IMG/VR virus record: IMGVR_UViG_3300013947_000010 | Length of the DNA: 44,515 nt | DNA from: a virus | Direction: 5' to 3' (one strand) | Shown: one piece after another, positions 1 to 44,515 of the stretch | How positions within the stretch are numbered: the first letter of the stretch is position 1 | How the letters are laid out: each line of letters starts with the position of its first letter | The notes under the pieces: generated by a model | Seen by the model: only the letters and a program-made list of their open reading frames with translations | What the model was told of the DNA's origin: nothing | Databases searched by the model: none | Program-made: the position numbers and the translations under genes

Positions 1-77
1 GGGTGCGCTGACATATTCGCCCGTCATAAAGATTTTCGGGTATTTCGCCCGTACCTTTGCGGAAATCTCTGAGAAGA
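1..77. repeat. Terminal direct repeat, identical to 44439..44515 (assembly overlap of a circular contig)
   Basis: The first 77 nt (gggtgcgctgacatattcgcc...ctctgagaaga) recur exactly as the last 77 nt. The start codon of ORF 44133..44465 lies inside the repeat and the gene order runs on across the junction. Confidence 0.9.
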
Positions 78-95
78 TTTCCTGCTCTGCGTCAA

Positions 96-638
96 TCATG
101 CAAACACCTCCCTTGCAATCTGTACGACCTCTCGGCTTACGGTTTGAACGGCATTGTACATCGGCATTGCGGCGGGAGTACCGTGAGTGATTTTCAACTC
201 TCCGTCCTCATAAAAGCCCCATGCCTGTTTTCTACCGTTCCTACCGAAAGTGCCTATGGCTATCGGAGGATTGGGAACACCAGTAGTAGTGGCGGCGAAA
301 GGGTTCGGGGACGAGCCAGCCGAGCCGTTATGATAAACACCCGCACCGAACTCAACCCACACAGCGTCCGTCCCATCAGCGACAACAGCGAAGTAATCTC
401 CACGGTTCTCTGCCCGAACATTAACGCTTGCCTTACGAGGATTACCGCTTTTCTCGGTCAAATCATCAACGATTGCCCCATTAAAGCCGTTCTGTGCTTC
501 CTCGGCTAACCTCTCGGCTATCCGTCTCAGAAGCTCCTCGCACTTACTCTTAAACCCCTCTTTGTACTGTGCCAATTCCTTTATGGCACGGTCTATGTCC
601 TGTTCCGATAAACCAAACGAAATAACTTTCCTACCCAC
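96..638 (-). CDS. Head-tail joining / tail completion protein (HK97 gp10-like)
   Basis: 180-aa ORF in the connector block. It overlaps the upstream ORF by 8 nt, and its N-terminus (MGRKVISFGLSEQDIDRAIKEL) resembles the gp10 family. The function is assigned mainly from position. Confidence 0.55.
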   Translation of the reverse strand: MGRKVISFGLSEQDIDRAIKELAQYKEGFKSKCEELLRRIAERLAEEAQNGFNGAIVDDLTEKSGNPRKASVNVRAENRGDYFAVVADGTDAVWVEFGAGVYHNGSAGSSPNPFAATTTGVPNPPIAIGTFGRNGRKQAWGFYEDGELKITHGTPAAMPMYNAVQTVSREVVQIAREVFA

Positions 639-1038
639 TTACGCTCACCTTGCTTACTGCGTATGACACGCTGTTCAAACTCTTTGCGACTTTCTTGACG
701 ATGTAATCATGAGGAGTTTTAACCTTGCCCTCACTATCGACCGCCAAAGAGCCGTCCGCATTAAGCTCCGGCATTGTGTCAATCCACAAAATTGAGTATT
801 CGTCAATGGGAGGTGCGTCATTGTCCATAGCGATTACCTTGTCGTAGGACACATTCTCACCAAACTGTCGAGTCTGCGTTTCGCCCTTTGCCGCCGAAAT
901 ATTAGCGGAACACTTAACGGGATTTCCGTGCTGTACATCGTACTCGCCCGTGTCATTCCCGTACTCGTCAACGATGGGGACACGCTTTGAAAACAGAGCG
1001 TAGTAGAAATCGACCTTGTTTCTCTGCATACACCTCAT
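631..1038 (-). CDS. Putative head closure / head-tail adaptor protein
   Basis: 135-aa ORF with AGGAGG 7 nt upstream of the ATG. It overlaps its neighbours by 4 to 8 nt and lies between the gp6-like connector and the gp10-like gene. Confidence 0.5.
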   Translation of the reverse strand: MRCMQRNKVDFYYALFSKRVPIVDEYGNDTGEYDVQHGNPVKCSANISAAKGETQTRQFGENVSYDKVIAMDNDAPPIDEYSILWIDTMPELNADGSLAVDSEGKVKTPHDYIVKKVAKSLNSVSYAVSKVSVSG

Positions 1039-1379
1039 GGGGTTTCCTCCTTTGAGGAGAAAGTACCCACATGAGGGGTAATTGTCTTGAGCATAGAAGC
1101 AGGGACATCGGCACTTTCGTACTGTCTCGTGATACCGTTTTCGGTATGAGAGGTCTGTCCCTCCGCTCCACGCTTGTTCAGCATATAAGCCGCAATCTCC
1201 ACTTGCAGGAAATCATACTTGGCCGGAACTTCCGTCACATCGTCTTTGTACGGATAGGCTTTGGTGATAATCTTCCTACCAGCCAAAGTAAGATAGGTGG
1301 ACAGCACTTCGTCAGTATCAGAGCCGCCAACCATAGCCTTGAGCATTGCCAGCTTTTCAGCGTCCGTCATGTTGTCCAC
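1035..1379 (-). CDS. Head-tail connector protein (phage gp6-like)
   Basis: 114-aa ORF immediately downstream of the capsid gene. Its length and sequence style are typical of gp6-like connector proteins. Confidence 0.6.
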   Translation of the reverse strand: MDNMTDAEKLAMLKAMVGGSDTDEVLSTYLTLAGRKIITKAYPYKDDVTEVPAKYDFLQVEIAAYMLNKRGAEGQTSHTENGITRQYESADVPASMLKTITPHVGTFSSKEETP

Positions 1380-1389
1380 CTCCTCTCAC

Positions 1390-2325
1390 TTACGCAGAAG
1401 CGGTAATCTCATACCACTTCTTGTCCTTGGGGCTATCGCCGGAAGCGGGGACAACCGCCACATAGCCGAGACCGCTCTTTTCGTAGTAGGTCGTACCCTC
1501 CGCAACGGAAGTAGCGGTACTCAGAGCCGCAGTACCCTTGACAATCTTGACGGCGTAACGAGCGTCCGTCAGAGCGGGGAGATAATACTTGCGGCTGAAA
1601 ATGGTGTTCTTACGGGTGTTAGCGTCACCAGCGTCACGAGACGGGGTTTCGACCTCGACACCCTTTTTGTTGAACAGAGTGACCGCCTGTTTCGTAGCCA
1701 CACAGATAGTGCCGGAAACAGCGTCTTTCTTGGTGTAGATGTTGACACCCGCCACAGTACCGACATAGCCGCTACGGGCAAAGGACTCAACATACTGCAA
1801 GCTCTGACCCAGCGCCTTACGCAGAGCGGCTACATCGTTGGGAGACACGAAAGCGAAGAAACTCACGCCCTCGATGTTCTCAAGGTTGAACATAGCCTGT
1901 GCGTCAGCGAAAGCGTCAAAGCCGAGAGCGGAAACAACAACGACCTGCGTAGCCTTGTTGAACTCAGCGAAAATGTCCGCATTGACGGTGTTGAACATAT
2001 CCGTACCCATGTGACGAACGCCGACAGGAACCAGCATGGGGTCGGTCATTTCCTGCTCGTCATAATACTCGAAGCGGTTCTGAGCCATGAGGATTTTGTA
2101 CTCAAAGGGAGAGTAAGTGACCTCAATGCTCTGAGTGTTGCCAGCACCCATAGCCAGCTTCTGAGTAGCGCTGGTTGCGCTATAACGGTTGATTTTGCGG
2201 GTCATACCAGCCGTACCCACGAGGGAGTTATCCACCGTGCAGAACTGCTGGAGGTCGAGGTGAGAATTGAACTGGTCTTCAATCTCGTTCGACAGATAAA
2301 AGTTATCGTAAATCTTATGCGCCAT
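1390..2325 (-). CDS. Major capsid protein (HK97 fold)
   Basis: 311-aa ORF directly after the scaffold gene in the canonical portal-scaffold-capsid order. Confidence 0.8.
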   Translation of the reverse strand: MAHKIYDNFYLSNEIEDQFNSHLDLQQFCTVDNSLVGTAGMTRKINRYSATSATQKLAMGAGNTQSIEVTYSPFEYKILMAQNRFEYYDEQEMTDPMLVPVGVRHMGTDMFNTVNADIFAEFNKATQVVVVSALGFDAFADAQAMFNLENIEGVSFFAFVSPNDVAALRKALGQSLQYVESFARSGYVGTVAGVNIYTKKDAVSGTICVATKQAVTLFNKKGVEVETPSRDAGDANTRKNTIFSRKYYLPALTDARYAVKIVKGTAALSTATSVAEGTTYYEKSGLGYVAVVPASGDSPKDKKWYEITASA

Positions 2326-2327
2326 GA

Positions 2328-2900
2328 TTAGTTACCTCCTGTATAAAGTTCTTTGTATTCCTCCGGGTGTTCCTGCGAGAACTTGAGTCTGTCGGCAGGA
2401 GACATTTCACGGAGAGTCTTGAGCGTCATGGTTTTGCCGTCCCCATCGGGGGTAGGCTTCGGGGTGTTTTTCAGAGCTTCGGCACGAACCCTTTTCTCAA
2501 AGGCTTCAAGGTGCTTCTTCTGATTGGCAAAGACCTTTTCGATTTTGCCGTCTGCCATAGCTTCGGCGGTTTCATCTGCGAGGGCTTCTTCGTAACCAAG
2601 AGCGACCAACCGTGCCTTATTCTTGGACACGACCGACTCACGGCGCAGAGCGTCAAGCTCTTTCTGCATGGACTCCCGCTCCTCCTGTTCTTTCTGCTTG
2701 GCGGCTTCATCGTCCGTCAGCTTATCCCTCAGTTCCTTTTTCTTTGCGGCAAGCTCGGAAGCGGTCTTATCGAACTGTTCCTTGCTCACAAAGCCGGACA
2801 TATCGGGGTCGGGAACATCGTAGGCTTCAAGAGCCTTGAGCTTGTCTTCTGCGGACATCTCCGCATAACCCTCAATCTTGCTTACATCAATCTTTGCCAT
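2328..2900 (-). CDS. Capsid scaffolding protein
   Basis: 190-aa ORF rich in charged, coiled-coil-type sequence (KELRDKLTDDEAAKQKEQEERESMQKELDALRRE), located between the portal and capsid genes. Confidence 0.7.
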   Translation of the reverse strand: MAKIDVSKIEGYAEMSAEDKLKALEAYDVPDPDMSGFVSKEQFDKTASELAAKKKELRDKLTDDEAAKQKEQEERESMQKELDALRRESVVSKNKARLVALGYEEALADETAEAMADGKIEKVFANQKKHLEAFEKRVRAEALKNTPKPTPDGDGKTMTLKTLREMSPADRLKFSQEHPEEYKELYTGGN

Positions 2901-3022
2901 AATAGATTTCCTCCTTGCGTTTTTAATCGGCTTCTCTGCCTTAATGTTGCGATTATGGTCTTCTCTGACCTATGCGATTTAAGGTTTCTCTACCTATCCC
3001 AAACGGCTCACGCCGTCTAAAA

Positions 3023-4441
3023 TCATTCGTTATTTTCGGGGTCGGGCGTGGGTGTCTGTTCCACCAACTTCGCCTGTTCCTCCTCGTAATACTTCAAGCT
3101 CATTGCATACGCCCGTTCGGGGTCGATGAACAGGCCGGAGTGCTGGAATGCGAGGAGCGGGTGAATTTTATTGTTTTGGAGCATGGACACAAGAACCTGT
3201 GACTTGCTCTGAATGTTCTCGTAGTTCCGGCGGGTGAACTGCAACTCAATATCCTTGAGTCCCAAGTTCAAATCGCTCAGTTCACGACAGATACGAAGAA
3301 CCAACTTGAGCATTTTCTTCTCAGACTTCTTGAACATATTCTCGCTGTCCTTGGCTCTCGCTTCGGCAAGCGACCAACCATCACGAAGAAGTACCGCCGC
3401 CCCTGTGTCAGAGGTGGAAGTGCCACCGTTACGGTTCGGCATACCGCAAATTGTGAGGATTGCGTTATAACAGTCCTCTTTCAAGGTCTGCGTCTGTGAC
3501 TGGTTGAGGTCGGTAGTAACAACACCCACATCGGCGTTTGCACCGTCCACAGACTTGACCTTGATTGCGCCAAGCTGTAAGAACTCCTCGTATTCCTCTT
3601 TGGAAATATCGCAGTTAATGAACTTGATAAACGCCTGTATCACCTGTTCGATACCGTCCATGCGGTTGGAGGTGATATTGTTCAGCGTGTCAAGGAGAGG
3701 GAGGACAATCTCGAAAGAACCGAGTCTTGCATTGTTCGCCGGATACTCGAAAATGGGTATCATATCGAGGGCGTGGGGCGTGGACTCTTTCAAAATCCCG
3801 TCCTCTACGAGATAGTACATATTCTCGGTATAAATCGAGTAATGGGTAATCTCGTTATCGTCCTTGCTATACTTGACTGCCATAACAGGCTTATTGCCGA
3901 TTTCATTCGAGTAGACAACAAATGTGTCTCTTGGGTCGAGCGTATACAGTTCAAACGGGGCTTCGTCCTCCTCACCCTTTTCATCGGGAAGAACCAAACG
4001 ATACGCCGTACCGCAAATCATCTGCCACTCGACAATCTCTTGGTCTTGTGCCGCCTTGTCTTCGGCGAACATAAGCTCATTCAGACGGGTAATGCCCTGT
4101 GTGATTTCCTCGCTACCGTTCTTACCGACATACTGAATAGGCTCACCGCAGAGATAGCCAACCTTGAACGACACGATTTCATTCGCACGGTTCTCAACAA
4201 TCCTGTTGGTGATTTCGGGGCGAACCTCTTTCTGACGGTGCAGAATGGGTTGCTTTCCCTTGTAATACTCCCACAGGTAGTCAATCTCGGAGCGATTGAG
4301 GGCATGAATGGAAAGAGCCTTGAGAAGCACATCAACCACATTTTCGTCTGTGATATTTGTCACGCTTGTCTTAATGACCCTACGCCCAAACATCTGTCGT
4401 GTCTCCGATACGGGCTTGGTCTCGTCAATCACATTCGCCAC
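3023..4441 (-). CDS. Portal protein (SPP1 gp6-like)
   Basis: Long ORF downstream of terL. The best start is GTG at 4441, preceded by AGGAGGG 7 nt upstream. The ORF-track ATG at 4507 has no ribosome-binding site. Confidence 0.85.
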   Translation of the reverse strand: MANVIDETKPVSETRQMFGRRVIKTSVTNITDENVVDVLLKALSIHALNRSEIDYLWEYYKGKQPILHRQKEVRPEITNRIVENRANEIVSFKVGYLCGEPIQYVGKNGSEEITQGITRLNELMFAEDKAAQDQEIVEWQMICGTAYRLVLPDEKGEEDEAPFELYTLDPRDTFVVYSNEIGNKPVMAVKYSKDDNEITHYSIYTENMYYLVEDGILKESTPHALDMIPIFEYPANNARLGSFEIVLPLLDTLNNITSNRMDGIEQVIQAFIKFINCDISKEEYEEFLQLGAIKVKSVDGANADVGVVTTDLNQSQTQTLKEDCYNAILTICGMPNRNGGTSTSDTGAAVLLRDGWSLAEARAKDSENMFKKSEKKMLKLVLRICRELSDLNLGLKDIELQFTRRNYENIQSKSQVLVSMLQNNKIHPLLAFQHSGLFIDPERAYAMSLKYYEEEQAKLVEQTPTPDPENNE

Positions 4442-4545
4442 AGTTAATCCCTCCTTGCCGTGAAAATAAAGAAAGCGCATGAAAGTTCGACCGAAAAGGT
4501 CTCGCAATCATGCGCCATAAGACTATATCTTGTATTTCATTCTGT

Positions 4546-4574
4546 ATTATAACACAATATCTTGTGTTTGTCAA
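4546..4574 (-). promoter_or_regulatory. Consensus sigma-A-type promoter with a palindromic operator in the spacer, upstream of the portal gene
   Basis: The minus strand reads TTGACA, a 17-nt spacer, then TATAAT with a TG extension (TGTTATAAT). The spacer holds the perfect dyad ACACAA-GATA-TTGTGT (4552..4567). Confidence 0.6.
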
Positions 4575-4592
4575 TACTTTCCGTATTATTTC

Positions 4593-6242
4593 CTACCACG
4601 GACGCTGAAATATTTCAACCTTTTGCCCCGACAGAGATTGTGCATACTCGGCAAGCATAGCCATTCCATCGGGTACATCATCGTGCTTATTTTTACCCGC
4701 AACGGTATAGGAGCAAAGCATATCCATCATTTTCCCGTAATCGGATTTTTTTTGATAGAGGGAAGCGTCCTTGAATAGACAATGCTCCTTGACCCATGCG
4801 CTGTTGACGATTATTTTGGTCTCCTTATTTGCCGTAGTGAACTTGGTCGTGATATGCGTAACGCCGTTTTTCTTCTTCACCTCGTCCTGTATCTTCTCTG
4901 CTACACGCCTACCCGCAGAATTAGACTCGAAGCGGCAGGACTTGACCTTATCACGCACAAGGATTTCCGTCAACCGAGCGTCCACGACATTCGGCAAGCC
5001 GTTGTCGCACACACAATCGTCAATGTAGTAATCCTGCCCGTACACATACGCCACAGGCAAAAACGCATAGTCCGTACCCTTGTCCTTTGTGTCGCAGATA
5101 CCGATAATTGCGTCCGGGTCTTCCTTGGGAAGCTCGAAGTACCGCCGCAGTTCGTCAGCAGAATAGACCAAGCCCTCACGCTCAATCGGCTCGTTCATGT
5201 ACAAGGCTCTCCAACTCGCTTCGTCCATGATGTTTCTTTGCTCATGATAAAACTTGGTCGTAAAGCCTACGCCATAGGCATAGTCAAAATTCGACTCGTC
5301 ATTTTCATCGAGAGCGGGAATGACAATGAACTTCGCACGGTCACTATCTCCGTATTCCGTCTCAAGCCGTCCGATTACATCATGTACCGACCATCGTGTA
5401 GCGATATGAAGCTCCTTGCACTTATCACCGATTTTACGCTGTCTCAAGTCCGTGGTGTAGGTCTCCCACAGCTTGTCAAGCCGCTCCTTGGACAACGCCA
5501 CCTCAATACCGCTCACCAAATCGTCACAGTACAAGAGAGTAGCGGCTCGATACAGACCCGCATTGCCTGTACCGATAGATGTAAATTCGAGTGTTTCAAA
5601 TCTCTGTCGCTTGTCAATGTCGATACGACAATCCTTTGCATTGGTATTCGAGACACTAAGGCCGGGGAAAACATCGTGCCACAGATAATCTCCGTTGGGG
5701 TCGAGTATACGCAATACTTCATCGTACACTCCCCGAACGAAAGAGTTCGAGTGAGAGCCTGTCAGCATGGGTTCGTTCGGTATCTTACCTGCAAGCCATG
5801 TGAGGAAGAAGATAGCAAGGGTTGTCTTGCCGGAGCCGGGTGGGAGAGAGATGGAGAGCAAGTCCAACTTATCGTCCGCCAGCTCTTGCAGACAATCCAC
5901 CACCTGTTTCAGCACACGGCGGCGGGGCGGGTAGAACTTCTTGTCGGGCGGTCTGTTCCACTCGACATAGAGGAGATAGCTGTCAAAATCATATGGCGCA
6001 AGAGCAAGGCACACTCGCTTGTGGAGGGCAAATATATCTCTCACATCATCGTCCGACAGCTTTGTATCTCGGATAGCTTTTTCGCAGAGAGAGGAGAGGG
6101 TCTTGAGATAATCAATCCCCAACTGCTGTGTTTTCTCGTCTTTCATTGCTTCTTTACTCATACCATACAGGTCAAAGTAAGTCTGATAAGAAAACGGCTT
6201 CTTCTCAATCTGCTTCAAAATTGTTTTCAGTAATTGCTCCAT
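4593..6242 (-). CDS. terL: Terminase large subunit
   Basis: Walker A motif (LPPGSGKTT) and a C-terminal nuclease-type region. The best start is ATG at 6242 (MEQLLKTILKQ) with GGAGG 6 nt upstream. The ORF-track start at 6305 lies inside a terminator hairpin. Confidence 0.9.
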   Translation of the reverse strand: MEQLLKTILKQIEKKPFSYQTYFDLYGMSKEAMKDEKTQQLGIDYLKTLSSLCEKAIRDTKLSDDDVRDIFALHKRVCLALAPYDFDSYLLYVEWNRPPDKKFYPPRRRVLKQVVDCLQELADDKLDLLSISLPPGSGKTTLAIFFLTWLAGKIPNEPMLTGSHSNSFVRGVYDEVLRILDPNGDYLWHDVFPGLSVSNTNAKDCRIDIDKRQRFETLEFTSIGTGNAGLYRAATLLYCDDLVSGIEVALSKERLDKLWETYTTDLRQRKIGDKCKELHIATRWSVHDVIGRLETEYGDSDRAKFIVIPALDENDESNFDYAYGVGFTTKFYHEQRNIMDEASWRALYMNEPIEREGLVYSADELRRYFELPKEDPDAIIGICDTKDKGTDYAFLPVAYVYGQDYYIDDCVCDNGLPNVVDARLTEILVRDKVKSCRFESNSAGRRVAEKIQDEVKKKNGVTHITTKFTTANKETKIIVNSAWVKEHCLFKDASLYQKKSDYGKMMDMLCSYTVAGKNKHDDVPDGMAMLAEYAQSLSGQKVEIFQRPW

Positions 6243-6256
6243 AGCGTACCTCCAAT

Positions 6257-6303
6257 AAAAAAATGCGTTACCGCCATGAGGAAGACCCCATGTGCGATAA
6301 CGC
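6257..6303 (-). terminator. Intrinsic terminator at the end of the accessory island, abutting the terL ribosome-binding site
   Basis: The minus strand reads GCGTTATCGCACATGGGG-TCTT-CCTCATGGCGGTAACGC, followed by ATTTTTTTATT and then GGAGG and the terL ATG. Confidence 0.6.
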
Positions 6304-6314
6304 ACCGCTTACTG

Positions 6315-6677
6315 TTATCGTTGTGACAAATACTCGTACACAACCTTGAAATCCTTTTTGTGCTTGAAAGCGACCTTAAATTCTTCACCTTGATTTGTCG
6401 TAACCACAAGACCGCCGCCCGGAAAATAGGTGTATGTTCCGACTTTAGCGATATTATCAAGCGGAATGTACAGGTGATTATCGGTCATTGCGTTCAAAGC
6501 CCCGAAAGCAAGATACGAAGTAGCCGACTTGTTCCAAAACAGGGCTTTATCCGTCAAAGTAAGATACCCATATCCACGGAAAACAAGAGTAACTTTCGCT
6601 TTTATAATCTCAGTTCTAAGCTCGTTCATCTCAAAATCTCCTCCGTCTGCGTCCACCTCTATGGTGACGCTTTTCAT
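6315..6677 (-). CDS. PH/GRAM-like (YokE-like) domain protein
   Basis: 120-aa ORF whose pattern (GYLTLTDKALFW...IPLDNIAKV...GLVVTTNQGEEFKVAF) is typical of bacterial PH-like domains. Confidence 0.5.
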   Translation of the reverse strand: MKSVTIEVDADGGDFEMNELRTEIIKAKVTLVFRGYGYLTLTDKALFWNKSATSYLAFGALNAMTDNHLYIPLDNIAKVGTYTYFPGGGLVVTTNQGEEFKVAFKHKKDFKVVYEYLSQR

Positions 6678-6738
6678 TTTGTTTCACACATTCACCCAAG
6701 AGAACGAGTGGGAATATCAACACAGCTAAAATCCACAT
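6631..6738 (-). CDS. Small hydrophobic peptide (35 aa, MWILAVLIFPLVLLGECVKQNEKRHHRGGRRRRRF), paralog of 8615..8683
   Basis: Below the ORF-track cutoff. AGGAGA lies 5 nt upstream of the ATG. The first 21 residues align without gaps to the 8615..8683 peptide, sharing the core LxFPLVxLxE. Confidence 0.35.
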   Translation of the reverse strand: MWILAVLIFPLVLLGECVKQNEKRHHRGGRRRRRF

Positions 6739-6751
6739 ATTTCTCTCCTAG

Positions 6752-7192
6752 TCACTTGTAAACCTTTTTACCGATGGATTTCATATCGGCAGTCGGCTCT
6801 CCTATGAGAACTTCCACTTCGGAATTATCTCCAAGTGCAAAGAAATAAAGCACATCAATGGACTTGCCATTCCGTATTTCTTTCGCCATATTATCTTCTT
6901 CACCATCTACGCTGAAATATCTGTCGAGTTCAACATCATTCTGAAATGCTCTTACCGCAAAGCAAGAAGCGGCGTAGTAAGGGTCTTGACCGTTATTGAT
7001 ATAAACCGCATGAACACGAAGCATTTCATTACCGTTATTATCGGTAAACCTCTCTGCTTCGCCAAGAGTGAGGGTGAAATCCTCAAAAGTAGCTGTCTCA
7101 GTAAGCTCTTTCGGTGGTTCGGGGGTATCACCACAACCGGCCAAGCTACCAAGCAACACAAAAGAGACTAAAAGCAATACAAATCGTTTCAT
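6752..7192 (-). CDS. Lipoprotein (candidate superinfection-exclusion or surface protein)
   Basis: Signal peptide with a lipobox (LLGSLAGC). AGGAGG lies directly upstream. The position is typical of a moron. Confidence 0.7.
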   Translation of the reverse strand: MKRFVLLLVSFVLLGSLAGCGDTPEPPKELTETATFEDFTLTLGEAERFTDNNGNEMLRVHAVYINNGQDPYYAASCFAVRAFQNDVELDRYFSVDGEEDNMAKEIRNGKSIDVLYFFALGDNSEVEVLIGEPTADMKSIGKKVYK

Positions 7193-7205
7193 AACAACCT
7201 CCTAC

Positions 7206-7313
7206 AAGTAGTAAAAGTAGTTCAAATTCAAGATTTCCGGTAACTTTCACCAGATAGCCGTCCTACTGGCAAAAGTTTACGCAAAAACGGGTTTTCCACT
7301 ACTTTTACTACTT
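7206..7313. repeat. 108-bp near-palindromic element, copy 1 (PAL-1)
   Basis: Begins AAGTAGTAAAAGTAGT and ends ACTACTTTTACTACTT. The central hairpin is CCAGATA-GCCGTCC-TACTGG. It has the same length and layout as 11553..11660 and 30116..30223. Confidence 0.9.
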
Positions 7314-7879
7314 CCCGACTTTGAAATTTGCGCCTGTCGGCACTTCCGAAAGAAAGTAGCTTCACTCATACCCGATTGCTCGATTGCCTGTTTCAACGGC
7401 AAATCTCCGTTCGCCCATGCGGTGGCGGCAACATAAAATTGCTGTGTGAGCGGGAGGGGCTTCCTGCCCTTATACTTGCCCTGCCTTTTGGCAATGGCGA
7501 TACCCTCCGCTTGACGCTCAAGCGTGTTCTCCCGCTCGAACTGATAGATAGCGGCGAACACCGTCATAACAAGCCGTCCCTGCGGCGTGGTCGTGTCGAT
7601 TTTCTCCTTGTCCGAAACAAGCGAGACCTTTTTCTCCCCAAGCAAATGGACTGTGTTGAGCAAATCCTGTGTGCTACGGGAGAGACGGGAAAAGGACTCT
7701 ACATAGAGCGTATCGCCCTCTCGAAGAAACGATAGCATTTCTTGAAACTGAGGTCTGTTGGTGTCCTTACCACTCAGCTTCTCAGAGAAAACCTTTCCCA
7801 CACCAAAGGATTTCATGAGTTCGTCCTGTCTTGCCGGATTTTGTTCCGTGGTGCTTACTCGTACATAACCGACCCTCAT
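7277..7879 (-). CDS. Small serine recombinase (resolvase/invertase family)
   Basis: N-terminus MRVGYVRVSTTEQNPARQ contains the catalytic Ser motif, and there is a C-terminal HTH (GMSEATFFRKCRQ). The last 12 codons lie inside PAL-1. Confidence 0.85.
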   Translation of the reverse strand: MRVGYVRVSTTEQNPARQDELMKSFGVGKVFSEKLSGKDTNRPQFQEMLSFLREGDTLYVESFSRLSRSTQDLLNTVHLLGEKKVSLVSDKEKIDTTTPQGRLVMTVFAAIYQFERENTLERQAEGIAIAKRQGKYKGRKPLPLTQQFYVAATAWANGDLPLKQAIEQSGMSEATFFRKCRQAQISKSGSSKSSGKPVFA

Positions 7880-7892
7880 GTACTCACCTCCA

Positions 7893-8105
7893 TTACTGTT
7901 CTCGCTTCACATAGGTAAACTCAATGTCGTAGCCGAGTGCTTCCATCATCTTCACAAAGGTCTTGTTCACAATACCGTCTTTCTTCTTGATGATACGGTT
8001 GACATACTGACCTGTCGTACCAATGGCTTCACCGAGCTTTTCCTGCGTGGTATTACCCTCAAGGCATTTGACCTTTACATCGAGTTCAAGATTATTGCGT
8101 ACCAT
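7893..8105 (-). CDS. XRE-family HTH transcriptional regulator
   Basis: 70-aa ORF with an HTH (TQEKLGEAIGTTGQYVNRIIK). AAGGAGG lies upstream, and the gene sits 13 nt upstream of the recombinase gene. Confidence 0.75.
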   Translation of the reverse strand: MVRNNLELDVKVKCLEGNTTQEKLGEAIGTTGQYVNRIIKKKDGIVNKTFVKMMEALGYDIEFTYVKREQ

Positions 8106-8133
8106 AGCGTACCTCCTTGATTGTGATGGTTAG

Positions 8134-8162
8134 AGTATAGCACAGGTAAAGAAGAATGTCAA
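8134..8162 (-). promoter_or_regulatory. Sigma-A-type promoter for the HTH-recombinase pair
   Basis: The minus strand reads AGTATTGACA, a 17-nt spacer, then TATACT with a TG extension (TGCTATACT). Confidence 0.6.
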
Positions 8163-8214
8163 TACTATTCGGATAAGAATTTATCTAAAATGAGCCTTTT
8201 TGTATTTTTCGGCT

Positions 8215-8612
8215 ACTCGGCGTACTCCCTGCGCCCTTGGCGGGTGGCGGCTATCCCCCGCCGGGGGTACGCCGTCCCGCCGCTTTTCGGCATGGGGTAC
8301 ACCTCCCGCCGCCGTCCCGCCGTGCTATCAATAAAGCCCCGTTTGCCGTGATAGTGCAATCAAAAGCCCCGCAACGGCTTTATTGATAGTGCATTGTACC
8401 GCTATCAATAGAACATACCCCACGGACAGCGGGAACAGCTTGCAAAAGTAAAGCGGGGGCATATACAACCATACCCCCGCACAACGCACCAGAACGCCCA
8501 GAACGGACGCAACGGCGGCGGGAGTATAGCAACATACCCCGCGCAATAAAAGCCCGTACAACGCCGCCCAGGGCGCAAATAAACCCCCGCCGCAATAGCA
8601 ACGGGGATTTAC
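8215..8612. other. GC-rich non-coding structured block (candidate large ncRNA, origin or recombination site)
   Basis: No ORF here has a ribosome-binding site. About three quarters of 8221..8320 is G+C by hand count. The block contains inverted repeat families (GGGGTAC twice, CATACCCC three times, GCAACGG three times), a stem of at least 14 bp (8325..8338 pairing with 8376..8389), a perfect 13-bp long-range helix (8303..8315 with 8512..8524), and hairpins at 8453..8480 and 8518..8542. Confidence 0.5.
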
Positions 8613-8614
8613 TG

Positions 8615-8683
8615 TCATTTATTCATGTTCAGCAATTCAGCCAACACAACCAACGGAAAAAGCAATATACAAATTACAACCAT
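8615..8683 (-). CDS. Small hydrophobic peptide (22 aa, MVVICILLFPLVVLAELLNMNK), paralog of 6631..6738
   Basis: Below the ORF-track cutoff. GGAGGG lies 6 nt upstream of the ATG. It sits immediately upstream of the GC-rich block. Confidence 0.35.
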   Translation of the reverse strand: MVVICILLFPLVVLAELLNMNK

Positions 8684-8696
8684 GCGCCGCCCTCCA

Positions 8697-8966
8697 TTAT
8701 GCGAATGTAAAGCGGCGGCTTTCCGTTGTCCGCGTATATTTCGCGGCTATTTCGGGCGCGTCCTTTTTTAGTGCTGTCGTATCAATGCGGGAGGAAACAA
8801 CCGCTTTATAGCTTGCCTTGTGTTCCGTTCCCGTCAATGTGTCCGTGTTCCGCTCCTGCATGATTGCTTTTAATTCATCTTTCAGCCCGTCAATAATGGC
8901 GGCTGTTTCCTCCTGCAAACGGGTATATTGTGCAAGCTCCCGCATGATAATATCAATATCTTTCAT
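8697..8966 (-). CDS. Hypothetical protein (coiled-coil N-terminus)
   Basis: The best start is ATG at 8966 (MKDIDIIMRELAQY) with GGAGGAG 8 nt upstream. Confidence 0.5.
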   Translation of the reverse strand: MKDIDIIMRELAQYTRLQEETAAIIDGLKDELKAIMQERNTDTLTGTEHKASYKAVVSSRIDTTALKKDAPEIAAKYTRTTESRRFTFA

Positions 8967-8971
8967 TGTGA

Positions 8972-9169
8972 CTACTCCTCCATTGTGCAAAGAAAATCAT
9001 CATCAGAAAAACAAACCCCGGCATAATGTTCAAAGATAATTTCATCGGGTATTTGTTCGGGGCTTGTAAATGCGCCCTCTAAAATATCTTGCGTTTCGTC
9101 CTGCCAAAAGAAATTATTTTTTAATTCCTCTAATTGTTCCCGTGTCAAATCGTGAATATCTTTAAGCAT
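8972..9169 (-). CDS. Hypothetical small acidic protein
   Basis: 65-aa ORF tightly packed within the island operon. Confidence 0.45.
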   Translation of the reverse strand: MLKDIHDLTREQLEELKNNFFWQDETQDILEGAFTSPEQIPDEIIFEHYAGVCFSDDDFLCTMEE

Positions 9170-9184
9170 TCTTAAGTCCTCCCG

Positions 9185-9532
9185 TTAAAATACCGTGTCA
9201 ACAACTGTTAAAACCGTGACCCACAAATCAATATATTGTGTGCTATACCCGGTATAATCGCCCTTGTCAAATTCCGTTTTACCCGTGATAACATATCCAA
9301 CTTGTTTTGCGCCCCCGTCCGGCGTGTCAACAAACATTTCCGACTTGTTTTTAATGGCGTTTCTGGAAATGCTAATATAGTGTTTTTCTTCTACTCGTTC
9401 CCGGTAAATTTCAAGTGCATTTTCCACGCTATCGGCATTTATGCGCATATCTGAAACAATATCGCCGTTAATATACCATTTTTTATTGTTGTATTCTTTC
9501 ATCGTTGCCGTTGTTTTGAAAATGTAATTCAT
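9185..9532 (-). CDS. Hypothetical protein
   Basis: 115-aa ORF in the island operon, separated from the upstream ORF by a 2-nt gap. Confidence 0.5.
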   Translation of the reverse strand: MNYIFKTTATMKEYNNKKWYINGDIVSDMRINADSVENALEIYRERVEEKHYISISRNAIKNKSEMFVDTPDGGAKQVGYVITGKTEFDKGDYTGYSTQYIDLWVTVLTVVDTVF

Positions 9533-9534
9533 AA

Positions 9535-9792
9535 TTAAACCCCCATTCTAATACATTCATCAAGCGGGATTTTATACCCATGTACCCGGAAAAATGCGCT
9601 GTCTTTCCCGTTGGCGGGGTAATAGATTTTGCAACGGTGGAAACGCCGCGCCGCTTTCCCGCCATACCAACAGCCCGAAACGCAATAAACAAAATCGTCT
9701 ATCCCGTATTCAATACCCTTTATCTCAAGCCCATTCAAGCCGCTGTAATATGCAACGCTTTCCCGGCTTTCGCAATACTCCCGTTTATTCAT
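9535..9792 (-). CDS. Hypothetical Cys-rich protein
   Basis: 85-aa ORF that overlaps the upstream ORF by 8 nt. Confidence 0.5.
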   Translation of the reverse strand: MNKREYCESRESVAYYSGLNGLEIKGIEYGIDDFVYCVSGCWYGGKAARRFHRCKIYYPANGKDSAFFRVHGYKIPLDECIRMGV

Positions 9793-10129
9793 GGCGTGTT
9801 ACCTCCTCAATAAATGCCCGTGCAATCTGTTTAAGCTGTTCCCGCTGTTCCTCCCATGTTACCGAACGATTATAGCGGATTTGTTCGGCTTGCTTTTCGT
9901 ACCGCTCCCGCAATTCATAGGACGGGCGAACATTCCCAAACGGGGCGTAACCCGTCACAATGGCAACCCCGCCGCCCATATCGTAAATATCAGCCGCCCA
10001 GCCCTCCCGGCGTTCGGTGTATGCAACCGGGTTTTCATAATTCAAAAGGTTTTGTAAACCGCAATAGGGAACACAAATAATTGTGTTGTAATTCGCCTTG
10101 ATTGCCTTTTGTGTTGTCTTGAATTTCAT
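9785..10129 (-). CDS. Hypothetical protein
   Basis: 114-aa ORF (MKFKTTQKAIKANYNTIICVPYCGLQNLL). AGGAGG-type ribosome-binding site upstream. Confidence 0.5.
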   Translation of the reverse strand: MKFKTTQKAIKANYNTIICVPYCGLQNLLNYENPVAYTERREGWAADIYDMGGGVAIVTGYAPFGNVRPSYELRERYEKQAEQIRYNRSVTWEEQREQLKQIARAFIEEVTRHE

Positions 10130-10142
10130 TTTCTTTACCTCC

Positions 10143-10487
10143 TCAATAATTCGCGGCGCGTCTTGCGTACATTGCTTTTAGACTTTCGGCGGGGGTCATA
10201 TCTGCGGCCATGCTGTAATGGGGCTTTTCCTCCACCGGGAGCGCGTCCCACCACTTTTTACCACCGCCCGAAATGCCGAACATTTCAATAAATGCGTTAA
10301 CATGGCGCATTGTGGTAACGCTGTACCCGCTCCACATTCGGACAAATTCGCCGCTTTTATCAATCTTGCAAACGATAGTATCATAGGACTGCAAAAGCGT
10401 TTCCCCGTCCTTTTCAATAACCTTTGCTTTCCCGTAAAAGGATTTTGCGCGGTCATAGCCGCCCGGCGTCAATTCGTAAATTTTCAT
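10143..10487 (-). CDS. Hypothetical protein, first gene of the island operon
   Basis: 114-aa ORF with TAGGAGGT 7 nt upstream of the ATG. It is the first gene downstream of promoter 10543..10571. Confidence 0.5.
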   Translation of the reverse strand: MKIYELTPGGYDRAKSFYGKAKVIEKDGETLLQSYDTIVCKIDKSGEFVRMWSGYSVTTMRHVNAFIEMFGISGGGKKWWDALPVEEKPHYSMAADMTPAESLKAMYARRAANY

Positions 10488-10542
10488 GTTGTTTACCTCC
10501 TATAATCTGAAACGGATTGTTTTCTTGTCTCTTGACGATTAT

Positions 10543-10571
10543 ATGTTAGCACAATTCGGATTGCTTGTCAA
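10543..10571 (-). promoter_or_regulatory. Sigma-A-type promoter of the island operon
   Basis: The minus strand reads TTGACA, a 17-nt spacer, then TAACAT with a TG extension (TGCTAACAT). Confidence 0.5.
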
Positions 10572-10786
10572 CCCCTTTTCGATAAATTTTCAATCTTTTT
10601 TGTGTTGGCTGTCCATACATATAATATAGAAAAACAACCCGCCGCAATTTCCCCATGTTCCCGCCGTTTTACTCTATTGCGGTAAAGTGTTAAAGTGATA
10701 CCCGCCAAATCCGCACGATTTTGTGAAAAAATCCGCCCCGAAAACCAAGCTGAAATCTCAGCCCAATTCCCGGAGCGGGTCTGCAT

Positions 10787-10902
10787 AGTCGAAAGTCGCA
10801 AAGTCGATAGTCGAAAGTCGTTAGTCGCTGTCAGAGTCGGAGTCGCTTTGAGAGTCGATAAGATACCGAGCTTTGATAGAGTCGGGGTCAATGTCGGAGT
10901 CG
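10787..10902. repeat. Dense array of 11 AGTCG (CGACT on the minus strand) pentamers spanning the terS stop codon
   Basis: On the plus strand AGTCG starts at 10787, 10794, 10802, 10809, 10816, 10823, 10835, 10841, 10853, 10880 and 10898. Five copies lie beyond the stop codon. Two further AAAAGTCGT copies are at 11438 and 11450, just upstream of the terS ribosome-binding site. Confidence 0.7.
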
Positions 10903-11420
10903 TTGTTCGTGTTGGGTGTGAGAACATACTCCGTCTTGTCTTGATAACGGAAATTGTTCTTACCGAGGAAGATACCCGCAACAGGGTTGACCTTGCCGGA
11001 GTTCATGTAGGTTTCCCATTGATTTTCCATCATAAAGTACGCCTTTTTAATGAAGTCCGTCACATCGGGGCGCAGGTTTGGCATATTTCCACGCCCTCCG
11101 AGGGGTGTATCATTCACAACAGCGTGTAGCCATTGTCTCGAATGTCCATTCAACGCAATAGCCATTCCTGCCACAGTAGGCTTCAAATCAGCTTCCGCAT
11201 AAATCCCGAAATACTCCGAGAGTCGCTGTGCAACTTGTTCAACATCGTCCATGTCAATGTTTTTCAGATTGAGGAGCTTAATGCTTATCCCCGTGATTTT
11301 CGCATTGTCACCCGGCTCAAGGTCAAAGCCGTTCATACCAATCACAGGTGAGTTTCCTCCACGGGGTTTCATCTTTGCTTTCTTAATCACCTGTACTTCA
11401 TCGTTTTTCTTATTTGCCAT
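10821..11420 (-). CDS. terS: Terminase small subunit
   Basis: 199-aa ORF with an HTH-like segment (PTVAGMAIALNGHSRQWL) and a motif typical of small terminases (KVNPVAGIFLGKNNFRYQDK). It is the first gene of the late region. The C-terminus is an acidic SDSDSDSD tail. Confidence 0.75.
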   Translation of the reverse strand: MANKKNDEVQVIKKAKMKPRGGNSPVIGMNGFDLEPGDNAKITGISIKLLNLKNIDMDDVEQVAQRLSEYFGIYAEADLKPTVAGMAIALNGHSRQWLHAVVNDTPLGGRGNMPNLRPDVTDFIKKAYFMMENQWETYMNSGKVNPVAGIFLGKNNFRYQDKTEYVLTPNTNNDSDIDPDSIKARYLIDSQSDSDSDSD

Positions 11421-11552
11421 CGGTTTTACCTCCTAAAAGTCGTTTCAAAAGTCGTGTTCCCATGTCCGTTTTGCCCCGTACAGACCCTTGAAAACAGACT
11501 CCTATGATGTAATAGAGTCCTCTCCCCGGAGAACTTCTTATTCTTAATGGAG

Positions 11553-11660
11553 AAGTAGTAAAAGTAGTGGAAAATCGATTTTTCCGGTAACTTTTGCCAG
11601 ATAGGGGGTCTACTGGAGAACTTATACGCAAAAACTGATTTTGAACTACTTTTACTACTT
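11553..11660. repeat. 108-bp near-palindromic element, copy 2 (PAL-2)
   Basis: The 16-bp arms match those of PAL-1 and PAL-3. The central hairpin is CCAGATA-GGGGGTC-TACTGG. The sequences just inside the arms are inverted relative to PAL-1 and PAL-3. Confidence 0.9.
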
Positions 11661-11749
11661 CACTCCATTTTGAGCAAAAGACAATTTTGCAATCTCATTC
11701 GTATTAAATTCCAAATGTCGTTTTTTATAAGTTTTCAACACGAATAAGA

Positions 11750-11917
11750 TTACTTGCGTATTTTATCGTAAATCTCCTCCAAACTCTCTTTCACGACCAT
11801 AAATTCATCTTCCTCAAAGCAGACTTGTGTACCCTTTTCAGAAGTCGAAATGAGCGTGACGAGGGAGGAGTTTACAAGTACCTGTTGACCTCTCATAGTC
11901 GTTAAAAGAATGAACAT
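11750..11917 (-). CDS. Hypothetical small protein (55 aa)
   Basis: Below the ORF-track cutoff. The ATG directly follows the TAA stop of the upstream ORF (TAAATG). The product is MFILLTTMRGQQVLVNSSLVTLISTSEKGTQVCFEEDEFMVVKESLEEIYDKIRK. Confidence 0.4.
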   Translation of the reverse strand: MFILLTTMRGQQVLVNSSLVTLISTSEKGTQVCFEEDEFMVVKESLEEIYDKIRK

Positions 11918-12133
11918 TTAATCAATAATCCTCCGTATCGTTACAATTTCCAGACAGGCGATTTTGCCCTCCTTTCGGTAGAGTTTCATGTACTCCTTGA
12001 ACGAAAGCCCCATAGCGTCAGCGGCAATGTGGAGGGCTTTCTTCTTTGCCATCGGGAGACAGATAGGGACGCTCTCACCCTTGAGGTGGGCGTACCACCT
12101 GTCCGACCCCCGCACTTTTGAGACGATATACAT
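11918..12133 (-). CDS. Hypothetical protein
   Basis: 71-aa ORF in the packed early operon. Confidence 0.45.
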   Translation of the reverse strand: MYIVSKVRGSDRWYAHLKGESVPICLPMAKKKALHIAADAMGLSFKEYMKLYRKEGKIACLEIVTIRRIID

Positions 12134-12145
12134 TACAAACCCTCC

Positions 12146-12508
12146 TCAATTATCCACATTCAGAATGACACAGGGCTTCCAATATGGGTCGTATTCGGCA
12201 ACTTTTTCTTTCACAAGAGCGTCAAACTCCTCGTCCGTGTAGTCACCATCAGCGAGATTGTTCGCAAGGTCTTCTTCAAACTCGTCCCTGTCGGTGTAGC
12301 ACATACAGTCGTTAACCCTTTGAGCGCAGTCGAGAAATTCTCCCTTGTATGCCTTGATGTAACTGCAACTCATATACGAGTAGTCACCTGTATTTGCGCT
12401 CTCACCCGCAAAGACGAGGAGCGGGAGCGTAGGGTTTTCACGAATAAGCTGTCGGAGTTCATCAGCGGAATGGAGTAGTCCGCTCGGTTTACATTCATTC
12501 GGTGTCAT
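12146..12508 (-). CDS. Hypothetical acidic protein
   Basis: The likely start is ATG at 12508 (MTPNECKPSG). It overlaps the upstream ORF by 14 nt. Confidence 0.45.
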   Translation of the reverse strand: MTPNECKPSGLLHSADELRQLIRENPTLPLLVFAGESANTGDYSYMSCSYIKAYKGEFLDCAQRVNDCMCYTDRDEFEEDLANNLADGDYTDEEFDALVKEKVAEYDPYWKPCVILNVDN

Positions 12509-12821
12509 TTTTCGTATGCGCTCCTTTCTTCTCAGCGGCAAAGATTTCCGGGTTATCCTGTATTACCATGTGAAGCACATTGGCAAGCTCGTCCACTTTC
12601 TTTTCGTCATGCTCGGAATAACCCAAATGGTCGAACATTCCATGAACCATTTCATGAAGCAAGTCGGCTTCCATTTTTGCCTGTGCGTTCGGGCAAATGC
12701 GGATAATCAAATCGGTGTAGGAGATTTCCCCTGTATAGCCTACATTTCCGAGGTCGAGCTTTCGGGTGACTTCTACCTCATAGGTTTTCGCACCGATTTT
12801 TACTTTCTTAGGTATGTTCAT
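12495..12821 (-). CDS. Putative zinc metallopeptidase-like protein (HExxH)
   Basis: 108-aa ORF with the motif LLHEMVHGMFDH. It overlaps the upstream ORF by 4 nt. Confidence 0.45.
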   Translation of the reverse strand: MNIPKKVKIGAKTYEVEVTRKLDLGNVGYTGEISYTDLIIRICPNAQAKMEADLLHEMVHGMFDHLGYSEHDEKKVDELANVLHMVIQDNPEIFAAEKKGAHTKNDTE

Positions 12822-13021
12822 TCTAATTTCTCCTTATCGTCCCTCGCACCCACAAGGGCGGCGAGTTCGTTCATAAATTCATTTGCACGGTCGGTGTCGA
12901 TGAAAGAGCCGTACACCGTACAGGTGTTGCCTTTCTCCACGCAGAGACAGGGCTTCTTTCTGTCGGGAAAACGGTATGCACCGATTTTCACACTCCCGTC
13001 AACAGTCAATACTCTCGGCAT
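12818..13021 (-). CDS. Hypothetical protein
   Basis: The start ATG at 13021 overlaps the primase stop codon (TAATG). The product begins MPRVLTVDGSVKIG. Confidence 0.45.
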   Translation of the reverse strand: MPRVLTVDGSVKIGAYRFPDRKKPCLCVEKGNTCTVYGSFIDTDRANEFMNELAALVGARDDKEKLE

Positions 13022-14511
13022 TACACTACCTCCTTGAGTTTTACACCCCAATAGATAACGAACCCGCTCGAAGTCGATTTCCGTTCAAACCATTCGGGGT
13101 GACGCTCCATTTCAGCGTTGAATTTACGAGCAGAGAGGATAAATGCGCCCTCGGATTTCGCCCACAGCTTGTAGGCGTTATAGAGGTCTTTTGCCTTAAT
13201 ATTGGCTTCCTCAGACTGTACACAGCGACTTTCAAGGAACTGCAATACAAGGTCGTTGTCCCGCTCGTAATTCCGCACAACCTGTGTAAGCTCCTCGCTC
13301 ATGACAAGCCCGTGTTCCTTGTATCGGATATACCCACGGACAAGCCACATAAAGATACCGCTCATTGCTTCCATCGTGGTAAGCTCGTCCTTGAGGTGGG
13401 TGTCCTGCTCCTGCGGGGAGAAATGCCTGTTGAACTCGATAACCTTGATACGCTCGGAAGCGAACAGGCTCTTATCCGTCACGAGCGGTAAGTCATTACA
13501 GGAAAGCCAAAGGGTGAATTGTGGCTTAAAGGTGATAGCACTCTGATAGAGCGCACGGGCAGAAATCTCCTCACCGCCCGTAAGCTGTTTGATTTTCTCC
13601 TCGTCCATTTTGCCGTACTCATTACTCTCGGACATGGTAACAAAGCGTTTGCCCTTGAGTCCGGCCATCGTGGGAGAAGCGGCTTCTGCGTCTTTCTGCC
13701 TGTCACCCTTACAAATCATGCCGACAGGCACGACCTTTGAATAGTCACCGAGCATATACTCAATCGTATTGAGAAGCGTACTCTTGCCGTTACGGGTGGT
13801 TTTGCCATGCAAGATGAACATACACTCCTCATTGCTCATGCCGAGCATGGAGTAACCCAAAGCCCGTTGCAGGAAATCAGCCTTGTCGTGATTATTCTCG
13901 GTGACTTCATCAATGAACTTCTCCCACCGTTCACAGCGAATGTCACGGGAAACGGTATGTCGGAAGTTCGTCTGCATGGTGAGGTAATCGTCCCACCGTG
14001 GCTCACGGAAAGTGAAGTCAGAGAGGTCGTATGTACCGTTCAAGCAGTTAATGAGGTAGGGGTTAGCGTCAAACTGTGCGGCGGCAATTCTCAGTTCGCC
14101 CGTAGCGTCCTTTAAGATACGGTCACGCATACGGCGGTCTCCCATAGAGTTTACGAACTTGGTGTACGCCTTGCGGGTATCATCGTCCGTGATTTCTCCG
14201 CAGTAGAGTATCATCAACCGCACGAAGTCTTTGATTTTCTCGGAAACAAGGATTGCGCCCTCGTCCTTGCGCCACGCTCCCTCATGATAAGTGAACCAGC
14301 TTTTGTGTTCAGCGCAGTAACGGGCTTCCTTGTTGTACAGCACACCAAACAGGTTCGCCATACCCATTTCCGACCACTCGAAGCCGCTGGAAGTCTCGTC
14401 CGCTCTTTCGGGGTGGTAGCTCTTAATCATGTACATTTTGTCGGACAAATCCTCGTCCATGATACATCTGCCATTGCTCAGTTCAAAAAGCTCTCTGTCA
14501 ACACTTGCCAT
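13021..14511 (-). CDS. DNA primase/helicase (D5 / phage-plasmid P4 primase C-terminal type)
   Basis: 496-aa ORF with a P-loop (LHGKTTRNGKSTLLN) and the architecture typical of D5_N plus a P4-type NTPase. Confidence 0.85.
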   Translation of the reverse strand: MASVDRELFELSNGRCIMDEDLSDKMYMIKSYHPERADETSSGFEWSEMGMANLFGVLYNKEARYCAEHKSWFTYHEGAWRKDEGAILVSEKIKDFVRLMILYCGEITDDDTRKAYTKFVNSMGDRRMRDRILKDATGELRIAAAQFDANPYLINCLNGTYDLSDFTFREPRWDDYLTMQTNFRHTVSRDIRCERWEKFIDEVTENNHDKADFLQRALGYSMLGMSNEECMFILHGKTTRNGKSTLLNTIEYMLGDYSKVVPVGMICKGDRQKDAEAASPTMAGLKGKRFVTMSESNEYGKMDEEKIKQLTGGEEISARALYQSAITFKPQFTLWLSCNDLPLVTDKSLFASERIKVIEFNRHFSPQEQDTHLKDELTTMEAMSGIFMWLVRGYIRYKEHGLVMSEELTQVVRNYERDNDLVLQFLESRCVQSEEANIKAKDLYNAYKLWAKSEGAFILSARKFNAEMERHPEWFERKSTSSGFVIYWGVKLKEVV

Positions 14512-14515
14512 TTGC

Positions 14516-14713
14516 TCACCCCACTAAGTCCTTGAGGTGGACAATAATGCCGTCACACTTTTCAAGCCTTTCTCCGTTTTTCTTTAACTCAGCGTCCTCG
14601 AAGATGAACAAGTGTCCCTCATGGTCGGTGGCAAGACCACAGCCGTTTGATACAAGGGTCAGCTTGAGCATTGTCAAAACCCTGTTAATTCGCTGTTTGA
14701 CAACCTTATCCAT
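14516..14713 (-). CDS. Hypothetical protein
   Basis: 65-aa ORF in the packed operon. Confidence 0.4.
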   Translation of the reverse strand: MDKVVKQRINRVLTMLKLTLVSNGCGLATDHEGHLFIFEDAELKKNGERLEKCDGIIVHLKDLVG

Positions 14714-14724
14714 AATGTGTCCTC

Positions 14725-15024
14725 CTATGCTTTGTGTATATCTCGGTTTACCCGCTTACGGGTTTCTTCATCGGTCATTTTCTCTGCGCCCTGCATTACG
14801 CCCTCAATGGTGTCATGCAAGAGGGAGAGACGCTTTGCGTCTTCCTCGACCGAGATAGACTTGATGTACTCCGCAATGAGCTTTGCGTCATTGAGCGTCC
14901 AATGTGGCACTCTGCCGCTACCGAACAGACGCTTACCGACAGCGTTTATTGTTGCGGGTGTAAGACCAAGCTCATACGCTATCTCGGCATTGGTGTAGAT
15001 TGTTTCGCCTTTTGCGTTAATCAT
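14725..15024 (-). CDS. HTH-containing protein downstream of the MazF-like toxin (possible antitoxin or regulator)
   Basis: The best start is ATG at 15024 (MINAKGETIY) with GGAGGG 6 nt upstream. It has an HTH-like segment (NAEIAYELGLTPATINAVGKRL) and begins 2 nt after the toxin stop codon. Confidence 0.45.
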   Translation of the reverse strand: MINAKGETIYTNAEIAYELGLTPATINAVGKRLFGSGRVPHWTLNDAKLIAEYIKSISVEEDAKRLSLLHDTIEGVMQGAEKMTDEETRKRVNRDIHKA

Positions 15025-15026
15025 GG

Positions 15027-15368
15027 TTATCCCTCCGTAAGTCCGAAAGAGCAACGCAGAGCGGTATCAATACGGCTCATTTCCTCTTTCGTACAATGTC
15101 TAATGAAACTCTGCAACCTGTCCTTTGCGATTGTCTGAACATTTTCGCAGAGGGCAATAGAGGGGACTTTGCAAAGGACAGGTGCGTGAGTGGGAAGATA
15201 CTTCTTGTCTTTCGAGGTGAGGAAAACGACCTCGACATACGGCGAGTGCCGATTTCCTATATTGTTCGAGATAATAACGGCGGGTCTATTTCCGTGAGGT
15301 CTGCTTTCCACTACCGCCTTGCCCTCCCGCACGAACCAAATATCACCTCGGTAATATCGTCTGTTCAT
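15027..15368 (-). CDS. PemK/MazF-family toxin-like endoribonuclease
   Basis: The best start is ATG at 15368 (MNRRYYRGDIWFV). The motifs GDIWFV...NRPAVIISNN...VVFLTSK...PTH match the MazF/PemK fold signature. Confidence 0.7.
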   Translation of the reverse strand: MNRRYYRGDIWFVREGKAVVESRPHGNRPAVIISNNIGNRHSPYVEVVFLTSKDKKYLPTHAPVLCKVPSIALCENVQTIAKDRLQSFIRHCTKEEMSRIDTALRCSFGLTEG

Positions 15369-15388
15369 AGTGTGTTCTCCGTTCCACA

Positions 15389-15405
15389 CGCCCCATAAAG
15401 GGGCG
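15389..15405 (-). promoter_or_regulatory. GC hairpin downstream of VR2 (DGR target-recognition element)
   Basis: The plus strand reads CGCCCC-ATAAA-GGGGCG, the same hairpin as at 34274..34292. It is part of a 44-nt block that is 43/44 identical downstream of both VRs. Confidence 0.8.
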
Positions 15406-15410
15406 CAGAT

Positions 15411-16043
15411 TTAAGATTTAATAGAGAAAGCGGGGCGAACACCGGTGGCGACGGAAGCGGCGCTGTAGGCCGCATAACCAGAGTCGTGGACAGTGGCGAA
15501 ATCGGCGGCTGAGTCATTGGGCGTATTCTGCAACCAGTACCATTCCCAAGTACCCGTGTCCTTGCCTTGGAACGCGATACGGTTTCTAATATCTCCCATG
15601 AGCGGGAGGTATTCGCCGCCGACCTTATCCTCGTAGGGGTTCTTTCCAAAGACCTCCATAGCGGTAAGCAAACGGAGCTTATCGTCCTTATAAACGGGCT
15701 TCATACGAGCCTTGAGGGAGTCGGGGAAAGCGTCAAGGATTTCGCCGTTGAGCTTCTTACGAAGCGCACAGGCTTCATAGCCGCCCCTGTTGGTGCTGTT
15801 ATCGTTCATGGGATATTCGGTCTTGAGACAGTCCACGAACACAAACAGCATACCGTCAGTCTCTTTCCGCATAGCCATAGCGGAAACTTCTTCACCCGTC
15901 TTGAGGGTGAAGTCAATAATGTCACCGACTTCGTATTCATCGGTCTGCACCGTAGTAGAGCGGCGCACGGTCAGTTCCTCGGTCTGAATGTTAAGGAATT
16001 TCTCGAACTCAGCGAGGAGAGTCTTCTTTTCGGTATTAGTCAT
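15411..16043 (-). CDS. DGR target protein 2: stand-alone C-type-lectin-fold / DUF6273-like variable protein
   Basis: 210-aa ORF with no signal peptide or transmembrane segment. The C-terminus (WYWLQN...GVRPAFSIKS) parallels target 1 and contains VR2. Confidence 0.85.
   Translation of the reverse strand: MTNTEKKTLLAEFEKFLNIQTEELTVRRSTTVQTDEYEVGDIIDFTLKTGEEVSAMAMRKETDGMLFVFVDCLKTEYPMNDNSTNRGGYEACALRKKLNGEILDAFPDSLKARMKPVYKDDKLRLLTAMEVFGKNPYEDKVGGEYLPLMGDIRNRIAFQGKDTGTWEWYWLQNTPNDSAADFATVHDSGYAAYSAASVATGVRPAFSIKS
15432..15512 (-). repeat. DGR variable repeat 2 (VR2)
   Basis: The 81-nt alignment to the TR shows 16 differences, all at positions where the TR coding strand has adenine. Confidence 0.9.
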
Positions 16044-16086
16044 GATTTTATCCTCCTAAGATTATTTCTTGTCTTGCTGTGATTAT

Positions 16087-16115
16087 AAGATAACACACAA
16101 AAGATAGATTGTCAA
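16087..16115 (-). promoter_or_regulatory. Sigma-A-type promoter directly upstream of DGR target 2
   Basis: The minus strand reads GGTATTGACA, a 17-nt spacer, then TATCTT with a TG extension (TGTTATCTT). AGGAGG and the ATG at 16043 follow. Confidence 0.55.
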
Positions 16116-16133
16116 TACCTTTCAGATAATTTT

Positions 16134-16763
16134 TTATCCTTTTTGTGTTGTGTTGCGGAGGTCTGCCACATACGGTAATCCCGCCATCAGAATATCGCAG
16201 TATTCGTTCCACTCACTCAGCTTGTGTCCCTGCCGATAATCAAGAATGTTCATCACATTCTCGTAGGTCATAGTGACTGTGCGCCGCTGATTGTAGCTTG
16301 AGGGAAGAAGCTGTACCATCTGCCGCCATAGCTCCTTGTCCTTGGTCTCAAGGTACTTTAAGCGGTTCATGTTGAGAGCGTTGATAATGCAGGAGCAGAC
16401 AACATCTTTCGTCCATCTGTCGCAGTCCTCAAAGCTGAAATCCTCAACGGTGAACTCTTTTGCGGTCAGCTTGTGCATGGTGGAACAGGAATTGGCAGTT
16501 GTGCCGACCTTGTATGTATCAAACTCTTTCCACCAATACAGCGGGGCGGTAATGTCCATAGCGACAAAAATCTGTCGCAGATACTTTCTGTGCGGCTGTC
16601 CCGCCGCATACAGTTTCCGCATGAGGGCAAGGTCGTTTTCGCCGAGACACATTTTGTCGTAGTCAAACTTACTGTCCGACCTGTCCCAGCTGTTCAAAGG
16701 GTTTCTCATACCACGGATAGCGTGTTCAAATCCCCATGTAACGATGTGTTCTACCTTAATCAT
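16134..16763 (-). CDS. ThyX-like FAD-dependent thymidylate synthase (divergent)
   Basis: 209-aa ORF whose pattern (HRKYLRQIFV...ITAPLYWWKEFDTYKVGTTANSCSTMH) resembles the ThyX core. No search was run. Confidence 0.55.
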   Translation of the reverse strand: MIKVEHIVTWGFEHAIRGMRNPLNSWDRSDSKFDYDKMCLGENDLALMRKLYAAGQPHRKYLRQIFVAMDITAPLYWWKEFDTYKVGTTANSCSTMHKLTAKEFTVEDFSFEDCDRWTKDVVCSCIINALNMNRLKYLETKDKELWRQMVQLLPSSYNQRRTVTMTYENVMNILDYRQGHKLSEWNEYCDILMAGLPYVADLRNTTQKG

Positions 16764-16783
16764 TGGTGTTTTCTCCTTGTAAA

Positions 16784-16984
16784 TTATCGTCTTTTGTGTC
16801 TCTGTGCCTTTCGTACACCTCTGGAGCGTTGCTCATACAGTCCATTACATATAGTGCGTTCGTCACGAATGGCGTTTCTCTCTTTCTCCCATAGCTCCTT
16901 TTCATGTATGTATTCGGGACATACACTATGGCAACCGGGGTAACGCTTTGGGGCAATGCAATCTTTACAGCATTTAATTTTCAC
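16784..16984 (-). CDS. Cys-rich small protein (putative zinc-binding)
   Basis: 66-aa ORF (MKIKCCKDCIAPKRYPGCHSVCPEY). It overlaps the prim-pol stop codon by 4 nt. Confidence 0.45.
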   Translation of the reverse strand: MKIKCCKDCIAPKRYPGCHSVCPEYIHEKELWEKERNAIRDERTICNGLYEQRSRGVRKAQRHKRR

Positions 16985-17769
16985 CGCTTGTACCTCGTCA
17001 CGCTATTACAGATAGTCCGCAATTCATTCCTGTCGAGAGACGGGTCACAGGCTACCGTATTGGCGTACACCAATTCATCGTATATCTGCTGTTTGCTGTA
17101 ACCAAGGTTATGGAGCATACCCGCAAGGGAGGTAAGGCAGATATTACGGCTTCCTGCCGGAATACGGGGGTAGACGGGGCGTAGCTTGATACGGTTATTC
17201 TTCGGTGTCTCCCATACAGGGGAATAGATACGACTACCATAGGCGGCTTGTGCCTTGCCGTCCCGCTGTTCGGGGAAATACTTCTCTACCACATAATCAA
17301 TGGCTTCTTGGTTCTCTACGATATTGCGATAGAGAAGCGTATCTCCCGTCATGATGAAGTACCTTGCCGCCTTGTAAATCTCTACCCCAGCAAGGTTGTT
17401 CTTGCCCTTAAAAGGAAGCGTCCCACGGAGGAGAATATGAAATCCTCGTCCGCTCTTGGATTTTTCGGTATAGCTTTCGCAATGACCGAGAATATCTGCG
17501 GCAAGCTGACTCATAAGCCCGTCCTCGTCATAGCCTGTATCAATGTCGATACCCACAATCCCGTTGTCGTTGAAAACAAACCCGCAGTAATCGTAGTGAC
17601 CATTCTCTACGGCGTTGAGAGCCGTAGAGAAGTCAGACCATGTAGAAGAATTGGTAGAGGAAGCCGCTTCGTTTTCAAAGGCTTTCATGGGGACTTTGCT
17701 ACCGTCACGAGTACAAACCCATTGAGCAAGCGTTTTCAGTTCTTCGGGTATGTTCTCATAATGGTTCAT
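16981..17769 (-). CDS. Bifunctional primase-polymerase (prim-pol) with a PriCT-like C-terminus
   Basis: Contains GIVGIDID (the DxD motif), SGRGFHIL, and a C-terminal RNICLTSLAGMLHNLGYS segment. Confidence 0.7.
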   Translation of the reverse strand: MNHYENIPEELKTLAQWVCTRDGSKVPMKAFENEAASSTNSSTWSDFSTALNAVENGHYDYCGFVFNDNGIVGIDIDTGYDEDGLMSQLAADILGHCESYTEKSKSGRGFHILLRGTLPFKGKNNLAGVEIYKAARYFIMTGDTLLYRNIVENQEAIDYVVEKYFPEQRDGKAQAAYGSRIYSPVWETPKNNRIKLRPVYPRIPAGSRNICLTSLAGMLHNLGYSKQQIYDELVYANTVACDPSLDRNELRTICNSVTRYKR

Positions 17770-18068
17770 CAGATAAGTCCTCTCCTTTTTGCAACCTTGC
17801 GTTCAAGGTCTCCTATGAGCTTCCACAGGGTATCTTGATTGATATTCTCTTTCTTGGCGAGGTGATACACATTGTCGGGGATTGTATCGCCCTCACGGTA
17901 GAGAATGAGTATCCGTTCTCTGTCCTCGGCTGAGAAATCCTTGAGGGCGTTATCACAGGCAAGCCAATTCTTTTTGTCAGCGTCAGAGCGGAAAAATTCG
18001 GGCTTTTTGTACCGAGCATAGAACCTCATGCAATGCTCAATGTAGGCAGAGTAAAAACTTCTCGCCAT
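17769..18068 (-). CDS. Putative sigma-region-4-like / HTH transcription regulator
   Basis: The best start is ATG at 18068 (MARSFYSAYIEH). The C-terminal segment (DRERILILYREGDTIPDNVYHLAKKENINQDTLWKLIGDLERKV) resembles sigma region 4. Confidence 0.4.
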   Translation of the reverse strand: MARSFYSAYIEHCMRFYARYKKPEFFRSDADKKNWLACDNALKDFSAEDRERILILYREGDTIPDNVYHLAKKENINQDTLWKLIGDLERKVAKRRGLI

Positions 18069-18072
18069 TACC

Positions 18073-18306
18073 TTACTCTCCTCTCTTGGTCTTTCCCGCC
18101 TTGGGGGATACGACCATCGGCTTACCCTCGAAGAACCACTTGCCGTCCACGCAAATGGGATAGTCCGCTCTCTCGGACTCAATCAGAGTGCCGCAGTCAA
18201 TGATGTGCTGTGCCGCAGAAATGGACATTTCATTTTTGGAATAGTCCTTATCTGTCTTGAGCAGGAAAGTAACCTTTCCGCTTCGGTTTTTGAGTTTGTA
18301 ATTCAT
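18073..18306 (-). CDS. Hypothetical protein
   Basis: The best start is ATG at 18306 (MNYKLKNRSG) with AAGGAGGA upstream. Confidence 0.4.
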   Translation of the reverse strand: MNYKLKNRSGKVTFLLKTDKDYSKNEMSISAAQHIIDCGTLIESERADYPICVDGKWFFEGKPMVVSPKAGKTKRGE

Positions 18307-18638
18307 GGATTTTCCTCCTTGTTCCATTCATCAATGTCAATGCCATATTCTTTGAGCTTGTGAGTAGCAAGCCAAACAGCGTCACCGTCCTCCATTTCGT
18401 ACCTTTTCACAAGAGCGTCAAGCTCTGTGCGAAACCACCTATGGAAGCGTCTCAGCCGTTTGTGACCGAAGTTTAGCTTTTCATGGAGAAGCCACAGAAT
18501 ACAAGCGTCTACCTCGTTCATGTTCTTACGGTCAAACTCGGCGCATTGTCTGAGGATTTCAGCGTCAATCGCTTTTTGCTCCTTGGCTGAGAACTGAACG
18601 CCGAAGATACGACCATTGCTTCTCTTAAATACCGCCAT
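18303..18638 (-). CDS. Hypothetical protein
   Basis: The best start is ATG at 18638 (MAVFKRSNGRIFG). It lies 2 nt after the upstream stop codon. Confidence 0.45.
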   Translation of the reverse strand: MAVFKRSNGRIFGVQFSAKEQKAIDAEILRQCAEFDRKNMNEVDACILWLLHEKLNFGHKRLRRFHRWFRTELDALVKRYEMEDGDAVWLATHKLKEYGIDIDEWNKEENP

Positions 18639-18640
18639 CG

Positions 18641-19216
18641 TTACACCCCATGAACATGGGACGCAATCATATCCGCATGATGTGTCCAAAGCACATTAGG
18701 GTATCTGTGAACGGCACGGGTGTAATCCCGCCATTCCTCCTTGTCGGTAAACGCTCCCATGTGGTAGCGAATACAGAGAACTTCCTCCTCAGTCAGCTTC
18801 ATGTGCTGAGACAGAAGCATGACGGATTTATCACCGTGACCCTTGAGAAATGTTTCGGTGTTGTATTCCCATTCGGAGGGGTCATAGATTGGCTGGCCGT
18901 CCGTAGCTCTACCCGTAATTGGGTGGCGGTACTGGTCGATTTTACAGAGGTCGTGAAACATACCGATGATGTACGGACTACTGGAGTTTCGCCATTCGAG
19001 ACCATTTTTCTCGGTAAGGTCTACGAGAGCTTTCATCACGGCGCAAGAATGGTCGAACAAACCGCCCTCGTAGTTCCCGTGATACTTGGTGGACGCAGGG
19101 GCTTTGAAGAAACCATTGCTTACCAACCAATCGACCATATCAAGGGAAATAAGCGGTGTGCCATCGGGCAGTTTCATAATGTTGAGAAATTCATCTACGG
19201 AGATACTATTCCGCAT
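18641..19216 (-). CDS. HD-domain phosphohydrolase
   Basis: The best start is ATG at 19216 (MRNSISVDEF). The motif pattern KYHG...GGLFDHS...GMFHDLCK...GHGDKS matches the HD superfamily. Confidence 0.7.
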   Translation of the reverse strand: MRNSISVDEFLNIMKLPDGTPLISLDMVDWLVSNGFFKAPASTKYHGNYEGGLFDHSCAVMKALVDLTEKNGLEWRNSSSPYIIGMFHDLCKIDQYRHPITGRATDGQPIYDPSEWEYNTETFLKGHGDKSVMLLSQHMKLTEEEVLCIRYHMGAFTDKEEWRDYTRAVHRYPNVLWTHHADMIASHVHGV

Positions 19217-19691
19217 GGTCGTTACCGTCCTTTCCGAAAGGTAGGTCGCATAAATCGGGGTGATGGTCTTGCGTCCACAGCGCACAAAGCAAGTTCCAAA
19301 GGAACGCTCTGTCGTGGGGTTCATCGGTATCGCCACGCTTGAACTTGAGGTAATGGCGTACTGCGCTGTCGATGTAGCAATGGAGAGAAATGCCTTTCTC
19401 CCAGTTGCGCTCCCCGTATTTGTTGCAACCGTCCTCATAATGTTTGGAGACTTCCAACATTGCTGTTGGGAGATTTCCGAAATGCTTGTCAGAGAAACAG
19501 GTAATCACCTGTACGAGCTTGAACTTGTCCCCGCTCCGTATGTACTCGTTGATACCAATGAGCAATGGGTCTTTCTCAAGGTTTCCCACCACATCGAGAG
19601 GGAGGAGGTCACAACGACCTTTCCCCTCGCAAATGTCCCGCACAGCACCCGTCTTAAACTCTCTGCGCTTACCGCTGTCTTTGAGTTCCAT
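19206..19691 (-). CDS. dATP/dGTP diphosphohydrolase-like (DUF5664-type) protein
   Basis: The best start is ATG at 19691 (MELKDSGKRREFKTGAVRD) with GGAGGAA 7 nt upstream. Other motifs are KYGERNWEKG and RHYLKF. Confidence 0.55.
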   Translation of the reverse strand: MELKDSGKRREFKTGAVRDICEGKGRCDLLPLDVVGNLEKDPLLIGINEYIRSGDKFKLVQVITCFSDKHFGNLPTAMLEVSKHYEDGCNKYGERNWEKGISLHCYIDSAVRHYLKFKRGDTDEPHDRAFLWNLLCALWTQDHHPDLCDLPFGKDGNDHAE

Positions 19692-19738
19692 AGTGCTTTC
19701 CTCCTTGAGAGGGAGGGGAGATTTCTCTCCCCGTCCCA

Positions 19739-20254
19739 TTATCCGAGCAACGAGTCAAGGTCTAAGCCACCCGTGGGCTTACTGGTGGACTTCTGAGCGG
19801 GTTTTGCGGCGGGAGCGGTCTTGCTACCCTTACCGTCCTTTCCGAGCGTCATAGCACGGGCTACGGGTTCTTCGTCAAACCCATCGGCGGGAGACTTATC
19901 ACCAAGGTTGGCGAAAGTAACCGTCTTATTCGGGTCTTTGTTGGACGGGAGCTTGGTATGAATGACCTCCGCTTCAATGTAGTGGTCGATAAGCTCCGCA
20001 GGGTCAATGTCCTCAAGCTCGAAATCCCCCATAGCGGTCTTGGCAAAATAGGAGAAAGCGTTCAGAGCTTTTTCGTTGGGTTCATCATTGCTGTCCTTGA
20101 TGGAAAAACGCTCAGTATGGGTCATGCCCTTTGCGGTGACGAGTTTGACTTCGATTTTGCCAAACTCCTCGTCATACTTTGCGTCATAAATGCGGAACAC
20201 ATAAGTTCCCTCCGGGATAAGAACAAATCCGCTCGTCATAGGTATTCTTGCCAT
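19739..20254 (-). CDS. Putative ssDNA-binding protein (DUF669-like)
   Basis: 171-aa ORF next to the recombination genes, with an SSB-like acidic C-terminal tail (GGLDLDSLLG). Confidence 0.45.
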   Translation of the reverse strand: MARIPMTSGFVLIPEGTYVFRIYDAKYDEEFGKIEVKLVTAKGMTHTERFSIKDSNDEPNEKALNAFSYFAKTAMGDFELEDIDPAELIDHYIEAEVIHTKLPSNKDPNKTVTFANLGDKSPADGFDEEPVARAMTLGKDGKGSKTAPAAKPAQKSTSKPTGGLDLDSLLG

Positions 20255-20255
20255 C

Positions 20256-21308
20256 TTACTTTTCCTCCTTGATTGCGCTTACCGTCATGCGGTAGCTGGT
20301 GTCTTGTGTGGTGCTAACATACTTGTCATAAACGCCGTCAGCTTTGAGAGCTTCATCGTTATAGACCGTTTTCGTGGTGTCGTTCCTCGCAAGTGTCCAA
20401 CAATAAGCCGAGCCTTTAACCTCAACCTTTTTGTCACCGGGTCGGAACTGCGTTTTGGCGTACTCCTTGAGAAGTTCACCGATTTTCTTGAGTCGCTTCT
20501 CCTGCTTGGAAATTGCCGCCGTTGCCTTGTCCACCTCGGCTTTAAGGGCTTCGGCTTCCTTAACAAGAGCTTCAATATCCGTGTCGGGCGCAAGAGTGTT
20601 GGTACGGAGAGCCTTGAGAATGTCAGCGTCTTTTCGCTCGTCATAGACGGGGGAAATGCCGCTGTCCACATGGTCTTTCCACCATTTCTCCACACGAGCG
20701 ACCTTATCAGCGAAATCGGGGTAACGCTCAGAGACTTTGAACTCCTTTGTGATGGTGTTCTTGACGCTCGGCTTGTACTGTTCGGGGTTCGCATAATCCT
20801 TTTCTTCAAGGAAAGAAGCGACCATGATTACATTGTCAACACCGAGGAGATAAGCGTACAAAGCCGCTTGCAGAGCGTAATATTCGGGAATATCGTCTGC
20901 CCAATCTTCGGAACGCTTTGTCGTTTTCATTTCGAGAACCGTGTCAACCGTTCCGTCTTCGTCCACGCCGAGGTAGTCCCACATACCGCCGAAATGAGGG
21001 CTTTCGGGGAAGAAATCGCCCCATGTCTTATTGAAGTAGTCCTTGCCGTAGCGGTCGGTAGGGGTGATAATGTCCATACCGTAGGACTTCTTCATATAAT
21101 CAGCCTGTTTCGGCTCGATTGCTTTACCCGCTTTGGTATAAATCGTGTCCTCAAACGGAAGCTCAAATGTCTTGGTGATAGCGCACCACATTTCAAACTC
21201 CGTACTCCACGGGTTCAGACCGAGGATTGTTGCGAACCGTGTACCCGTGACCTTTTTGGTCTTTTTCGGCGGGGCAATCTTAATCTGTTTACTGTCAAGC
21301 CATTCCAT
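20256..21308 (-). CDS. YqaJ/lambda-Exo-like recombination exonuclease
   Basis: The N-terminus (GTRFATILGLNPWSTEFEMW) and a PD-(D/E)xK-type motif (VLEMKTT) fit the family. Its ATG overlaps the upstream stop codon (TAATG). Confidence 0.75.
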   Translation of the reverse strand: MEWLDSKQIKIAPPKKTKKVTGTRFATILGLNPWSTEFEMWCAITKTFELPFEDTIYTKAGKAIEPKQADYMKKSYGMDIITPTDRYGKDYFNKTWGDFFPESPHFGGMWDYLGVDEDGTVDTVLEMKTTKRSEDWADDIPEYYALQAALYAYLLGVDNVIMVASFLEEKDYANPEQYKPSVKNTITKEFKVSERYPDFADKVARVEKWWKDHVDSGISPVYDERKDADILKALRTNTLAPDTDIEALVKEAEALKAEVDKATAAISKQEKRLKKIGELLKEYAKTQFRPGDKKVEVKGSAYCWTLARNDTTKTVYNDEALKADGVYDKYVSTTQDTSYRMTVSAIKEEK

Positions 21309-22003
21309 TACGCTTCCTCCTCCAACATAGTGGTGATACGCTCAATGAGCGTTTCGCAGTCACTCTTGGAAATCTTTGTGAAGCCCTCGGTCTGAATTGC
21401 GATTTTCGCAATCATTTCTTCCTTGTCGGGCTGTGCGTCCTTGAGCTTCTTGAGAACACGCTTGAGACCCTTGAGCTGGGTATCGGTGGCATTATCGGCG
21501 GGAGCTGTCAGTTCCTTTTTTACTTCCTCTCGCTGTTCGGGCGTGGCAGGGGGAGCTTTCGGAGCAGGGGTGGTATCGTCCTTTTCGGTGGTAGGCTCGA
21601 TGGTGTCCGGCTCACAAATATCCAGCGCAATCATATAGAGATAACGGCGAAGATAGGTCTGAGCAGAGCCGAGAGCCTGTACGGGGTTCACCATCTTGTT
21701 CTCGGACGGATAGCGCATGGGGCAGGAGAACTGAATAGTTTCATCGGGGTTGTCGGTGTTCACCATCGTCATAATCGCCTGTTCATCGGTGAAAGAGACG
21801 AGCGGGACAAGACCGACCTCGGTAAAGATACCGATTGCGATAGGAACAATATCGTCAAGCTCAAAATACTTGTACCGCAGTTCCATGTGCTTACCCGACT
21901 TCGATACCCCGTGTTCGAGGAACTTTGCCCTCGCCGTGAGTAACTTCTGATAAACATTCATAGGGGTGGAGTTTTCTGCTTTCTTGGTAGTGGTGGTAGC
22001 CAT
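21308..22003 (-). CDS. Possible internally initiated stand-alone ERF annealase (nested in the polymerase ORF)
   Basis: The in-frame ATG at 22003 (MATTTTKKAENS) is preceded by GAGGAGGT (22013..22020) with a 9-nt spacer, exactly at the polymerase/ERF domain boundary. Confidence 0.35.
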   Translation of the reverse strand: MATTTTKKAENSTPMNVYQKLLTARAKFLEHGVSKSGKHMELRYKYFELDDIVPIAIGIFTEVGLVPLVSFTDEQAIMTMVNTDNPDETIQFSCPMRYPSENKMVNPVQALGSAQTYLRRYLYMIALDICEPDTIEPTTEKDDTTPAPKAPPATPEQREEVKKELTAPADNATDTQLKGLKRVLKKLKDAQPDKEEMIAKIAIQTEGFTKISKSDCETLIERITTMLEEEA

Positions 22004-23803
22004 TTTTCGTTTACCTCCTCTTGGTTTCTTTTCGGGTTTGATACCCATAAAATCGTTAATTCGCTTTTTTGCCATTTCGATGTAAAATGTTCGGTCTACA
22101 TCGTCAATGGATAGGTGATTGTCATTGTCGATAATGCAATGGTCGGGGAGCATTTCGATTTTTGCGGTTGCGTCTGTTTCCGCTTTTACCTTGAACAGCT
22201 TCCCGTATCGCTCGTCAGCCGTGGCATACACACGGTTTACCTTTTGTACAGGGACTTGTTCACCATCGACAATGTGGTAGGCTTCACGGTATTTTGCCCC
22301 GGCCTTGGCTATCAGCTGGAAGTCAAAAATATTCGTACTGCCATTGATTGTGTCCTCAACGGGTGTACCATGCACGAAATACTCAATAAGAGCTTTCTTG
22401 ACGATAACCATGTTGTTGTTTATCGCCCATGCGCCCTTTACGGACACACCGTAGTTCAGATACCCGCCAACGGTCTTGACCTCGCCATCGGTTTTAATCA
22501 TCAAGAGGTTGTTGACATCTTTAATCCAAACTTTCTGAACATCATCGACCTCAAGCTCGAACTTGGTTTCGGCTTCCCATGCGTGGGCGATTTCGTCCAC
22601 AAGAGCAAGCTCGGATTTGTCGATGGAATACATCAAGCCGTCCGTGTTAAGGTTGAGTAGCTTGATGGTTTTACAGGCGTTCAGCAGACGCATAGTAAGA
22701 ACGGTAAGGAAAAGCTGTCCCGATATACGCAGAGAGCGAGTCGGGAGCGGGTCATACAGGTCGTTATAACGATTTTCCTGTGCGCCCGATACCGTGTTGA
22801 GCGGTAGCTTCAAGTCCTTTGCGGTCTGCTTATCGCCGTTGTGCTTTGCCTGTATGCGGTCACGCTTGATAGCGTAGAACAATTCGGGGTCGGGAACATT
22901 ACGAGAGAGGTAGTTGTATATCTCAATCAGTGAGGGGTACAGGCTCGAAACATCACGGTTTTGGATAACTCTGTCCTCTGTCGCTTCTTCGTAATATCCT
23001 GTCAGACTGCCGTGGACACCGCCCCATGCGTATTTGCAGGGCATACCGCCAATTTCAATCTCGAACGAGGTCTTAAACAGGACATCATCGGGGATTGACA
23101 TATCGTGGATTGTCTCAAAGAAATCCAAGATAGGCTTTGGGATAACGGCGGTATCAAGATTTTCGGGATAGACATACTCTCGCCCATCGTTCCACTCTTT
23201 ACGCTCTGCCCGTAACATCATGGCGGTCAGCTTGGCGTTAGTAGCGGCAAGGGACTTCGCTTCATCAATTCCAGCTCGTTTCCCAAGGTTCTTTTTGGTC
23301 TTGAGATAGTCCGCTCGGAGCTTCATCAATTCATGGGTAGCGTCTACATCGTGAGTACAGTAGTATACCGTCTGCCGTAGCTCGTCCTCGGTGAGAGGAC
23401 GGTCAAGGTCGAACGATACCTCCGTCTCTTGAATATCCATACCCATGTGACCCTCGATAGCCTTGAGGGATAGACCCAACTGAACATCGTCTCGAATGTC
23501 CACATTGTTGAAGCGGAAATAGAACTCTTTCAACGGGGCATACTCCCAACCTCTACCGCCGCCGATAAGGAAATCGTTGAGTGTTTTTATCTCCTGCGGG
23601 GAGAAGTCACACACGGCGGCTTTGATGATAAATTGGTCGTAGTGCTTGGAGTTAAACCCGACATAGATACCGTCCTCGAAAATACACTCTCGGAGGGCTT
23701 CGCTGTCGTTGTGAATGACCGTATGTACCCCGCTCTCAACATCTTTGAAAACCACAATCCAGTCAAAGGCGAAAACCTCAACATCGTAGATAATCAGTCT
23801 CAT
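21308..23803 (-). CDS. Family-B DNA polymerase fused in frame to a C-terminal ERF-type single-strand annealing domain
   Basis: Exonuclease motifs IYDVEVF, FNSKHYDQF and YYCTHDVDAT. Polymerase motifs DVSSLYPS, KLPLNTVSGA and NLNTDG. The C-terminal 230 aa carry ERF hallmarks (LRYKYFELDDIVP and GSAQTYLRRYLYMIALDI). Confidence 0.8.
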   Translation of the reverse strand: MRLIIYDVEVFAFDWIVVFKDVESGVHTVIHNDSEALRECIFEDGIYVGFNSKHYDQFIIKAAVCDFSPQEIKTLNDFLIGGGRGWEYAPLKEFYFRFNNVDIRDDVQLGLSLKAIEGHMGMDIQETEVSFDLDRPLTEDELRQTVYYCTHDVDATHELMKLRADYLKTKKNLGKRAGIDEAKSLAATNAKLTAMMLRAERKEWNDGREYVYPENLDTAVIPKPILDFFETIHDMSIPDDVLFKTSFEIEIGGMPCKYAWGGVHGSLTGYYEEATEDRVIQNRDVSSLYPSLIEIYNYLSRNVPDPELFYAIKRDRIQAKHNGDKQTAKDLKLPLNTVSGAQENRYNDLYDPLPTRSLRISGQLFLTVLTMRLLNACKTIKLLNLNTDGLMYSIDKSELALVDEIAHAWEAETKFELEVDDVQKVWIKDVNNLLMIKTDGEVKTVGGYLNYGVSVKGAWAINNNMVIVKKALIEYFVHGTPVEDTINGSTNIFDFQLIAKAGAKYREAYHIVDGEQVPVQKVNRVYATADERYGKLFKVKAETDATAKIEMLPDHCIIDNDNHLSIDDVDRTFYIEMAKKRINDFMGIKPEKKPRGGKRKMATTTTKKAENSTPMNVYQKLLTARAKFLEHGVSKSGKHMELRYKYFELDDIVPIAIGIFTEVGLVPLVSFTDEQAIMTMVNTDNPDETIQFSCPMRYPSENKMVNPVQALGSAQTYLRRYLYMIALDICEPDTIEPTTEKDDTTPAPKAPPATPEQREEVKKELTAPADNATDTQLKGLKRVLKKLKDAQPDKEEMIAKIAIQTEGFTKISKSDCETLIERITTMLEEEA

Positions 23804-24633
23804 TCCTCGTCACCTCCCAAAAGCTCGTCAAGCCATTTCGACCGTGACTTTCCGTTTCGGACAAGCCTTTCCGTAGCCCATTTGACTTGGTTTTCGGAAA
23901 TCTCACTCCCGTAGCAGTCATACCCAAGCTCTTGACAGGCAACCGCCGTAGTGCCGCTTCCCATAAACGGGTCATATACCGTTACGGTGTCACCGACCGC
24001 ATAAAGGGCGAGGAGCTTCTTGCAGAGGTCTGTAGAGAATGTAGCCTTGTTGAAAGGACAGGTTTCATCGTTGTTCTTGGCTTCGATGAAATTGGATATG
24101 TTCTCATAGGCTTTTTGCCCCGTTTTGCGGAGACTGGTTACTCGCTTGTTGCAACGAAATGTCTTGAGTTCACCCTTGCGGCAAAAGACGAATACAAACT
24201 CCCATATCCGTGTGAGCCTATTCGGGGAACAGGAATTGGGGAGAGCATTTGACTTCTTCCACACAATCACATCGGCTATCGTAAAATCGGTATGCGTTAC
24301 TACGGCGGTCACGGCTTGGAACATTCCTGCCGTATTTTCAGCACCGTAGCAAATGTTGTAGAGGACACTCCCGTTACTGGCCAGCACTCGGTCAAATCCC
24401 TTGAAAAGCTCTACTGTGAAATCGCAGTATTCCTTATCGGTCATATTGTCTACATGGGTGTCATACCGCACATAGTCATATTGCCCGTCAGCTACGCTCG
24501 TATTTTCAAGGGTTCTCGCCTTACCGGCTTTCTTGTTCGTGTTGTAGAACGGAGAGGTCAATACCACATCGATTGACTTCGGCGGTAGATTTTGCATGGT
24601 ATCAAGACAGCTTTCGTTGCGAATATCAATCAA
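23800..24633 (-). CDS. DNA methyltransferase (beta-class N6-adenine or N4-cytosine)
   Basis: Motif IV variant TSPFYN lies near the N-terminus and motif I DPFMGSGTT near the C-terminus. This permuted order is typical of the beta class. Confidence 0.85.
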   Translation of the reverse strand: MIDIRNESCLDTMQNLPPKSIDVVLTSPFYNTNKKAGKARTLENTSVADGQYDYVRYDTHVDNMTDKEYCDFTVELFKGFDRVLASNGSVLYNICYGAENTAGMFQAVTAVVTHTDFTIADVIVWKKSNALPNSCSPNRLTRIWEFVFVFCRKGELKTFRCNKRVTSLRKTGQKAYENISNFIEAKNNDETCPFNKATFSTDLCKKLLALYAVGDTVTVYDPFMGSGTTAVACQELGYDCYGSEISENQVKWATERLVRNGKSRSKWLDELLGGDEE

Positions 24634-24634
24634 T

Positions 24635-26038
24635 TTAACCCTCTCCTTTCTCGATGAAATAAGCCCCTGCCTTTTTATAGTGCCTGCACCTCTGCTTGTA
24701 CGCCCTCATGAGATAACCAATGCTATCCACGAAGTCATACACAATGGGTTCACCCTTACCCTCAAAGGTTCTTGCGATACGCCCGATGGACTGCACCACT
24801 ACGGCGTAATCCTTAACAGGGGTTGTCATAAAGAGCCTGTCGAGTCTTGGTATATCCAACCCCTCTTTGCAGAGAGAATAGGTGGCAAATAGGTACTTTT
24901 TGCGTCCTGTCCGCATATCCTCAATAGCTTGCTCCCGTTCGGCTTTGCCTTTTTTAGAGGTCATTTTGCCGCTCACCATAACTGCGTCCGCTCTCATTTT
25001 GGCGGGGAGACAATTCATGAGGTTCTCAAGGTGTTCCAACCTGTCGGAGAGGATAAGACAGGAATGTTCACTCTCCGAGACAATCCATGACGCTACGAAG
25101 TGCAAGCGGTCTTGGCTGTTGCACAGGTAACTAATGAGCTTTTGGTAGTTCAATGTGCCGTCCGTGTTCATGCACTCACGGCTCATTCCGACTCCTGTAC
25201 CAACGGGGTAAATGCCGACTTTCATGATTTTGTCTCCTACGGCTATCTCCGGCACGGTGAATATGATTTCACCGAGTAGAGCATAGGTGGCGGCAATCAT
25301 ACCATCAGACCGATGTACGGTAGCAGAAAGACCTATCTTGTGCCGTGCGGAGAGAGCATTGAGGACTTTATAGAACTGTGTCATTGCGGTCGGTGTTCCC
25401 GTGCAACGGTGGCACTCGTCCACAATCACAATGTCCCACAGGTCTTTATAGCGGCTCATATCGAGCTTGCACATGGTCTGAATGGTGGCAAATGTGATAC
25501 CCTCTCCAATGTTGACCTTGCCCTCGGTAATCGTTCCGATAAGGCTATTGTCGAGGTACATTTCCGCTCGACTCTTACTCTGGTTGAGCAAGTCCAATGT
25601 GTGAGTAAGCCACAACGCCCGTCTGCCGAACTTTTTTACAAGGGCAATACCCATTTGCGTCTTACCGCTTCCTGCGGGGCTTTGGAGTATGCCGTATTTG
25701 CCCTTATAAACGCTTTCTACGGCTTCTTTTTGGTAGGGGTATAACGGAACATCTTTCCCCTTATAATCGACTGGTGACGCTCTGGTGAAGCCCGGTAGGT
25801 ATTCCGTGTTGCTTGGTGCAAATTCGGGAAATCTCCGTAGTGTTCCGAACGGCAAAACCAACGCTTCACCGTGCTTCTCGTACAAGCTCAAGGTCTTCGG
25901 CGTATTTCCAAGCCATAGGTGCATACGGAGCTTTTTTGCGTATTCTGGGTTTGCAATCGTAAGATTACGCTTGCACCATACTAATGCGTCCTGCGTGGGG
26001 TTCTCGATGGTAAGGACATTTGACACGGTTACTTTCAT
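24635..26038 (-). CDS. Superfamily-2 DEAD/DEAH-box helicase
   Basis: Walker A (QSPAGSGKTQ) and DExH (IVDECH) motifs. The best start is ATG at 26038, which overlaps the upstream stop codon (ATGA). Confidence 0.85.
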   Translation of the reverse strand: MKVTVSNVLTIENPTQDALVWCKRNLTIANPEYAKKLRMHLWLGNTPKTLSLYEKHGEALVLPFGTLRRFPEFAPSNTEYLPGFTRASPVDYKGKDVPLYPYQKEAVESVYKGKYGILQSPAGSGKTQMGIALVKKFGRRALWLTHTLDLLNQSKSRAEMYLDNSLIGTITEGKVNIGEGITFATIQTMCKLDMSRYKDLWDIVIVDECHRCTGTPTAMTQFYKVLNALSARHKIGLSATVHRSDGMIAATYALLGEIIFTVPEIAVGDKIMKVGIYPVGTGVGMSRECMNTDGTLNYQKLISYLCNSQDRLHFVASWIVSESEHSCLILSDRLEHLENLMNCLPAKMRADAVMVSGKMTSKKGKAEREQAIEDMRTGRKKYLFATYSLCKEGLDIPRLDRLFMTTPVKDYAVVVQSIGRIARTFEGKGEPIVYDFVDSIGYLMRAYKQRCRHYKKAGAYFIEKGEG

Positions 26039-26436
26039 GTTGCAACACCCCGACCCAGCCACTCCTCAAGAGGTTCGGCGTAATCAATGAACCACGCTTC
26101 GGAAAGACGCACTTTATCGGCAAGGTCAAACTGCCAAATCGCCGCCATGTAAATATTCTCGCCAAACTTTACTGCGAACCACCCCGCACCGTTTCCACAA
26201 TCGTCCCACAGCTTCATCGCCATTCGCTGATTGTCCTCAACGCGGGACAGGCTGAACACTTTGCCGGAGCATACCTTACAGTCAATGAGAAACGCCACGC
26301 CGTTTCTCACCGCAATAATATCTGCGGGTTGTCCGCTTTGATTTTGAGCGAGATTATGAACCCAAAACCCCTTTTGGAACAGGAGGTCACAGAACTTGGA
26401 CTCAAAGCTGTTTCCGAGAGATTTATTAGTGTCCAT
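26035..26436 (-). CDS. Holliday-junction-resolvase-like PD-(D/E)xK nuclease (Hjc/RecU-like)
   Basis: The best start is ATG at 26436 (MDTNKSLGNSFE) with GGAGGAA upstream. The motif is PADIIAV...FLIDCK. Confidence 0.55.
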   Translation of the reverse strand: MDTNKSLGNSFESKFCDLLFQKGFWVHNLAQNQSGQPADIIAVRNGVAFLIDCKVCSGKVFSLSRVEDNQRMAMKLWDDCGNGAGWFAVKFGENIYMAAIWQFDLADKVRLSEAWFIDYAEPLEEWLGRGVAT

Positions 26437-26686
26437 ATTCTTCCTCCAATGCGTTGTACTCGTCACGGAGAATTTCAAGCTCATTCTCAAGCTCGGACAC
26501 TCTTTCTTTGAGTGCTTCTACGGTTTCTTCGTCCGTATTTTCCTCATAGGCGGCGAGTTCTTCCAAAAGGCGGTGAATGTATCGCCGAGCTTCCCACCCC
26601 ATGTACTTATCTACAAGTTCTTCAAAGTCATACGGGGTAAAAATTGTTGTGACTTTCTTATCAATCAGCAACAGAACTTCCGGCAT
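26426..26686 (-). CDS. Hypothetical coiled-coil acidic protein
   Basis: 86-aa ORF with GGAGG 9 nt upstream. Confidence 0.5.
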   Translation of the reverse strand: MPEVLLLIDKKVTTIFTPYDFEELVDKYMGWEARRYIHRLLEELAAYEENTDEETVEALKERVSELENELEILRDEYNALEEEYGH

Positions 26687-27323
26687 TTTTCAGCACCTCC
26701 TCGTACTCTTGCATGAGAGCAAGGATTTTGTCGGTGTAGGCGGTAGAGGTAATCCCGCTCTCCCTTGCTTTTGCCGCTCCGTAATCTCCCATGTTGTAAG
26801 CCATCAGAGCCTTAGTGTAATCACCGTCATACGCTCTGAGATAACTGCCGATAATTTTTACGCCACAGAAGATGTTCTGATAAGGGTTAAGCATATCGGC
26901 GGCTCTGTATTTTTCTGCAAGCTGTGTATGATTGACGGCGTTAATCTGTAAAAGCCCGTAGTCATTGGTCTTGCTGACAATTTCGGGATTGAATTGACTT
27001 TCATGCTCGACCATTGCCATAATCAGCGTTACGGGAACTTCTTCATCAGCGCATATCTCATAGACATACCGTTGGAGACTGTGAGAAAGCGGCACATCGA
27101 AGTACACCACTTCGGACATTTCGGGGAGATTGTCTGCTTCGTAAACAGGAACTTCCACCGTCTCGGTGAGCGTTTCTGTTTTAGTGACGGTCTTTGCCTG
27201 TGACTTTCCAACGAGGAAACCAATCAACCCGCCGCCGAGGAACAGCATAAGCAGAACCACCCACGCTTCGGCTCTCACGATTTTGTATCTGTTGATTTTT
27301 CTTTTTCTACACTCAGTAGCCAT
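26661..27323 (-). CDS. Membrane-anchored lytic transglycosylase (SLT domain)
   Basis: N-terminal transmembrane segment (WVVLLMLFLGGGLIGFLVG) and SLT motifs VEHESQF, DYGLLQIN and AYNMG. GAGGAGGAA lies upstream. Confidence 0.8.
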   Translation of the reverse strand: MATECRKRKINRYKIVRAEAWVVLLMLFLGGGLIGFLVGKSQAKTVTKTETLTETVEVPVYEADNLPEMSEVVYFDVPLSHSLQRYVYEICADEEVPVTLIMAMVEHESQFNPEIVSKTNDYGLLQINAVNHTQLAEKYRAADMLNPYQNIFCGVKIIGSYLRAYDGDYTKALMAYNMGDYGAAKARESGITSTAYTDKILALMQEYEEVLKNAGSSVAD

Positions 27324-27430
27324 CTCTGAAATTCCTCCTCATTTTTGGGGTCTTGGTAAAAGGCTTCCAAGATACCCACTAAAGGTCTTGCGAGGTCTGT
27401 TACTTGTTCATCAGTCAGAATGGGACTCAT
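27275..27430 (-). CDS. Hypothetical small protein (51 aa)
   Basis: ATG at 27430 (MSPILTDEQV). There is no clear ribosome-binding site, and the ORF overlaps both neighbours. Confidence 0.3.
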   Translation of the reverse strand: MSPILTDEQVTDLARPLVGILEAFYQDPKNEEEFQRWLLSVEKEKSTDTKS

Positions 27431-27608
27431 GTTCGGCAACAATCTTTTCGCACTCCTCAAGCACCTTTTTAGCTTTGGGGTAGGTGTTAATCCCTCTCAA
27501 AATGCTCGACATTTCAGGGGGCTGAACTACGATACCTCGCACTCGCAGTTCCAAAATCATATCCACCTGTTTCAGACCGAGCTTTTCCATTCTTTCGAGA
27601 ACATTCAT
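27411..27608 (-). CDS. Cro-like small regulator, first gene of the early operon
   Basis: The best start is ATG at 27608 (MNVLERMEKLGLKQVDM) with AAGGAGGAA upstream. The product is 65 aa and the gene is divergent from the repressor gene. The ORF-track start at 27752 has no ribosome-binding site. Confidence 0.55.
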   Translation of the reverse strand: MNVLERMEKLGLKQVDMILELRVRGIVVQPPEMSSILRGINTYPKAKKVLEECEKIVAEHESHSD

Positions 27609-27651
27609 TAGAATTTCCTCCTTTCTGAAATTCTGTTTTCCAGAAATCATC

Positions 27652-27680
27652 TTGACAAAAGGCAGAATTGATGTTATTAT
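27652..27680 (+). promoter_or_regulatory. Plus-strand promoter reading toward the repressor gene
   Basis: TTGACA (27652..27657), a 17-nt spacer, then TATTAT (27675..27680). Confidence 0.55.
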
Positions 27681-27778
27681 TCTTATTGGACTTCTTAATA
27701 ACAACGCCCTGTCAAAACGCCAATTTTGAGAGGGTCGGCTTCTTACTGCCAAATCCGTTTTTCAGATTTCTTGGTCTT

Positions 27779-27807
27779 ATTATAATTCTGATTGGCAGAG
27801 TTGTCAA
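27779..27807 (-). promoter_or_regulatory. Minus-strand consensus promoter reading toward the cro-like gene
   Basis: The minus strand reads TTGACA (27807..27802), a 17-nt spacer, then TATAAT (27784..27779). Confidence 0.6.
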
Positions 27808-27822
27808 GAGGTAAATTCTAAA

Positions 27823-27842
27823 TTTCAGAAATTTTTCTGAAA
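27823..27842. promoter_or_regulatory. Perfect dyad TTTCAGAAA-TT-TTTCTGAAA (candidate operator)
   Basis: A 9-bp perfect inverted repeat abuts the repressor ribosome-binding site. Related copies are TTTCTGAAA at 27622..27630, TTTCCAGAAA at 27637..27646 and TTTCAGA at 27759..27765. Confidence 0.5.
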
Positions 27843-27857
27843 AGGAGGGTATCGACC

Positions 27858-28217
27858 ATGACATTCGAGGAGAATTTGAAGCGTATCTGCAAAGATAGAG
27901 GGACTACTCCGACTGCCATAATGAAGAAATGGGGACTATCCACATCTAAAGTGTCCGCATGGTACAAAGGCTCTTTGCCAAAACAAGAGGTACTTATTCG
28001 CCTTGCCGAAGAATTAAATTGTTCGGTTATGGACTTCTTTGCAGACGAGGAGGACTTGATTGAAAAAGAAATCGTCCCCAACAATGAGGACGAAAAGGAC
28101 ATATTGCGTATCTATCGTTCTCTGCCCCGTAGAGCAAAGCATGAGTTCATGGCAATGGTATATGAATATGAAAACCGCAGAGAATTAGAGGGGGATAATA
28201 CAAGTGCTACGGGTTGA
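27858..28217 (+). CDS. XRE-family (CI-like) repressor
   Basis: 119-aa ORF with an N-terminal HTH (TPTAIMKKWGLSTSKVSAWYKG). AAAGGAGGG lies upstream, and the gene is divergent from the early operon. No S24 peptidase domain is present. Confidence 0.8.
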   Translation: MTFEENLKRICKDRGTTPTAIMKKWGLSTSKVSAWYKGSLPKQEVLIRLAEELNCSVMDFFADEEDLIEKEIVPNNEDEKDILRIYRSLPRRAKHEFMAMVYEYENRRELEGDNTSATG

Positions 28218-28271
28218 GAAGATAATCCCCATAGAACTTCTCAAGCGCAAGCGTATATTGGAGGTGATACT

Positions 28272-29822
28272 ACGAAAGCGGTAATATACGCTCGGTATTC
28301 GAGCCACAGTCAGCGTGAGGAGTCCATAGAGGGACAGCTTCGTGAGTGTCACGACTTCGCCCTCAAAAACGGCTTCACCATCATCAACGAATACATTGAC
28401 CGAGCTTTATCGGGGAAAACAGACAATCGCCCCAGTTTCCAACGACTCATTAAGGACAGCGAAAAACAGCAGTTTGAAGCGGTGATAATGTATACCCTTG
28501 ACCGTTTCGCTCGTAATCGCTATGACTCTGCTATCTACAAAGCAAAGCTCAAAAAGAACGGTGTCCGTATCTTTTACGCCAAGCAACCCATGCCGGATAC
28601 GCCGGAGGGCATTATCCTTGAGTCTGTCCTTGAGGGATATGCGGAATACTACTCCGAAAACCTTTCCCGTAATATCAAGCGTGGTATTCGAGAAAACGCT
28701 TTGAACTGCGTTGCCACAGGCGGGGCAAATCTGCTTCTTGGCTATACTGTTGGGGAAGATAAGAAATATGCCATCGACCCCACGGGTGCAAAGGTCGTTC
28801 AAGAGATTTTCCAAATGTACGCTGACGGCTACTCTGCAACGCAAATCGTCAATTACTGTAATGCACAGGGTTATAAGACGGCACGGGGAAATGCTTTCAA
28901 CAAAAACAGTCTGCGGACAATCCTCAGAAACGATAAATATATCGGCATATACCGCATGATGGATATTGTCGTTCCGGGCGGTATGCCGTCCATAATAGAT
29001 AAAAAGCTGTTCGACAAGGTACAATCCATGCTCAAACACAATGCGTCCGCACGAGCAAGGACAAAGGCGAAAGAAGATTATCTCCTCACGGCAAAGCTCT
29101 TTTGCGGGCATTGCGGCTCACCGATGGTTGGTGAAAGCGGTACTTCCAAAACAGGACAGGTTTATTACTACTACAAGTGCGGGAAAGCCAAGCGAGAACA
29201 CGCCTGTAAAAAGAAAGCGGAAAAGAAAGATTGGATTGAGGAGCTTGTCGTTCGCTTCACGGTTGAAAAGGTGCTGACCGATGAAAACATCAAGAGCATT
29301 GCAAAAAGGGCTATGGAGCTTATCGAAAAAGAGTCAGCCGATACCGCCTACTTGGAGGGGCTACGAGCTGACCTTAAAGAGACACAGAGAAAGATAAAAA
29401 ACCTTGTCTCTGCCATTGAGCAAGGCATTGTGTCTGCTACTACGAAAGAGCGTCTTGACGAGCTGGAACGAGATAAGACCACCATCGAGGGGCAAATCGC
29501 CCGTGAAGAAATGAAAAAGCCGCTCTTGTCTGAGGAGCGCATACGATACTGGCTCACTTCATTCAAGAACGGCGATAGAAAAGACAAAGCGTACCAACGA
29601 AAAATCATTGATACGCTTGTCAATTCCGTATATGTTTACGATGAAGACGATGGGGGCAAACGGATTGTGCTTACATTCAATCTGTCGGGCAATAACACCC
29701 TTATCCTAAAGAGTTCGGATATTGGGTGTTATGCTCCACCATATCGTGCAAATCCGAACACCGTATTTTTCGTGAAACATACATTCGGGTTTGTGCTTAC
29801 ATTGAAGAACGCTGACTTTTAG
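28272..29822 (+). CDS. int: Large serine recombinase (integrase); the start codon is non-canonical or unresolved
   Basis: Contains a resolvase-type N-terminus (KAVIYARYSSHSQREESIEGQ), a recombinase domain, a zinc ribbon (CGHCGSPM...YYKCGK) and a coiled coil. The catalytic Ser codons at 28299..28304 lie upstream of the first canonical start (GTG 28482). GGAGG at 28260..28264 lies 7 nt upstream of ACG 28272. Confidence 0.8.
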   Translation, partial: TKAVIYARYSSHSQREESIEGQLRECHDFALKNGFTIINEYIDRALSGKTDNRPSFQRLIKDSEKQQFEAVIMYTLDRFARNRYDSAIYKAKLKKNGVRIFYAKQPMPDTPEGIILESVLEGYAEYYSENLSRNIKRGIRENALNCVATGGANLLLGYTVGEDKKYAIDPTGAKVVQEIFQMYADGYSATQIVNYCNAQGYKTARGNAFNKNSLRTILRNDKYIGIYRMMDIVVPGGMPSIIDKKLFDKVQSMLKHNASARARTKAKEDYLLTAKLFCGHCGSPMVGESGTSKTGQVYYYYKCGKAKREHACKKKAEKKDWIEELVVRFTVEKVLTDENIKSIAKRAMELIEKESADTAYLEGLRADLKETQRKIKNLVSAIEQGIVSATTKERLDELERDKTTIEGQIAREEMKKPLLSEERIRYWLTSFKNGDRKDKAYQRKIIDTLVNSVYVYDEDDGGKRIVLTFNLSGNNTLILKSSDIGCYAPPYRANPNTVFFVKHTFGFVLTLKNADF

Positions 29823-30085
29823 TTGGCGTTCTTCTTTTTCGGCATTTCATAGGTCATAGCCTGCTTGGAGTCGCTTACACCCTCGGTGGTCGGGTCGGTC
29901 ACAATGCCGAGAATGGCGAGAACCGCAAAGACGGCGTTGACAACCGCAAGCAGTTTGTCACCCATATCACCGAGGTCAATGGTGAAACCAAAGACAGCGG
30001 CTACCACCTGTACCAACAGGAGAACGGCGGGAATAAGAGCCAGCCAAAAATTCTTGTTGCGAATACGAACTTTCCAGTTAATCAT
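29819..30085 (-). CDS. Holin (phage_holin_4_1 / LL-H-like)
   Basis: 88-aa ORF (MINWKVRIRNKNFWLALIPAVLLLVQVV) with two or three hydrophobic helices. TAGGAGGAA lies upstream. It overlaps the convergent integrase gene end by 4 nt. Confidence 0.7.
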   Translation of the reverse strand: MINWKVRIRNKNFWLALIPAVLLLVQVVAAVFGFTIDLGDMGDKLLAVVNAVFAVLAILGIVTDPTTEGVSDSKQAMTYEMPKKKNAN

Positions 30086-30115
30086 GATAATTTCCTCCTA
30101 AAATTTTGATTGTTG

Positions 30116-30223
30116 AAGTAGTAAAAGTAGTTCAATTTCGGTTTTTGCGTAAACTTTCGCCAGTATGCGCGTATCTGGGAGAAGTTTACCGGAAAAACTG
30201 ATTTTCCACTACTTTTACTACTT
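30116..30223. repeat. 108-bp near-palindromic element, copy 3 (PAL-3)
   Basis: It has the same 16-bp arms. The central hairpin is CCAGTA-TGCGCG-TATCTGG. It lies between the endolysin stop codon (3 nt away) and the holin start codon (30 nt away). Confidence 0.9.
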
Positions 30224-30226
30224 GGG

Positions 30227-31216
30227 TTAAAACAGTTTGTTGACCTCGGCTTGCACTTCGGAGGGGTCATACCCTGCCTGTTTCAGCCGATTTGCACGGG
30301 TTGCGCCATTGCCCCAAGTAGACCATCGGGAGTCAGAGCAAGTACCACGGTAAATTTCTTTGGCGATTTCAGCCGCCGTTTTCTTAGTAGTACCACTCTG
30401 AACGGGTGTGCCGGAATTGGTGGTAATAAATGCGTCATATCCGGCGGCTTTGAGCTTTGCCATCATGTTATCCGCATTTGCTTTCTGTGCGAAAGCTCCC
30501 ACCTGTACCTTGTAGAGAGTGCCGACCTGTACTATGTAGGTAGCAAACCCCGCCGCCTTGAGCTTCGCCGCCCAAGCGTCAGCATTGGACTTCTTCGCAA
30601 AAGCCCCTGTCTGCACCCTGTACAGCGTTTTTGTGTCGGGGGGTACATCTACCTTACCTGTGTCGGTAGAGCCGTCTGTGAGCCGTTCTGTGACCGCCGT
30701 AGCGAGGTTTCCGAGACGATTGTAGAGCCAATCGCCGGGGCAACTCTTGTTGGCAAACCACCTATGAACGGCCAGCACCATTTCATCGGACTTGGGGGAA
30801 TAATTGAGGGTCTTGTCTTTGTCTCCGAGCCACAAGAGCTTACTCTTGCCGTTGCGCTTGCAAATGTCCACACAAAGCTCTACGAGCTTGTCATAGACAA
30901 CATCTTTGAACGCATAGGGGTGAGTGTTGTCGCTTGCACACTCGATTGTGATTGCCCTCTGGTCGTTCGCATTGGACGAGGAACACCAAGAGCGGTTCTT
31001 CTCCTCCACATACATACCGACCCTGCCATCTGCGCCGATACCGTACTGGCAAGAAGCCTGTCGGGAGGTCGGGGCGAAGATATTACCGAGGGTTTCCACA
31101 GAGCATTGACCGACAACGCAATGGGGTGTAATGCGGTCAATCGCATGGGTGCGCTGGCCGGAGTGGTTCGGGCTGAGTTTGGTGTAGGACACCAAAGGGC
31201 TGTTTGTGTAACTCAT
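30227..31216 (-). CDS. Endolysin: N-acetylmuramoyl-L-alanine amidase with two SPOR repeats
   Basis: Amidase_2-type N-terminus (ITPHCVVGQ...ITIECAS...HRWFANKSCPG) followed by two repeats: YRVQTGAFAKKSNADAWAAKLKAAGF and YKVQVGAFAQKANADNMMAKLKAAGY. Confidence 0.85.
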   Translation of the reverse strand: MSYTNSPLVSYTKLSPNHSGQRTHAIDRITPHCVVGQCSVETLGNIFAPTSRQASCQYGIGADGRVGMYVEEKNRSWCSSSNANDQRAITIECASDNTHPYAFKDVVYDKLVELCVDICKRNGKSKLLWLGDKDKTLNYSPKSDEMVLAVHRWFANKSCPGDWLYNRLGNLATAVTERLTDGSTDTGKVDVPPDTKTLYRVQTGAFAKKSNADAWAAKLKAAGFATYIVQVGTLYKVQVGAFAQKANADNMMAKLKAAGYDAFITTNSGTPVQSGTTKKTAAEIAKEIYRGTCSDSRWSTWGNGATRANRLKQAGYDPSEVQAEVNKLF

Positions 31217-31284
31217 TCTTCATCGTCTCCTTTGCCGTTGCTGAGTTCTTCGAGCATTTCTTCTGTTACATCATTTTCGGACAT
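31213..31284 (-). CDS. Possible 23-aa acidic coupling ORF upstream of the endolysin gene
   Basis: AAGGAGGAG lies 7 nt upstream of the ATG at 31284. The product is MSENDVTEEMLEELSNGKGDDEE, and its stop codon overlaps the endolysin ATG (ATGA). It is very short, so the call is weak. Confidence 0.2.
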   Translation of the reverse strand: MSENDVTEEMLEELSNGKGDDEE

Positions 31285-31609
31285 GGGTTTTCTCCTCCTT
31301 TTCTCTCAGAGGTAAATGCTCTACCTCTTTCATGACTTTCTCAGCCGTACCGTTGCCGCCGAGCTTCTTGTACGGAATGAAAAGGTAATCGTGGAGATTT
31401 TCGTAATCGTCCTTGGTGATATATCCCTGTTGGAGATAACATTCACCGAGGTAACAAATACGGTCATGCCCAAGCCCTTTCAACATCTGTGCTTCTGCGC
31501 TATCCTTAGTGTCTTTCTTCTGAATGAGGAAAGTAAGGAACGCCCAAAAGCCCGTACTCGCAAACACCGAGCCAACGATACTAACTATTAGCGTGGTTTC
31601 TGAAATCAT
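31271..31609 (-). CDS. Single-pass membrane protein of the lysis region
   Basis: The best start is ATG at 31609 (MISETTLIVSIVGSVFASTGFWAFLTFLIQ) with AAGGAGGG upstream. It has an N-terminal transmembrane helix. Confidence 0.55.
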   Translation of the reverse strand: MISETTLIVSIVGSVFASTGFWAFLTFLIQKKDTKDSAEAQMLKGLGHDRICYLGECYLQQGYITKDDYENLHDYLFIPYKKLGGNGTAEKVMKEVEHLPLREKEEKTHVRK

Positions 31610-31632
31610 TGGTTTGCCCTCCTTTGCTTGAG

Positions 31633-32073
31633 TTATTCTGTATATTCCTCCCACCCTGCCGGGTAAGCGTCTGGACTCCAAACATTACCGTCAATGGTGG
31701 AACGATACAGCTTGCCGTTGTAGCTCACAATATCACCCGTATTGTAAGCGTCCGTTGCGCCGAGCGGCTGAACCCATTCGGGGTAGCCATCATCGGTCAC
31801 GCCAATCTTCTTATAAAGACTGGTTGCGGTGTCGGGTGTCCATTGCTCTGCGCTCGTATGGTTTTGAAGCACTTGGTAGAGCTGTGGGTCTCCAACGGAG
31901 TTGACCCCATAGCTGAACACTTCCTTGGTGGTGTACGCCTTACCCACCTCGTAGGCTGGAAACACAGAGGGGATTTCCAGCACCTTATCAAGCTGAGTGT
32001 CAGCGTCAAGTGTCCCTACAAACATTTGCAGAGCTTTTCGCATTTCGAGAGCGGCTTGCATAATATCACTCAT
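31633..32073 (-). CDS. Putative carbohydrate-binding (CBM5/12-like) protein
   Basis: The C-terminus (YNTGDIVSYNGKLYRSTIDGNVWSPDAYPAGWEEY) matches the aromatic pattern of chitin-binding-type modules. Confidence 0.45.
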   Translation of the reverse strand: MSDIMQAALEMRKALQMFVGTLDADTQLDKVLEIPSVFPAYEVGKAYTTKEVFSYGVNSVGDPQLYQVLQNHTSAEQWTPDTATSLYKKIGVTDDGYPEWVQPLGATDAYNTGDIVSYNGKLYRSTIDGNVWSPDAYPAGWEEYTE

Positions 32074-32076
32074 GGT

Positions 32077-32388
32077 TTATACCTCCTTTCCCGTCAGCAG
32101 GACAGTCATTGCTTGACGAAGTTCCTCAATCGTGCGATTTCGGTCTTCCTCCGCTTTCTGTTGCTCGGACTTCTGACCGAGAACAAACCAAGATTTTCCG
32201 TCACGAACGATGTTACTGAGGAGAACCATGTCGGTATAGACCTCCTCATTCTCACCATCGAAAATCTTTACCGTACCGAGCTTGTCCTCGAATACGGAGT
32301 CGGCAATCTCACCTTGGGCAATATAGTTATTGCCGTTAAGGGTGAGATTTTCCAACTGTGTACCGTCACTCAGAGTGATTTTGTACAT
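32077..32388 (-). CDS. Hypothetical protein
   Basis: The best start is ATG at 32388 (MYKITLSDG) with GGAGG 9 nt upstream. It overlaps the 3' end of the RT gene. Confidence 0.5.
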   Translation of the reverse strand: MYKITLSDGTQLENLTLNGNNYIAQGEIADSVFEDKLGTVKIFDGENEEVYTDMVLLSNIVRDGKSWFVLGQKSEQQKAEEDRNRTIEELRQAMTVLLTGKEV

Positions 32389-33574
32389 TCTCAAGAACCT
32401 CCTTTAATTGATTGAACAGGGTATCTAAATTTTGTCGTTGCAGTTTGCTCATGATTTTGTAGTGACCTTTGAACCATGATTTGTACCAATTCTCAAACGC
32501 TACGGGAGTTATAACGCCTTTCTCGGCAACCTTTTTCATTTTCCTACGCATATCGGTAAGCCGCTTCGGATTGATTTTCTGAACCACTCTGCCCGTTTCC
32601 GTCAGCGAGTATTGCACTTGCAGAAATCTCCAATAATCAGACAGCTTACAGATACGGGTCTTTCGTAGGTTGACCGTGATACCAATGGTGTCCGCTATTA
32701 CCGTAATATCCTTGAGTAGAGCTTCTAAAAACTCTTTGCTCTCGTCTATCACATAGCTATCATCGGTGTATCGAGCGTAAAACGGCACGGAACAGACGAT
32801 TTTCACATAATTGTCTATGGGTATCGGATAACTGATACCCGCCGCTTGCGCTACTTGGTCTCCGATGTTTAGGTGCTTTCCCATGAACTTTTCGCCCGTC
32901 AAAAGCTGTTTGTCGATTTGAGCGTGTTCCAATGAATTGAAAACCGTGTGCATACAGTTCTTAAATTCATCATCGTCCATATAGGAAACATCAACCTTTG
33001 CACGGTCAAGCGTTTTGCGTAGTAACCACAGGGCGGTAGGGTCTGACACATACTTTTCCACCAACTCATAGAAAACATCGTGACGAATATTGTCGTAGTA
33101 TTTCGAGTAGTCAATCAGTAATATGTAGCCCTCGTTGGAATGGTGTTGTTGGTAATACTTCCGAAGATGGACTAACAATCTCTTTCGTGATAAATCTATC
33201 CCTCTATCTTTTAGACTCGCACAGTTATCATAGATTAGGTACGGTCTGAGGGAGGGCGTTAAGACTTCATCACACAAGCTATGTTTTACAATCCTATCAT
33301 CGAACTGTTCACCGCTCACCCATCGTGTACGACCTCGTTCGTGCAATACGAAGTCCGAGGTTGGCTTAAATTCGTAGGTTCGTTCTTTGAGTTCCCGTTG
33401 TATCTTCGACAGACCGATAAGGTAACTCATTTCAAATTTCTGTATTGGCGGCTTCCAATCGCTACCTTGCTTGGCTCGTAGGAAGCCGTCATACAGAGCA
33501 TTTCCATCAAATATCTCACGCTTATAACCGCAGTTCTCGAAAGAAGCGGTGTCGTGTTTAGCATTTACCGTCAT
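32366..33574 (-). CDS. DGR reverse transcriptase
   Basis: 402-aa ORF with the RT motif C (FYARYTDDSYV) and the NIGDQVAQAAG segment at the position of the DGR-type IGxxxSQ motif. It lies immediately downstream of the TR. Confidence 0.9.
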   Translation of the reverse strand: MTVNAKHDTASFENCGYKREIFDGNALYDGFLRAKQGSDWKPPIQKFEMSYLIGLSKIQRELKERTYEFKPTSDFVLHERGRTRWVSGEQFDDRIVKHSLCDEVLTPSLRPYLIYDNCASLKDRGIDLSRKRLLVHLRKYYQQHHSNEGYILLIDYSKYYDNIRHDVFYELVEKYVSDPTALWLLRKTLDRAKVDVSYMDDDEFKNCMHTVFNSLEHAQIDKQLLTGEKFMGKHLNIGDQVAQAAGISYPIPIDNYVKIVCSVPFYARYTDDSYVIDESKEFLEALLKDITVIADTIGITVNLRKTRICKLSDYWRFLQVQYSLTETGRVVQKINPKRLTDMRRKMKKVAEKGVITPVAFENWYKSWFKGHYKIMSKLQRQNLDTLFNQLKEVLENVQNHSE

Positions 33575-33602
33575 AGCGGAGGGACAATTTCTCCTTTCTC
33601 TG

Positions 33603-33637
33603 ACTCCGAAACGCTCAAATGGCTATTAAATCGGAGT
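33603..33637 (-). promoter_or_regulatory. Hairpin in the TR-to-RT spacer (candidate DGR RNA spacer structure)
   Basis: On the plus strand ACTCCGA (33603..33609) pairs with TCGGAGT (33631..33637), enclosing a 21-nt loop. Confidence 0.35.
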
Positions 33638-34255
33638 ATCGAAATCGGGGCGAACACCGTTGTCGTTGGAAGCGTTGTTGTAGTTCGCATTACCATTGTT
33701 GTTGACATTGGCGAAATTGGCGGCTGAAACAGAAATTGCCCCTTTGAATTTGTTGTCAGATTTTCTCCAACCTTTGATAAGGTTTACTTCTGCCTGTATC
33801 ATTTCCCCGAACCGAAGATACTGGTTCACATCAACAGGAAGCGTTTCAATGGCATATTGCAATTCTTGAGTGAGCGTGTAACACAGCCCGATTGCCCTAT
33901 CTTGGTGAAGTCTCCTCTCTGTGAGTTCTTCCTGTACAGTAGGGTAGATACTGTTTGCAATGTATACCTCCCGTGTGATTGCACGAAGACAATTCACAAT
34001 GGTTTTGCGCTCGTCCTCGATGAACCACTCGTCAAATGCGTCCCATCGTCTTTTCTGCCGTGTGTAAGTAGCTTGCTGTTTTTCATCAAGCTCATCAAAC
34101 GGCTTCCCGAACCGTTTTTCCAATCGCTTTTCGGCTTTGACTGTATCAAAACCGAAATCTCGGAGAAGCAAATCGGTAATATCCTTTCGCAGTTTGGTTA
34201 ATTGATGGAAAACCTCGAACTGTGAGGGTTTCCGTTTGCTTTTCAGTACAGACAT
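33626..34255 (-). CDS. Avd-like DGR accessory protein; the ORF runs on through the TR
   Basis: The best start is ATG at 34255 (MSVLKSKRKPSQF) with GGAGGAA upstream. The protein is helical and basic, with an Avd-like C-terminal helix (AEVNLIKGWRKSD). The last 30 or so codons are the TR itself (AANFANVNNNGNANYNNASNDNGVRP). Confidence 0.55.
   Translation of the reverse strand: MSVLKSKRKPSQFEVFHQLTKLRKDITDLLLRDFGFDTVKAEKRLEKRFGKPFDELDEKQQATYTRQKRRWDAFDEWFIEDERKTIVNCLRAITREVYIANSIYPTVQEELTERRLHQDRAIGLCYTLTQELQYAIETLPVDVNQYLRFGEMIQAEVNLIKGWRKSDNKFKGAISVSAANFANVNNNGNANYNNASNDNGVRPDFDTPI
33647..33727 (-). repeat. DGR template repeat (TR)
   Basis: The 81-nt core contains 25 adenines on the coding strand, mostly in AAY codons. 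It aligns without gaps to VR1 and VR2. Confidence 0.9.
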
Positions 34256-34273
34256 TGTAGTTCCTCCATGTGT

Positions 34274-34292
34274 GCGCCCCATAAAGGGGCGC
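34274..34292 (-). promoter_or_regulatory. GC hairpin downstream of VR1 (DGR target-recognition element)
   Basis: The sequence is GCGCCCC-ATAAA-GGGGCGC, located 5 nt past the target-1 stop codon. Confidence 0.8.
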
Positions 34293-34296
34293 AGAT

Positions 34297-35472
34297 TTAA
34301 GATTTAATAGAGAAAGCGGGGCGAACACCGAGGCCGGCGGAAGCGTAGCCGTAGGCCGCAAGACCAGTGTCGTCGACATAGGCGAAATGGGCGGCTGATG
34401 CAACATCTCTCAGCCAGAACCATTGTCTATTGGAAATCATAGACGGGTCGTGAGCAAAGAGCGGGAACTGAGACTTGTCGATGATGTACAGATACGGAGT
34501 GGTCGAGCCATCGTTACCCGCACCGAAAATCTTACCGCCGTAAACATTCTGTTCGGTCATAAGCTCAACTGTACTGTTGTACCAAGAACCACCGCTCGGC
34601 TTACCGTTGGTAACGGCATTGACGAGCAACTGACGATGGGACAGGATATGACTTGAGCCAAATGCGCTGTTGATTTGTGTCTTTGCCTGTGCAAGCCCCT
34701 CTGTGTACATCTTAGAGCCGATGTAACCACCCGTAGTGATGTTCGTGTCGTTCATAACATGGGTGTACAGGTTTGTATCGGGGACAATTACGACATGATG
34801 GGTGGTGCAAGAGGTATCTCCCGTCTTGTAGTAATAATCGAAAGCGGCAATACGCCAGTTGACACCACCGATTACCCAGTAATCTCCGATGTACAGGTCG
34901 GCAAAAGTGCCGTTTGCAATAGCCGCCCATTGTGCGGCGGTCACGCTCGTGCCGAGGTTCTTACCACGATAGATAGCATTGTGCGCCCCCGCATTATTGA
35001 ACAGCAGAGCCGCCAGCTCGGTTGCACTTGCCTGTGCCGCCTGTGCGGAATTTGCCGCCGAGGTTGCGCTTCCACTCGCCGCTGTCGCAGAGTTCGCCGC
35101 CGCCGTTGCTTTCTGAGAAGCGGTAGTAGCGGAGGAACTTGCAGAAGAAGCCGAGCTTGCGGCGGCGGTTTTTGCGTTCTCAGCGTTCTGTGCCGATGTT
35201 GCCGCTTCGGACGCTTTTGTGGTCGCTGTACTGGCGGCATTGGTAGCCTGTGTTGCTTTCTGAGAAATGGTGTCCATGTTCCCGGCAAGCTGGTTCATGG
35301 CGGCGTTCATGGCGTTTGCGTCTGCCGCCCCGAAGAAAGACTTTTCCTTTTTGGTGTACACGGTCATGTCCTTAAAGGAAACTGTACCGTCCTCGTTGTT
35401 GACCTGTGCATACTTTTTCAACCCATTCCACACAGCGTCTTCATAATCCGTGGGTAAATTTGTCCATGCCAT
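34297..35472 (-). CDS. DGR target protein 1: tail fibre / receptor-binding protein with a C-type-lectin-fold variable C-terminus
   Basis: 391-aa ORF with a MAWTNLPTDY N-terminus, an Ala/Ser/Thr-rich coiled stalk, and a C-terminus (WFWLRD...GVRPAFSIKS) that contains VR1. Confidence 0.85.
   Translation of the reverse strand: MAWTNLPTDYEDAVWNGLKKYAQVNNEDGTVSFKDMTVYTKKEKSFFGAADANAMNAAMNQLAGNMDTISQKATQATNAASTATTKASEAATSAQNAENAKTAAASSASSASSSATTASQKATAAANSATAASGSATSAANSAQAAQASATELAALLFNNAGAHNAIYRGKNLGTSVTAAQWAAIANGTFADLYIGDYWVIGGVNWRIAAFDYYYKTGDTSCTTHHVVIVPDTNLYTHVMNDTNITTGGYIGSKMYTEGLAQAKTQINSAFGSSHILSHRQLLVNAVTNGKPSGGSWYNSTVELMTEQNVYGGKIFGAGNDGSTTPYLYIIDKSQFPLFAHDPSMISNRQWFWLRDVASAAHFAYVDDTGLAAYGYASAGLGVRPAFSIKS
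34318..34398 (-). repeat. DGR variable repeat 1 (VR1)
   Basis: The 81-nt alignment to the TR shows 17 differences, all at TR adenine positions. Confidence 0.9.
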
Positions 35473-35898
35473 TTAGAAATCTCCTCCCATTCCAAAATTC
35501 CATTTGAATTTTCGTCTACCCTCGTATTGGTTTGTGAGCTTATCATAGAGGTCTAAGATAGCTCCCTCCAACCTGTTCAACTCTGCGTAGTCCATCGTCC
35601 TACCGTTATCGGAATAGGTCGGAGCAGTACCGTAAGACATCTTGAGGGTCTTTGCGTTTATCATTGTCAAATTCTGTTCCATTTTGTTGATTTCTTCCGC
35701 ATAGAAGTAATCAGCCGTGGTTTTGTCAGCACCGACAGCGGTAATGGAAAACTCCTCATACACCTTGACGGCTAAATCACGAAGATAGACGAGGTTGTTT
35801 TTGATACGGTTAAAGTCCACAGCGTTGAACCTATCACCCGTATAGACACCGTTTACGACAGCACCGTACCAATCTGTTTTTGGTGTAGTCCATGCCAT
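35473..35898 (-). CDS. Tail fibre-associated protein
   Basis: 141-aa ORF whose N-terminus (MAWTTPKTDW) is paralogous to that of target 1. Its stop codon abuts the target-1 start codon. Confidence 0.5.
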   Translation of the reverse strand: MAWTTPKTDWYGAVVNGVYTGDRFNAVDFNRIKNNLVYLRDLAVKVYEEFSITAVGADKTTADYFYAEEINKMEQNLTMINAKTLKMSYGTAPTYSDNGRTMDYAELNRLEGAILDLYDKLTNQYEGRRKFKWNFGMGGDF

Positions 35899-35901
35899 AC
35901 A

Positions 35902-38121
35902 TTAACCTCCTACTCTACGAACGGTGACTTTCCCGCCGAACGCCTGATTGAATTTAATCGTGTGCCGATAGACCATTACTTTCATGCCGGGGTGGAACTC
36001 GTTCTCTTGGAAAATAATGTCGTTTGCGTCCAGTTCGGGATTGCCCCGTGTTTCATACTCGTACTCAATACCCGCTGAGTAGTAGTCCCCAAGCCAATCG
36101 GCAAGGTCTTGAGCCATTTTCATATCGGAAATCAGCGGATTTTCCCACTTGATTGTCCTACCTCTCGCATTAAGGGACTTGGTAGCGTACCGTTCAACGA
36201 TTTTGTACCGATAGCCCTGTACCTCAAGATTGAAAGTGCCTGTCACAAGGTATCGGAGTGTTACGAAATAGTTACCCCATGCAACGACCTCCGCTTTGCC
36301 GCTCTCTTGATTGAGGAGTGGTCTGTAACCATAGGAGGGGTCTTGCACATAGTAGGTCTCTACATCACCCGCCGTAACCTCTACCTCCTCGTAAACAAGG
36401 TTCTCCTCTCGGTTGCCTGTCTGATAGGTATAGCACGGAACAATGACCTCTTTCACAAGCTCCTGTTTGATAGCTTTCGGGGAGGAAAGCATATCCTTAC
36501 GGGTCATGGTGAAATGCGTCAAATCACTAAAGGAAATGTAGTTCAGTAAGATACGGTTATTCGGGGTCTGTGTTCCGTCAAAGGTAAGGGTCATTTTGTC
36601 CATATCCTCGAACGGCGTGAGAATAACCATCGTCTTAGAGATTTCGCTTTCCTGCGGCGTGTAGGTCTTGAGAAGCGTAGCCCCCTTATAGGCACGGATT
36701 GTAAATCCCGATGGAAGAACACTACCGAAAACGAGCTTTACACCCTCAAAGGTCTTGGCTGACGCAAGGGAAATCGTTACGACAGGCTTTGTAGTAAATA
36801 CGCCGTTTGCGTTGGATTGCTGAGAGGAAACATAGCCCGTATTGAGCGTTGCCGTCCCTGTCTTCGGGAGGAAATACATACCTCCATCGACTACGGCGTA
36901 ATCCGTGGAAAGTGAACCATACTCGTCCTTTTCGCTGTTGTCGAGAATTGCGCTTGATTTCGAGTAAGAGGTCTCACCATTGGAGCTTACCGTGATTTCG
37001 GGAACGATAAGAGAGGTAATCTGTACCTCACCTTTTCGACTCTGCATAAGCGTACAACGACAAGCATTGGCAATAATCTGTAACGCTTCCTTGTGCTTTA
37101 CTCTCGGTATGGGGTTATTCGTCTTGAGACTCTTTAACCGCTCCTCGATGGAGTAGTGCGTCACACCAGCGTCTATCAGAATTTCCTTTGCCAAATCGTA
37201 GTAGCTCTTGCCTGTCTGACTGTACAGACCCTTGATATACTCGGAGTCCATTGTACGGAAAACATCTTGGCAACGAATAGTAGCCGTATTATCGTCCGAC
37301 TCCCACTCCGAACAGCGGAGGTGATTTCCCTGTACCCACTCGATTTCGTCCGAGTCCGGCAACTGATAGCCGAACATAATGTCCATTTCCTGTCCCGTTT
37401 CGAGGTAGTTAATGGAGGACTTCGGGTTATCCACATTGAAATAGTGGTCGTAGTTCTTCAAGGTTACGGAGAAATCAATCTGCGGTACATCTGCCCCAAT
37501 GGGGGAAATATAGCTTTCAAGAGAAGACCCCATAACGCTGTCATTGTAGTAAACAAGTCCGTAGCCGAAGCGGATAGAGTAAATACGAAGTCTGCTCTGC
37601 GGGTTCTTCATCTTGTACACAATCAGTTTGAGAGAAGTCGTGTTCTCGAAAACCTCCTCTGTCGTAAAAACGGCTTGGTCGTTGTTTCGGAACTCGACCG
37701 TATTGGAGTCTCCCACCAAATCGAAGTTTAGGGGGTAGCTTTCTCCGAAATTGATGGTGATACCCTTAAAGTCAATCGCAATGGTGTTAAGGGAGATTGT
37801 CAATTCGTATTGTCCCGCCGAAACAAGCCCTGCTCCAATAAGCCCCGTGTCATAAAACTTATTTGCGGAGGACGCTTTCGGAAGAAAGAACATCGAACCG
37901 TCAACTCTCGTAAAATTCTCCTCCATAGTGGCATAAATGGTATCGTCCGTATGCTCACCAAAGAGGTTGTCTTTGTTGGAATAATAGGCGAAGTTTCCGC
38001 TTGAGATAGAAGCCTTTGCCTGTGCTTCCTGGTTGACAAGACCAAAGGTTATCATGATATATCCTCGCTCACGGAGGGAGGATTTCATGCTTTCTTGATA
38101 CTCTTTAGATACTCTCTGCAT
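35902..38121 (-). CDS. Tail tip / baseplate protein (Tal-like by position)
   Basis: 739-aa ORF, the second gene after the tape measure gene. Confidence 0.55.
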   Translation of the reverse strand: MQRVSKEYQESMKSSLRERGYIMITFGLVNQEAQAKASISSGNFAYYSNKDNLFGEHTDDTIYATMEENFTRVDGSMFFLPKASSANKFYDTGLIGAGLVSAGQYELTISLNTIAIDFKGITINFGESYPLNFDLVGDSNTVEFRNNDQAVFTTEEVFENTTSLKLIVYKMKNPQSRLRIYSIRFGYGLVYYNDSVMGSSLESYISPIGADVPQIDFSVTLKNYDHYFNVDNPKSSINYLETGQEMDIMFGYQLPDSDEIEWVQGNHLRCSEWESDDNTATIRCQDVFRTMDSEYIKGLYSQTGKSYYDLAKEILIDAGVTHYSIEERLKSLKTNNPIPRVKHKEALQIIANACRCTLMQSRKGEVQITSLIVPEITVSSNGETSYSKSSAILDNSEKDEYGSLSTDYAVVDGGMYFLPKTGTATLNTGYVSSQQSNANGVFTTKPVVTISLASAKTFEGVKLVFGSVLPSGFTIRAYKGATLLKTYTPQESEISKTMVILTPFEDMDKMTLTFDGTQTPNNRILLNYISFSDLTHFTMTRKDMLSSPKAIKQELVKEVIVPCYTYQTGNREENLVYEEVEVTAGDVETYYVQDPSYGYRPLLNQESGKAEVVAWGNYFVTLRYLVTGTFNLEVQGYRYKIVERYATKSLNARGRTIKWENPLISDMKMAQDLADWLGDYYSAGIEYEYETRGNPELDANDIIFQENEFHPGMKVMVYRHTIKFNQAFGGKVTVRRVGG

Positions 38122-38125
38122 AAAA

Positions 38126-38497
38126 TCACTCTCCCGTGTCGATAAGATTAACCTTGCAATTCGTGTAATGAGTGGGCTTTCCGTTCCCGTCTACCCAATA
38201 CGGCTCTGCGCTTCGGTCTCCACAGTACATTCGTACTGTTTTCCGAGCGTTGGTAACAGGGTCGTTGAAAGTCACATAGAAAAAGAAATCGGAAATTGCG
38301 GTGAGAATGTTCTCCCATTGTTCAGCGGTAAGCCAAGCCCATTCAAGACCGTCAATCTTGTACTGGTCTCGGCCTACACGCTGTCCAACGACCGCACCGT
38401 TAGCGTCACGGCCGGAGTTCACAACCGTGGTGACGATTACTCTGACACCTCGCTTGCAAGGAGGTAACTCATAACCGTTTATTGCTAAATATGCCAT
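38126..38497 (-). CDS. Small tail protein (occupies the distal tail position)
   Basis: 123-aa ORF immediately after the tape measure gene. Confidence 0.45.
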   Translation of the reverse strand: MAYLAINGYELPPCKRGVRVIVTTVVNSGRDANGAVVGQRVGRDQYKIDGLEWAWLTAEQWENILTAISDFFFYVTFNDPVTNARKTVRMYCGDRSAEPYWVDGNGKPTHYTNCKVNLIDTGE

Positions 38498-38509
38498 TTT
38501 GTTACCTCC

Positions 38510-41500
38510 TTACTTTGCGAATACATAACCGTTAGCTTTCTGCTGTGTCACCACAGCGTCATTGATAGTACGGTTGCCAATCTGAACAATGGTTCGCTCC
38601 TCCTTGTCAGCCTGTCTCTTAGCGTCCGTAGCGATTTCCCGCAAGGTGGGTTCAACATACTCTCGGTAAAAATCACGCATGGTGGAAGCCATCGTACTTT
38701 CATCACGGGAGTTTCTGTAAACACTCTCGGACTCGTCATAGACGGACTGCGAAAGGAAGTTCGAGGGGTCATAGGTCACTTGAGTAGCGAGATGGGAGTT
38801 CACAGCGTCCGCACTTACAAGGACAGAACGAATGATAGCGTTCGCACTCGTAACCAAGGTGCTGTTGAGCGTTCTCCAAATGGGGAGGAACTGCGCCATA
38901 CCCGCAATGATGGAACTGTGCATAATCTGTCCCATCTGGAAACGGTTGAGGACTTCGGTAGTGCCGTTCACATGACCTACCATTTCCGCACCGTTCTCAC
39001 CAGCTAAGAACATAGAGCCGTGGAGACTTGCCCCTCCTGCGTACTTCGGAATAGACTGCCAAAAACTGTTCGGCGTGATGATACCGCCGTCAGCCATCAG
39101 CTTAAATGCGCCGGAAGCAGAAATCGTACCGCCGTCAGAAAGACCGAGCCAATTCTTAATGCTTCCCCACCAACCCTTTAACAGATTGACGGTTACGCTG
39201 ACCGAGCCGCCGATATACTGTGATACCCAAGAGGAGACATAGTACCAACCGTTTTTGGCAAGACCAATCGCCTTGTTGACAGCACCGCCCATATTGTTCG
39301 ATACCCAATTCGAGACCGTACTCCATGCGTTTTTCACAAGCCCAACGGCTTTGTTTACCGCACCGCCGATAGAATTTTCGACCCAACTCTTGACGGTACT
39401 CCAACCATTTTTAATAAGGTTGATAGCCTGTGAGAGTGTAGGAATGTTGCCAATCCAGTTCTTTACGGTAGACCAGCCGCTCTTAATGAGGTTGATTGCT
39501 TGCGACAGAACGGGGATATTTCCAACCCAAGTCTTGACCGACTTCCACCCCTCTTTAACAAGCTGTATCGCTTGGTCTAAGGTGGGGATATTACCGACCC
39601 AACCTTTAACGGTCTGCCACCCTTTCTTCACAAGGTCGATACCCTGTGAAATAACAGGAATGTTGCCAATCCACTCTTTGACGGAGTTCCATTTCTCTTT
39701 CACAAGCGAGATAGCCTGTGAGAGTGTAGGAATGTTGCCAATCCAGTTCTTTACGGTAGACCAACCTTTCTTCGCAAGCGAAACAAAGGCTTCAATCGAA
39801 ATACCCTCTCCGGCGTTCTCATTCCACCAAGACTTAGCCTTGTTCCACCACTCGGAAGCGGTGTTCTTGATGTTCACGACCAAATCCGAAATCGGGTTAT
39901 CCTTGATGAACTTGGAAATGGGGTCGATGATATTCTTCTTCACCCACTTACCGATAGCCTTAAACGGCTTTGCAAGTCCCGCCAACAGACCCTCGCCAAG
40001 ATACACACCCACTTCGTCACGGAAGACCGTAGACGGAGAGTGAATACCGAGAGCTTCCTTGAAACCATCAACGAACCCCTTGATGAAATCGGTGATAGCC
40101 TTGATAGCGGTGTTCCACCCCTCAACAATGCCGTCCCAAATCGCCTGTCCAACATCTTTGAACCATTGCCCAATGTCTTTCAGCGCATTTGGGAGCGTTT
40201 CGGTGAAGAATGTCACAAAGCTCGTTTTGATTTTCTCCCACAGTTCGGGAATTGTCTGTGTGAAGAAGTTCGGGAGTGTTTCGGTGAAAAATGTCTTAAA
40301 GGACGATTTCACCGTTTCCCATACTTCGGGGAGCGTTTCGGTGAAGAACTTCTTGAAAGCATTGCAAATGTTCTTGACCGCCGTACCGACCTTATAGCCC
40401 ACATCATGACCGAACTGAGACCAGTCGAAATCCTTGATAGGCTGTAACAGGTCAGACCACCATTTACGGATTGTTTCGGGCAGATTTTTGAGCCAACTCA
40501 CAAAATCATTCCAAATACCGGGGATTGTTACGGTGAAGAAGTTATGGAAGAAATCTTTGATTTCCTCCCAATGCTCTGTGATAGCGATAATGCCGTCCGT
40601 GACAAGACCAACGGCGAGACCAATCAAAGCACCGATACCCGCTCCTATCGGGCCACCACAAGCACCGATAATAGCACCGATGCCTGCCGCCGCCGCTGTT
40701 GAGCCAGCGGGGATAAGCAGACCATTGAGCCAGTTCAGACCGTTCTTGATTGCGTCCCAAATACCAACGAAATAAGCGGGAATACCAGCAATAATACCCA
40801 TGACTCCCGCTCCGAGAGCCGCACCCGCCGCCGTAGCAGAGCCGAGTCCAAGGTTTGTTGCCGCCGTACTGAGCGCACTCGCAACGGCACTATCGGCAAA
40901 TGCCGAGGTAATCCACGCCGCAAGCCCCTTACCGAGAACTGCGCCGCCGCCCACAGACAAGATACCGCCGCTGATAATCTGAGCAAAGTTCTCACCATCA
41001 AGCGCATTTTTAACTGCGTCAATGAGACCCGCCGCTTCGAGAGCGATACCCGTGATAAGCAATGTGATACCTACCGTAATCGTGAGCGGAGTGCCTAAGC
41101 CGAAACCTTTCAACTGGTTAATCCATTGCAGAGCGTCAAGAACGCCCTTAGAGACTTTCCACGCCGCCATACCAAGACCGATTGCGCCAACCGTAGTCAA
41201 AATATGACCGAGACGAGTATGAAAGAGGTCGCTCCAGCTGTCGATTTCACCCGTCAAGCCGAGCCATTCTTTCATCTTCTCAACAATGCTACCAACCTTA
41301 GACTCCACAAGACCACCGAGGAAGTCATACTGCGGGAGGTCAATGTCAAAACCGCCACCCCCAGCGCCGCTTCCTGCTCCTCCACTACCACTCGAACCAT
41401 CGTCCTGTCGAATGATGTTGAGTTCGTCAATGCCGAGTAGATTATCTTTCAGTTTCTTCGCCGCCTTTGCCGCACCGCCGAAACCGTCCTCTGCACTTTC

Positions 41501-42910
41501 CGCAGAGTCCGCAACAGCACTTGCGCCAGCCGAAATACCGCTGTAATCAATCTCCGGCAAAGAGAAACCGAACAGACTTGCAATAGCGTTTGCAATCAGA
41601 CGGATAACCTTTGCAACTGCGATAGCATAAGGAAGAACTGCATTGAGGGCGGGAATGAAGATATTACCCAACGCTCTTGCACATTGCGTGACCTGTGCCT
41701 GTAAGATACGAAGCTGGTTCGCAGGAGCGTTCAAGGTACGAGCCATATCGCCCTGTGCGTCCTTAACCTGTGTCATGATTGCGTAGTAACGAAGCATGGA
41801 TTTCTCAGCTTGCGTCATTGCGGAGACTTTCTTCTCAATGCCAAGAGTGTACGCTTCCTGTTGCAAACGAGCCACAGACAGGTCATAACCGAGTCTACGG
41901 AGAGGTTCAAGCTCACCGGAGATACCCGACTGTAACTTGGTAAATGCGTCCTCTGTGGAGATATTGTAGAAAGACGAAATATCATACCCAAGCTGTGTGA
42001 GGTTCTTGGACATGATAATTGCTTTATCGCTTGCCACACCGAAGCCCTTGATAATGGTGTTAAACACGCCTTGGTTTCTCAACCAATCGGCGGGGTCAAT
42101 ACCCAAAAGCTCACTTACTCGTTCGGCGTACTCTTTTGCGGAGTCAGCGTATTCGCCGAGAGCCACGGTAAAGAGGTTCAAATCCTCGATGTACTTATTG
42201 GACTGCGTAATCCAAGAAGCAATCGTTCTCGCCGCCGATTTTACAGCGGTTATCGCCATGCGGAGCTTTGCATACAGATTGATATAACTCTTGCTTGCGT
42301 TATTGTTTGCCGTAGCAAGGCTATTCGTGTTCTGCACCAACTGTCTCACATTAGAGGGAAGACGAGCAAAAGCCGCCGACACGGTGTTAAGCTGAGAAGC
42401 CAACGGAGCGAGAGAATTAGTCAAGGACTGCATTTGGCTTGTAAACTGCGCCCAATTTACACCGTTAAGCGTTTTTGCAAGTTCGGGGATTTTGCCAAGC
42501 TGTGTGATAGCGGACTGCAATCCTGCGGACTTCGTGATACCACCAAGCGAGGAAACGGCGTTGGACATCTGCGAGATACCCGAAAAATCCACGCCCGTGA
42601 GAGAAGAAGCGGCAGAGCCGATGTTCTTCAACTGACTTGCGATAGACGAGGAAATTTTCAGACCGCCCAAGCTCTTGAGCTTTTCCAAGCTACTGGCCAG
42701 CTTGTCGATTTTAGAGGTGTCCGTAGAATTAAGGGCGGTATTGAGATTGCGTATCTGTGTTGCCACACTCGTTAATCCCATGCCGCCCTTTGTTGCGCTT
42801 TTCAGTCTTGTCAACGAAGCGGAAAGAGCGTCAATGCCTTGTACAGCGGAATTACCGTTTTGTTTGACCTCAAGTTCAAGCGACTCGATTGTAGTAGGCA
42901 TATAACTCAC
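38510..42910 (-). CDS. Tape measure protein
   Basis: 1466-aa ORF containing Gly/Ala-rich transmembrane-like segments and tandem Trp-containing repeats. It occupies the canonical position after the tail chaperone genes. Confidence 0.9.
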   Translation of the reverse strand: MSYMPTTIESLELEVKQNGNSAVQGIDALSASLTRLKSATKGGMGLTSVATQIRNLNTALNSTDTSKIDKLASSLEKLKSLGGLKISSSIASQLKNIGSAASSLTGVDFSGISQMSNAVSSLGGITKSAGLQSAITQLGKIPELAKTLNGVNWAQFTSQMQSLTNSLAPLASQLNTVSAAFARLPSNVRQLVQNTNSLATANNNASKSYINLYAKLRMAITAVKSAARTIASWITQSNKYIEDLNLFTVALGEYADSAKEYAERVSELLGIDPADWLRNQGVFNTIIKGFGVASDKAIIMSKNLTQLGYDISSFYNISTEDAFTKLQSGISGELEPLRRLGYDLSVARLQQEAYTLGIEKKVSAMTQAEKSMLRYYAIMTQVKDAQGDMARTLNAPANQLRILQAQVTQCARALGNIFIPALNAVLPYAIAVAKVIRLIANAIASLFGFSLPEIDYSGISAGASAVADSAESAEDGFGGAAKAAKKLKDNLLGIDELNIIRQDDGSSGSGGAGSGAGGGGFDIDLPQYDFLGGLVESKVGSIVEKMKEWLGLTGEIDSWSDLFHTRLGHILTTVGAIGLGMAAWKVSKGVLDALQWINQLKGFGLGTPLTITVGITLLITGIALEAAGLIDAVKNALDGENFAQIISGGILSVGGGAVLGKGLAAWITSAFADSAVASALSTAATNLGLGSATAAGAALGAGVMGIIAGIPAYFVGIWDAIKNGLNWLNGLLIPAGSTAAAAGIGAIIGACGGPIGAGIGALIGLAVGLVTDGIIAITEHWEEIKDFFHNFFTVTIPGIWNDFVSWLKNLPETIRKWWSDLLQPIKDFDWSQFGHDVGYKVGTAVKNICNAFKKFFTETLPEVWETVKSSFKTFFTETLPNFFTQTIPELWEKIKTSFVTFFTETLPNALKDIGQWFKDVGQAIWDGIVEGWNTAIKAITDFIKGFVDGFKEALGIHSPSTVFRDEVGVYLGEGLLAGLAKPFKAIGKWVKKNIIDPISKFIKDNPISDLVVNIKNTASEWWNKAKSWWNENAGEGISIEAFVSLAKKGWSTVKNWIGNIPTLSQAISLVKEKWNSVKEWIGNIPVISQGIDLVKKGWQTVKGWVGNIPTLDQAIQLVKEGWKSVKTWVGNIPVLSQAINLIKSGWSTVKNWIGNIPTLSQAINLIKNGWSTVKSWVENSIGGAVNKAVGLVKNAWSTVSNWVSNNMGGAVNKAIGLAKNGWYYVSSWVSQYIGGSVSVTVNLLKGWWGSIKNWLGLSDGGTISASGAFKLMADGGIITPNSFWQSIPKYAGGASLHGSMFLAGENGAEMVGHVNGTTEVLNRFQMGQIMHSSIIAGMAQFLPIWRTLNSTLVTSANAIIRSVLVSADAVNSHLATQVTYDPSNFLSQSVYDESESVYRNSRDESTMASTMRDFYREYVEPTLREIATDAKRQADKEERTIVQIGNRTINDAVVTQQKANGYVFAK
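39150..39790 (-). repeat. About nine tandem 72-nt (24-aa) repeats inside the tape measure gene
   Basis: The repeat unit is GW-TVK-W-GNIPTLSQAI-L-K. A 49-nt stretch is identical at 39427..39475 and 39716..39764. Confidence 0.8.
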
Positions 42911-43236
42911 TTCCTTTCTTCAAAACTCTTGTTGAATTTCTGCATAAAGGCTTCCATTTTGGCAAGTCCCTTATCAGAAACAGCCTTTTCTTTCCTCTGT
43001 TGCTTATCCTCCTGCTTTTTCTGCGTAATGGGATAAGGTTCTTCAACATAGGGTTTAGGTTTAGCTCCCTTTTTGGCGAAAGCGTGAAGTATAGGAGTCA
43101 GTCTGATAATAGCGTCATAGACATACATTCCTTGTAGCCACGCTTCCTCATTCTGACGCTCCATACGGAGTTCATCGGCTTTCCTGTAATATCGAGGGAG
43201 AGCGGGGTCTCCGTCCCAATACTGCGCTTCCGTCAT
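42907..43236 (-). CDS. Tail assembly-associated protein (occupies the gpT position)
   Basis: 109-aa ORF whose stop codon overlaps the tape measure ATG (ATGA). Confidence 0.45.
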   Translation of the reverse strand: MTEAQYWDGDPALPRYYRKADELRMERQNEEAWLQGMYVYDAIIRLTPILHAFAKKGAKPKPYVEEPYPITQKKQEDKQQRKEKAVSDKGLAKMEAFMQKFNKSFEERK

Positions 43237-43288
43237 GCCTATTGATAAGTAATAGGGGAACTTACGCCAAAAGGTTTCCGTAAATGAA

Positions 43289-43319
43289 AGAGGGGCAGGG
43301 GTAGTACCCCCACCCCTCT
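43289..43319 (-). promoter_or_regulatory. GC-rich hairpin between the two tail chaperone-position genes
   Basis: AGAGGGG pairs with CCCCTCT and an inner GGGGT pairs with ACCCC. On the minus strand the hairpin is followed by CTTTCATTT. Confidence 0.35.
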
Positions 43320-43352
43320 CGTCAACGGAATTGCTATCGGACTCCGAGTTAC

Positions 43353-43682
43353 TTACCAGCTCGTTGTCCAGTCCAAGTTTCCCTCCGCTTCTGCGGGTTC
43401 TTCGACAAGTGCCATGATAGGCTCGTTGTACATTTCAGCCAGCTTACCGATAAGCTCCTCCTTGTTCTTCATCTTCGCAAAGATGGAGTCAATCACATCT
43501 TGCTTCACGAAGCGGTGATGGGCGAGAAATGCGCCAGCGAACAGGGCGGGGAGAGTGGACATGGGCTTATTCTCCACTTCGGAAGCAATAAAGCCCTTAC
43601 GCTCCATCTCGGTTACGGTTCTACGGGTGAACTCAAGGACATACTCTTTGTCCTCATAGGTAAATCTAAGCTGTTTCGACAT
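43353..43682 (-). CDS. Tail assembly chaperone (occupies the gpG position)
   Basis: 109-aa ORF immediately downstream of the major tail gene. Confidence 0.55.
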   Translation of the reverse strand: MSKQLRFTYEDKEYVLEFTRRTVTEMERKGFIASEVENKPMSTLPALFAGAFLAHHRFVKQDVIDSIFAKMKNKEELIGKLAEMYNEPIMALVEEPAEAEGNLDWTTSW

Positions 43683-43703
43683 CGTATTTTCCTCCTAAAT
43701 TTC

Positions 43704-44126
43704 TTAGCCTGCGGTGATAACGGTAGACGGGGTGATAGTGATAGTCATATCGACCACCTCATTGACACCGCCGCCGTTGACATGGACACTCAGCTTGCCC
43801 TTGAAAGAGAACTTGCCGCTAGAGCCATCGGGCGTAACCACACCCTCAGCTTCCGTGCCGCCGAACCACACGGCGTAATCCTCCTCGGTGTCGGCGAGAG
43901 CCGCCAGCGTGGTATAATCTGCCTTGGTGTAGTTCGTGGTGAACTCAAGAGCGTCATTGCTCTGGATACCGGGGATATAGGTCTGCATTTTGTCAGACAG
44001 GGTGGTGGTTTCCAACAGTTCGGGAGAACCGCCGAGGTCGGGAAAGTCCTTAATGTCAATCAGCTTGGCGTAGGTGCTACCCTCGCCTTTCTTCATAAGG
44101 AACACTTTGTAAGTAGAAATAGCCAT
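43704..44126 (-). CDS. Major tail protein
   Basis: 140-aa ORF (MAISTYKVFLMKKGEGSTYAKLIDIKDFPDLGG), typical of siphovirus major tail proteins. Confidence 0.75.
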   Translation of the reverse strand: MAISTYKVFLMKKGEGSTYAKLIDIKDFPDLGGSPELLETTTLSDKMQTYIPGIQSNDALEFTTNYTKADYTTLAALADTEEDYAVWFGGTEAEGVVTPDGSSGKFSFKGKLSVHVNGGGVNEVVDMTITITPSTVITAG

Positions 44127-44132
44127 GATAAG

Positions 44133-44465
44133 TTACCTCCTGTAAATAATGTGATTTTTGTCTATCACAGCCCGGTACCGTCCGAGCATACGATAGATTG
44201 TTGCGTCCTGTGTATTCGGTATAGGTTCGAGAAGCATACGAGTGAAATTGCGTTCCATAAGAAGTTCATCTATGAAAGCGGCAATCTCTTTGCACTCGGC
44301 TTTCTTACCTGTTTTTTTGTTCGAGTAGACATTAAGCTCATAAGTCACCGCCGCATGATTTTCCTGCCCACTCTGCGTCTGAGAGTTTCGGAATGTGGCG
44401 TTGTCTATCTCTACGAGAGATACGCAAGGAAAAGAGGCGGGTGCGCTGACATATTCGCCCGTCAT
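44133..44465 (-). CDS. Tail completion / tail terminator-position protein
   Basis: 110-aa ORF between the gp10-like gene (across the junction) and the major tail gene. Its start codon lies inside the 77-nt terminal repeat. Confidence 0.5.
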   Translation of the reverse strand: MTGEYVSAPASFPCVSLVEIDNATFRNSQTQSGQENHAAVTYELNVYSNKKTGKKAECKEIAAFIDELLMERNFTRMLLEPIPNTQDATIYRMLGRYRAVIDKNHIIYRR

Positions 44466-44515
44466 AAAGATTTTCGGGTATTTCGCCCGTACCTTTGCGG
44501 AAATCTCTGAGAAGA
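44439..44515. repeat. Terminal direct repeat, identical to 1..77
   Basis: Exact 77-nt match to the start of the window. Confidence 0.9.

Follow-up and report, generated by a model that had tools for sequence, protein, structure and literature searches.

Repeated iteron-type cassettes as putative replication origins at the module borders of a temperate phage lineage of gut Clostridia

Phage P4 carries two separate iteron-bearing cis regions, ori and crr, which lie about 4.5 kb apart and contain the octamer TGTTCACC. In the SV40 core origin and in HSV oriL and oriS, inverted repeats that bind the initiator helicase surround an AT-rich or palindromic centre, and HSV has several origin copies per genome. 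T4-type PeSLs are promoter-plus-stem-loop units. P4 alpha protein combines primase, SF3 helicase and winged-helix origin-binding functions (PMC2777425). In SaPI origins, iterons of five or six nucleotides lie downstream of rep around an AT-rich centre. At least two iterons are present on each side, in opposite directions, and they are bound by the winged-helix C-terminal domain of SF3 Rep (PMC9371898).

Here we analyse a stretch of viral DNA of 44,515 nucleotides (the window). It is circular, positions 1-77 being identical to 44439-44515, and represents the complete genome, about 44.4 kb in length, of a temperate phage. A first-pass annotation had described three short near-palindromic elements in it and offered several explanations. 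The reading that fits best, an iteron-type replication-origin module, was not among them.

Structure and genomic distribution of the elements

The elements are located at 7206..7313, 11553..11660 and 30116..30223 and each is exactly 108 bp long, as originally reported; no strand is assigned to them. Their six 16-bp arms are indeed identical: the window has six perfect matches to the 16-mer AAGTAGTAAAAGTAGT, and no other site was found at up to three mismatches. For shuffled sequences the mean was 0.32, and none of 100 shuffles reached six. The initial description can be refined in that each arm comprises a pair of AGTAGT hexamers at a distance of 9 bp; their 2-nt spacer is free. The arms of one element are opposite in direction, which gives 2 + 2 inverted hexamers around an AT-rich centre of about 76 bp. 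All three copies have this arrangement, and so do 171 unique relatives. GC content amounts to 0.35-0.37 in the window copies and to 0.32 on average across copies, that of the genome being 0.48. The centre contains A/T tracts and is imperfectly palindromic; its inner box, TTTTTGCGTAAAC, is conserved.

Folding of the whole unit, proposed earlier, was reproduced: each element yields a rod-like hairpin with dG of -37.7 to -41.6 kcal/mol and z of -6.8 to -9.4. A common layout of all copies had also been claimed. The third copy (30116..30223) is inverted relative to the other two, its stem reading CCAGTAT...ATCTGG on the plus strand. In agreement with the first-pass annotation, the loop differs in every copy (GCCGTCC, GGGGGTC, CGCGCA) and none of the copies has a target-site duplication, the flanks merely extending the palindrome by G...C. 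No promoter-like or terminator-like site was found inside the element. Rfam search of the whole window gave no family match; the only weak match, to a miRNA-precursor model (21.8 bits, threshold 99), is due to chance.

The element is not unique to the window. About 300 copies were detected, in contigs of gut phages and in prophages of Clostridia, all belonging to one phage lineage, with 2-4 copies per genome. Nearly all of 296 copies occupy four syntenic slots: upstream of terS (slot 1), beside an Xre/recombinase/cargo locus upstream of terL (slot 2), between endolysin and holin genes (slot 3) and between holin and integrase genes (slot 4). Slots 1 and 2 are 3-4.4 kb apart. Slot 4 follows the last late gene, convergent with the integrase gene, and adjoins a large serine integrase. 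Exact-arm pattern search of 185,579 species representatives retrieved nine contigs, in all of which the pattern lies beside phage genes, and revealed no dispersal in host chromosomes.

In the window, the slot-1 copy (11553..11660) separates the replication module from terS; its arms span 11553-11568 and 11645-11660, and its central hairpin 11597-11616. Conserved motifs, both hairpins and repeats, surround this copy. The next gene downstream encodes a TerS-like protein of 199 aa (10821..11420, minus strand) whose homologues carry PF16677 GP3_package. The replication module includes a P4-family SF3 primase-helicase (13021..14511, minus strand; Pfam D5_N, DUF5906, Pox_D5) and a prim-pol type DNA primase (16981..17769, minus strand; PHROG DNA primase matches, PriCT_1 on homologues). 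The slot-2 copy (7206..7313; arms 7206-7221 and 7298-7313, central hairpin 7250-7269) follows the genes for an Xre-type HTH protein (7893..8105, minus strand), a constant neighbour of this slot, and for a small serine recombinase of the DNA invertase family (7277..7879, minus strand), and precedes a variable cargo gene and terL. The 200-aa invertase ORF runs into this copy, which covers its last 12 codons and its stop codon. Intrinsic terminators are found within the terS-terL interval. The slot-3 copy (30116..30223; arms 30116-30131 and 30208-30223, central hairpin 30160-30178) fills the gap between endolysin and holin genes. Each copy was said to lie just upstream of a gene start, and the stated distances are correct: the ATG of a DUF5067 lipoprotein gene is 13 nt away, the start of the TerS-like gene 132 nt and that of the holin gene 30 nt.

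Among loci chosen by TerS similarity, the element is upstream of terS in 18 of 19. In loci chosen by helicase similarity alone it lies downstream of the helicase gene in 68 of 68 (distance 370-3060 nt) and upstream in none of them; this placement applies to slot 1 and is not shared by the extra copies in slots 2-4.

The helicase and its relationship to the arm sequence

The helicase encoded at 13021..14511 scores 217.6 bits against TIGR01613, the P4 family, for which the curated cut-off is 108.7. Its structural model matches the fold of SaPI5 Pri-Rep (7ola, E = 2.8e-14) and of D5-type helicases as well; the model, with a mean pLDDT of 58, is only of moderate quality and becomes good at about residue 190 and beyond. 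In the modelled C-terminal domain, helices are followed by a beta-hairpin (pLDDT 73-91). Residues 451-475, with 96% conservation, represent the best-conserved C-terminal stretch, and they fall on the predicted recognition helix (approximately residues 460-468). We propose the helicase as the initiator that would bind AGTAGT iterons via its C-terminal winged-helix-like domain.

Comparison of related loci points in the same direction. Whenever the helicase is at least 66% identical, the arms are of the (A)GTAGT type (94/94 loci), while TerS identity in these loci ranges from 40 to 100%. Other P4-family helicases are accompanied by other repeats in the same place: GAGCGGT in L348 and L349, TGAGAGGT in L432 and L433 (at least 17 copies, from right after the helicase stop), TGAACAG in L352, TGATACA in L434, TTTACACA in L435 and ATGACAT in L436. 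The L352 repeats, which resemble TGTTCACC, begin directly 3' of the helicase stop. In L348/L349, L352 and L432/L433 the palindrome is clear, measures about 90-105 bp and is AT-rich in its centre. A similar one, judged by eye, is present in L435; no 2 + 2 unit was resolved in L434, and the right arm of slot 1 is degenerate in L436. In total, seven helicase subtypes correspond to seven repeat types at the same locus, and TerS, Xre and primase show no such covariation. Related helicases go with related repeats, as exemplified by GAGCGGT and GAGAGGT. Slot-2 units of L430 and L436 also carry the repeat type of their own genome, not AGTAGT.

In the phage whose arms are swapped, TerS lacks residues specific to the arm type, the recognition helix of the Xre protein has not changed and flanking replication proteins are still 79-91% identical. 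What the arm sequence tracks is the helicase, not TerS, Xre or recombinase. Since the helicase gene and the slot-1 element are physically close, exchange of a whole block, rather than recognition, could explain part of this covariation. The block exchanged in L348 also includes three small ORFs.

A putative iteron-type origin and its alternatives

Taken as a whole, these features indicate that each 108-bp element is probably an iteron-type replication-origin cassette for the phage's own P4/SaPI-type helicase. As in SF3 iteron origins, 2 + 2 opposed repeats flank an AT-rich middle, the slot-1 unit is downstream of the helicase gene, a cognate SF3 initiator is encoded in the same genome and the iteron sequence is subtype-specific. 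The helicase would bind AGTAGT hexamers via its C-terminal winged-helix domain; one helicase hexamer would be loaded on each side of the element and the AT-rich centre would be melted, as proposed for SaPI Rep. The neighbouring prim-pol would then prime synthesis. Judged by position, the slot-1 copy would be the core (primary) origin, while the copies at 7206-7313 and 30116-30223 would provide further binding and loading sites of the same kind and may serve as auxiliary origins or as crr-like cis elements. That the helicase binds and melts the element, and that replication fires there, are predicted steps.

SaPI origins (Rep1, PriRep5) are the closest counterparts. They share with the element short iterons, at least two per side and opposed, an AT-rich centre, location downstream of the helicase gene, Rep-type-specific iterons and an SF3 initiator with a C-terminal winged helix. 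On the other hand, the element is a strict 108-bp near-palindrome with 2 + 2 iterons only and, in the window lineage, is not directly beside the helicase gene. SaPIs are satellites with a single ori, whereas the carrier of the element is a temperate phage of gut Clostridia, the lineage of which has three or four copies at module borders. The P4 helicase is of the same family as that of the window (TIGR01613), and the spacing of P4 ori and crr is comparable with that of slots 1 and 2. The two P4 regions, however, are not palindromic 2 + 2 cassettes, they are fewer than the three or four elements of the window lineage, and P4 alpha includes the primase, which in the window phage is a separate prim-pol protein. 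SV40 and HSV origins are alike in layout, with inverted repeats around an AT-rich or palindromic centre, and those of HSV also in being several per genome; sequences and hosts are unrelated, and SV40 pentamers are contiguous, unlike the hexamers described here. Similarly to T4-type PeSL cassettes or "linker" sequences, the element is a short conserved non-coding unit at gene and module borders that coincides with mosaic break points, but it differs from PeSLs in lacking promoter-like and terminator-like sites and in having arms that follow the type of helicase.

Several facts speak against the origin model. Three to four copies per genome are unusual for such origins. In the window lineage, 0.4-3 kb of small genes part the slot-1 copy from the helicase gene. 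The palindromic centre with its inner box is not required by the model. Finally, elements of 14-16 kb such as L003 and L124 keep three AGTAGT copies each, yet they code for an SF2 helicase instead of a P4-family one, which was not found within the retrieved DNA of either. Integrative elements of this type (about 15 kb) contain the cassettes and terS, without structural genes and without the helicase. Under the origin model they would have to rely on a helper phage.

Two of the rival explanations concern mobility. The first-pass annotation considered a MITE-like invader, here taken as a selfish element whose terminal repeats are bound by some transposase and which colonises intergenic sites of the phage lineage. 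Terminal inverted repeats, small size, intergenic position, occurrence in both orientations, variable presence of slot 2 among relatives and the ending of neighbouring genes within the arms would all suit it. We nevertheless regard it as improbable, because target-site duplications and a matching transposase were not found, the 2-4 copies per genome sit in fixed syntenic slots, the few species-representative contigs with the exact-arm pattern all have it beside phage genes, and arm type is tied to helicase type. Still less credible, indeed hardly tenable, are res-, hix- or attC-like sites at which the neighbouring serine recombinase would perform inversion, deletion or cassette exchange. Slot 2 adjoins a serine recombinase gene and slot 4 a large serine integrase, the size is close to that of res sites, and mosaic break points coincide with element edges. 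The arms, however, stay the same whether identity of the recombinase is 70-100% or only 25-29%, and also where the gene is absent; they are direct hexamer repeats, not dimer-binding palindromes, and the centres differ between copies of one genome. Comparison of assembled consensus sequences gave no support to the suggested inversion between copies either: none of 371 same-flank pairs had a flipped interior, and essential genes would be deleted or inverted if the copies recombined. The invertase at 7277-7879 was likewise rejected as partner of the slot-2 copy, being a neighbour only.

The remaining two rivals assign the elements to gene expression, and both seem unlikely to us. According to one of them, hairpins of about 45-50 bp in the long late transcript act as RNase III-type processing (compare T7 R sites and SP82), stabilising or antitermination sites at module borders. 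Positions of the elements are intergenic and co-transcribed, the rod-like fold is strong, apex insertions in variants of 112-120 bp preserve the hairpin, symmetric arms make the element orientation-independent, and terminators in the terS-terL interval render read-through control plausible. Folding reproduces the imperfect hairpin postulated earlier, but no RNA-specific signal accompanies it. Although the element would form a long RNA stem, any DNA palindrome gives an equal result, and among 89 unique copies oriented by gene direction both strands fold equally (sense minus antisense -0.67 kcal/mol on average, 44 vs 42, p = 0.23). Moreover, the hexamer sequence is invariant, not the pairing, with spacer mismatches being common; no Rfam family matches; slot 4 lies beyond the last late gene; and the change of arms with helicase type is left unexplained. 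The other possibility is that the arms bind another protein encoded near the helicase, e.g. a small late-gene regulator, and serve as operators or transcriptional insulators instead of origins. The small ORFs in the L348 block, the motifs around the slot-1 copy and the location of copies at transcription-unit borders would be consistent with it. Against it, no gene lies between the helicase stop codon and the repeats in L352, L432 and L433, the small genes between helicase and element vary among AGTAGT-type phages whose helicases are 66-100% identical, and promoter-like or terminator-like sites are missing from the element.

Module borders and phage biology

The proposal that the elements mark module junctions or exchange hot spots is supported as a description. 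In 31 locus pairs one flank is common and the other unrelated, and similarity stops 0-2 nt from the edge of the element. Because the cassette is conserved and its neighbours are variable, it serves as shared homology at module borders. The best reading of the elements is as multi-copy iteron origin cassettes that double as portable module junctions.

A more far-reaching version is tentative: that an abundant gut phage lineage maintains a portable, self-contained origin in three to four working copies which act as exchange-driving break points, are used by satellites and take part in a specificity switch. If this were true, helicase loading or cruciform formation would turn the copies into preferred break-and-join points, and the origins themselves would drive module exchange. 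The cassettes would be exploited by L003, L124 and similar small integrative elements (about 15 kb), and the joint swap of helicase and iterons would represent a switch of replication specificity (incompatibility) between competing phages and satellites.

Structure and distribution of the 108-bp element

Three near-palindromic elements, each of 108 bp, lie at 7206-7313 (copy 1), 11553-11660 (copy 2) and 30116-30223 (copy 3), exactly where the first-pass annotation had placed them. Their six arms are identical as described: the 16-bp terminal inverted repeat AAGTAGTAAAAGTAGT is present six times in the window with 0 mismatches, and allowing up to 3 mismatches gave no further match. Dinucleotide shuffles contain a mean of 0.32 matches of the 16-mer, and a count of six was reached in 0 of 100. 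A layout common to all three copies had also been proposed; this holds for size and arms, but copy 3 has the opposite orientation to copies 1 and 2. Furthermore, the arm, previously taken as a single 16-bp unit, consists of two AGTAGT hexamers with 9-bp spacing.

The interior of the element is AT-rich (mean element GC of 0.32 vs 0.48 for the genome), and includes the inner box TTTTTGCGTAAAC as well as a palindrome at its centre. This palindrome differs from genome to genome (CCAGTA...TATCTGG in the window, TATA-type elsewhere) and is common to the copies of one genome, which indicates that the copies undergo within-genome concerted evolution.

Pattern scans detected the element in at least 27 IMG/VR contigs and in nine genome contigs of Clostridia and related Firmicutes, Roseburia, Clostridium, Criibacterium and Erysipelotrichaceae among them; two extra hits were set aside as low-complexity chance matches. 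At least 120 loci with the element, mostly from human gut, were retrieved by a metagenome pattern scan. Profile search of all fetched DNA yielded 296 copies (171 unique), 107-113 bp in length, along with a minority of 120 bp that carry extra bases at the apex of the central hairpin. The family is restricted to a single phage lineage. Blastn of the element against GenBank phages gave no match, no close relative with annotation turned up in protein or DNA searches, and a literature search for the arm sequences was likewise negative. Nor is the element described in the papers on viral MITEs or in those that treat small serine recombinases as defence markers.

Four syntenic slots account for nearly all copies. 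Slot 1 (copy 2 in the window) is located 50-330 nt upstream of terS. Slot 2 (copy 1) adjoins an Xre gene, which a serine recombinase may accompany, and lies upstream of one variable cargo gene and terL. Slot 3 (copy 3) is the endolysin-holin interval, and slot 4 separates a different holin from the terminator of a convergent integrase. Slot 1 represents the core, being occupied in 18 of 19 loci chosen by TerS similarity alone; slot 2 is empty at times (relatives L038, L090 and L124). To describe conservation, a sample was drawn by the inner box instead of the arms and is hence unbiased as to arms. Both hexamers of each arm are invariant in this sample, and the 2-nt spacer between them is freely variable. 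Degenerate forms of the outermost hexamer occur at times in slot 1 (e.g. GCGTAGT, CAGTAGC).

Genomic surroundings

Since bases 1-77 are identical to 44439-44515 (77-bp overlap), the window is a circularly closed contig, with a complete genome of about 44,438 bp. With few exceptions the genes lie on the minus strand, which makes GC skew uninformative. Along this strand, the order starts with tail genes and a diversity-generating retroelement, followed by the endolysin (30227-31216), copy 3 and the holin (29819-30085); a large serine integrase on the plus strand (28482-29822) converges with the holin. Next come early genes, Erf/YqaJ recombination genes, a prim-pol primase (16981-17769), a helicase (13021-14511; D5_N/DUF5906/Pox_D5), four small genes and copy 2. 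Then follow the TerS-like gene (10821-11420; PF16677 on homologues) and, over about 3 kb, small accessory genes that have sigma-70-like promoters and terminators of their own. Beyond these lie an Xre HTH gene (7893-8105), the invertase (7277-7879), copy 1, a DUF5067 lipoprotein gene, TerL (4593-6305) and the portal gene. Copies 1, 2 and 3 are 13, about 130 and 30 nt from the next start codon downstream, in agreement with the distances reported earlier. The invertase ORF extends 37 nt into copy 1 and its stop codon is within this copy.

A strong intrinsic terminator follows terS. Minus-strand terminators are at 10733-10778 and 8453-8480, and minus-strand promoters at 8134-8162 and 10543-10571; the 3-kb stretch from terS to terL resembles a set of separate transcription units of the moron type. 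The cargo gene of relatives, too, has a terminator after it, just ahead of terL. With terminators between terS and terL, late transcription would need to read through. The single-gene slot between copy 1 and terL (window 6752-7192; also in relatives L018, L121, L136 and L073) is a hypervariable locus adjoining the small serine recombinase. Its cargo is unrelated among relatives and comprises at least four unrelated kinds: the DUF5067 lipoprotein, membrane proteins of two kinds and a 198-201-aa cytoplasmic protein.

Other non-coding repeats, also conserved, are found around terS (window about 11425-11460 and 11665-11790; in relatives, L352 2816-3100, L432 12860-12900 and L433 4850-4930). ACGACTTTT occurs twice immediately ahead of the terS ribosome-binding site, GGATTGAAAAATAATC-type hairpins and AAACGACATTTG are found upstream of slot 1, and relatives carry GCGACT(T/A)T arrays immediately after terS. 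These repeats may be pac or regulatory sites.

Several other features of the genome were recorded. The diversity-generating retroelement (TR 33604-33727; VRs 34275-34398 and 15389-15512; RT 32366-33574) includes three copies of a 124-nt repeat, differing almost only at T (plus strand), i.e. A on the coding strand, of the 33604 copy. The VR copies form the ends of DUF6273 proteins at 34297-35472 and, remotely, at 15411-16043; the gene adjoining the template copy scores 29.4 bits with RVT_1, slightly under the curated cut-off of 29.6. The longest ORF of the serine integrase begins at position 68 of the Resolvase domain profile. As called, it is without the N-terminal catalytic-serine region, as in several relatives, and the gene in relative L189 is full-length; a frameshift, an alternative start or an interrupted gene could account for the shortened ORF. 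A PemK/MazF-like toxin gene (15027-15389, minus strand) lies within the early region. Five 72-nt (24-codon) tandem repeats (39390-39772) are inside a 1466-aa ORF (38510-42910) that is taken to be the tape-measure gene, judged on length alone.

Covariation of arm sequence and helicase type

The sole TerS-selected locus without the element is L348 (identical with L338), and a further locus, L349, is similar. In place of the element, L348 contains an 88-bp palindrome with AT-rich centre and central hairpin of the same kind, whose arms are GAGCGGTGAGCGGT ... ACCGCTCACCGCTC; three further such heptamers lie immediately upstream. Neighbouring proteins of L348/L349 are conserved relative to the window (p209 91%, prim-pol 79%, TerS 66-68%, accessory proteins 75-90%), but their helicase is only 22% identical to that of the window, with DUF5906/Pox_D5 architecture kept. 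All 94 loci whose helicase is at least 66% identical to the window's possess (A)GTAGT arms, TerS identity ranging over 40-100%. In all 68 loci chosen by helicase similarity alone, the element is present 370-3060 nt downstream of the helicase gene.

Other helicase subtypes go with other repeats at the equivalent position. L432 and L433 (helicases 73% and 61% identical to L348's) have at least 17 copies of TGAGAGGT from the helicase stop onward, including a TATA-rich-centred palindromic unit of two repeats at each end in opposite directions (2 + 2). The L352 repeat (56%) is TGAACAG, in four tandem copies plus a 105-bp 2 + 2 palindrome; that of L436 (51%) is ATGACAT, with a degenerate slot-1 right arm. 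L434 (46%) carries TGATACA with no 2 + 2 unit resolved, and L435 (45%) carries TTTACACA with a 2 + 2 unit apparent by eye. Where helicases are alike, repeats are alike (GAGCGGT and GAGAGGT). Since the second unit of L430 and L436, in slot 2, is of their own repeat type, not AGTAGT, the copies of one genome all match its own helicase. Arm sequence varies with helicase type. Given the physical linkage between helicase and slot 1, some of this covariation could stem from block exchange.

Scores against TIGR01613 ("phage/plasmid primase, P4 family, C-terminal domain") lie above its curated cut-off for each of the three helicase types tested. The AlphaFold model of the window helicase (mean pLDDT 58) is good from about residue 190 onward. 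In fold search it matches D5-type SF3 primase-helicases of ASFV, mpox and vaccinia, as well as the SaPI5 primase-helicase 7ola (E = 2.8e-14, TM 0.57 normalised by target). The SaPI link comes from this fold search; the sequence itself gave weak hits only in PDB (ASFV C962R). The C-terminal 90 residues, modelled as helices followed by a beta-hairpin, are consistent with a winged helix. Residues 451-475, which span the putative recognition helix, are the best-conserved C-terminal stretch (96% column identity).

Possible functions of the element

The mechanistic proposals of the first-pass annotation are mostly not supported. As to a site for the adjacent serine recombinase, the slot-2 recombinase may be 70-100% identical, 25-29% identical or missing with arms unchanged, and its gene lies before or after the element depending on the relative. 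In none of 371 pairs of assembled loci with both flanks matching was the interior flipped. A MITE is at odds with the syntenic positions, with the lack of host-chromosome dispersal and with the lack of target-site duplication around the copies, the last as already noted. An RNA hairpin fits the folding potential that had been pointed out, every copy forming a long rod-like hairpin (dG -37.7 to -41.6 kcal/mol, z -6.8 to -9.4), but sense and antisense strands fold equally (44 vs 42, p = 0.23). An apparent sense-strand stability bias (p = 0.006) vanished after copies were oriented by real transcription direction. RNAalifold supports the invariant arms only and detects no covariation within the element, whose orientation relative to transcription is mixed (slot 1, 20 flipped and 14 same; slot 2, 5 flipped and 38 same). 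Rfam searches of the whole window at gathering threshold and of the copy 2 region at E-value threshold returned nothing meaningful. Neither a sigma-70 promoter nor an intrinsic terminator is predicted within the element, and manual reading of its consensus found no promoter hexamers at workable spacing.

Two other candidate arm binders were rejected. For TerS (pac or cos-like site), no residue is specific to the swapped-arm phage, and AGTAGT arms hold across TerS identity of 40-100%. For the Xre HTH protein, the recognition helix is the same in the GAGCGGT-arm phage.

The observed architecture, linkage, helicase family and helicase-repeat covariation are best explained by replication initiation. 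The octamer iterons bound by P4 alpha are distributed over two separate regions, ori and crr. SaPI Rep proteins are SF3 self-loading helicases that use a C-terminal winged helix to recognise iterons of five or six nucleotides directly downstream of rep; two hexamers are thought to load, one per side (PMC9371898). P4 alpha likewise combines primase, SF3 helicase and winged helix (PMC2777425). The element displays every sequence-level feature of the SaPI origin description (PMC9371898). It differs from SaPI and P4 in its reduction to a strict 108-bp near-palindrome with 2 + 2 iterons only, in the small genes that separate it from the helicase gene in the window lineage, and in its three or four conserved copies. 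Judging from sequence, we consider it fairly probable that the element is a multi-copy palindromic SaPI/P4-type iteron origin cassette of temperate phages that form an abundant gut lineage. The helicase would bind the arms, a head-to-head pair of hexamers would assemble, the AT-rich palindromic centre would melt, possibly aided by cruciform extrusion, and prim-pol would prime synthesis. Arms of the extra copies are conserved at least as well as slot-1 arms, so these copies are under selection; possible roles are those of auxiliary origins, crr-like enhancers or helicase-loading sites.

As a description, the placement of the elements at module junctions holds. Thirty-one distinct pairs share one flank together with the half of the element next to it and have an unrelated second flank, with similarity ending 0-2 nt from the element edge in every pair. 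Stop codons of upstream genes are often inside the arm (AAG TAG or ...AGT TGA/TAA). The coincidence of copies with mosaic junctions may mean no more than that a conserved island lies amid variable modules, or else origin activity might promote exchange at the element.

Copies also occur on 14-16-kb contigs, L003 (about 200-13500) and L124/L280 (about 200-13000), with integrase, cI-like gene, SF2 helicase, terS, Xre/recombinase/cargo locus and holin. They have up to three copies, L003 and L124 each keeping three of AGTAGT type, and all head and tail genes are missing; no structural genes and no P4-family helicase were found in the fetched DNA of L003 and L124. The elements may be deletion derivatives, or satellites dependent on the helicase and virion of a helper phage.

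To our knowledge, replication origins are essentially unmapped in temperate phages of gut Clostridia. The origin reading offers a concrete motif and a probable initiator for a lineage with thousands of human-gut metagenome relatives, and pairs of helicase subtype and repeat type would provide a natural specificity series for SF3 self-loading helicases. Multiple putative origin cassettes exactly at mosaic junctions suggest a mechanistic tie between replication initiation and modular exchange in phages, and helicase-less elements keeping cassettes hint at a new satellite-helper dependence. Cassette, helicase and primase together may represent a minimal replicon for the genetically poorly tractable Lachnospiraceae.

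Follow-up and report, generated by a model that had tools for sequence, protein, structure and literature searches.

Genomic setting of the non-coding block

The window, by which we mean the whole stretch of 44,515 nucleotides that was analysed (IMG/VR record IMGVR_UViG_3300013947_000010), contained the genome of a 44.4-kb temperate siphophage of gut Clostridia, which was assembled as a circle of 44,438 bp with a 77-nt terminal overlap. The phage is a common gut prophage. The exact 70-aa HTH protein encoded beside the block was found in 466 index blocks of the sequence collection, and the closest species-representative genomes were those of Lachnospiraceae and other Clostridia, with distant homologues only. 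All the genes were found on the minus strand. The block (8215–8612) is flanked by the last small gene of the replication module on one side and by the large-terminase operon on the other, and it is the junction of the replication/early operon and the packaging/late operon. The genes and the promoter around it were the following.

8615–8683, minus strand: hydrophobic mini-ORF of 22 aa (MVVICILLFPLVVLAELLNMNK), preceded by a GGAGG ribosome-binding site of its own; it closes the upstream (replication/early) operon
8134–8162, minus strand: sigma-70-type promoter, TTGACA-17-TGcTATACT, with an extended -10 and 11 of 12 matches, which drives the HTH and recombinase genes
7893–8105, minus strand: gene of the 70-aa XRE-type HTH protein (Pfam HTH_3)
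7277–7879, minus strand: gene of a small serine recombinase of 200 aa, resolvase/invertase type (PF00239, E = 7e-41; phrog_125 'DNA invertase')
4593–6305, minus strand: large terminase gene, in the same operon as the portal and the major head protein
3023–4507, minus strand: SPP1-type portal gene (SPP1 Gp6-like, PF05133)

The preliminary description had set the block between the hydrophobic mini-ORF and the promoter of the HTH-recombinase pair, and the coordinates above bear this out. In the alignment, the amino-acid sequence of the mini-ORF was conserved in diverged relatives, and the promoter was conserved in relatives as well. The serine recombinase was absent from three related loci (L385, L001, and L136) and was replaced in L005 by an enzyme of 28% identity; it is an accessory and dispensable gene. 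A DNA invertase is common in the Heliusvirales, in the description of which the present site is not mentioned (PMC11283538).

Composition, repeats, and helices

The block is a real, conserved region and, as had been proposed, non-coding. Its ORFs were not conserved in the relatives, where the insertions and deletions in this region were not multiples of three. The reported G+C content of 76 in 100 nucleotides at 8221–8320 was found to be the highest 100-nt value in the genome, and the five G+C-richest windows of this size all started at 8221–8227. A content of at least 70% G+C was reached in only 0.1% of the 100-nt windows, all of which started between 8206 and 8249. The whole block contained 60% G+C against 48% in the genome.

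The repeats and helices listed previously do exist. GGGGTAC was located at 8264 and 8294, and CATACCCC at 8414, 8470, and 8533 and nowhere else in the window; similarly, TATTGATAG was present in exactly three copies in the block and in none elsewhere in the 44.5 kb. GCAACGG was also found at its three positions (8371, 8509, and 8598), but five further copies were present elsewhere, and this repeat therefore carries no information. The repeats of the block were in mixed orientation. The perfect 13-bp pairing of 8303–8315 with 8512–8524, the perfect 14-bp stem of 8325–8338 with 8376–8389, and the hairpin at 8453–8480, which was also flagged as terminator-like on the minus strand, were all recovered. 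As a single strand, the block folded far more stably than its dinucleotide shuffles (z = -6.48 and -6.44 on the two strands).

Layout of the conserved elements

On the gene strand, the order of the elements was the terminator, a G/T-skewed spacer, two dyads with an additional TTGAYAG half-site, the palindrome TACCCCCGGAGGGGGAA, a fixed distance of 38 bp, AGGGAGT..GAGTAGCC, and an A-tract. The positions of these elements in the window were as follows.

8576–8607, minus strand: intrinsic terminator of the upstream operon, TCCCCGTTGCTATTGCGGCGGGGG followed by TTTATTT
8430–8575, minus strand: spacer of variable length, G+T-rich and A-poor, with the short repeats GGGCTTT, GGGCGTT, and GGGGTAT and the hairpin 8453–8480
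8402–8429, minus strand: dyad unit 1, CTGTCC-N15-TTGATAG
8381–8389, minus strand: extra half-site B (CTATCAATA), between the two dyads
8325–8354, minus strand: dyad unit 2, CTATCA-N17-TTGATAG, the most conserved half-site pair, with nearly invariant alignment columns
8264–8323, minus strand: GC-rich linker with a duplication (CGCCGTCCCGCCG at 8270 and 8310; GGGGTAC at 8264 and 8294)
8252–8269, no strand assigned: near-invariant palindrome, TACCCCCGGCGGGGGATA in the window against the family consensus TACCCCCGGAGGGGGAA, with invariant alignment columns
8231–8251, no strand assigned: GC-rich interval of fixed length and variable sequence, from the palindrome to AGGGAGT
8195–8230, minus strand: right-hand module with invariant columns, consisting of AGGGAGT (8224–8230), GAGTAGCC (8211–8218), and the A-tract CCGAAAAATACAAAAAGG (8195–8212)

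The hairpin and T-run of the terminator were kept in the relatives with different stems, e.g., AGCCCCGC..GCGGGGCTTTT and AGCCCCGG..CCGGGGCTTTT. The spacer aligned poorly among the relatives; in 27 representatives it contained 7–25% A and about 55–72% G+T, and GGGCTT was the commonest 6-mer. The half-site spacing of dyad unit 2 was 21–23 nt in all dyad-bearing relatives, and site A, which is the TTGAYAG half of unit 1, was separated from site C, the CTRTCA half of unit 2, by a constant 53–55 nt. The CTGTC/GACAG pair of unit 1 was one of only two helices that RNAalifold kept across the relatives. No signal of co-variation of the GATAG and GACAG variants with the recombinase or HTH lineage was found, because single phages mix both variants.

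The distance from the start of the palindrome to GGGAGT was 38 nt in 49 of the 66 unique sequences (range 36–41). The distance from the dyads to the palindrome fell into classes of 33–35, 42–44, 53–56, 64, 76, and 109 nt. It was 33 bp in most relatives, whereas the duplication in the linker, which is also the source of one arm of the 13-bp long-range helix, stretches it to 64 bp in the window and in only a few other lineages. The six classes lay within 0–0.38 helical turn of one another (mean resultant length 0.82–0.88 at periods of 10.5–11 bp; p about 0.02). The junctions of the mosaic with other gene modules were found directly after the right-hand module, and L005 diverged right after AAAAAGG. 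As read from the sequence, such a geometry of fixed and phased spacings is typical of a protein-DNA assembly.

Linkage to the large terminase gene

In 84 IMG/VR stretches, an exact copy of the palindrome 17-mer was present, and about 70 of these stretches showed the same architecture upstream of a large terminase gene. Every locus in the group of the window had the palindrome on the same strand as the terminase gene and 1.3–2.4 kb upstream of that gene. A distant group, in which the terminase was only 34–40% identical, had the same layout 0.8–1.5 kb upstream of the terminase gene, with GACAG repeats, the palindrome, 24 nt, and GGGTGAG..CCGCAAAAATTAAAAAG at the offset seen in the group of the window. 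Of the 19 distant-group loci in which enough downstream DNA was available, 18 had this layout, and the opposite orientation was never seen. With tblastn, no homologue of the upstream 97-aa protein, the 70-aa HTH protein, or the recombinase of the window was detected in the distant group. L136 kept the palindrome module together with the HTH and terminase genes, with wholly different genes upstream. The module is co-inherited with the terminase/packaging operon on the same strand. The element was absent from phages of the L054 type, in which the upstream gene and the terminase gene are oppositely oriented, and these phages are uninformative.

In both phage groups, a small XRE-type HTH gene was always encoded just after the palindrome module. 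In the group of the window, no protein other than the 70-aa HTH protein was encoded consistently in the stretch from the block to the large terminase gene, and other small HTH proteins with a similar C-terminal motif occupied this slot in the distant group. The ORF of 104/120 aa before the terminase gene was absent in close relatives, and the only conserved small protein was the 70-aa HTH protein. No ORF of the window matched a TerS family in Pfam or PHROGs; therefore, the DNA-binding protein proposed below is left unnamed. A PDB sequence search with the large terminase, the 120-aa ORF, and the HTH protein gave nothing informative. No match to the block was found by blastn against GenBank phages and PLSDB plasmids, and a literal text search of the literature for the palindrome gave irrelevant matches only. 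The HTH protein was also tried as a marker for isolates with mapped ends and was discarded: only three GenBank phages carried a homologue, and in these it stood behind integrase genes, a different context that lacked the palindrome.

Contig ends around the palindrome

An end was accepted as a contig end only where the contig range showed it, where the locus covered the entire contig, or where adaptor sequence was present. Seven independent ends were found in a 62-nt stretch around the palindrome and eight in the other ~440 intergenic nucleotides, an enrichment of about seven-fold (P about 0.001) that assembly artefacts could explain. Two contigs from different strains and samples, L012 and L267, ended at the identical nucleotide (...GGGGGAACGCGCCCCGCC|), which corresponds to 8242|8241 inside the interval 8231–8251. 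L267 and L198 ran directly into Nextera adaptor sequence; transposase-based libraries normally put no adaptors on natural DNA ends, which weighs against reading these adaptor-capped ends as termini. On the other side, L081, L082, L293, and L406 began nearby. The ends did not converge on one point. Relative to the first base of the palindrome core, the right-hand contigs started at -20, -7, +2, and +28 and the left-hand contigs ended at +26 and +41. The breaks could instead be caused by poor coverage of a very GC-rich palindrome or by branching of the assembly graph at a segment common to co-occurring strains.

The block as a candidate packaging site

In its behaviour, the block resembles a DNA site to which proteins bind, placed where the packaging genes begin, rather than a structured RNA. 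Among the four functions that the preliminary description had offered, a packaging site is the one that fits best. We regard the block as a composite double-stranded-DNA site of protein assembly, most likely the recognition and cleavage region of the terminase (pac or cos), with a probability of about 0.5. The multi-part architecture (an invariant palindrome, a fixed 38-bp spacing, and phased dyads) and the co-oriented linkage to the terminase gene fit this reading, whereas the circular assembly, which like that of L377 runs uninterrupted through the block, and the contigs, most of which read through it, count against it.

In the order of events that we propose, the early operon would stop at the terminator (8576–8607), and a DNA-binding component of the packaging machinery would sit on the TTGAYAG dyads and half-site (8325–8429), which would share a helix face with the invariant palindrome (8252–8269). 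The nuclease may be positioned by the palindrome, by the AGGGAGT/GAGTAGCC motifs exactly 38 bp away, and by the A-tract. The DNA would then be cut in or near the 24-bp interval of fixed length, around 8242|8241, and the HTH gene, the large terminase gene, and the head genes would lie in the direction of packaging. Among characterised proteins, the large terminase was closest to those of Tuc2009, P335, ul36, and related phages (25–27% identity), which we take to be pac-type phages. The resemblance of both proteins, large terminase and portal, to their counterparts in pac-type phages makes us lean towards headful (pac) packaging over cohesive ends (cos).

Alternative functions of the block

Every feature that is linked to the terminase gene is linked just as much to the beginning of the late operon; a role in transcription therefore has to be weighed, and we consider it rather unlikely. 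The block would then be the upstream control region of the late/packaging operon, in which the palindrome and AGGGAGT/GAGTAGCC would be operators or enhancer-like sites for the small HTH protein or another phage or host regulator, and the A-tract would be a UP-like promoter element. In both phage groups, the element was always followed within 16–50 nt by a sigma-70-like promoter and then by the small HTH gene, homologues of which are annotated as 'transcriptional regulator' in phage records; a 13-bp palindrome is also of typical operator size for a dimeric HTH protein. However, the distance from the A-tract to the -35 hexamer was neither fixed nor phased and was 16, 18, 31, 35, or 48 nt depending on the lineage, and in L005, where the promoter and the first genes were replaced, the element was still 96% identical. 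The promoter is already near consensus and should need no activator, and a palindrome about 90 bp upstream of the -35 hexamer is unusual for autorepression. More distant HTH homologues (52–58% identical) occurred without the palindrome, and the clustering of contig ends is not explained by a control region.

For a complex recombination site, two dyads with the right geometry are present; however, they are retained where the recombinase is missing or where an unrelated one stands beside them, and a partner site is lacking. In such a reading, which we judge improbable, the TTGAYAG dyads (8325–8429) would be a res-, six-, or hix-like site of the adjacent recombinase that serves in dimer resolution, in the re-circularisation of terminally redundant DNA after injection, or possibly in autorepression of the recombinase. 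The resolvases of Tn3 and gamma-delta repress their own operon at res. The resolvase/invertase gene lies about 250 bp downstream of the dyads. These are two units of 28–30 bp with conserved outer half-sites, ~105 bp in all, against a subsite size of about 25–34 bp; presumably, the size of the set matches the range of resolvase/invertase binding sites, and in our judgement the half-site CTATCAATAAAG resembles the Hin half-site TTATCAAAAACC. GAYAG sites were present in every locus with a recombinase of the window type, and L001, L136, L149, and L223, which contained neither this nor another recombinase, had no GAYAG sites. On the other hand, L385 had a 100%-identical HTH protein and both dyads intact without any recombinase, and in L005, L157, and L030 the dyads were kept beside a different recombinase of 28–31% identity to that of the window. 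In L003, L004, L142, and L146, that other recombinase was present and the dyads were absent. In the distant group, GACAG repeats flanked the palindrome mostly without a recombinase. The recombinase was therefore rejected as the owner of the dyads, since their co-occurrence across about 70 loci was partial and was broken in both directions. No second dyad, exact half-site, or partner site was found elsewhere in the 44.5-kb genome, and more than 100 homologous loci were all collinear, without any variant in which a sub-segment was inverted.

A phage replication origin, with the repeated motifs as iterons and the AT-rich promoter region as the unwinding element, is very unlikely and is not favoured by the comparison with relatives. 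The short motifs are repeated at regular spacing, the block is found where the replication module ends, with the primase-helicase, polymerase, and recombination genes upstream of it, and an AT-rich stretch (8134–8210) adjoins it. Against this, the conserved core followed the terminase operon where the upstream replication genes differed or were absent, the block is the most GC-rich part of the genome, the primase-helicase gene lies 4.5 kb away, and a more classical iteron array, with at least nine copies of CGACT at 7–8-nt spacing, was found in the early region at 10783–10857.

A large structured non-coding RNA transcribed from the block, of the ROOL/GOLLD kind or new, is highly improbable: the strong folding (z about -6.5) that speaks for it is symmetric between the strands, as expected for DNA inverted repeats, and the Rfam scan of the whole window, with ROOL and GOLLD included, gave no family at the gathering threshold and only chance-level hits at relaxed settings, the best of which was a microRNA model. 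In 17 diverged homologues, RNAalifold kept only 10 pairs (-8.94 kcal/mol, covariation term -0.21), which were inverted motifs like those of protein sites. The fold z in the relatives ranged from +1.8 to -6, i.e., the excess stability was not conserved. The 13-bp long-range helix requires the duplication found only in the lineage of the window and is missing from most relatives, and the 14-bp stem is reduced in relatives to a common motif of 7–9 bp. On neither strand did the block contain a promoter-like site, its upstream end carries a conserved intrinsic terminator, and length changes in steps of the helical turn are a property of duplex DNA.

Comparison with known systems

The cos sites of lambda (cosQ-cosN-cosB) and of Gram-positive siphophages are likewise non-coding, multi-part sites directly upstream of the terminase operon, at the junction of the map ends. 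They share with the block a partly symmetric core, phased flanking repeats of protein-binding sites, a bendable A-rich segment, and a G+C content above that of the rest of the genome. Unlike these sites, the block is not followed by a small terminase gene (an equivalent of Nu1/TerS) and has no sequence similarity to them, and its suspected cut interval varies in sequence between relatives. The repeats of the block are on the far side from the terminase genes; cosB of lambda, by contrast, is located between cosN and Nu1.

The pac sites of SPP1 (pacL-pacC-pacR), P22, and P1 have multiple binding boxes on the flanks of the cleavage region, as does the putative cleavage region here. The portal of the window is SPP1 Gp6-like, the genome assembled as a circle, and the scatter of the contig starts over about 50 bp resembles imprecise pac cleavage. 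Known pac sites are usually inside or next to the small terminase gene, whereas no such gene was recognisable here.

The res, six, and hix sites (Tn3/gamma-delta, Sin, beta, and Hin/Gin) resemble the dyads in their 28–30-bp units, in the cluster of ~105 bp, and in the location just upstream of a resolvase/invertase operon. They differ in that dyads of the window type persist without a recombinase or beside an unrelated one, that similar GACAG repeats are present in recombinase-free phages, and that no partner site or inverted variant was found; res also has no counterpart of the conserved palindrome module. By pure analogy, the arrangement recalls P1, where pac and loxP/Cre likewise combine a recombinase gene and sites near the packaging start, as may be the case here. 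Sites so close to the start could be carried twice in the terminal redundancy of the first headful, allowing cyclisation after injection. P1 Cre is a tyrosine recombinase, whereas that of the window is a serine recombinase that is frequently absent, and its action on the dyads is suggested by analogy only.

A wider proposal, which we put forward as doubtful, is that the string 'palindrome, 38 bp, RGGKGAG, A-tract' is shared as the packaging signal by gut Clostridia phages of a very large lineage in which a canonical small terminase is missing. DNA recognition on behalf of the large terminase would there fall to the XRE-type HTH protein. The recombinase of many members would use the dyads to re-circularise or resolve the packaged genomes in the manner of P1 Cre/lox, and the G/T-skewed spacer at the free end would perhaps act as a Chi-like shield against host exonuclease.

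Significance for the phage lineage

The result strikes one plausible-looking candidate from the list of large phage-associated structured RNAs. The phage is very common in human gut metagenomes, and the 17-mer of its palindrome marks about 70 viral contigs of at least two deeply diverged terminase groups. Should the palindrome module indeed be the packaging signal, it would provide a sequence landmark for orienting and delimiting the genomes of this lineage, and it would help to predict transduction by these prophages. It would also offer a system in which to study how DNA is found by a terminase whose small subunit is not recognisable.

Genome and gene order

The first 77 nt of the window were found to overlap exactly with the last 77 (1-77 = 44439-44515), so the assembly is circular and the genome measures 44,438 bp. 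An ENA contig (L377; 44,557 nt, k = 119) contained the same genome, assembled independently and opened elsewhere. The minus strand carries nearly all of the genes, in the following order of transcription.

Gene order in the window
Minus strand: tail genes, including a diversity-generating retroelement, then the endolysin gene
Minus strand, after the endolysin gene: helicase, methyltransferase, DNA polymerase, YqaJ-type exonuclease, primase
Minus strand, after the primase gene: small ORFs in series, then the block (8215-8612)
After the block: HTH gene, small serine recombinase, DUF5067 protein, large terminase, SPP1-type portal, major head protein
27.8-29.8 kb, plus strand: lysogeny module with CI-like HTH repressor (27858-28217) and large serine integrase (28482-29822)

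The integrase contained Recombinase, Zn_ribbon_recom and Resolvase domains, and its N-terminus is apparently cut off by the listed ORF start. Relatives were found within bacterial contigs of 80-580 kb, which shows that the phage is temperate; the closest matches in genome collections were Lachnospiraceae and other Clostridia.

The retroelement comprised a reverse transcriptase (32366-33574) and repeats at 33604-33727, 34275-34398 and 15389-15512. The template-like repeat adjoining the reverse transcriptase was 65% identical to the reference copy. The tail-fibre gene (34297-35472) has one variable copy at its 3' end; a 210-aa gene of the early region (15411-16043), 18 kb distant, has a second copy there, 89% identical to the first, which suggests that this gene is a remote second target. 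In the presumed tape-measure gene (1466 aa), a unit of 72-78 nt is repeated in tandem about five times at 39245-39781, with 60-83% identity.

Features and conservation of the block

The analysis identifies the block as a conserved DNA site with several parts, not as a structured RNA. All sequence statements of the preliminary description were confirmed on recheck. The stretch 8221-8320, with 76 G or C in 100 bases, is the most G+C-rich in the genome; CATACCCC is present three times, only inside the block, where GGGGTAC is present twice; and the perfect complementarities of 13 and 14 bp are there. The fold was far more stable than that of dinucleotide shuffles (z = -6.48 and -6.44 on the two strands), equal values being expected from inverted repeats in duplex DNA. 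The signal is real, beyond chance.

More than 150 homologous loci (numbered with L) were gathered from IMG/VR and metagenomes by searching with the flanking proteins. Many shared the gene order 97-aa protein, mini-ORF, block, promoter, HTH, terminase gene, and their blocks were 55-96% identical to that of the window, a range suitable for weighing structural against sequence constraint.

Features of the block and its flanks
8615-8683, minus: hydrophobic 22-aa mini-ORF (MVVICILLFPLVVLAELLNMNK), preceded by a ribosome-binding site of its own
8576-8607, minus: intrinsic terminator; hairpin kept in relatives, stem sequence varies
Terminator to dyads, minus: spacer of variable length, G+T-rich and A-poor on the gene strand
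8402-8429 and 8325-8354, minus: dyads CTRTCN-N15-17-TTGAYAG, with an extra half-site between
Dyads to palindrome, minus: GC-rich linker, lengthened by duplication in the window's lineage
8252-8269: near-invariant palindrome TACCCCCGGAGGGGGAA
After the palindrome: interval of 24 nt, constant in length but not in sequence
8195-8230, minus: AGGGAGT, GAGTAGCC and A-tract
8162->8134, minus: near-consensus sigma-70 promoter, then the 70-aa HTH gene

The amino acids of the mini-ORF were kept across relatives despite diverged DNA, and its product may be a small membrane peptide. The half-sites of a dyad were separated by 21-23 nt and the dyads by 53-55 nt. Between the last dyad and the palindrome, distances fell into classes of 33-35, 42-44, 53-56, 64, 76 and 109 nt, all sharing one helical phase (mean resultant length 0.82-0.88, periods 10.5-11 bp), which points to a constraint on protein-bound duplex DNA.

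Linkage to the terminase operon

The exact 17-mer of the palindrome was scanned through IMG/VR, and the matches were searched for the proteins of the window. The scan recovered the window's own group, as expected, and a second group with a large terminase only 34-40% identical, in which tblastn detected no homologue of three of the window's proteins (97-aa protein, 70-aa HTH, recombinase). The layout of the second group was the same: GACAG repeats, palindrome, 24 nt, GGGTGAG..CCGCAAAAATTAAAAAG, promoter and a small XRE-like HTH, followed by variable cargo genes and the terminase gene. In every locus of the window's group, and in 18 of the 19 second-group loci with sufficient downstream DNA, the terminase gene was located 0.8-2.4 kb downstream of the palindrome on the same strand. 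L136 kept the palindrome module (palindrome, AGGGAGT and A-tract) with entirely different upstream genes, and L005 contained a block 96% identical with all sequence past the A-tract replaced. This pattern indicates that the inherited unit is the element plus the start of the packaging operon, and neither the replication module nor the recombinase.

In other gut phages, some classified as Ca. Heliusvirales, large serine recombinase/integrase genes were directly followed by more distant homologues of the 70-aa HTH (52-69% identical; L305-L325; GenBank PV036450, PV036412, PP197246). The palindrome module was absent from these loci.

Proposed role in packaging and rival explanations

The most likely role of the block, with a probability of about one half, is as the place where phage DNA is recognised and cut for packaging. 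The portal is SPP1-like, and the nearest characterised large terminases (25-27% identity) are those of Tuc2009, P335, ul36 and related phages, which use headful (pac) packaging. No HNH endonuclease was recognisable, nor a small terminase subunit anywhere in the genome. Together these lead us to lean toward pac rather than cos.

Contig ends were counted only if backed by contig coordinates or adaptor sequence. L012 and L267, different strains from different samples, both ended at ...GGGGGAACGCGCCCCGCC, at a point 11 nt short of AGGGAGT and 26 nt from base 1 of the palindrome core; Nextera adaptor sequence directly continued L267 and L198. On the opposite side, contigs started at -20, -7, +2 and +28 relative to the same base. 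Of the 15 ends, seven fell in a stretch of 62 nt out of about 500 (P about 0.001). The cluster fits a physical DNA end and is not proof of one, since GC-rich palindromes and strain-shared segments also break assemblies and the positions were not unique. The main rival explanation, in which the block would serve as upstream control of the late operon, is possible, if on the unlikely side.

A res-like function of the dyads is a minority possibility. They match resolvase/invertase sites in size and half-site layout and were present in all loci with the window-type recombinase. However, L385 keeps the dyads and an identical HTH without a recombinase; in L005, L157 and L030 the dyads adjoin a second recombinase that shares only 28-31% identity with that of the window; further phages have this second enzyme without dyads; and GACAG repeats flank the palindrome in recombinase-less phages. 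The link is therefore broken in both directions. Neither a partner site in the genome nor an inverted variant was found. In all likelihood the recombinase is accessory cargo in a hot spot between the HTH and large terminase genes (6315-7192 in the window; L377-L386), where this recombinase, a DUF5067 protein, 104/120-aa ORF, 176-aa ORF, small membrane proteins and Mrr-like nuclease varied between genomes otherwise >95% identical.

An element of about 120 nt, palindromic and with arms ending in AAGTAGTAAAAGTAGT, was present three times (74-95% alike): right after the HTH(-recombinase) operon (7193-7325), inside the early region (11540-11662) and right after the endolysin gene (30103-30224). This 16-mer was found in at least 97 related loci. 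Possible identities are a large bidirectional terminator, a site bound by a regulator, and the sequence on which the serine recombinase really acts.

An origin of replication, also proposed earlier, is improbable for the block, given that the inherited unit is not the replication module. CGACT recurs at least nine times with 7-8-nt spacing in a dense, iteron-like array (10783-10857) located in the 3' end of an early ORF, and this array is a better origin candidate than the block.

The large structured RNA suggested in the preliminary description was not borne out, and we give it very little credence: Rfam gave no family match, no promoter was found inside the block, which a terminator precedes, and the helical-phase spacing steps are a constraint of duplex DNA. 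RNAalifold on 17 diverged cores kept only two short helices (10 pairs, -8.9 kcal/mol), namely the CTGTC/GACAG motif pair and the palindrome. One arm of the 13-bp long-range helix comes from the duplication, which most relatives lack, and the 14-bp stem is reduced to the shared motif in relatives. Excess stability was not conserved across sixteen representatives (z from +1.8 to -6); dyad-less lineages gave z near zero on the antisense strand and +1.8 to -2.0 on the gene strand.

The gut phage lineage to which the block belongs is very prevalent and little studied.

What the first reader, a model, noticed from the sequence alone, without database searches (positions are those of the whole stretch)
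15389..16115. Second, remote DGR variable repeat in a small non-structural early-region protein
VR2 (15432..15512) aligns without gaps to the TR, which lies 18 kb away, and differs at 16 positions. Every one of these is a TR adenine. Downstream of VR2 is a 44-nt block that is 43/44 identical to the block after VR1, including the GC hairpin CGCCCC-ATAAA-GGGGCG, so the site looks competent for mutagenic homing. The host gene encodes a 210-aa protein consisting of little more than the lectin-fold/DUF6273-like domain. It has no signal peptide, no transmembrane segment and no fibre stalk. It lies in the replication/early module, has its own near-consensus promoter, and is followed directly by a MazF-like toxin. 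A hypervariable, apparently cytoplasmic ligand-binding protein in this context suggests diversified recognition of an intracellular target. That target could be a host defence or a sensor input to the toxin. This would be different from receptor binding by the virion.
Basis: partly seen in the sequence, partly recalled or inferred. Interest (0 to 1): 0.85.

Follow-up and report, generated by a model that had tools for sequence, protein, structure and literature searches.

The report
Second active DGR target, early-region lectin-like protein
A gut temperate phage uses one mutagenic retroelement to rewrite its tail fibre and also a small soluble lectin-like protein in its DNA-replication gene block; this remote site is real and active, but similar cases are already published and what the protein binds is still unknown.

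Summary
VR2 (15432-15512, minus strand) matches the TR 18,215 nt away without gaps. All 16 mismatches fall on TR adenines (chance about 6e-11). A GC hairpin follows VR2 and VR1 but not the TR. VR2 is not a relic. Near-clonal relatives differ from the window at 3 or 17 nt within 2.6 kb, and every difference lies inside VR2 at a TR-adenine site. Two of these genomes have identical VR1. The host gene encodes a 210-aa protein with one N-terminal helix and one DUF6273 domain (AF2 pLDDT 95) and no export signal. It has its own TTGACA-17-TGnTATCTT promoter and sits between two primase genes. Homologues form a large family. In every context examined (about 65 loci, including cultured phages Shimadzu and Fontainebleau) they lie in early or replication modules, next to helicases and DNA methylases and never next to structural genes. 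MazF follows the gene in only 6 of 48 surveyed loci, so a toxin link is lineage-specific. Remote, probably non-structural phage DGR targets are already published (Shimadzu orf43, Quimbyvirus, Lelie/CP11, Toutatisvirus, Nature 2025). This is a new member of a known kind whose ligand remains unknown.

The parts
15432..15512 (-). VR2, the second (remote) variable repeat of the DGR. It encodes residues 178-204 of the small target protein.
   Evidence: Gapless match to the TR with 16 mismatches, all at TR adenines (P = 6e-11). Every difference among near-clonal relatives falls here and at A sites.
15388..15431 (-). VR2 3' flank: the IMH-type junction (GCTTTC, where the TR has GATTTC), the gene's last codons and stop, and a GC hairpin (about 15388-15406, GCGCCCC-TTTAT-GGGGCGT).
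   Evidence: 43/44 identical to the VR1 flank. A hairpin is predicted after VR2, after VR1 and after the relatives' VR2, but not after the TR. In the window this flank is VR1-type up to the hairpin, whereas relatives carry a different VR2-type flank.
15411..16043 (-). Small DGR target gene: 210 aa, an N-terminal helix plus a DUF6273 domain, PHROG 21980.
   Evidence: Pfam DUF6273 E 2e-11. phrog_21980 E 2.5e-28. AF2 pLDDT 95.4. 657 homologues and 1035 cluster representatives.
16052..16057 (-). Ribosome-binding site AGGAGG, 8 nt upstream of the ATG.
   Evidence: Read directly from the sequence. Conserved in relatives.
16087..16115 (-). Sigma-70/SigA-type promoter TTGACA-17-(TG)TATCTT for the target gene.
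   Evidence: Matches 10 of 12 consensus positions. Conserved in L002, L003, L009, L013 (perfect consensus) and L015. It belongs to an 80-nt cassette that is repeated at 10521-10600.
15027..15368 (-). PemK/MazF-like endoribonuclease gene directly downstream. It is a lineage-specific neighbour and is not shown to be part of the DGR function.
   Evidence: Pfam PemK_toxin E 1e-19. phrog_1936 E 2e-25. Present in close relatives and in L015 at 53% identity. Found in only 6 of 48 surveyed loci.
33647..33727 (-). Template repeat (TR). It lies inside the 3' end of the Avd-like ORF.
   Evidence: Identical in relatives L019-L024.
32366..33574 (-). DGR reverse transcriptase.
   Evidence: RVT_1 E 8e-7. phrog_1423 reverse transcriptase E 6e-49.
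33626..34282 (-). Avd-like accessory gene. Its start is uncertain, and relatives are called as 209 aa.
   Evidence: phrog_3206 'Avd protein of DGR' E 5e-4. Sits between target 1 and the RT.
34297..35472 (-). Target 1: a tail-fibre-like protein (391 aa) with a C-terminal DUF6273-like domain that carries VR1 (34318-34398).
   Evidence: PHROG tail-fibre hits. 28% identical to the small target over the lectin-like domain. VR1 has 17/17 mismatches at A.

Best explanation
VR2 is a genuine, currently active trans-target of the phage's single DGR.

Mechanism. The Avd-TR-RT cassette at 32.4-34.3 kb makes adenine-mutagenised cDNA from TR RNA. That cDNA replaces either VR1, in the tail fibre next to the cassette, or VR2, 18.2 kb away. 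Both VRs end in the same GC-rich 3' element (GGTGTTCGCCCCG followed by CTTTC). Both are followed by a GC hairpin that the TR lacks. This step is inferred from the established BPP-1 model of mutagenic homing.

The protein. VR2 recodes 13 codons (11 AAY, one TAC and one GAC in the TR). In the model these lie on a beta-hairpin and the two following strands of a small soluble DUF6273 domain.

Expression and family. The gene has its own SigA-type promoter and a strong RBS and sits inside the replication module. It belongs to a large family of stand-alone DGR target proteins that always occupy early or replication modules in phages of Clostridia. The neighbours are typically a helicase upstream and a DNA methylase, or sometimes MazF, downstream.

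Most likely role. I take it to be an early-expressed protein that is not part of the tail apparatus. Its binding surface is diversified to keep pace with a variable ligand in phage-host, or phage-phage, conflict. This is not a second virion receptor-binding protein. Activity and context are shown. Timing of expression, cellular location and ligand are inferred.
For: A-only mismatches to the TR.

Population evidence. In 36 close relatives the 13 A-containing TR codons carry 1.9-3.6 bits of entropy (6-14 residue types). Most non-A codons within the VR are invariant. The rest of the protein averages 0.24 bits. Four VR2 alleles sit on an otherwise identical 210-aa backbone. Over 2,633 nt, L028/L029 differ from the window at 17 nt and L030/L031 at 3 nt. 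All of these lie in VR2 and all at A sites. The contigs behind L028 and L030 differ at only 2 nt in 12.5 kb and have identical VR1.

Target-site features. The 3' element and hairpin are shared by the VRs and absent from the TR.

Homologues that are also remote VRs. Shimadzu orf43 and Fontainebleau WAK78934 each show 15/15 mismatches at A and a downstream hairpin. Shimadzu VR2 was seen to diversify experimentally (bioRxiv 10.1101/575076).

Fold. AF2 pLDDT 95.4. The only significant solved match is the DUF6273 domain of 9qa6.

Context. The gene lies between primases in the window. Homologues lie between a methyltransferase and Erf, between DNA Pol I and a helicase, and between a helicase and a methylase just after the lysogeny switch. 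In 55 metagenome loci the upstream neighbour is a DEAD/ResIII helicase in 22. The downstream neighbour is a DNA methylase in 11 of 48 and MazF in 6 of 48. None is structural.

Other. The promoter is conserved. No transmembrane segment or signal peptide. The N-terminal helix is absent from many homologues.
Against: No expression, localisation or virion-composition data exist for any family member.

Every phage DGR target with a proven function is a receptor-binding protein, and the published guesses for small DUF6273 targets are Mtd-like RBPs (PMC10743442, bioRxiv 10.1101/2024.10.15.618418).

All window genes are co-directional, so read-through into late transcription cannot be excluded.

Phage structural proteins need no signal peptide, so the lack of one does not argue against a virion role.

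The lectin-fold assignment rests on a model. Direct Foldseek hits to C-type lectins are weak (E > 0.5).
Confidence: 0.6

Rival explanations
1. The small protein is a virion-associated accessory receptor-binding or adhesion module, Mtd-like or decoration-like, that happens to be encoded outside the structural module. VR2 would then broaden host or mucus binding as VR1 does.
For: All functionally proven phage DGR targets are RBPs (established knowledge on BPP-1 Mtd). Target 1 of the same phage is a tail-fibre-like protein with a distantly homologous DUF6273 domain (28% identity). BFVD fold matches include large tail-fibre-like DUF6273 proteins. Published authors favour this reading.
Against: In every context examined, about 65 loci from several unrelated phage backbones, the gene sits in the early/replication module and never beside structural genes. 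The protein has no beta-prism, beta-sandwich or stalk domain for attachment. The only extra element, an N-terminal helix, is missing in many homologues. In this lineage the gene has its own host-type promoter.
Confidence: 0.25
2. The hypervariable protein is the sensor, regulator or antitoxin of the adjacent MazF-like toxin. Ligand binding by the diversified surface would control toxin activity, for example as prophage-encoded abortive infection against other phages.
For: MazF follows the gene by about 40 nt under the same promoter. No MazE-type antitoxin is recognisable nearby. In L003-L006 the downstream HTH ORF is absent, so the DUF6273 gene is MazF's only small neighbour. The pair co-diverged, with X 52% and MazF 53% identical in L015. 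MazF is the immediate downstream gene in three sub-clades.
Against: Only 6 of 48 surveyed loci have MazF downstream. L009 and L013 (67% identical X), the helicase-methylase lineage, Shimadzu and Fontainebleau all lack it. The model shows no antitoxin-like fold. No PADLOC hit for either protein. A phage MazF may simply be a host-takeover nuclease that needs no antitoxin.
Confidence: 0.07
3. VR2 is a relic or a chance repeat, a decayed former target that is no longer mutagenised.
For: The exact window allele recurs in 8 contigs from three sequencing projects, so it can be stable over some time.
Against: A-site-only rewriting occurs among near-clonal genomes that show no other change in 2.6 kb. 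Four alleles sit on one backbone. The homing elements are intact. The chance probability of the A-only mismatch pattern is 6e-11.
Confidence: 0.01

Closest known systems
Roseburia phage Shimadzu orf43 / VR2 (Cornuault et al. 2020; bioRxiv 10.1101/575076)
   Same: It is a homologous small protein (26% identity, tblastn E 7e-7). It lies about 13 kb from the RT in the replication/recombination module, between a methyltransferase and Erf. Its VR sits at the 3' end with 15/15 A-site mismatches and a downstream GC hairpin. Both of its VRs were shown experimentally to diversify.
   Different: The phage backbone is different (a P2-like myovirus of Roseburia). There is no MazF neighbour and no dedicated promoter was noted. 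The authors left the function open and did not comment on the module.
Small DGR targets of Faecalibacterium prophages Lelie/CP11 (PMC11792537) and the second VR gene of Toutatisvirus (bioRxiv 10.1101/2024.10.15.618418)
   Same: One DGR serves a large structural-type target and a small DUF6273-only target with a C-terminal VR. In Toutatisvirus the second VR is 17,480 nt from the TR and the gene is core (present in 98.8% of genomes). Both VRs vary among cognate genomes.
   Different: These are different phages (35.7 kb and 53.4 kb against 44.4 kb here), and the first target there is Hoc-like. No sequence match to the window protein was found in the phage collection at E 1e-5. The published interpretation is receptor binding.
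Quimbyvirus second DGR target (Benler et al. 2021, PMC8008677) and the four gut prophages with distal second VRs (Nature 2025, PMC12629997)
   Same: There is a second VR distal to the structural module in a C-type-lectin protein.
   Different: In Benler 2021 the hosts are Bacteroidota, and in the Nature 2025 paper mostly so. Homology to the window protein was not tested. The Quimbyvirus target lies on the opposite strand in a defence island rather than inside the replication operon.
Bordetella phage BPP-1 Mtd
   Same: It is a DGR-diversified lectin-fold protein with the VR at the C-terminus, and the target site has an IMH and a hairpin (established knowledge).
   Different: Mtd is a 381-aa trimer with beta-prism and beta-sandwich domains. 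It is encoded in the tail module next to the DGR and sits on the tail fibres. The window protein has none of these features.
nd4/nd12 tgt2 proteins (Baykov et al. 2023, PMC10743442)
   Same: They are small proteins made of a single DUF6273/C-lec domain flanked by short helices. The VR forms a surface beta-hairpin, which matches the AF2 model here.
   Different: They are encoded inside the DGR cassette next to a tentaclin, not remotely in the replication module.
N-terminal DUF6273 domain of Thomasclavelia ramosa IgA peptidase (PDB 9qa6; PMC12402451)
   Same: It is the only solved structure with significant similarity. The profile hit has E 5e-4 and includes the ...GVRPAF motif. Foldseek gives E 4.5e-4 and TMq 0.55.
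   Different: It is a domain of a secreted, cell-wall-anchored bacterial protease. It is not a DGR target, and the paper does not define the domain's role.

Membership tests
DGR variable repeat / target site | A TR-VR repeat pair whose differences are confined to TR adenines | tested here: met
   VR2 has 16/16 and VR1 17/17 mismatches at A, with 25 A in 81 nt. P = 6e-11.
DGR variable repeat / target site | A cognate cassette (reverse transcriptase, Avd-type accessory gene, TR) in the same genome and the same orientation | tested here: met
   RT matches phrog_1423 at E 6e-49 and RVT_1 at E 8e-7. Avd matches phrog_3206 only weakly, at E 5e-4. The gene order target1-Avd/TR-RT is read from the sequence.
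DGR variable repeat / target site | A 3' IMH shared by the VRs but altered in the TR, plus a GC hairpin downstream of the VR and not of the TR | tested here: met
   Both VRs read GGTGTTCGCCCCG-CTTTC where the TR reads ...G-ATTTC. Hairpins of 7-8 bp follow VR2 and VR1, and none follows the TR.
DGR variable repeat / target site | Ongoing diversification restricted to A sites in natural populations | tested here: met
   All 17 and all 3 differences lie in VR2 at A sites, with none elsewhere in 2.6 kb. VR1 is unchanged in the same pair of genomes.
DGR variable repeat / target site | RT-dependent cDNA-mediated homing demonstrated directly | not testable with these tools
   This needs an RT-mutant lysogen and deep sequencing.
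DUF6273 / C-type-lectin-fold DGR variable proteins | Sequence membership in Pfam DUF6273 above the gathering score | tested here: met
   44.4 bits against a cut-off of 23.5, residues 76-210.
DUF6273 / C-type-lectin-fold DGR variable proteins | C-type-lectin-like fold | tested here: inconclusive
Mtd-type virion receptor-binding protein | N-terminal beta-prism and beta-sandwich domains that trimerise and dock on the tail fibre | tested here: not met
   The model has one helix (2-18), a linker and one globular domain. The helix is absent in many homologues.
Mtd-type virion receptor-binding protein | Encoded in the tail module adjacent to the DGR cassette | tested here: not met
   The gene is 18 kb away, between primase genes. 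The family-wide context is early or replication.
Mtd-type virion receptor-binding protein | Physical presence in the virion | not testable with these tools
   No proteomic data were found in the papers read.
Type II MazEF toxin-antitoxin pair with the DUF6273 protein as partner | A PemK/MazF toxin with an adjacent cognate antitoxin, and the pairing conserved across homologues | tested here: not met
   The toxin is present. No MazE/PemI-type protein is recognised. MazF follows the DUF6273 gene in only 6 of 48 loci.
Remote non-structural phage DGR targets near counter-defence genes (Quimbyvirus type) | A second VR distal from the RT, outside the structural module, in a lectin-type protein, next to defence or counter-defence genes | tested here: met
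   The VR is 18.2 kb from the TR in the replication module. MazF is adjacent in the window. DNA methylases are the downstream neighbour in 11 of 48 family loci. Sequence homology to the Quimbyvirus protein was not tested.

The most novel reading that the evidence does not exclude
The stand-alone DUF6273 proteins encoded in early modules of Clostridia phages could be cytoplasmic, DGR-diversified binders. They would act as a phage-encoded 'adaptive' recognition system that neutralises or senses variable intracellular host-defence proteins or competitor-phage proteins. In some lineages this would be wired to a MazF nuclease. That would extend DGR function in phages from receptor switching to intracellular counter-defence.
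Probability: 0.25. Interest if true: 0.85.

Novelty: new member of a known kind. Interest (0 to 1): 0.45.

Why it matters
DGRs are the only known natural system of targeted protein hypermutation in prokaryotes. In phages, their only proven use is switching receptors.

A growing set of gut phages aim the same retroelement at a second protein outside the virion genes, and nobody knows what these proteins bind. This window gives an unusually clean case, because VR2 is rewritten in near-clonal genomes while VR1 stays fixed.

The family survey here adds two points:
- These small targets form one large homologous family.
- In Clostridia phages they are always embedded among replication and anti-restriction genes.

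Cultured members exist: Shimadzu in Roseburia intestinalis and Fontainebleau in Acutalibacter muris. The question 'is this an intracellular, diversifiable counter-defence binder?' can therefore be tested directly. If the answer is yes, it would change how DGRs and phage counter-defence are understood. It would also supply a natural scaffold for evolving intracellular binders.

Tried and rejected
1. AF2 on the shallow alignment of close relatives (A2) gave an unusable model (pLDDT 39). It was repeated with a deep alignment (A3).

2. From gene-call tables I first concluded that MazF is absent from close relatives L002-L004. Direct DNA comparison showed the gene is present but was simply not listed. 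The conclusion was withdrawn.

3. The viral-contig scan returned one locus. The genome-contig scan returned five, after a first attempt failed because the alignment was too diverse. The neighbour survey therefore rests on the metagenome scan. It uses my own crude ORF calling, limited to the plus strand, with ORFs of at least 50 aa and gaps under 400 nt. Counts are approximate.

4. Megablast of 20 kb of the window against GenBank phages found nothing. The phage lineage itself is undescribed in that collection.

5. PADLOC gave no hit for the target, MazF or their neighbours. NCBIfam gave nothing for the target.

6. Rfam gave no family anywhere in the window, and no tRNAs were found.

7. 'VR2 is a relic' was rejected.

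8. 'The target is the MazF antitoxin as a family property' was rejected.

9. A terminator role for the post-VR hairpin was rejected. No T-run follows it, and the same hairpin follows VR1.

10. The published (ISME J) version of the Shimadzu paper was not held. The bioRxiv version was used instead.

Full report
OBSERVATION

All genes of interest lie on the minus strand. The window's first 77 nt repeat at its end, so it is a complete, circularly assembled genome of about 44.4 kb.

Three repeats are in gapless register: VR2 at 15432-15512, the TR at 33647-33727 (18,215 nt away) and VR1 at 34318-34398. VR2 differs from the TR at 16 of 81 positions and VR1 at 17. Every difference is at one of the TR's 25 adenines. 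The chance of this is 6e-11 for VR2 and 8e-12 for VR1.

The 44 nt after VR2 (15388-15431) are 43/44 identical to those after VR1. Both flanks fold into a GC hairpin with a 7-8 bp stem and a 5-nt loop. The TR flank has no such hairpin. The VRs read ...CGCCCCG-CTTTC where the TR reads ...CGCCCCG-ATTTC. This is the IMH/IMH* type of asymmetry known from BPP-1 (established knowledge).

The cassette is canonical:
- a tail-fibre-like target 1 (34297-35472)
- an Avd-like ORF whose 3' end contains the TR (33626-34282)
- the RT (32366-33574; phrog_1423, E 6e-49)

VR2 IS ACTIVE

The 35 closest homologues are 79-95% identical to the window protein. They are almost invariant over the first ~177 residues (mean entropy 0.24 bits).

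Hypervariation occurs exactly at the codons whose TR counterpart contains adenine. These are 11 AAY codons, one TAC and one GAC, and they carry 1.9-3.6 bits with 6-14 residue types. Most non-A codons inside the VR are invariant.

The window protein's own 90% cluster holds four VR2 alleles on an otherwise identical 210-aa backbone.

At the DNA level, over 2,633 nt centred on the gene:
- L028 and L029 differ from the window at 17 positions.
- L030 and L031 differ at 3 positions.
- Every one of these lies inside VR2 at a TR-adenine site, and nothing else differs.

L028 and L030 come from two 44,557-bp contigs. Their DGR regions (L020, L024) differ at 2 nt in 12.5 kb and carry identical VR1. So VR2 was rewritten while VR1 stayed fixed.

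The three changes in L030 lie at the 3', IMH-proximal end of VR2. That would fit a partial transfer anchored at the 3' end (inference from the BPP-1 homing model).

VR1 also varies at A sites among relatives with an identical RT and TR (L022, L023).

THE PROTEIN

Pfam assigns DUF6273 (44.4 bits against a cut-off of 23.5). PHROGs assigns phrog_21980, of unknown function.

With a deep alignment, AF2 gives pLDDT 95.4 and pTM 0.85. The model has a helix at residues 2-18, a linker and one globular domain. The VR forms a beta-hairpin (180-194) and the next two strands.

There is no hydrophobic segment. The protein is distantly homologous (28% identity) to the C-terminal domain of target 1.

The family is large. 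There are 657 hits in the 90%-clustered database and 1035 representatives at 50% clustering. Most are stand-alone proteins of 180-220 aa. Even at 50% identity the scaffold SAAxFAxVxxxGxAxYxxASxxxGVRPAFKI is kept, with the x positions variable. The family as a whole therefore looks like dedicated DGR targets. The N-terminal helix is missing in many members.

CONTEXT

PHROG and Pfam annotation gives a temperate siphovirus-type map. In order of transcription:
- terminase, portal and head genes
- tail genes and tape measure
- tail fibre (target 1), then Avd/TR and RT
- endolysin and holin
- serine integrase and repressor on the opposite strand
- an early operon: transglycosylase, Holliday-junction resolvase, helicase, methyltransferase, a DNA polymerase-Erf fusion, an exonuclease, and further genes
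- PriCT_1 primase, then phrog_6721
- the VR2 gene, then MazF, a 99-aa HTH ORF and a 65-aa ORF
- D5 primase/helicase

The VR2 gene therefore sits in the core of the replication module. A promoter-like site, TTGACA-17-TATCTT with TG (10 of 12 matches), lies 44 nt upstream of the ATG. It is conserved down to homologues of 52% identity, and L009 and L013 carry a perfect consensus.

The same placement recurs in unrelated phage backbones:
- Shimadzu orf43 lies between a methyltransferase and Erf.
- Fontainebleau WAK78934 lies between DNA Pol I and a helicase.
- A lineage at 52-56% identity has it between a DEAD helicase and a DNA methylase, a few genes after the lysogeny switch.
- In L013 and L009 it lies between PriCT and the D5 primase.

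Both cultured phages carry a DGR. In each, the homologue's 3' end is a remote VR with 15/15 A-site mismatches and a downstream hairpin.

In 55 metagenome loci the upstream neighbour is a DEAD/ResIII helicase in 22. The downstream neighbour is a DNA methylase in 11 of 48 and MazF in 6 of 48. No structural family appears on either side. These counts rest on crude ORF calling.

MazF

The toxin gene is real (PemK E 1e-19; phrog_1936). It is present in the close relatives and in a 52%-identity lineage, where it has co-diverged with the target gene (53% identity). It is absent from closer homologues (L009 and L013, 67% identity) and from most of the family.

No antitoxin is recognisable. The downstream HTH ORF is dispensable, since L003-L006 lack it.

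The adjacency is therefore an old accessory feature of one phage lineage and not a property of the target family. A functional coupling in this lineage is not excluded, but it has no positive support.

LITERATURE

Two-target DGRs with a small, remote DUF6273-only target are already described:
- Shimadzu. Both VRs were experimentally diversified (2% of virion reads) and were mutated in all five ultravirulent isolates (bioRxiv 10.1101/575076).
- Faecalibacterium prophages Lelie and CP11 (PMC11792537).
- Toutatisvirus (bioRxiv 10.1101/2024.10.15.618418).

The specific idea that a distal second target is non-structural and tied to defence or counter-defence genes was published for Quimbyvirus (PMC8008677). 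It was repeated for four gut prophages (PMC12629997).

None of the papers I read reports virion proteomics or expression timing for such a protein. The authors who studied DUF6273 targets guess receptor binding.

In those papers I did not find three things that are shown here:
- These small targets form one large homologous family.
- They have an invariant early-module position next to helicases and methylases.
- In this lineage they have a dedicated consensus promoter and an occasional MazF neighbour.

VERDICT

'Active remote VR in a small, non-exported, early-module lectin-like protein' is solid. 'Intracellular target' is a reasonable but untested inference. 'Input to the toxin' is unlikely as a general function.

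The finding is a new member of a known kind. It is interesting mainly because it sharpens an open question and points to cultured model systems where that question can be tested.

Noticed in passing
window 15388-15431, compared with L002-L006 and L019-L024: In the window lineage the 3' flank of VR2 is VR1-type, running from the IMH to the hairpin loop and including the last codons (...FSIKS*). All other relatives have a distinct VR2-type flank (...FKI*, CTTTCAAAATCTAAAATCACGCCCC...). Past the hairpin the sequence returns to VR2-type. This looks like a short patch of gene conversion from VR1 to VR2. It shortens the hairpin stem by about 1 bp, yet four VR2 alleles exist on this backbone.
   Followed up: partly
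window 7193-7313, 11540-11660, 30103-30223 (minus strand): There are three copies (about 75-80% identical) of a ~110-nt intergenic element. Each has perfect 16-nt terminal inverted repeats (AAGTAGTAAAAGTAGT ... ACTACTTTTACTACTT). As RNA the element folds into one long hairpin (-38 kcal/mol, z = -6.7). The copies lie just upstream of a lipoprotein-like gene, of gene 10821-11420 and of the holin. No Rfam match was found.
   Followed up: partly
window 10521-10600 and 16065-16144: An 80-nt promoter cassette (TTGACA-17-TG-extended -10, with conserved flanks on both sides) occurs twice at 70% identity. One copy drives the VR2 gene and the other drives gene 10143-10487. The shared flanks suggest common regulation.
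   Followed up: partly
window 33626-34282 (minus strand): The TR lies inside the 3' end of the Avd-like ORF and in frame with it. The predicted Avd protein therefore ends with a TR-encoded peptide (...SAANFANVNNNGNANYNNASNDNGVRPDFDTPI) that matches the target-family PHROG 21980. Relatives are called the same way, as 209 aa.
   Followed up: no
L023 (ENA ERZ26858455 NODE_1197), compared with window 31.6-34.4 kb: A cassette with an identical RT protein, TR and VR1 flank sits in a different phage backbone that has a tyrosine integrase and different lysis and early genes. The DGR cassette with target 1 therefore appears to move between phages as a module.
   Followed up: no
window 15027-15368, 14725-15024, 14516-14713: The MazF-like gene has no recognisable antitoxin. 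The 99-aa HTH ORF and the 65-aa ORF downstream are present in the window, L002 and L025-L030, but both are missing in L003-L006, where MazF abuts the primase gene. L009 and L013 keep the 65-aa ORF but lack MazF and the HTH ORF.
   Followed up: partly
window 21308-23803 (minus strand): One 831-aa ORF joins a DNA polymerase domain (phrog_1252, residues 2-591) to an Erf-like single-strand annealing domain (residues 600-829). It is conserved as 831-833 aa in relatives.
   Followed up: no
window 1-77 and 44439-44515; 39390-39772 and 40188-40549: An exact 77-nt terminal repeat marks a circular or terminally redundant assembly of about 44,438 bp. The tape-measure gene contains tandem 72-nt and 81-nt repeats.
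   Followed up: no

Follow-up and report, generated by a model that had tools for sequence, protein, structure and literature searches.

A diversity-generating retroelement with two DUF6273 targets in a temperate gut phage

The retroelement and its surroundings

The window, that is the whole stretch of 44,515 nucleotides analysed here (IMGVR_UViG_3300013947_000010), carries what is very probably a complete and canonical diversity-generating retroelement (DGR), active now or until recently, of a temperate, circularly assembled gut phage of 44.4 kb. The element has the anatomy of a DGR, with adenine-specific differences between its repeats and a reverse transcriptase (RT) homologous to the Bordetella DGR RT; both VRs are diversified between samples, and the RNA pairings around the TR are backed by covariation. 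It is an ordinary example, a system of a kind already described in related gut phages.

The cassette lies on the minus strand, as do all the features given with coordinates below. In it a tail-fibre-like target gene bearing VR1 is followed by a GC hairpin, an Avd-like gene, the TR and the RT gene. The cassette as a whole is preceded by a tape measure gene and tail genes and followed by genes for a CBM5/12 protein, an Amidase_2-SPOR-CW_7 endolysin and a holin, which bears out the position between tail and lysis genes proposed in the first-pass annotation. That annotation also held the DGR to be complete within 32366..35472, which is correct for the parts of the cassette but not for VR2, located in a remote target 18 kb away. 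The same arrangement of TR and VR was identified in all 21 of the IMG/VR relatives with enough upstream sequence (23 relatives in all).

Repeats and adenine specificity

The TR (33646..33727), VR1 (34317..34398) and VR2 (15431..15512, 18.2 kb from the TR) are each 82 nt long when the shared 3' G is included and 81 nt without it (33647..33727, 34318..34398 and 15432..15512, respectively), the identity between TR and VRs running one base further, to the G at 33646, 34317 and 15431. VR2 had been given no coordinates in the earlier annotation and falls outside the range reported there. The TR contains 25 adenines. VR1 differs from it at 17 positions and VR2 at 16, every one of them a TR adenine, a pattern (33/33 differences) with a hypergeometric chance of 8e-12 x 6e-11, or about 5e-22. 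The 81-nt length, the adenine content, the coordinates of TR and VR1 and both mismatch counts reported earlier proved exact on recount, and recomputation gave 0 non-adenine mismatches among the 33 in the window, so that the adenine-only claim stands.

VR1 codes for the last 27 codons ahead of a SIKS-stop, and each VR encodes about 31 final residues of its own ORF. In the VR reading frame the TR contains 11 AAY codons, one TAC and one GAC, and 24 of its 25 adenines occupy positions 1-2 of these codons. Because the adenines sit in AAY-type codons no stop codons arise, a stop being unreachable by adenine mutagenesis of the TR codons, and copying of the TR into a VR recodes 13 codons, with about 1.4e14 peptides possible.

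After the shared G the TR has an A and both VRs a C, followed by a common TTTC and then by total divergence. GCTTTC in the VRs and GATTTC in the TRs are fixed in all 17 relatives compared, and the A/C difference is therefore a repeat boundary and not a mutagenised site. The VR1 IMH (34293..34329) is formed by the GC-rich GGTGTTCGCCCCG (34317..34329) and the VR-specific CTTTCTCTATTAAATCTTAAATCT; the sequence is identical at VR2, whereas the TR has ATTTCGATACTCC in place of CTTTCTCTATTAAATCTTAAATCT. The 3' flanks of the two VRs are the same for 43 nt, including a GC hairpin found 24 nt downstream at each VR. At VR1 the hairpin (34274..34292; GCGCCCC-TTTAT-GGGGCGC, with a 7-bp stem and a 5-nt loop) begins 5 nt past the stop codon of target gene 1 and is unusually stable (z = -4.9; 0 of 200 shuffles fold as well). 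At VR2 the IMH tail and hairpin occupy 15388..15430, with the hairpin copy at 15388..15406. The VRs of the relatives also have a downstream GC hairpin, whose outer pair covaries. The IMH versus IMH* asymmetry and the GC hairpin noted at first pass are thus present and conserved at both VRs and in the relatives.

Target proteins

Target gene 1 (34297..35472) encodes 391 aa, with a tail-fibre-like N-terminal part (PHROG tail-fibre matches at residues 50-190) and a C-terminal DUF6273 domain ending in VR1. Its match to Pfam DUF6273, 21.5 bits, is below the 23.5 cut-off, and residues 237-391 align with the profile of the small target in hhalign (98% probability, E 8e-14, 133 columns). Target gene 2 (15411..16043) encodes a small stand-alone DUF6273 protein of 210 aa in the replication module, matching Pfam DUF6273 (E 2e-11, above the cut-off) and phrog_21980 (E 2.5e-28); its 657 homologues have a scaffold-plus-hypervariable pattern. 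The VR is at the C-terminal end of the DUF6273 domain in both proteins. In a fold search the small target was not assigned to the C-type lectin fold, and the VR segment of its model has a pLDDT <50. In the relatives, the VR of the remote small target matches the TR of its own genome in 4 of 5 tested, with no match in L020. A sigma-70-like promoter (16087..16115; TTGACA, 17 nt, TG-TATCTT) is found just upstream of target gene 2, scoring 10/12 in a consensus scan as a consensus match only.

It is conceivable, though rather improbable, that the small remote target is an early- or lysogeny-expressed non-structural binding protein and not a virion receptor-binding protein; as examples, it would then be a counter-defence, superinfection-exclusion or host-factor-capturing module, and the phage would diversify a non-structural small protein in parallel with its tail fibre. 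Location in a replication module, here and in Acutalibacter phage Fontainebleau, is consistent with that reading, as are the promoter-like site and the three observations that follow. Neither RT nor Avd was identified at <3 kb from the small target in any of 78 viral loci, and no signal peptide was evident in the small target on sequence inspection. A MazF-like toxin is sometimes the next gene after the small target.

Reverse transcriptase and Avd-like protein

The DGR RT (32366..33574) has 402 aa and matches phrog_1423 (E 6e-49). The YTDD motif C reported earlier was confirmed and the catalytic motifs are undisrupted, the aspartates of motif C (D271, D272) and motif A (D155) being intact. Its top match in the PDB is the Bordetella DGR RT, 8ub7 (E 2.6e-10), with group II and retron-type RTs far behind (about 2e-3), and it is 23% identical to Brt (E 5e-14). 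The segment IGDQVAQ aligns to bRT I181-G-S-L-T-S-Q187, where I, G and Q are kept and S186 is replaced by A; bRT F66, R74, I181, G182 and Q187 have identical counterparts, and I76 is conservatively replaced by Val. Pfam RVT_1 gave 29.4 bits, slightly below the 29.6 cut-off.

The Avd-like gene (33626..34255, 209 aa) is an ORF that runs in frame through the TR. The PHROG model 'Avd protein of DGR' is matched by 31 of 35 family members (best 2.8e-6) and by the protein of the window at E 5e-4, and one homologue bears the source annotation Avd-like. Its AF2 model is a helical bundle that appears to resemble Avd/IVS-family bundles, the high-probability Foldseek matches being 2rld, 2gsc, 4dwl and 8ub8_C (probability 0.84-0.99, with non-significant E-values). 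No match to the protein was found in Pfam or among PDB sequences, and an hhalign comparison with BPP-1 Avd, made on a shallow alignment (Neff 1.5), came out at 0.1% probability. At the sequence level the Avd assignment is weak: the avd-like gene of the first-pass annotation has its position and the PHROG Avd model across the family in its favour, and the Pfam, PDB sequence and BPP-1 hhalign results against it.

RNA fold around the TR

A covariation model was built on 17 sequences of relatives and comprises 40 pairs, with 96.6% of cells paired (45-58% in partner-slid controls) and compensatory changes at 27 of the 40; the observed score was reached by 0 of 500 shuffles. The covarying fold corresponds one-to-one, in the order and spacing of its elements, to the BPP-1 DGR RNA with its stop duplex, priming duplex and stem-loops.

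The 5' strand of the stop duplex (33731..33742, GGGGCAAUUUCU) lies 3 nt upstream of the TR and pairs with 33581..33592, forming 12 bp with 99% of cells paired and compensatory changes at 8 pairs in the 17 sequences. The primer strand and the 3' strand of the stop duplex (33581..33598) consist of GAAA, GG and then AGAAAUUGUCCC, and include the Shine-Dalgarno-like AAGGAG of the RT; part of the stop duplex could instead be taken up by a local GGAG/CUCC hairpin. The proposed priming template strand (33641..33645) is an A followed by UUUC, directly 3' of the TR. Its UUUC pairs with GAAA at 33595..33598 in a 4-bp duplex that is invariant in the 17 sequences, so that covariation speaks neither for nor against it; by analogy with BPP-1, from which the priming role is taken, A33645 is proposed as the first templated base.

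Three stem-loops were identified. Spacer stem-loop 1 (33603..33637), the spacer hairpin of the first-pass annotation, does exist, being thermodynamically not unusual (z = +0.25) and supported by covariation. It is formed by ACUCCGA/UCGGAGU and a nested inner helix of 2-3 bp, with compensatory changes at 6 of 7 outer pairs and at the two inner pairs of the model (three of three by RNAalifold), and it occupies the position of the Avd-binding stem-loop of BPP-1. The short stem-loop (33563..33579; CCG-CUAUGA-CGG) has the RT start codon in its loop and is followed by a nearly invariant UAAAU. Its CC/GG pairs are conserved; the two most distant relatives have CUGUG/CACAG and CGGC/GCCG stems instead. 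A hairpin in RT codons 7-19 (33517..33556), with a UUCG tetraloop (UACG in relatives), has compensatory changes at 9 of its 13 pairs, and its pairing is kept though the amino acids change; it is the candidate RT-binding stem-loop. The fold as a whole covers the RT ribosome-binding site, the start codon and the first 19 codons. In this family the fold competent for reverse transcription buries the Shine-Dalgarno and start codon of the RT, so that the RNA could perhaps serve either for RT translation or as template but not for both at once, which would amount to a built-in autoregulatory switch.

Variation among assemblies and alternative explanations

Other assemblies encoding an identical RT protein and TR were compared as the same phage. 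The TR is identical in 14 of these loci, whereas VR1 has 8 alleles in 12 loci and VR2 has 5 alleles in 7. Against the TR, the 13 VR alleles show 223 differences at adenines and 4 at other sites, the latter all in VR1 alleles; the VR2 alleles account for 84 adenine differences and no others. The adenine positions that vary are 24 of 25 in VR1 and 22 of 25 in VR2. Flanks of the VRs are often 100% identical, and those of VR2 have 0 mismatches in L037-L040. That the VRs vary while TR and flanks stay constant suggests, from sequence comparison between samples, that diversification is ongoing. Activity is deduced here from differences between assemblies of different samples and not within a population.

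Such variation could also come from a fossil element with intact parts, in which mutagenesis has ceased and the VR alleles are old standing variation sorted among lineages. The between-sample nature of the comparison would allow this, as would the shared alleles (the VR1 allele of the window recurs in four loci, and L038 and L040 have the same VR2 allele) and a Faecalibacterium prophage study in which some DGRs have no read-level signal. It is nevertheless very unlikely: L039 has 14 changes in VR2 with 0 mismatches over about 4.9 kb of flanks, L028 and L034 depart from the window at one VR1 adenine site with 1-2 changes elsewhere, and evident constraint has conserved RT, TR, IMH and RNA structure alike. 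Still less probable is that VR1 is the sole true homing target and VR2 a paralogous copy kept similar through recombination with it. The 43-nt identical flank could support gene conversion, but the VR2 alleles differ among themselves and from those of VR1 at TR-adenine positions only (84 versus 0), VR2 has an IMH and a hairpin of its own, and the remote small targets match their own TR in Fontainebleau as well as in the four relatives.

There is next to no chance that the window holds no DGR at all, but ordinary repeats that differ by chance or selection beside an unrelated RT of retron or group II type. The borderline RVT_1 score and the failure of Pfam to recognise Avd are the points in its favour; it is opposed by the adenine-only pattern and its minute chance probability, by the clear lead of the DGR RT over group II and retron-type RTs as best structural relative, by the full DGR anatomy with a BPP-1-like RNA fold, and by Rfam, where no retron msr/msd or intron RNA was matched. 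The adenine-specific differences between samples effectively refute it.

Proposed mechanism

For an active DGR with two targets we infer where priming and stopping occur, what Avd does, how homing proceeds and that the targets bind ligands, as follows. The RNA would extend from the 3' part of avd through the TR into the 5' part of the RT gene. The spacer would pair through the 12-bp duplex with a segment 3 nt ahead of the TR, the 4-bp UUUC/GAAA duplex would set a spacer adenosine beside the TR 3' end, and the three stem-loops would be protein-binding sites. RT and the Avd-like protein would cis-prime cDNA synthesis at the spacer adenosine, copying the TR while inserting random bases opposite its adenines and stopping at the upstream duplex. 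The cDNA would then take the place of the homologous VR at both loci, each recognisable by the GC-rich GGTGTTCGCCCCG, the VR-specific CTTTC... tail and the GC hairpin, and the C-terminus of the DUF6273 (C-type-lectin-like) domain would be recoded in the tail-fibre and the small protein, so rewriting the tips of two presumed binding proteins.

Comparison with known systems

The prototype is the BPP-1 DGR (mtd-avd-TR-brt), which has the same order of tail genes, target with 3' VR, accessory gene, TR, RT, small ORFs and endolysin. The two systems share adenine-only differences between TR and VR and an IMH whose GC-rich core leads into a VR-specific tail and a hairpin, and the BPP-1 RT is the closest solved relative of the RT of the window. 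Both RNAs have a stem-loop directly past the 3' end of the TR, a template:primer duplex of 4 bp and, two nt after the priming A, an upstream:spacer stop duplex of about 12 bp. They also share a short stem-loop with adenosines after it and a long RT-proximal stem-loop; the primer and stop geometry matches BPP-1 Sp A56-G57-C58 followed by its 12-nt duplex strand. Differences are an RT identity of only 23%, an accessory protein of 209 aa (128 aa in BPP-1) with no detectable sequence similarity to BPP-1 Avd, a TR of 82 nt (134 nt) located inside the avd ORF, DUF6273 instead of Mtd as target domain, and two targets, one of them 18 kb away. The intergenic spacer is also shorter, at about 72 nt against about 144 nt, and its 3' half consequently overlaps the RT ribosome-binding site, the start codon and codons 7-19.

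The large-plus-small DUF6273 target design has been published for Faecalibacterium phages Lelie and CP11 (PMC11792537), whose DGR activity was, as here, deduced from adenine-specific variation among cognate genomes (PMC11792537). These phages and Roseburia phage Shimadzu likewise have one TR and two VRs, with a large tail-associated and a small protein, both DUF6273 with the VR at the C-terminus. They differ in having cultured hosts and RTs only 25-29% identical to that of the window. The small target of the window had no tblastn match in Lelie at E <= 1e-5, and its match in Shimadzu is 26% identical.

The closest cultured phage is Acutalibacter phage Fontainebleau (ON453893), with RT and small target each 40% identical; the large-plus-small design recurs in relatives, this phage included. 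Its cassette has the same order ahead of holin and amidase, each VR has a GCTTTC-type IMH and then a GC hairpin behind it, and the same RNA elements are present with compensatory changes. VR1 is of the adenine-only kind, differing from the TR at 16 adenines and 2 other sites; the remote VR2, with 15 adenine and 0 other differences, lies in a small-protein gene flanked by those for DNA polymerase I and a helicase. The replication module is of the Pol I type, whereas that of the window has primase/D5 helicase, and the avd and TR ORFs are annotated separately. The DGR itself is annotated merely as 'reverse transcriptase' and is not mentioned in the paper describing the phage. Gut phages nd4 and nd12 (tentaclin and tgt2) differ in having both targets inside the cassette (PMC10743442) and the VR of target 1 near its 5' end (PMC10743442); their RTs are 26-30% identical to that of the window.

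Organization of the retroelement

The minus strand between 32366 and 35472 carries a complete, canonical diversity-generating retroelement (DGR) which diversifies two targets. This agrees with the first-pass annotation, whose listed parts were all found in the order that it gave and whose interpretation is supported. The cassette comprises a large target ORF of 391 aa (34297..35472) with the variable repeat VR1 (34318..34398), a GC hairpin (34274..34292), an Avd-like ORF of 209 aa (33626..34255), the 81-nt template repeat TR (33647..33727) and a reverse transcriptase (RT) ORF of 402 aa containing RYTDDSY (32366..33574). The second variable repeat, VR2 (15432..15512, minus strand), lies at a distance of 18.2 kb, in the 3' end of a small-target ORF of 210 aa (15411..16043, minus strand); the first-pass annotation gave no coordinates for it. 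A first repeat detector, seeded with 8-mers, missed these TR/VR pairs because their mismatches are too dense. When the window was scanned over its full length, with the TR serving as an adenine-masked template, three copies and no more appeared: TR, VR1 and VR2. Among viral contigs, the same scan matched only the TR of one fragment 99% identical and revealed no additional VR.

The adenine-only pattern claimed for the repeats was reproduced: VR1 differs from the TR at 17 adenines and VR2 at 16, with no mismatch at any other base in either, and the chance of all 33 of 33 falling on TR adenines (25 A in 81 nt) is about 5e-22. Identity extends one base past the end first described, to a common G. 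The proposed asymmetry between the putative homing marks of the VRs (IMH) and the TR (IMH*) is seen just after it: the TR has A where both VRs have C, then TTTC stands in all three; beyond this the TR diverges and the VRs are identical to each other for 43 nt, hairpin included. The stability of the GC hairpin is far above that of shuffled sequence (z = -4.9). Read in the VR frame, the TR contains 11 AAY codons, one TAC and one GAC. Codon positions 1 and 2 hold 24 of its 25 adenines and a stop codon is unreachable; the coding design allows about 1.4e14 peptides.

Conserved fold of the template RNA

RTs 58-99% identical to that of the window are encoded by 23 IMG/VR contigs. In all 21 relatives with enough upstream sequence, the RT is preceded at about 70 nt by a TR and, about 680 nt before that, by a VR, the mismatches being almost all at adenines; GATTTC in the TR and GCTTTC in the VR are fixed in 21/21. 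An RNA alignment comprising the avd 3' end, TR, spacer and RT 5' end was built from 17 distinct relatives, including the Acutalibacter phage Fontainebleau and a Lachnospiraceae MAG, and revealed a conserved, covarying fold of five elements. One is a long-range stop duplex of 12 bp, in which GGGGCAAUUUCU (33731..33742), 3 nt upstream of the TR, pairs with AGAAAUUGUCCC (33581..33592) in the spacer (99% of cells paired, compensatory changes at 8 pairs). An invariant priming duplex of 4 bp, UUUC/GAAA, abuts the TR 3' end directly, and stem-loop 1, of 7 bp and enclosing a nested helix, follows the TR closely on its 3' side. The others are a short stem-loop with the RT start codon in its loop, followed by a conserved UAAAU, and a 13-bp hairpin inside the RT ORF (codons 7-19) capped by UUCG or UACG, where pairing is maintained though the encoded amino acids change. 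Over the whole fold 96.6% of cells are paired, against 45-58% when the partners are slid; compensatory changes occur at 27 of 40 pairs, and the observed score was reached by none of 500 shuffles. By itself the spacer is thermodynamically ordinary (z = +0.25), and its structure was visible only through comparative analysis. Rfam at gathering thresholds matched nothing in the whole window to a known RNA family. A local GGAG/CUCC hairpin proposed by RNAalifold cannot form together with the long-range duplex, whose 3' strand it overlaps, and shows one-sided changes only; the duplex was preferred.

The same set of elements, in the same order and spacing, is found in the DGR RNA of Bordetella phage BPP-1. 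As determined by cryo-EM, an Avd-binding stem-loop comes first in this RNA, then a 4-bp template:primer duplex whose end is the priming adenosine. After two further nucleotides comes the spacer strand, 12 nt long, of the avd:Sp 'cPRT Stop' duplex; a short stem-loop with A-minor adenosines behind it and an RT-binding stem-loop complete the set. The same paper predicted such elements in 207 other DGRs. In contrast to BPP-1, the spacer of the window is compressed, and the AAGGAG, start codon and first codons of the RT lie within the structures. On the BPP-1 pattern, A33595 would prime cDNA synthesis, A33645 would be the first base copied and synthesis would end near 33728..33730; these sites agree with the observed TR/VR boundaries. 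Because the BPP-1 elements match and are predicted in 207 DGRs, what is proposed here is an analogy backed by covariation and not a new mechanism. Covariation in a family of Bacillota-phage DGRs far from Bordetella provides independent backing for the cryo-EM-derived model, here compressed so as to overlap the start of RT translation. Within 33572-33598, the Shine-Dalgarno-like AAGGAG of the RT is located 16 nt upstream of the ATG, inside the priming and stop-duplex strands, and the ATG in the loop of the short stem-loop; therefore, folding for reverse transcription may block RT translation.

Reverse transcriptase and Avd-like protein

The RT matches the PHROG reverse transcriptase family (E 6e-49), and of all solved structures it is matched best by 8ub7 (E 2.6e-10), labelled in the fold library as the RT of a DGR ribonucleoprotein. 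Its identity to the BPP-1 enzyme (bRT) is 23% (E 5e-14), and its Pfam RVT_1 score is slightly below the cut-off. The catalytic residues D155, D271 and D272 are all in place and IGDQVAQ aligns to bRT I181-Q187. The bRT residues said to touch template and dNTP (F66, R74, I76, I181, G182 and Q187) have identical or conservative counterparts in the window.

The accessory protein is Avd-like by position, PHROG family and fold, and thereby a candidate Avd. It has 1,323 homologues, one of them called Avd-like by a source, and the PHROG model 'Avd protein of DGR' was matched by 31 of 35 sampled family members. The AF2 model is a helical bundle (pLDDT 72) whose high-probability Foldseek matches are Avd-like IVS-family bundles and BPP-1 Avd, all with non-significant E-values. 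Neither the protein nor its profile matched Pfam or PDB sequences, and hhalign against BPP-1 Avd was negative. At its 3' end (33626-33727) the ORF stays in frame across the TR, so that the protein ends in a disordered, Asn-rich C-terminal tail mimicking the VR peptide; this tail was present in 35/35 sampled members, which matched the small-target PHROG by means of it. It is missing from a few homologues (175-189 aa) and is therefore probably dispensable.

Allelic variation at the two targets

The same phage, with an RT protein 100% identical, was identified by exact-protein look-up in at least 24 public assemblies. The MazF-like gene adjoining VR2 was also found in at least 24; its ATG-start version matched and its GTG-start version did not. 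The TR is identical in all 14 same-phage loci that hold it. VR1 presented 8 alleles in 12 loci and VR2 5 alleles in 7, and summed over the alleles 223 differences from the TR are at adenine positions and 4 at others. Variable adenine positions number 24 of 25 in VR1 and 22 of 25 in VR2. Flanking sequence is in many cases identical: contig L039 has about 4.9 kb of flanks without a mismatch against 14 mismatches in VR2, and L028 and L034 carry one adenine-site change in VR1 relative to the window. Mosaic alleles were identified in L032 (VR1) and L037 (VR2), where the 5' part is that of the window and the 3' part is different or nearly TR-like, as would be expected from homing anchored at the 3' (IMH) end and partly completed within the VR. 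Together these comparisons of sequence provide strong indirect evidence that the DGR is active. This 44.4-kb phage, which recurs in public assemblies with its TR unchanged and with 13 VR alleles over the two loci, represents a natural allele series, a ready dataset on homing direction and on selection on variable residues.

Many same-phage metagenomic contigs (L030-L033, L036, L041, L042, L044 and L127) end in or beside VR1 or VR2. Such ends fit heterogeneity at the repeats, and the sharing of repeat sequence could equally be their cause. In assemblies, phages with a DGR may be broken systematically at the target genes.

The small remote target

The N-terminal half of the large target has PHROG tail-fibre matches; over its last 155 residues the protein is homologous to the small-target domain in full, not to the VR alone (98% probability, E 8e-14). 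The small target belongs to DUF6273 (E 2e-11) and to a family of 657 homologues in which fixed scaffold residues alternate with hypervariable positions; a fold search was uninformative. Its gene lies between a phrog_6721 protein and a MazF-like toxin, in a primase/D5-helicase module, with a sigma-70-like promoter consensus directly upstream. In four relatives with both loci on one contig, the small-gene VR matches the TR of the same phage (14-16 adenine and 0-1 other differences) and is followed by GCTTTC and the GC hairpin. The fifth pair (contig L020 with L114 and L110) presented no match between small-gene VR and TR.

No RT or Avd was identified within 3 kb of the small target in any of 78 viral loci, and D5-like or PriCT genes were near it in 13-16. 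In the window a PemK/MazF-like gene (15027-15368, minus strand) starts 42 nt after the VR2 target gene and has no recognisable antitoxin upstream. A functional tie of the small target to this toxin, for example as its antitoxin, is weakened, MazF being adjacent in only 6/78 loci. After the toxin there is a 99-aa protein with a weak match to a PHROG transcriptional-regulator family. Since this small DUF6273 target is conserved in the replication module, it can be asked by experiment why a phage diversifies, besides its tail fibre, another protein that is apparently non-tail.

Two intergenic segments (10521-10600 and 16065-16144, the latter directly upstream of the VR2 target gene) are 70% identical, each with a TTGACA-N17-TATAAT-like promoter on the minus strand. 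This suggests a common early or independent promoter type.

Relation to known DGRs and to Fontainebleau

Phage DGRs that serve two DUF6273 targets, one large and one small, have been described in Faecalibacterium phages Lelie and CP11, with Roseburia phage Shimadzu also noted (PMC11792537), and the DUF6273 targets of phages nd4 and nd12 are C-type-lectin-like (PMC10743442). The 2021 census systematically missed remote targets, by its own statement (PMC8144416). The class, target family and two-target layout are thus already published, and nothing is changed in the knowledge of DGRs. The nearest deposited phage by RT is Fontainebleau (40% identical; Lelie, 25%), and judged by such comparisons the phage of the window is distant from all deposited phages.

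Fontainebleau (ON453893) presents its DGR at two loci, L001 (~34.9-35.3 kb) and L123 (9.3-9.9 kb). Beside the cassette, VR1 has 16 adenine and 2 other differences; VR2, in the hypothetical protein WAK78934.1, has 15 and 0. As in the four relatives, the small-gene VR matches its own TR and is followed by GCTTTC and the GC hairpin; the gene has DNA polymerase I on one side and a helicase on the other, and its distance from the RT is 26 kb. This two-target DGR is unannotated in ON453893 and is not mentioned in the paper on the phage. The annotated RT start appears too far downstream, since conserved N-terminal codons and the RNA hairpin lie upstream of it. Fontainebleau, the closest cultured relative, is a prophage that can be induced in Acutalibacter muris, a gnotobiotic-mouse strain (OMM12), and shares the small DUF6273 target.

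Genome, host and other elements

The first and last 77 nt of the window (1-77 and 44439-44515) are identical, and it therefore represents a circular genome of 44,438 bp. The same size would be obtained from two independent assemblies of 44,557 nt (k119 in the contig name) if they end in a 119-nt terminal overlap. Integrase-bearing contigs are all of circular form and at most 46 kb. The host search in a genome collection gave a single match, an RT 51% identical in a rabbit Lachnospiraceae MAG.

An intergenic element of about 108 nt, read on the minus strand, occurs in three copies (7193-7313, 11540-11660 and 30103-30223), with perfect 16-nt inverted terminal arms, AAGTAGTAAAAGTAGT and ACTACTTTTACTACTT, around a long imperfect hairpin. 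It has no Rfam match and, with three copies only, no covariation. The copies at 7193 and 30103 are directly upstream of a minus-strand ORF, a holin in one case; for the copy at 11540 the nearest minus-strand ORF is about 120 nt downstream. Finally, the tape-measure ORF (1,466 aa, minus strand) contains in-frame tandem repeats that have diverged: about 5 copies of a 72-nt unit (39390-39772) and 2 copies of an 81-nt unit (40188-40349).
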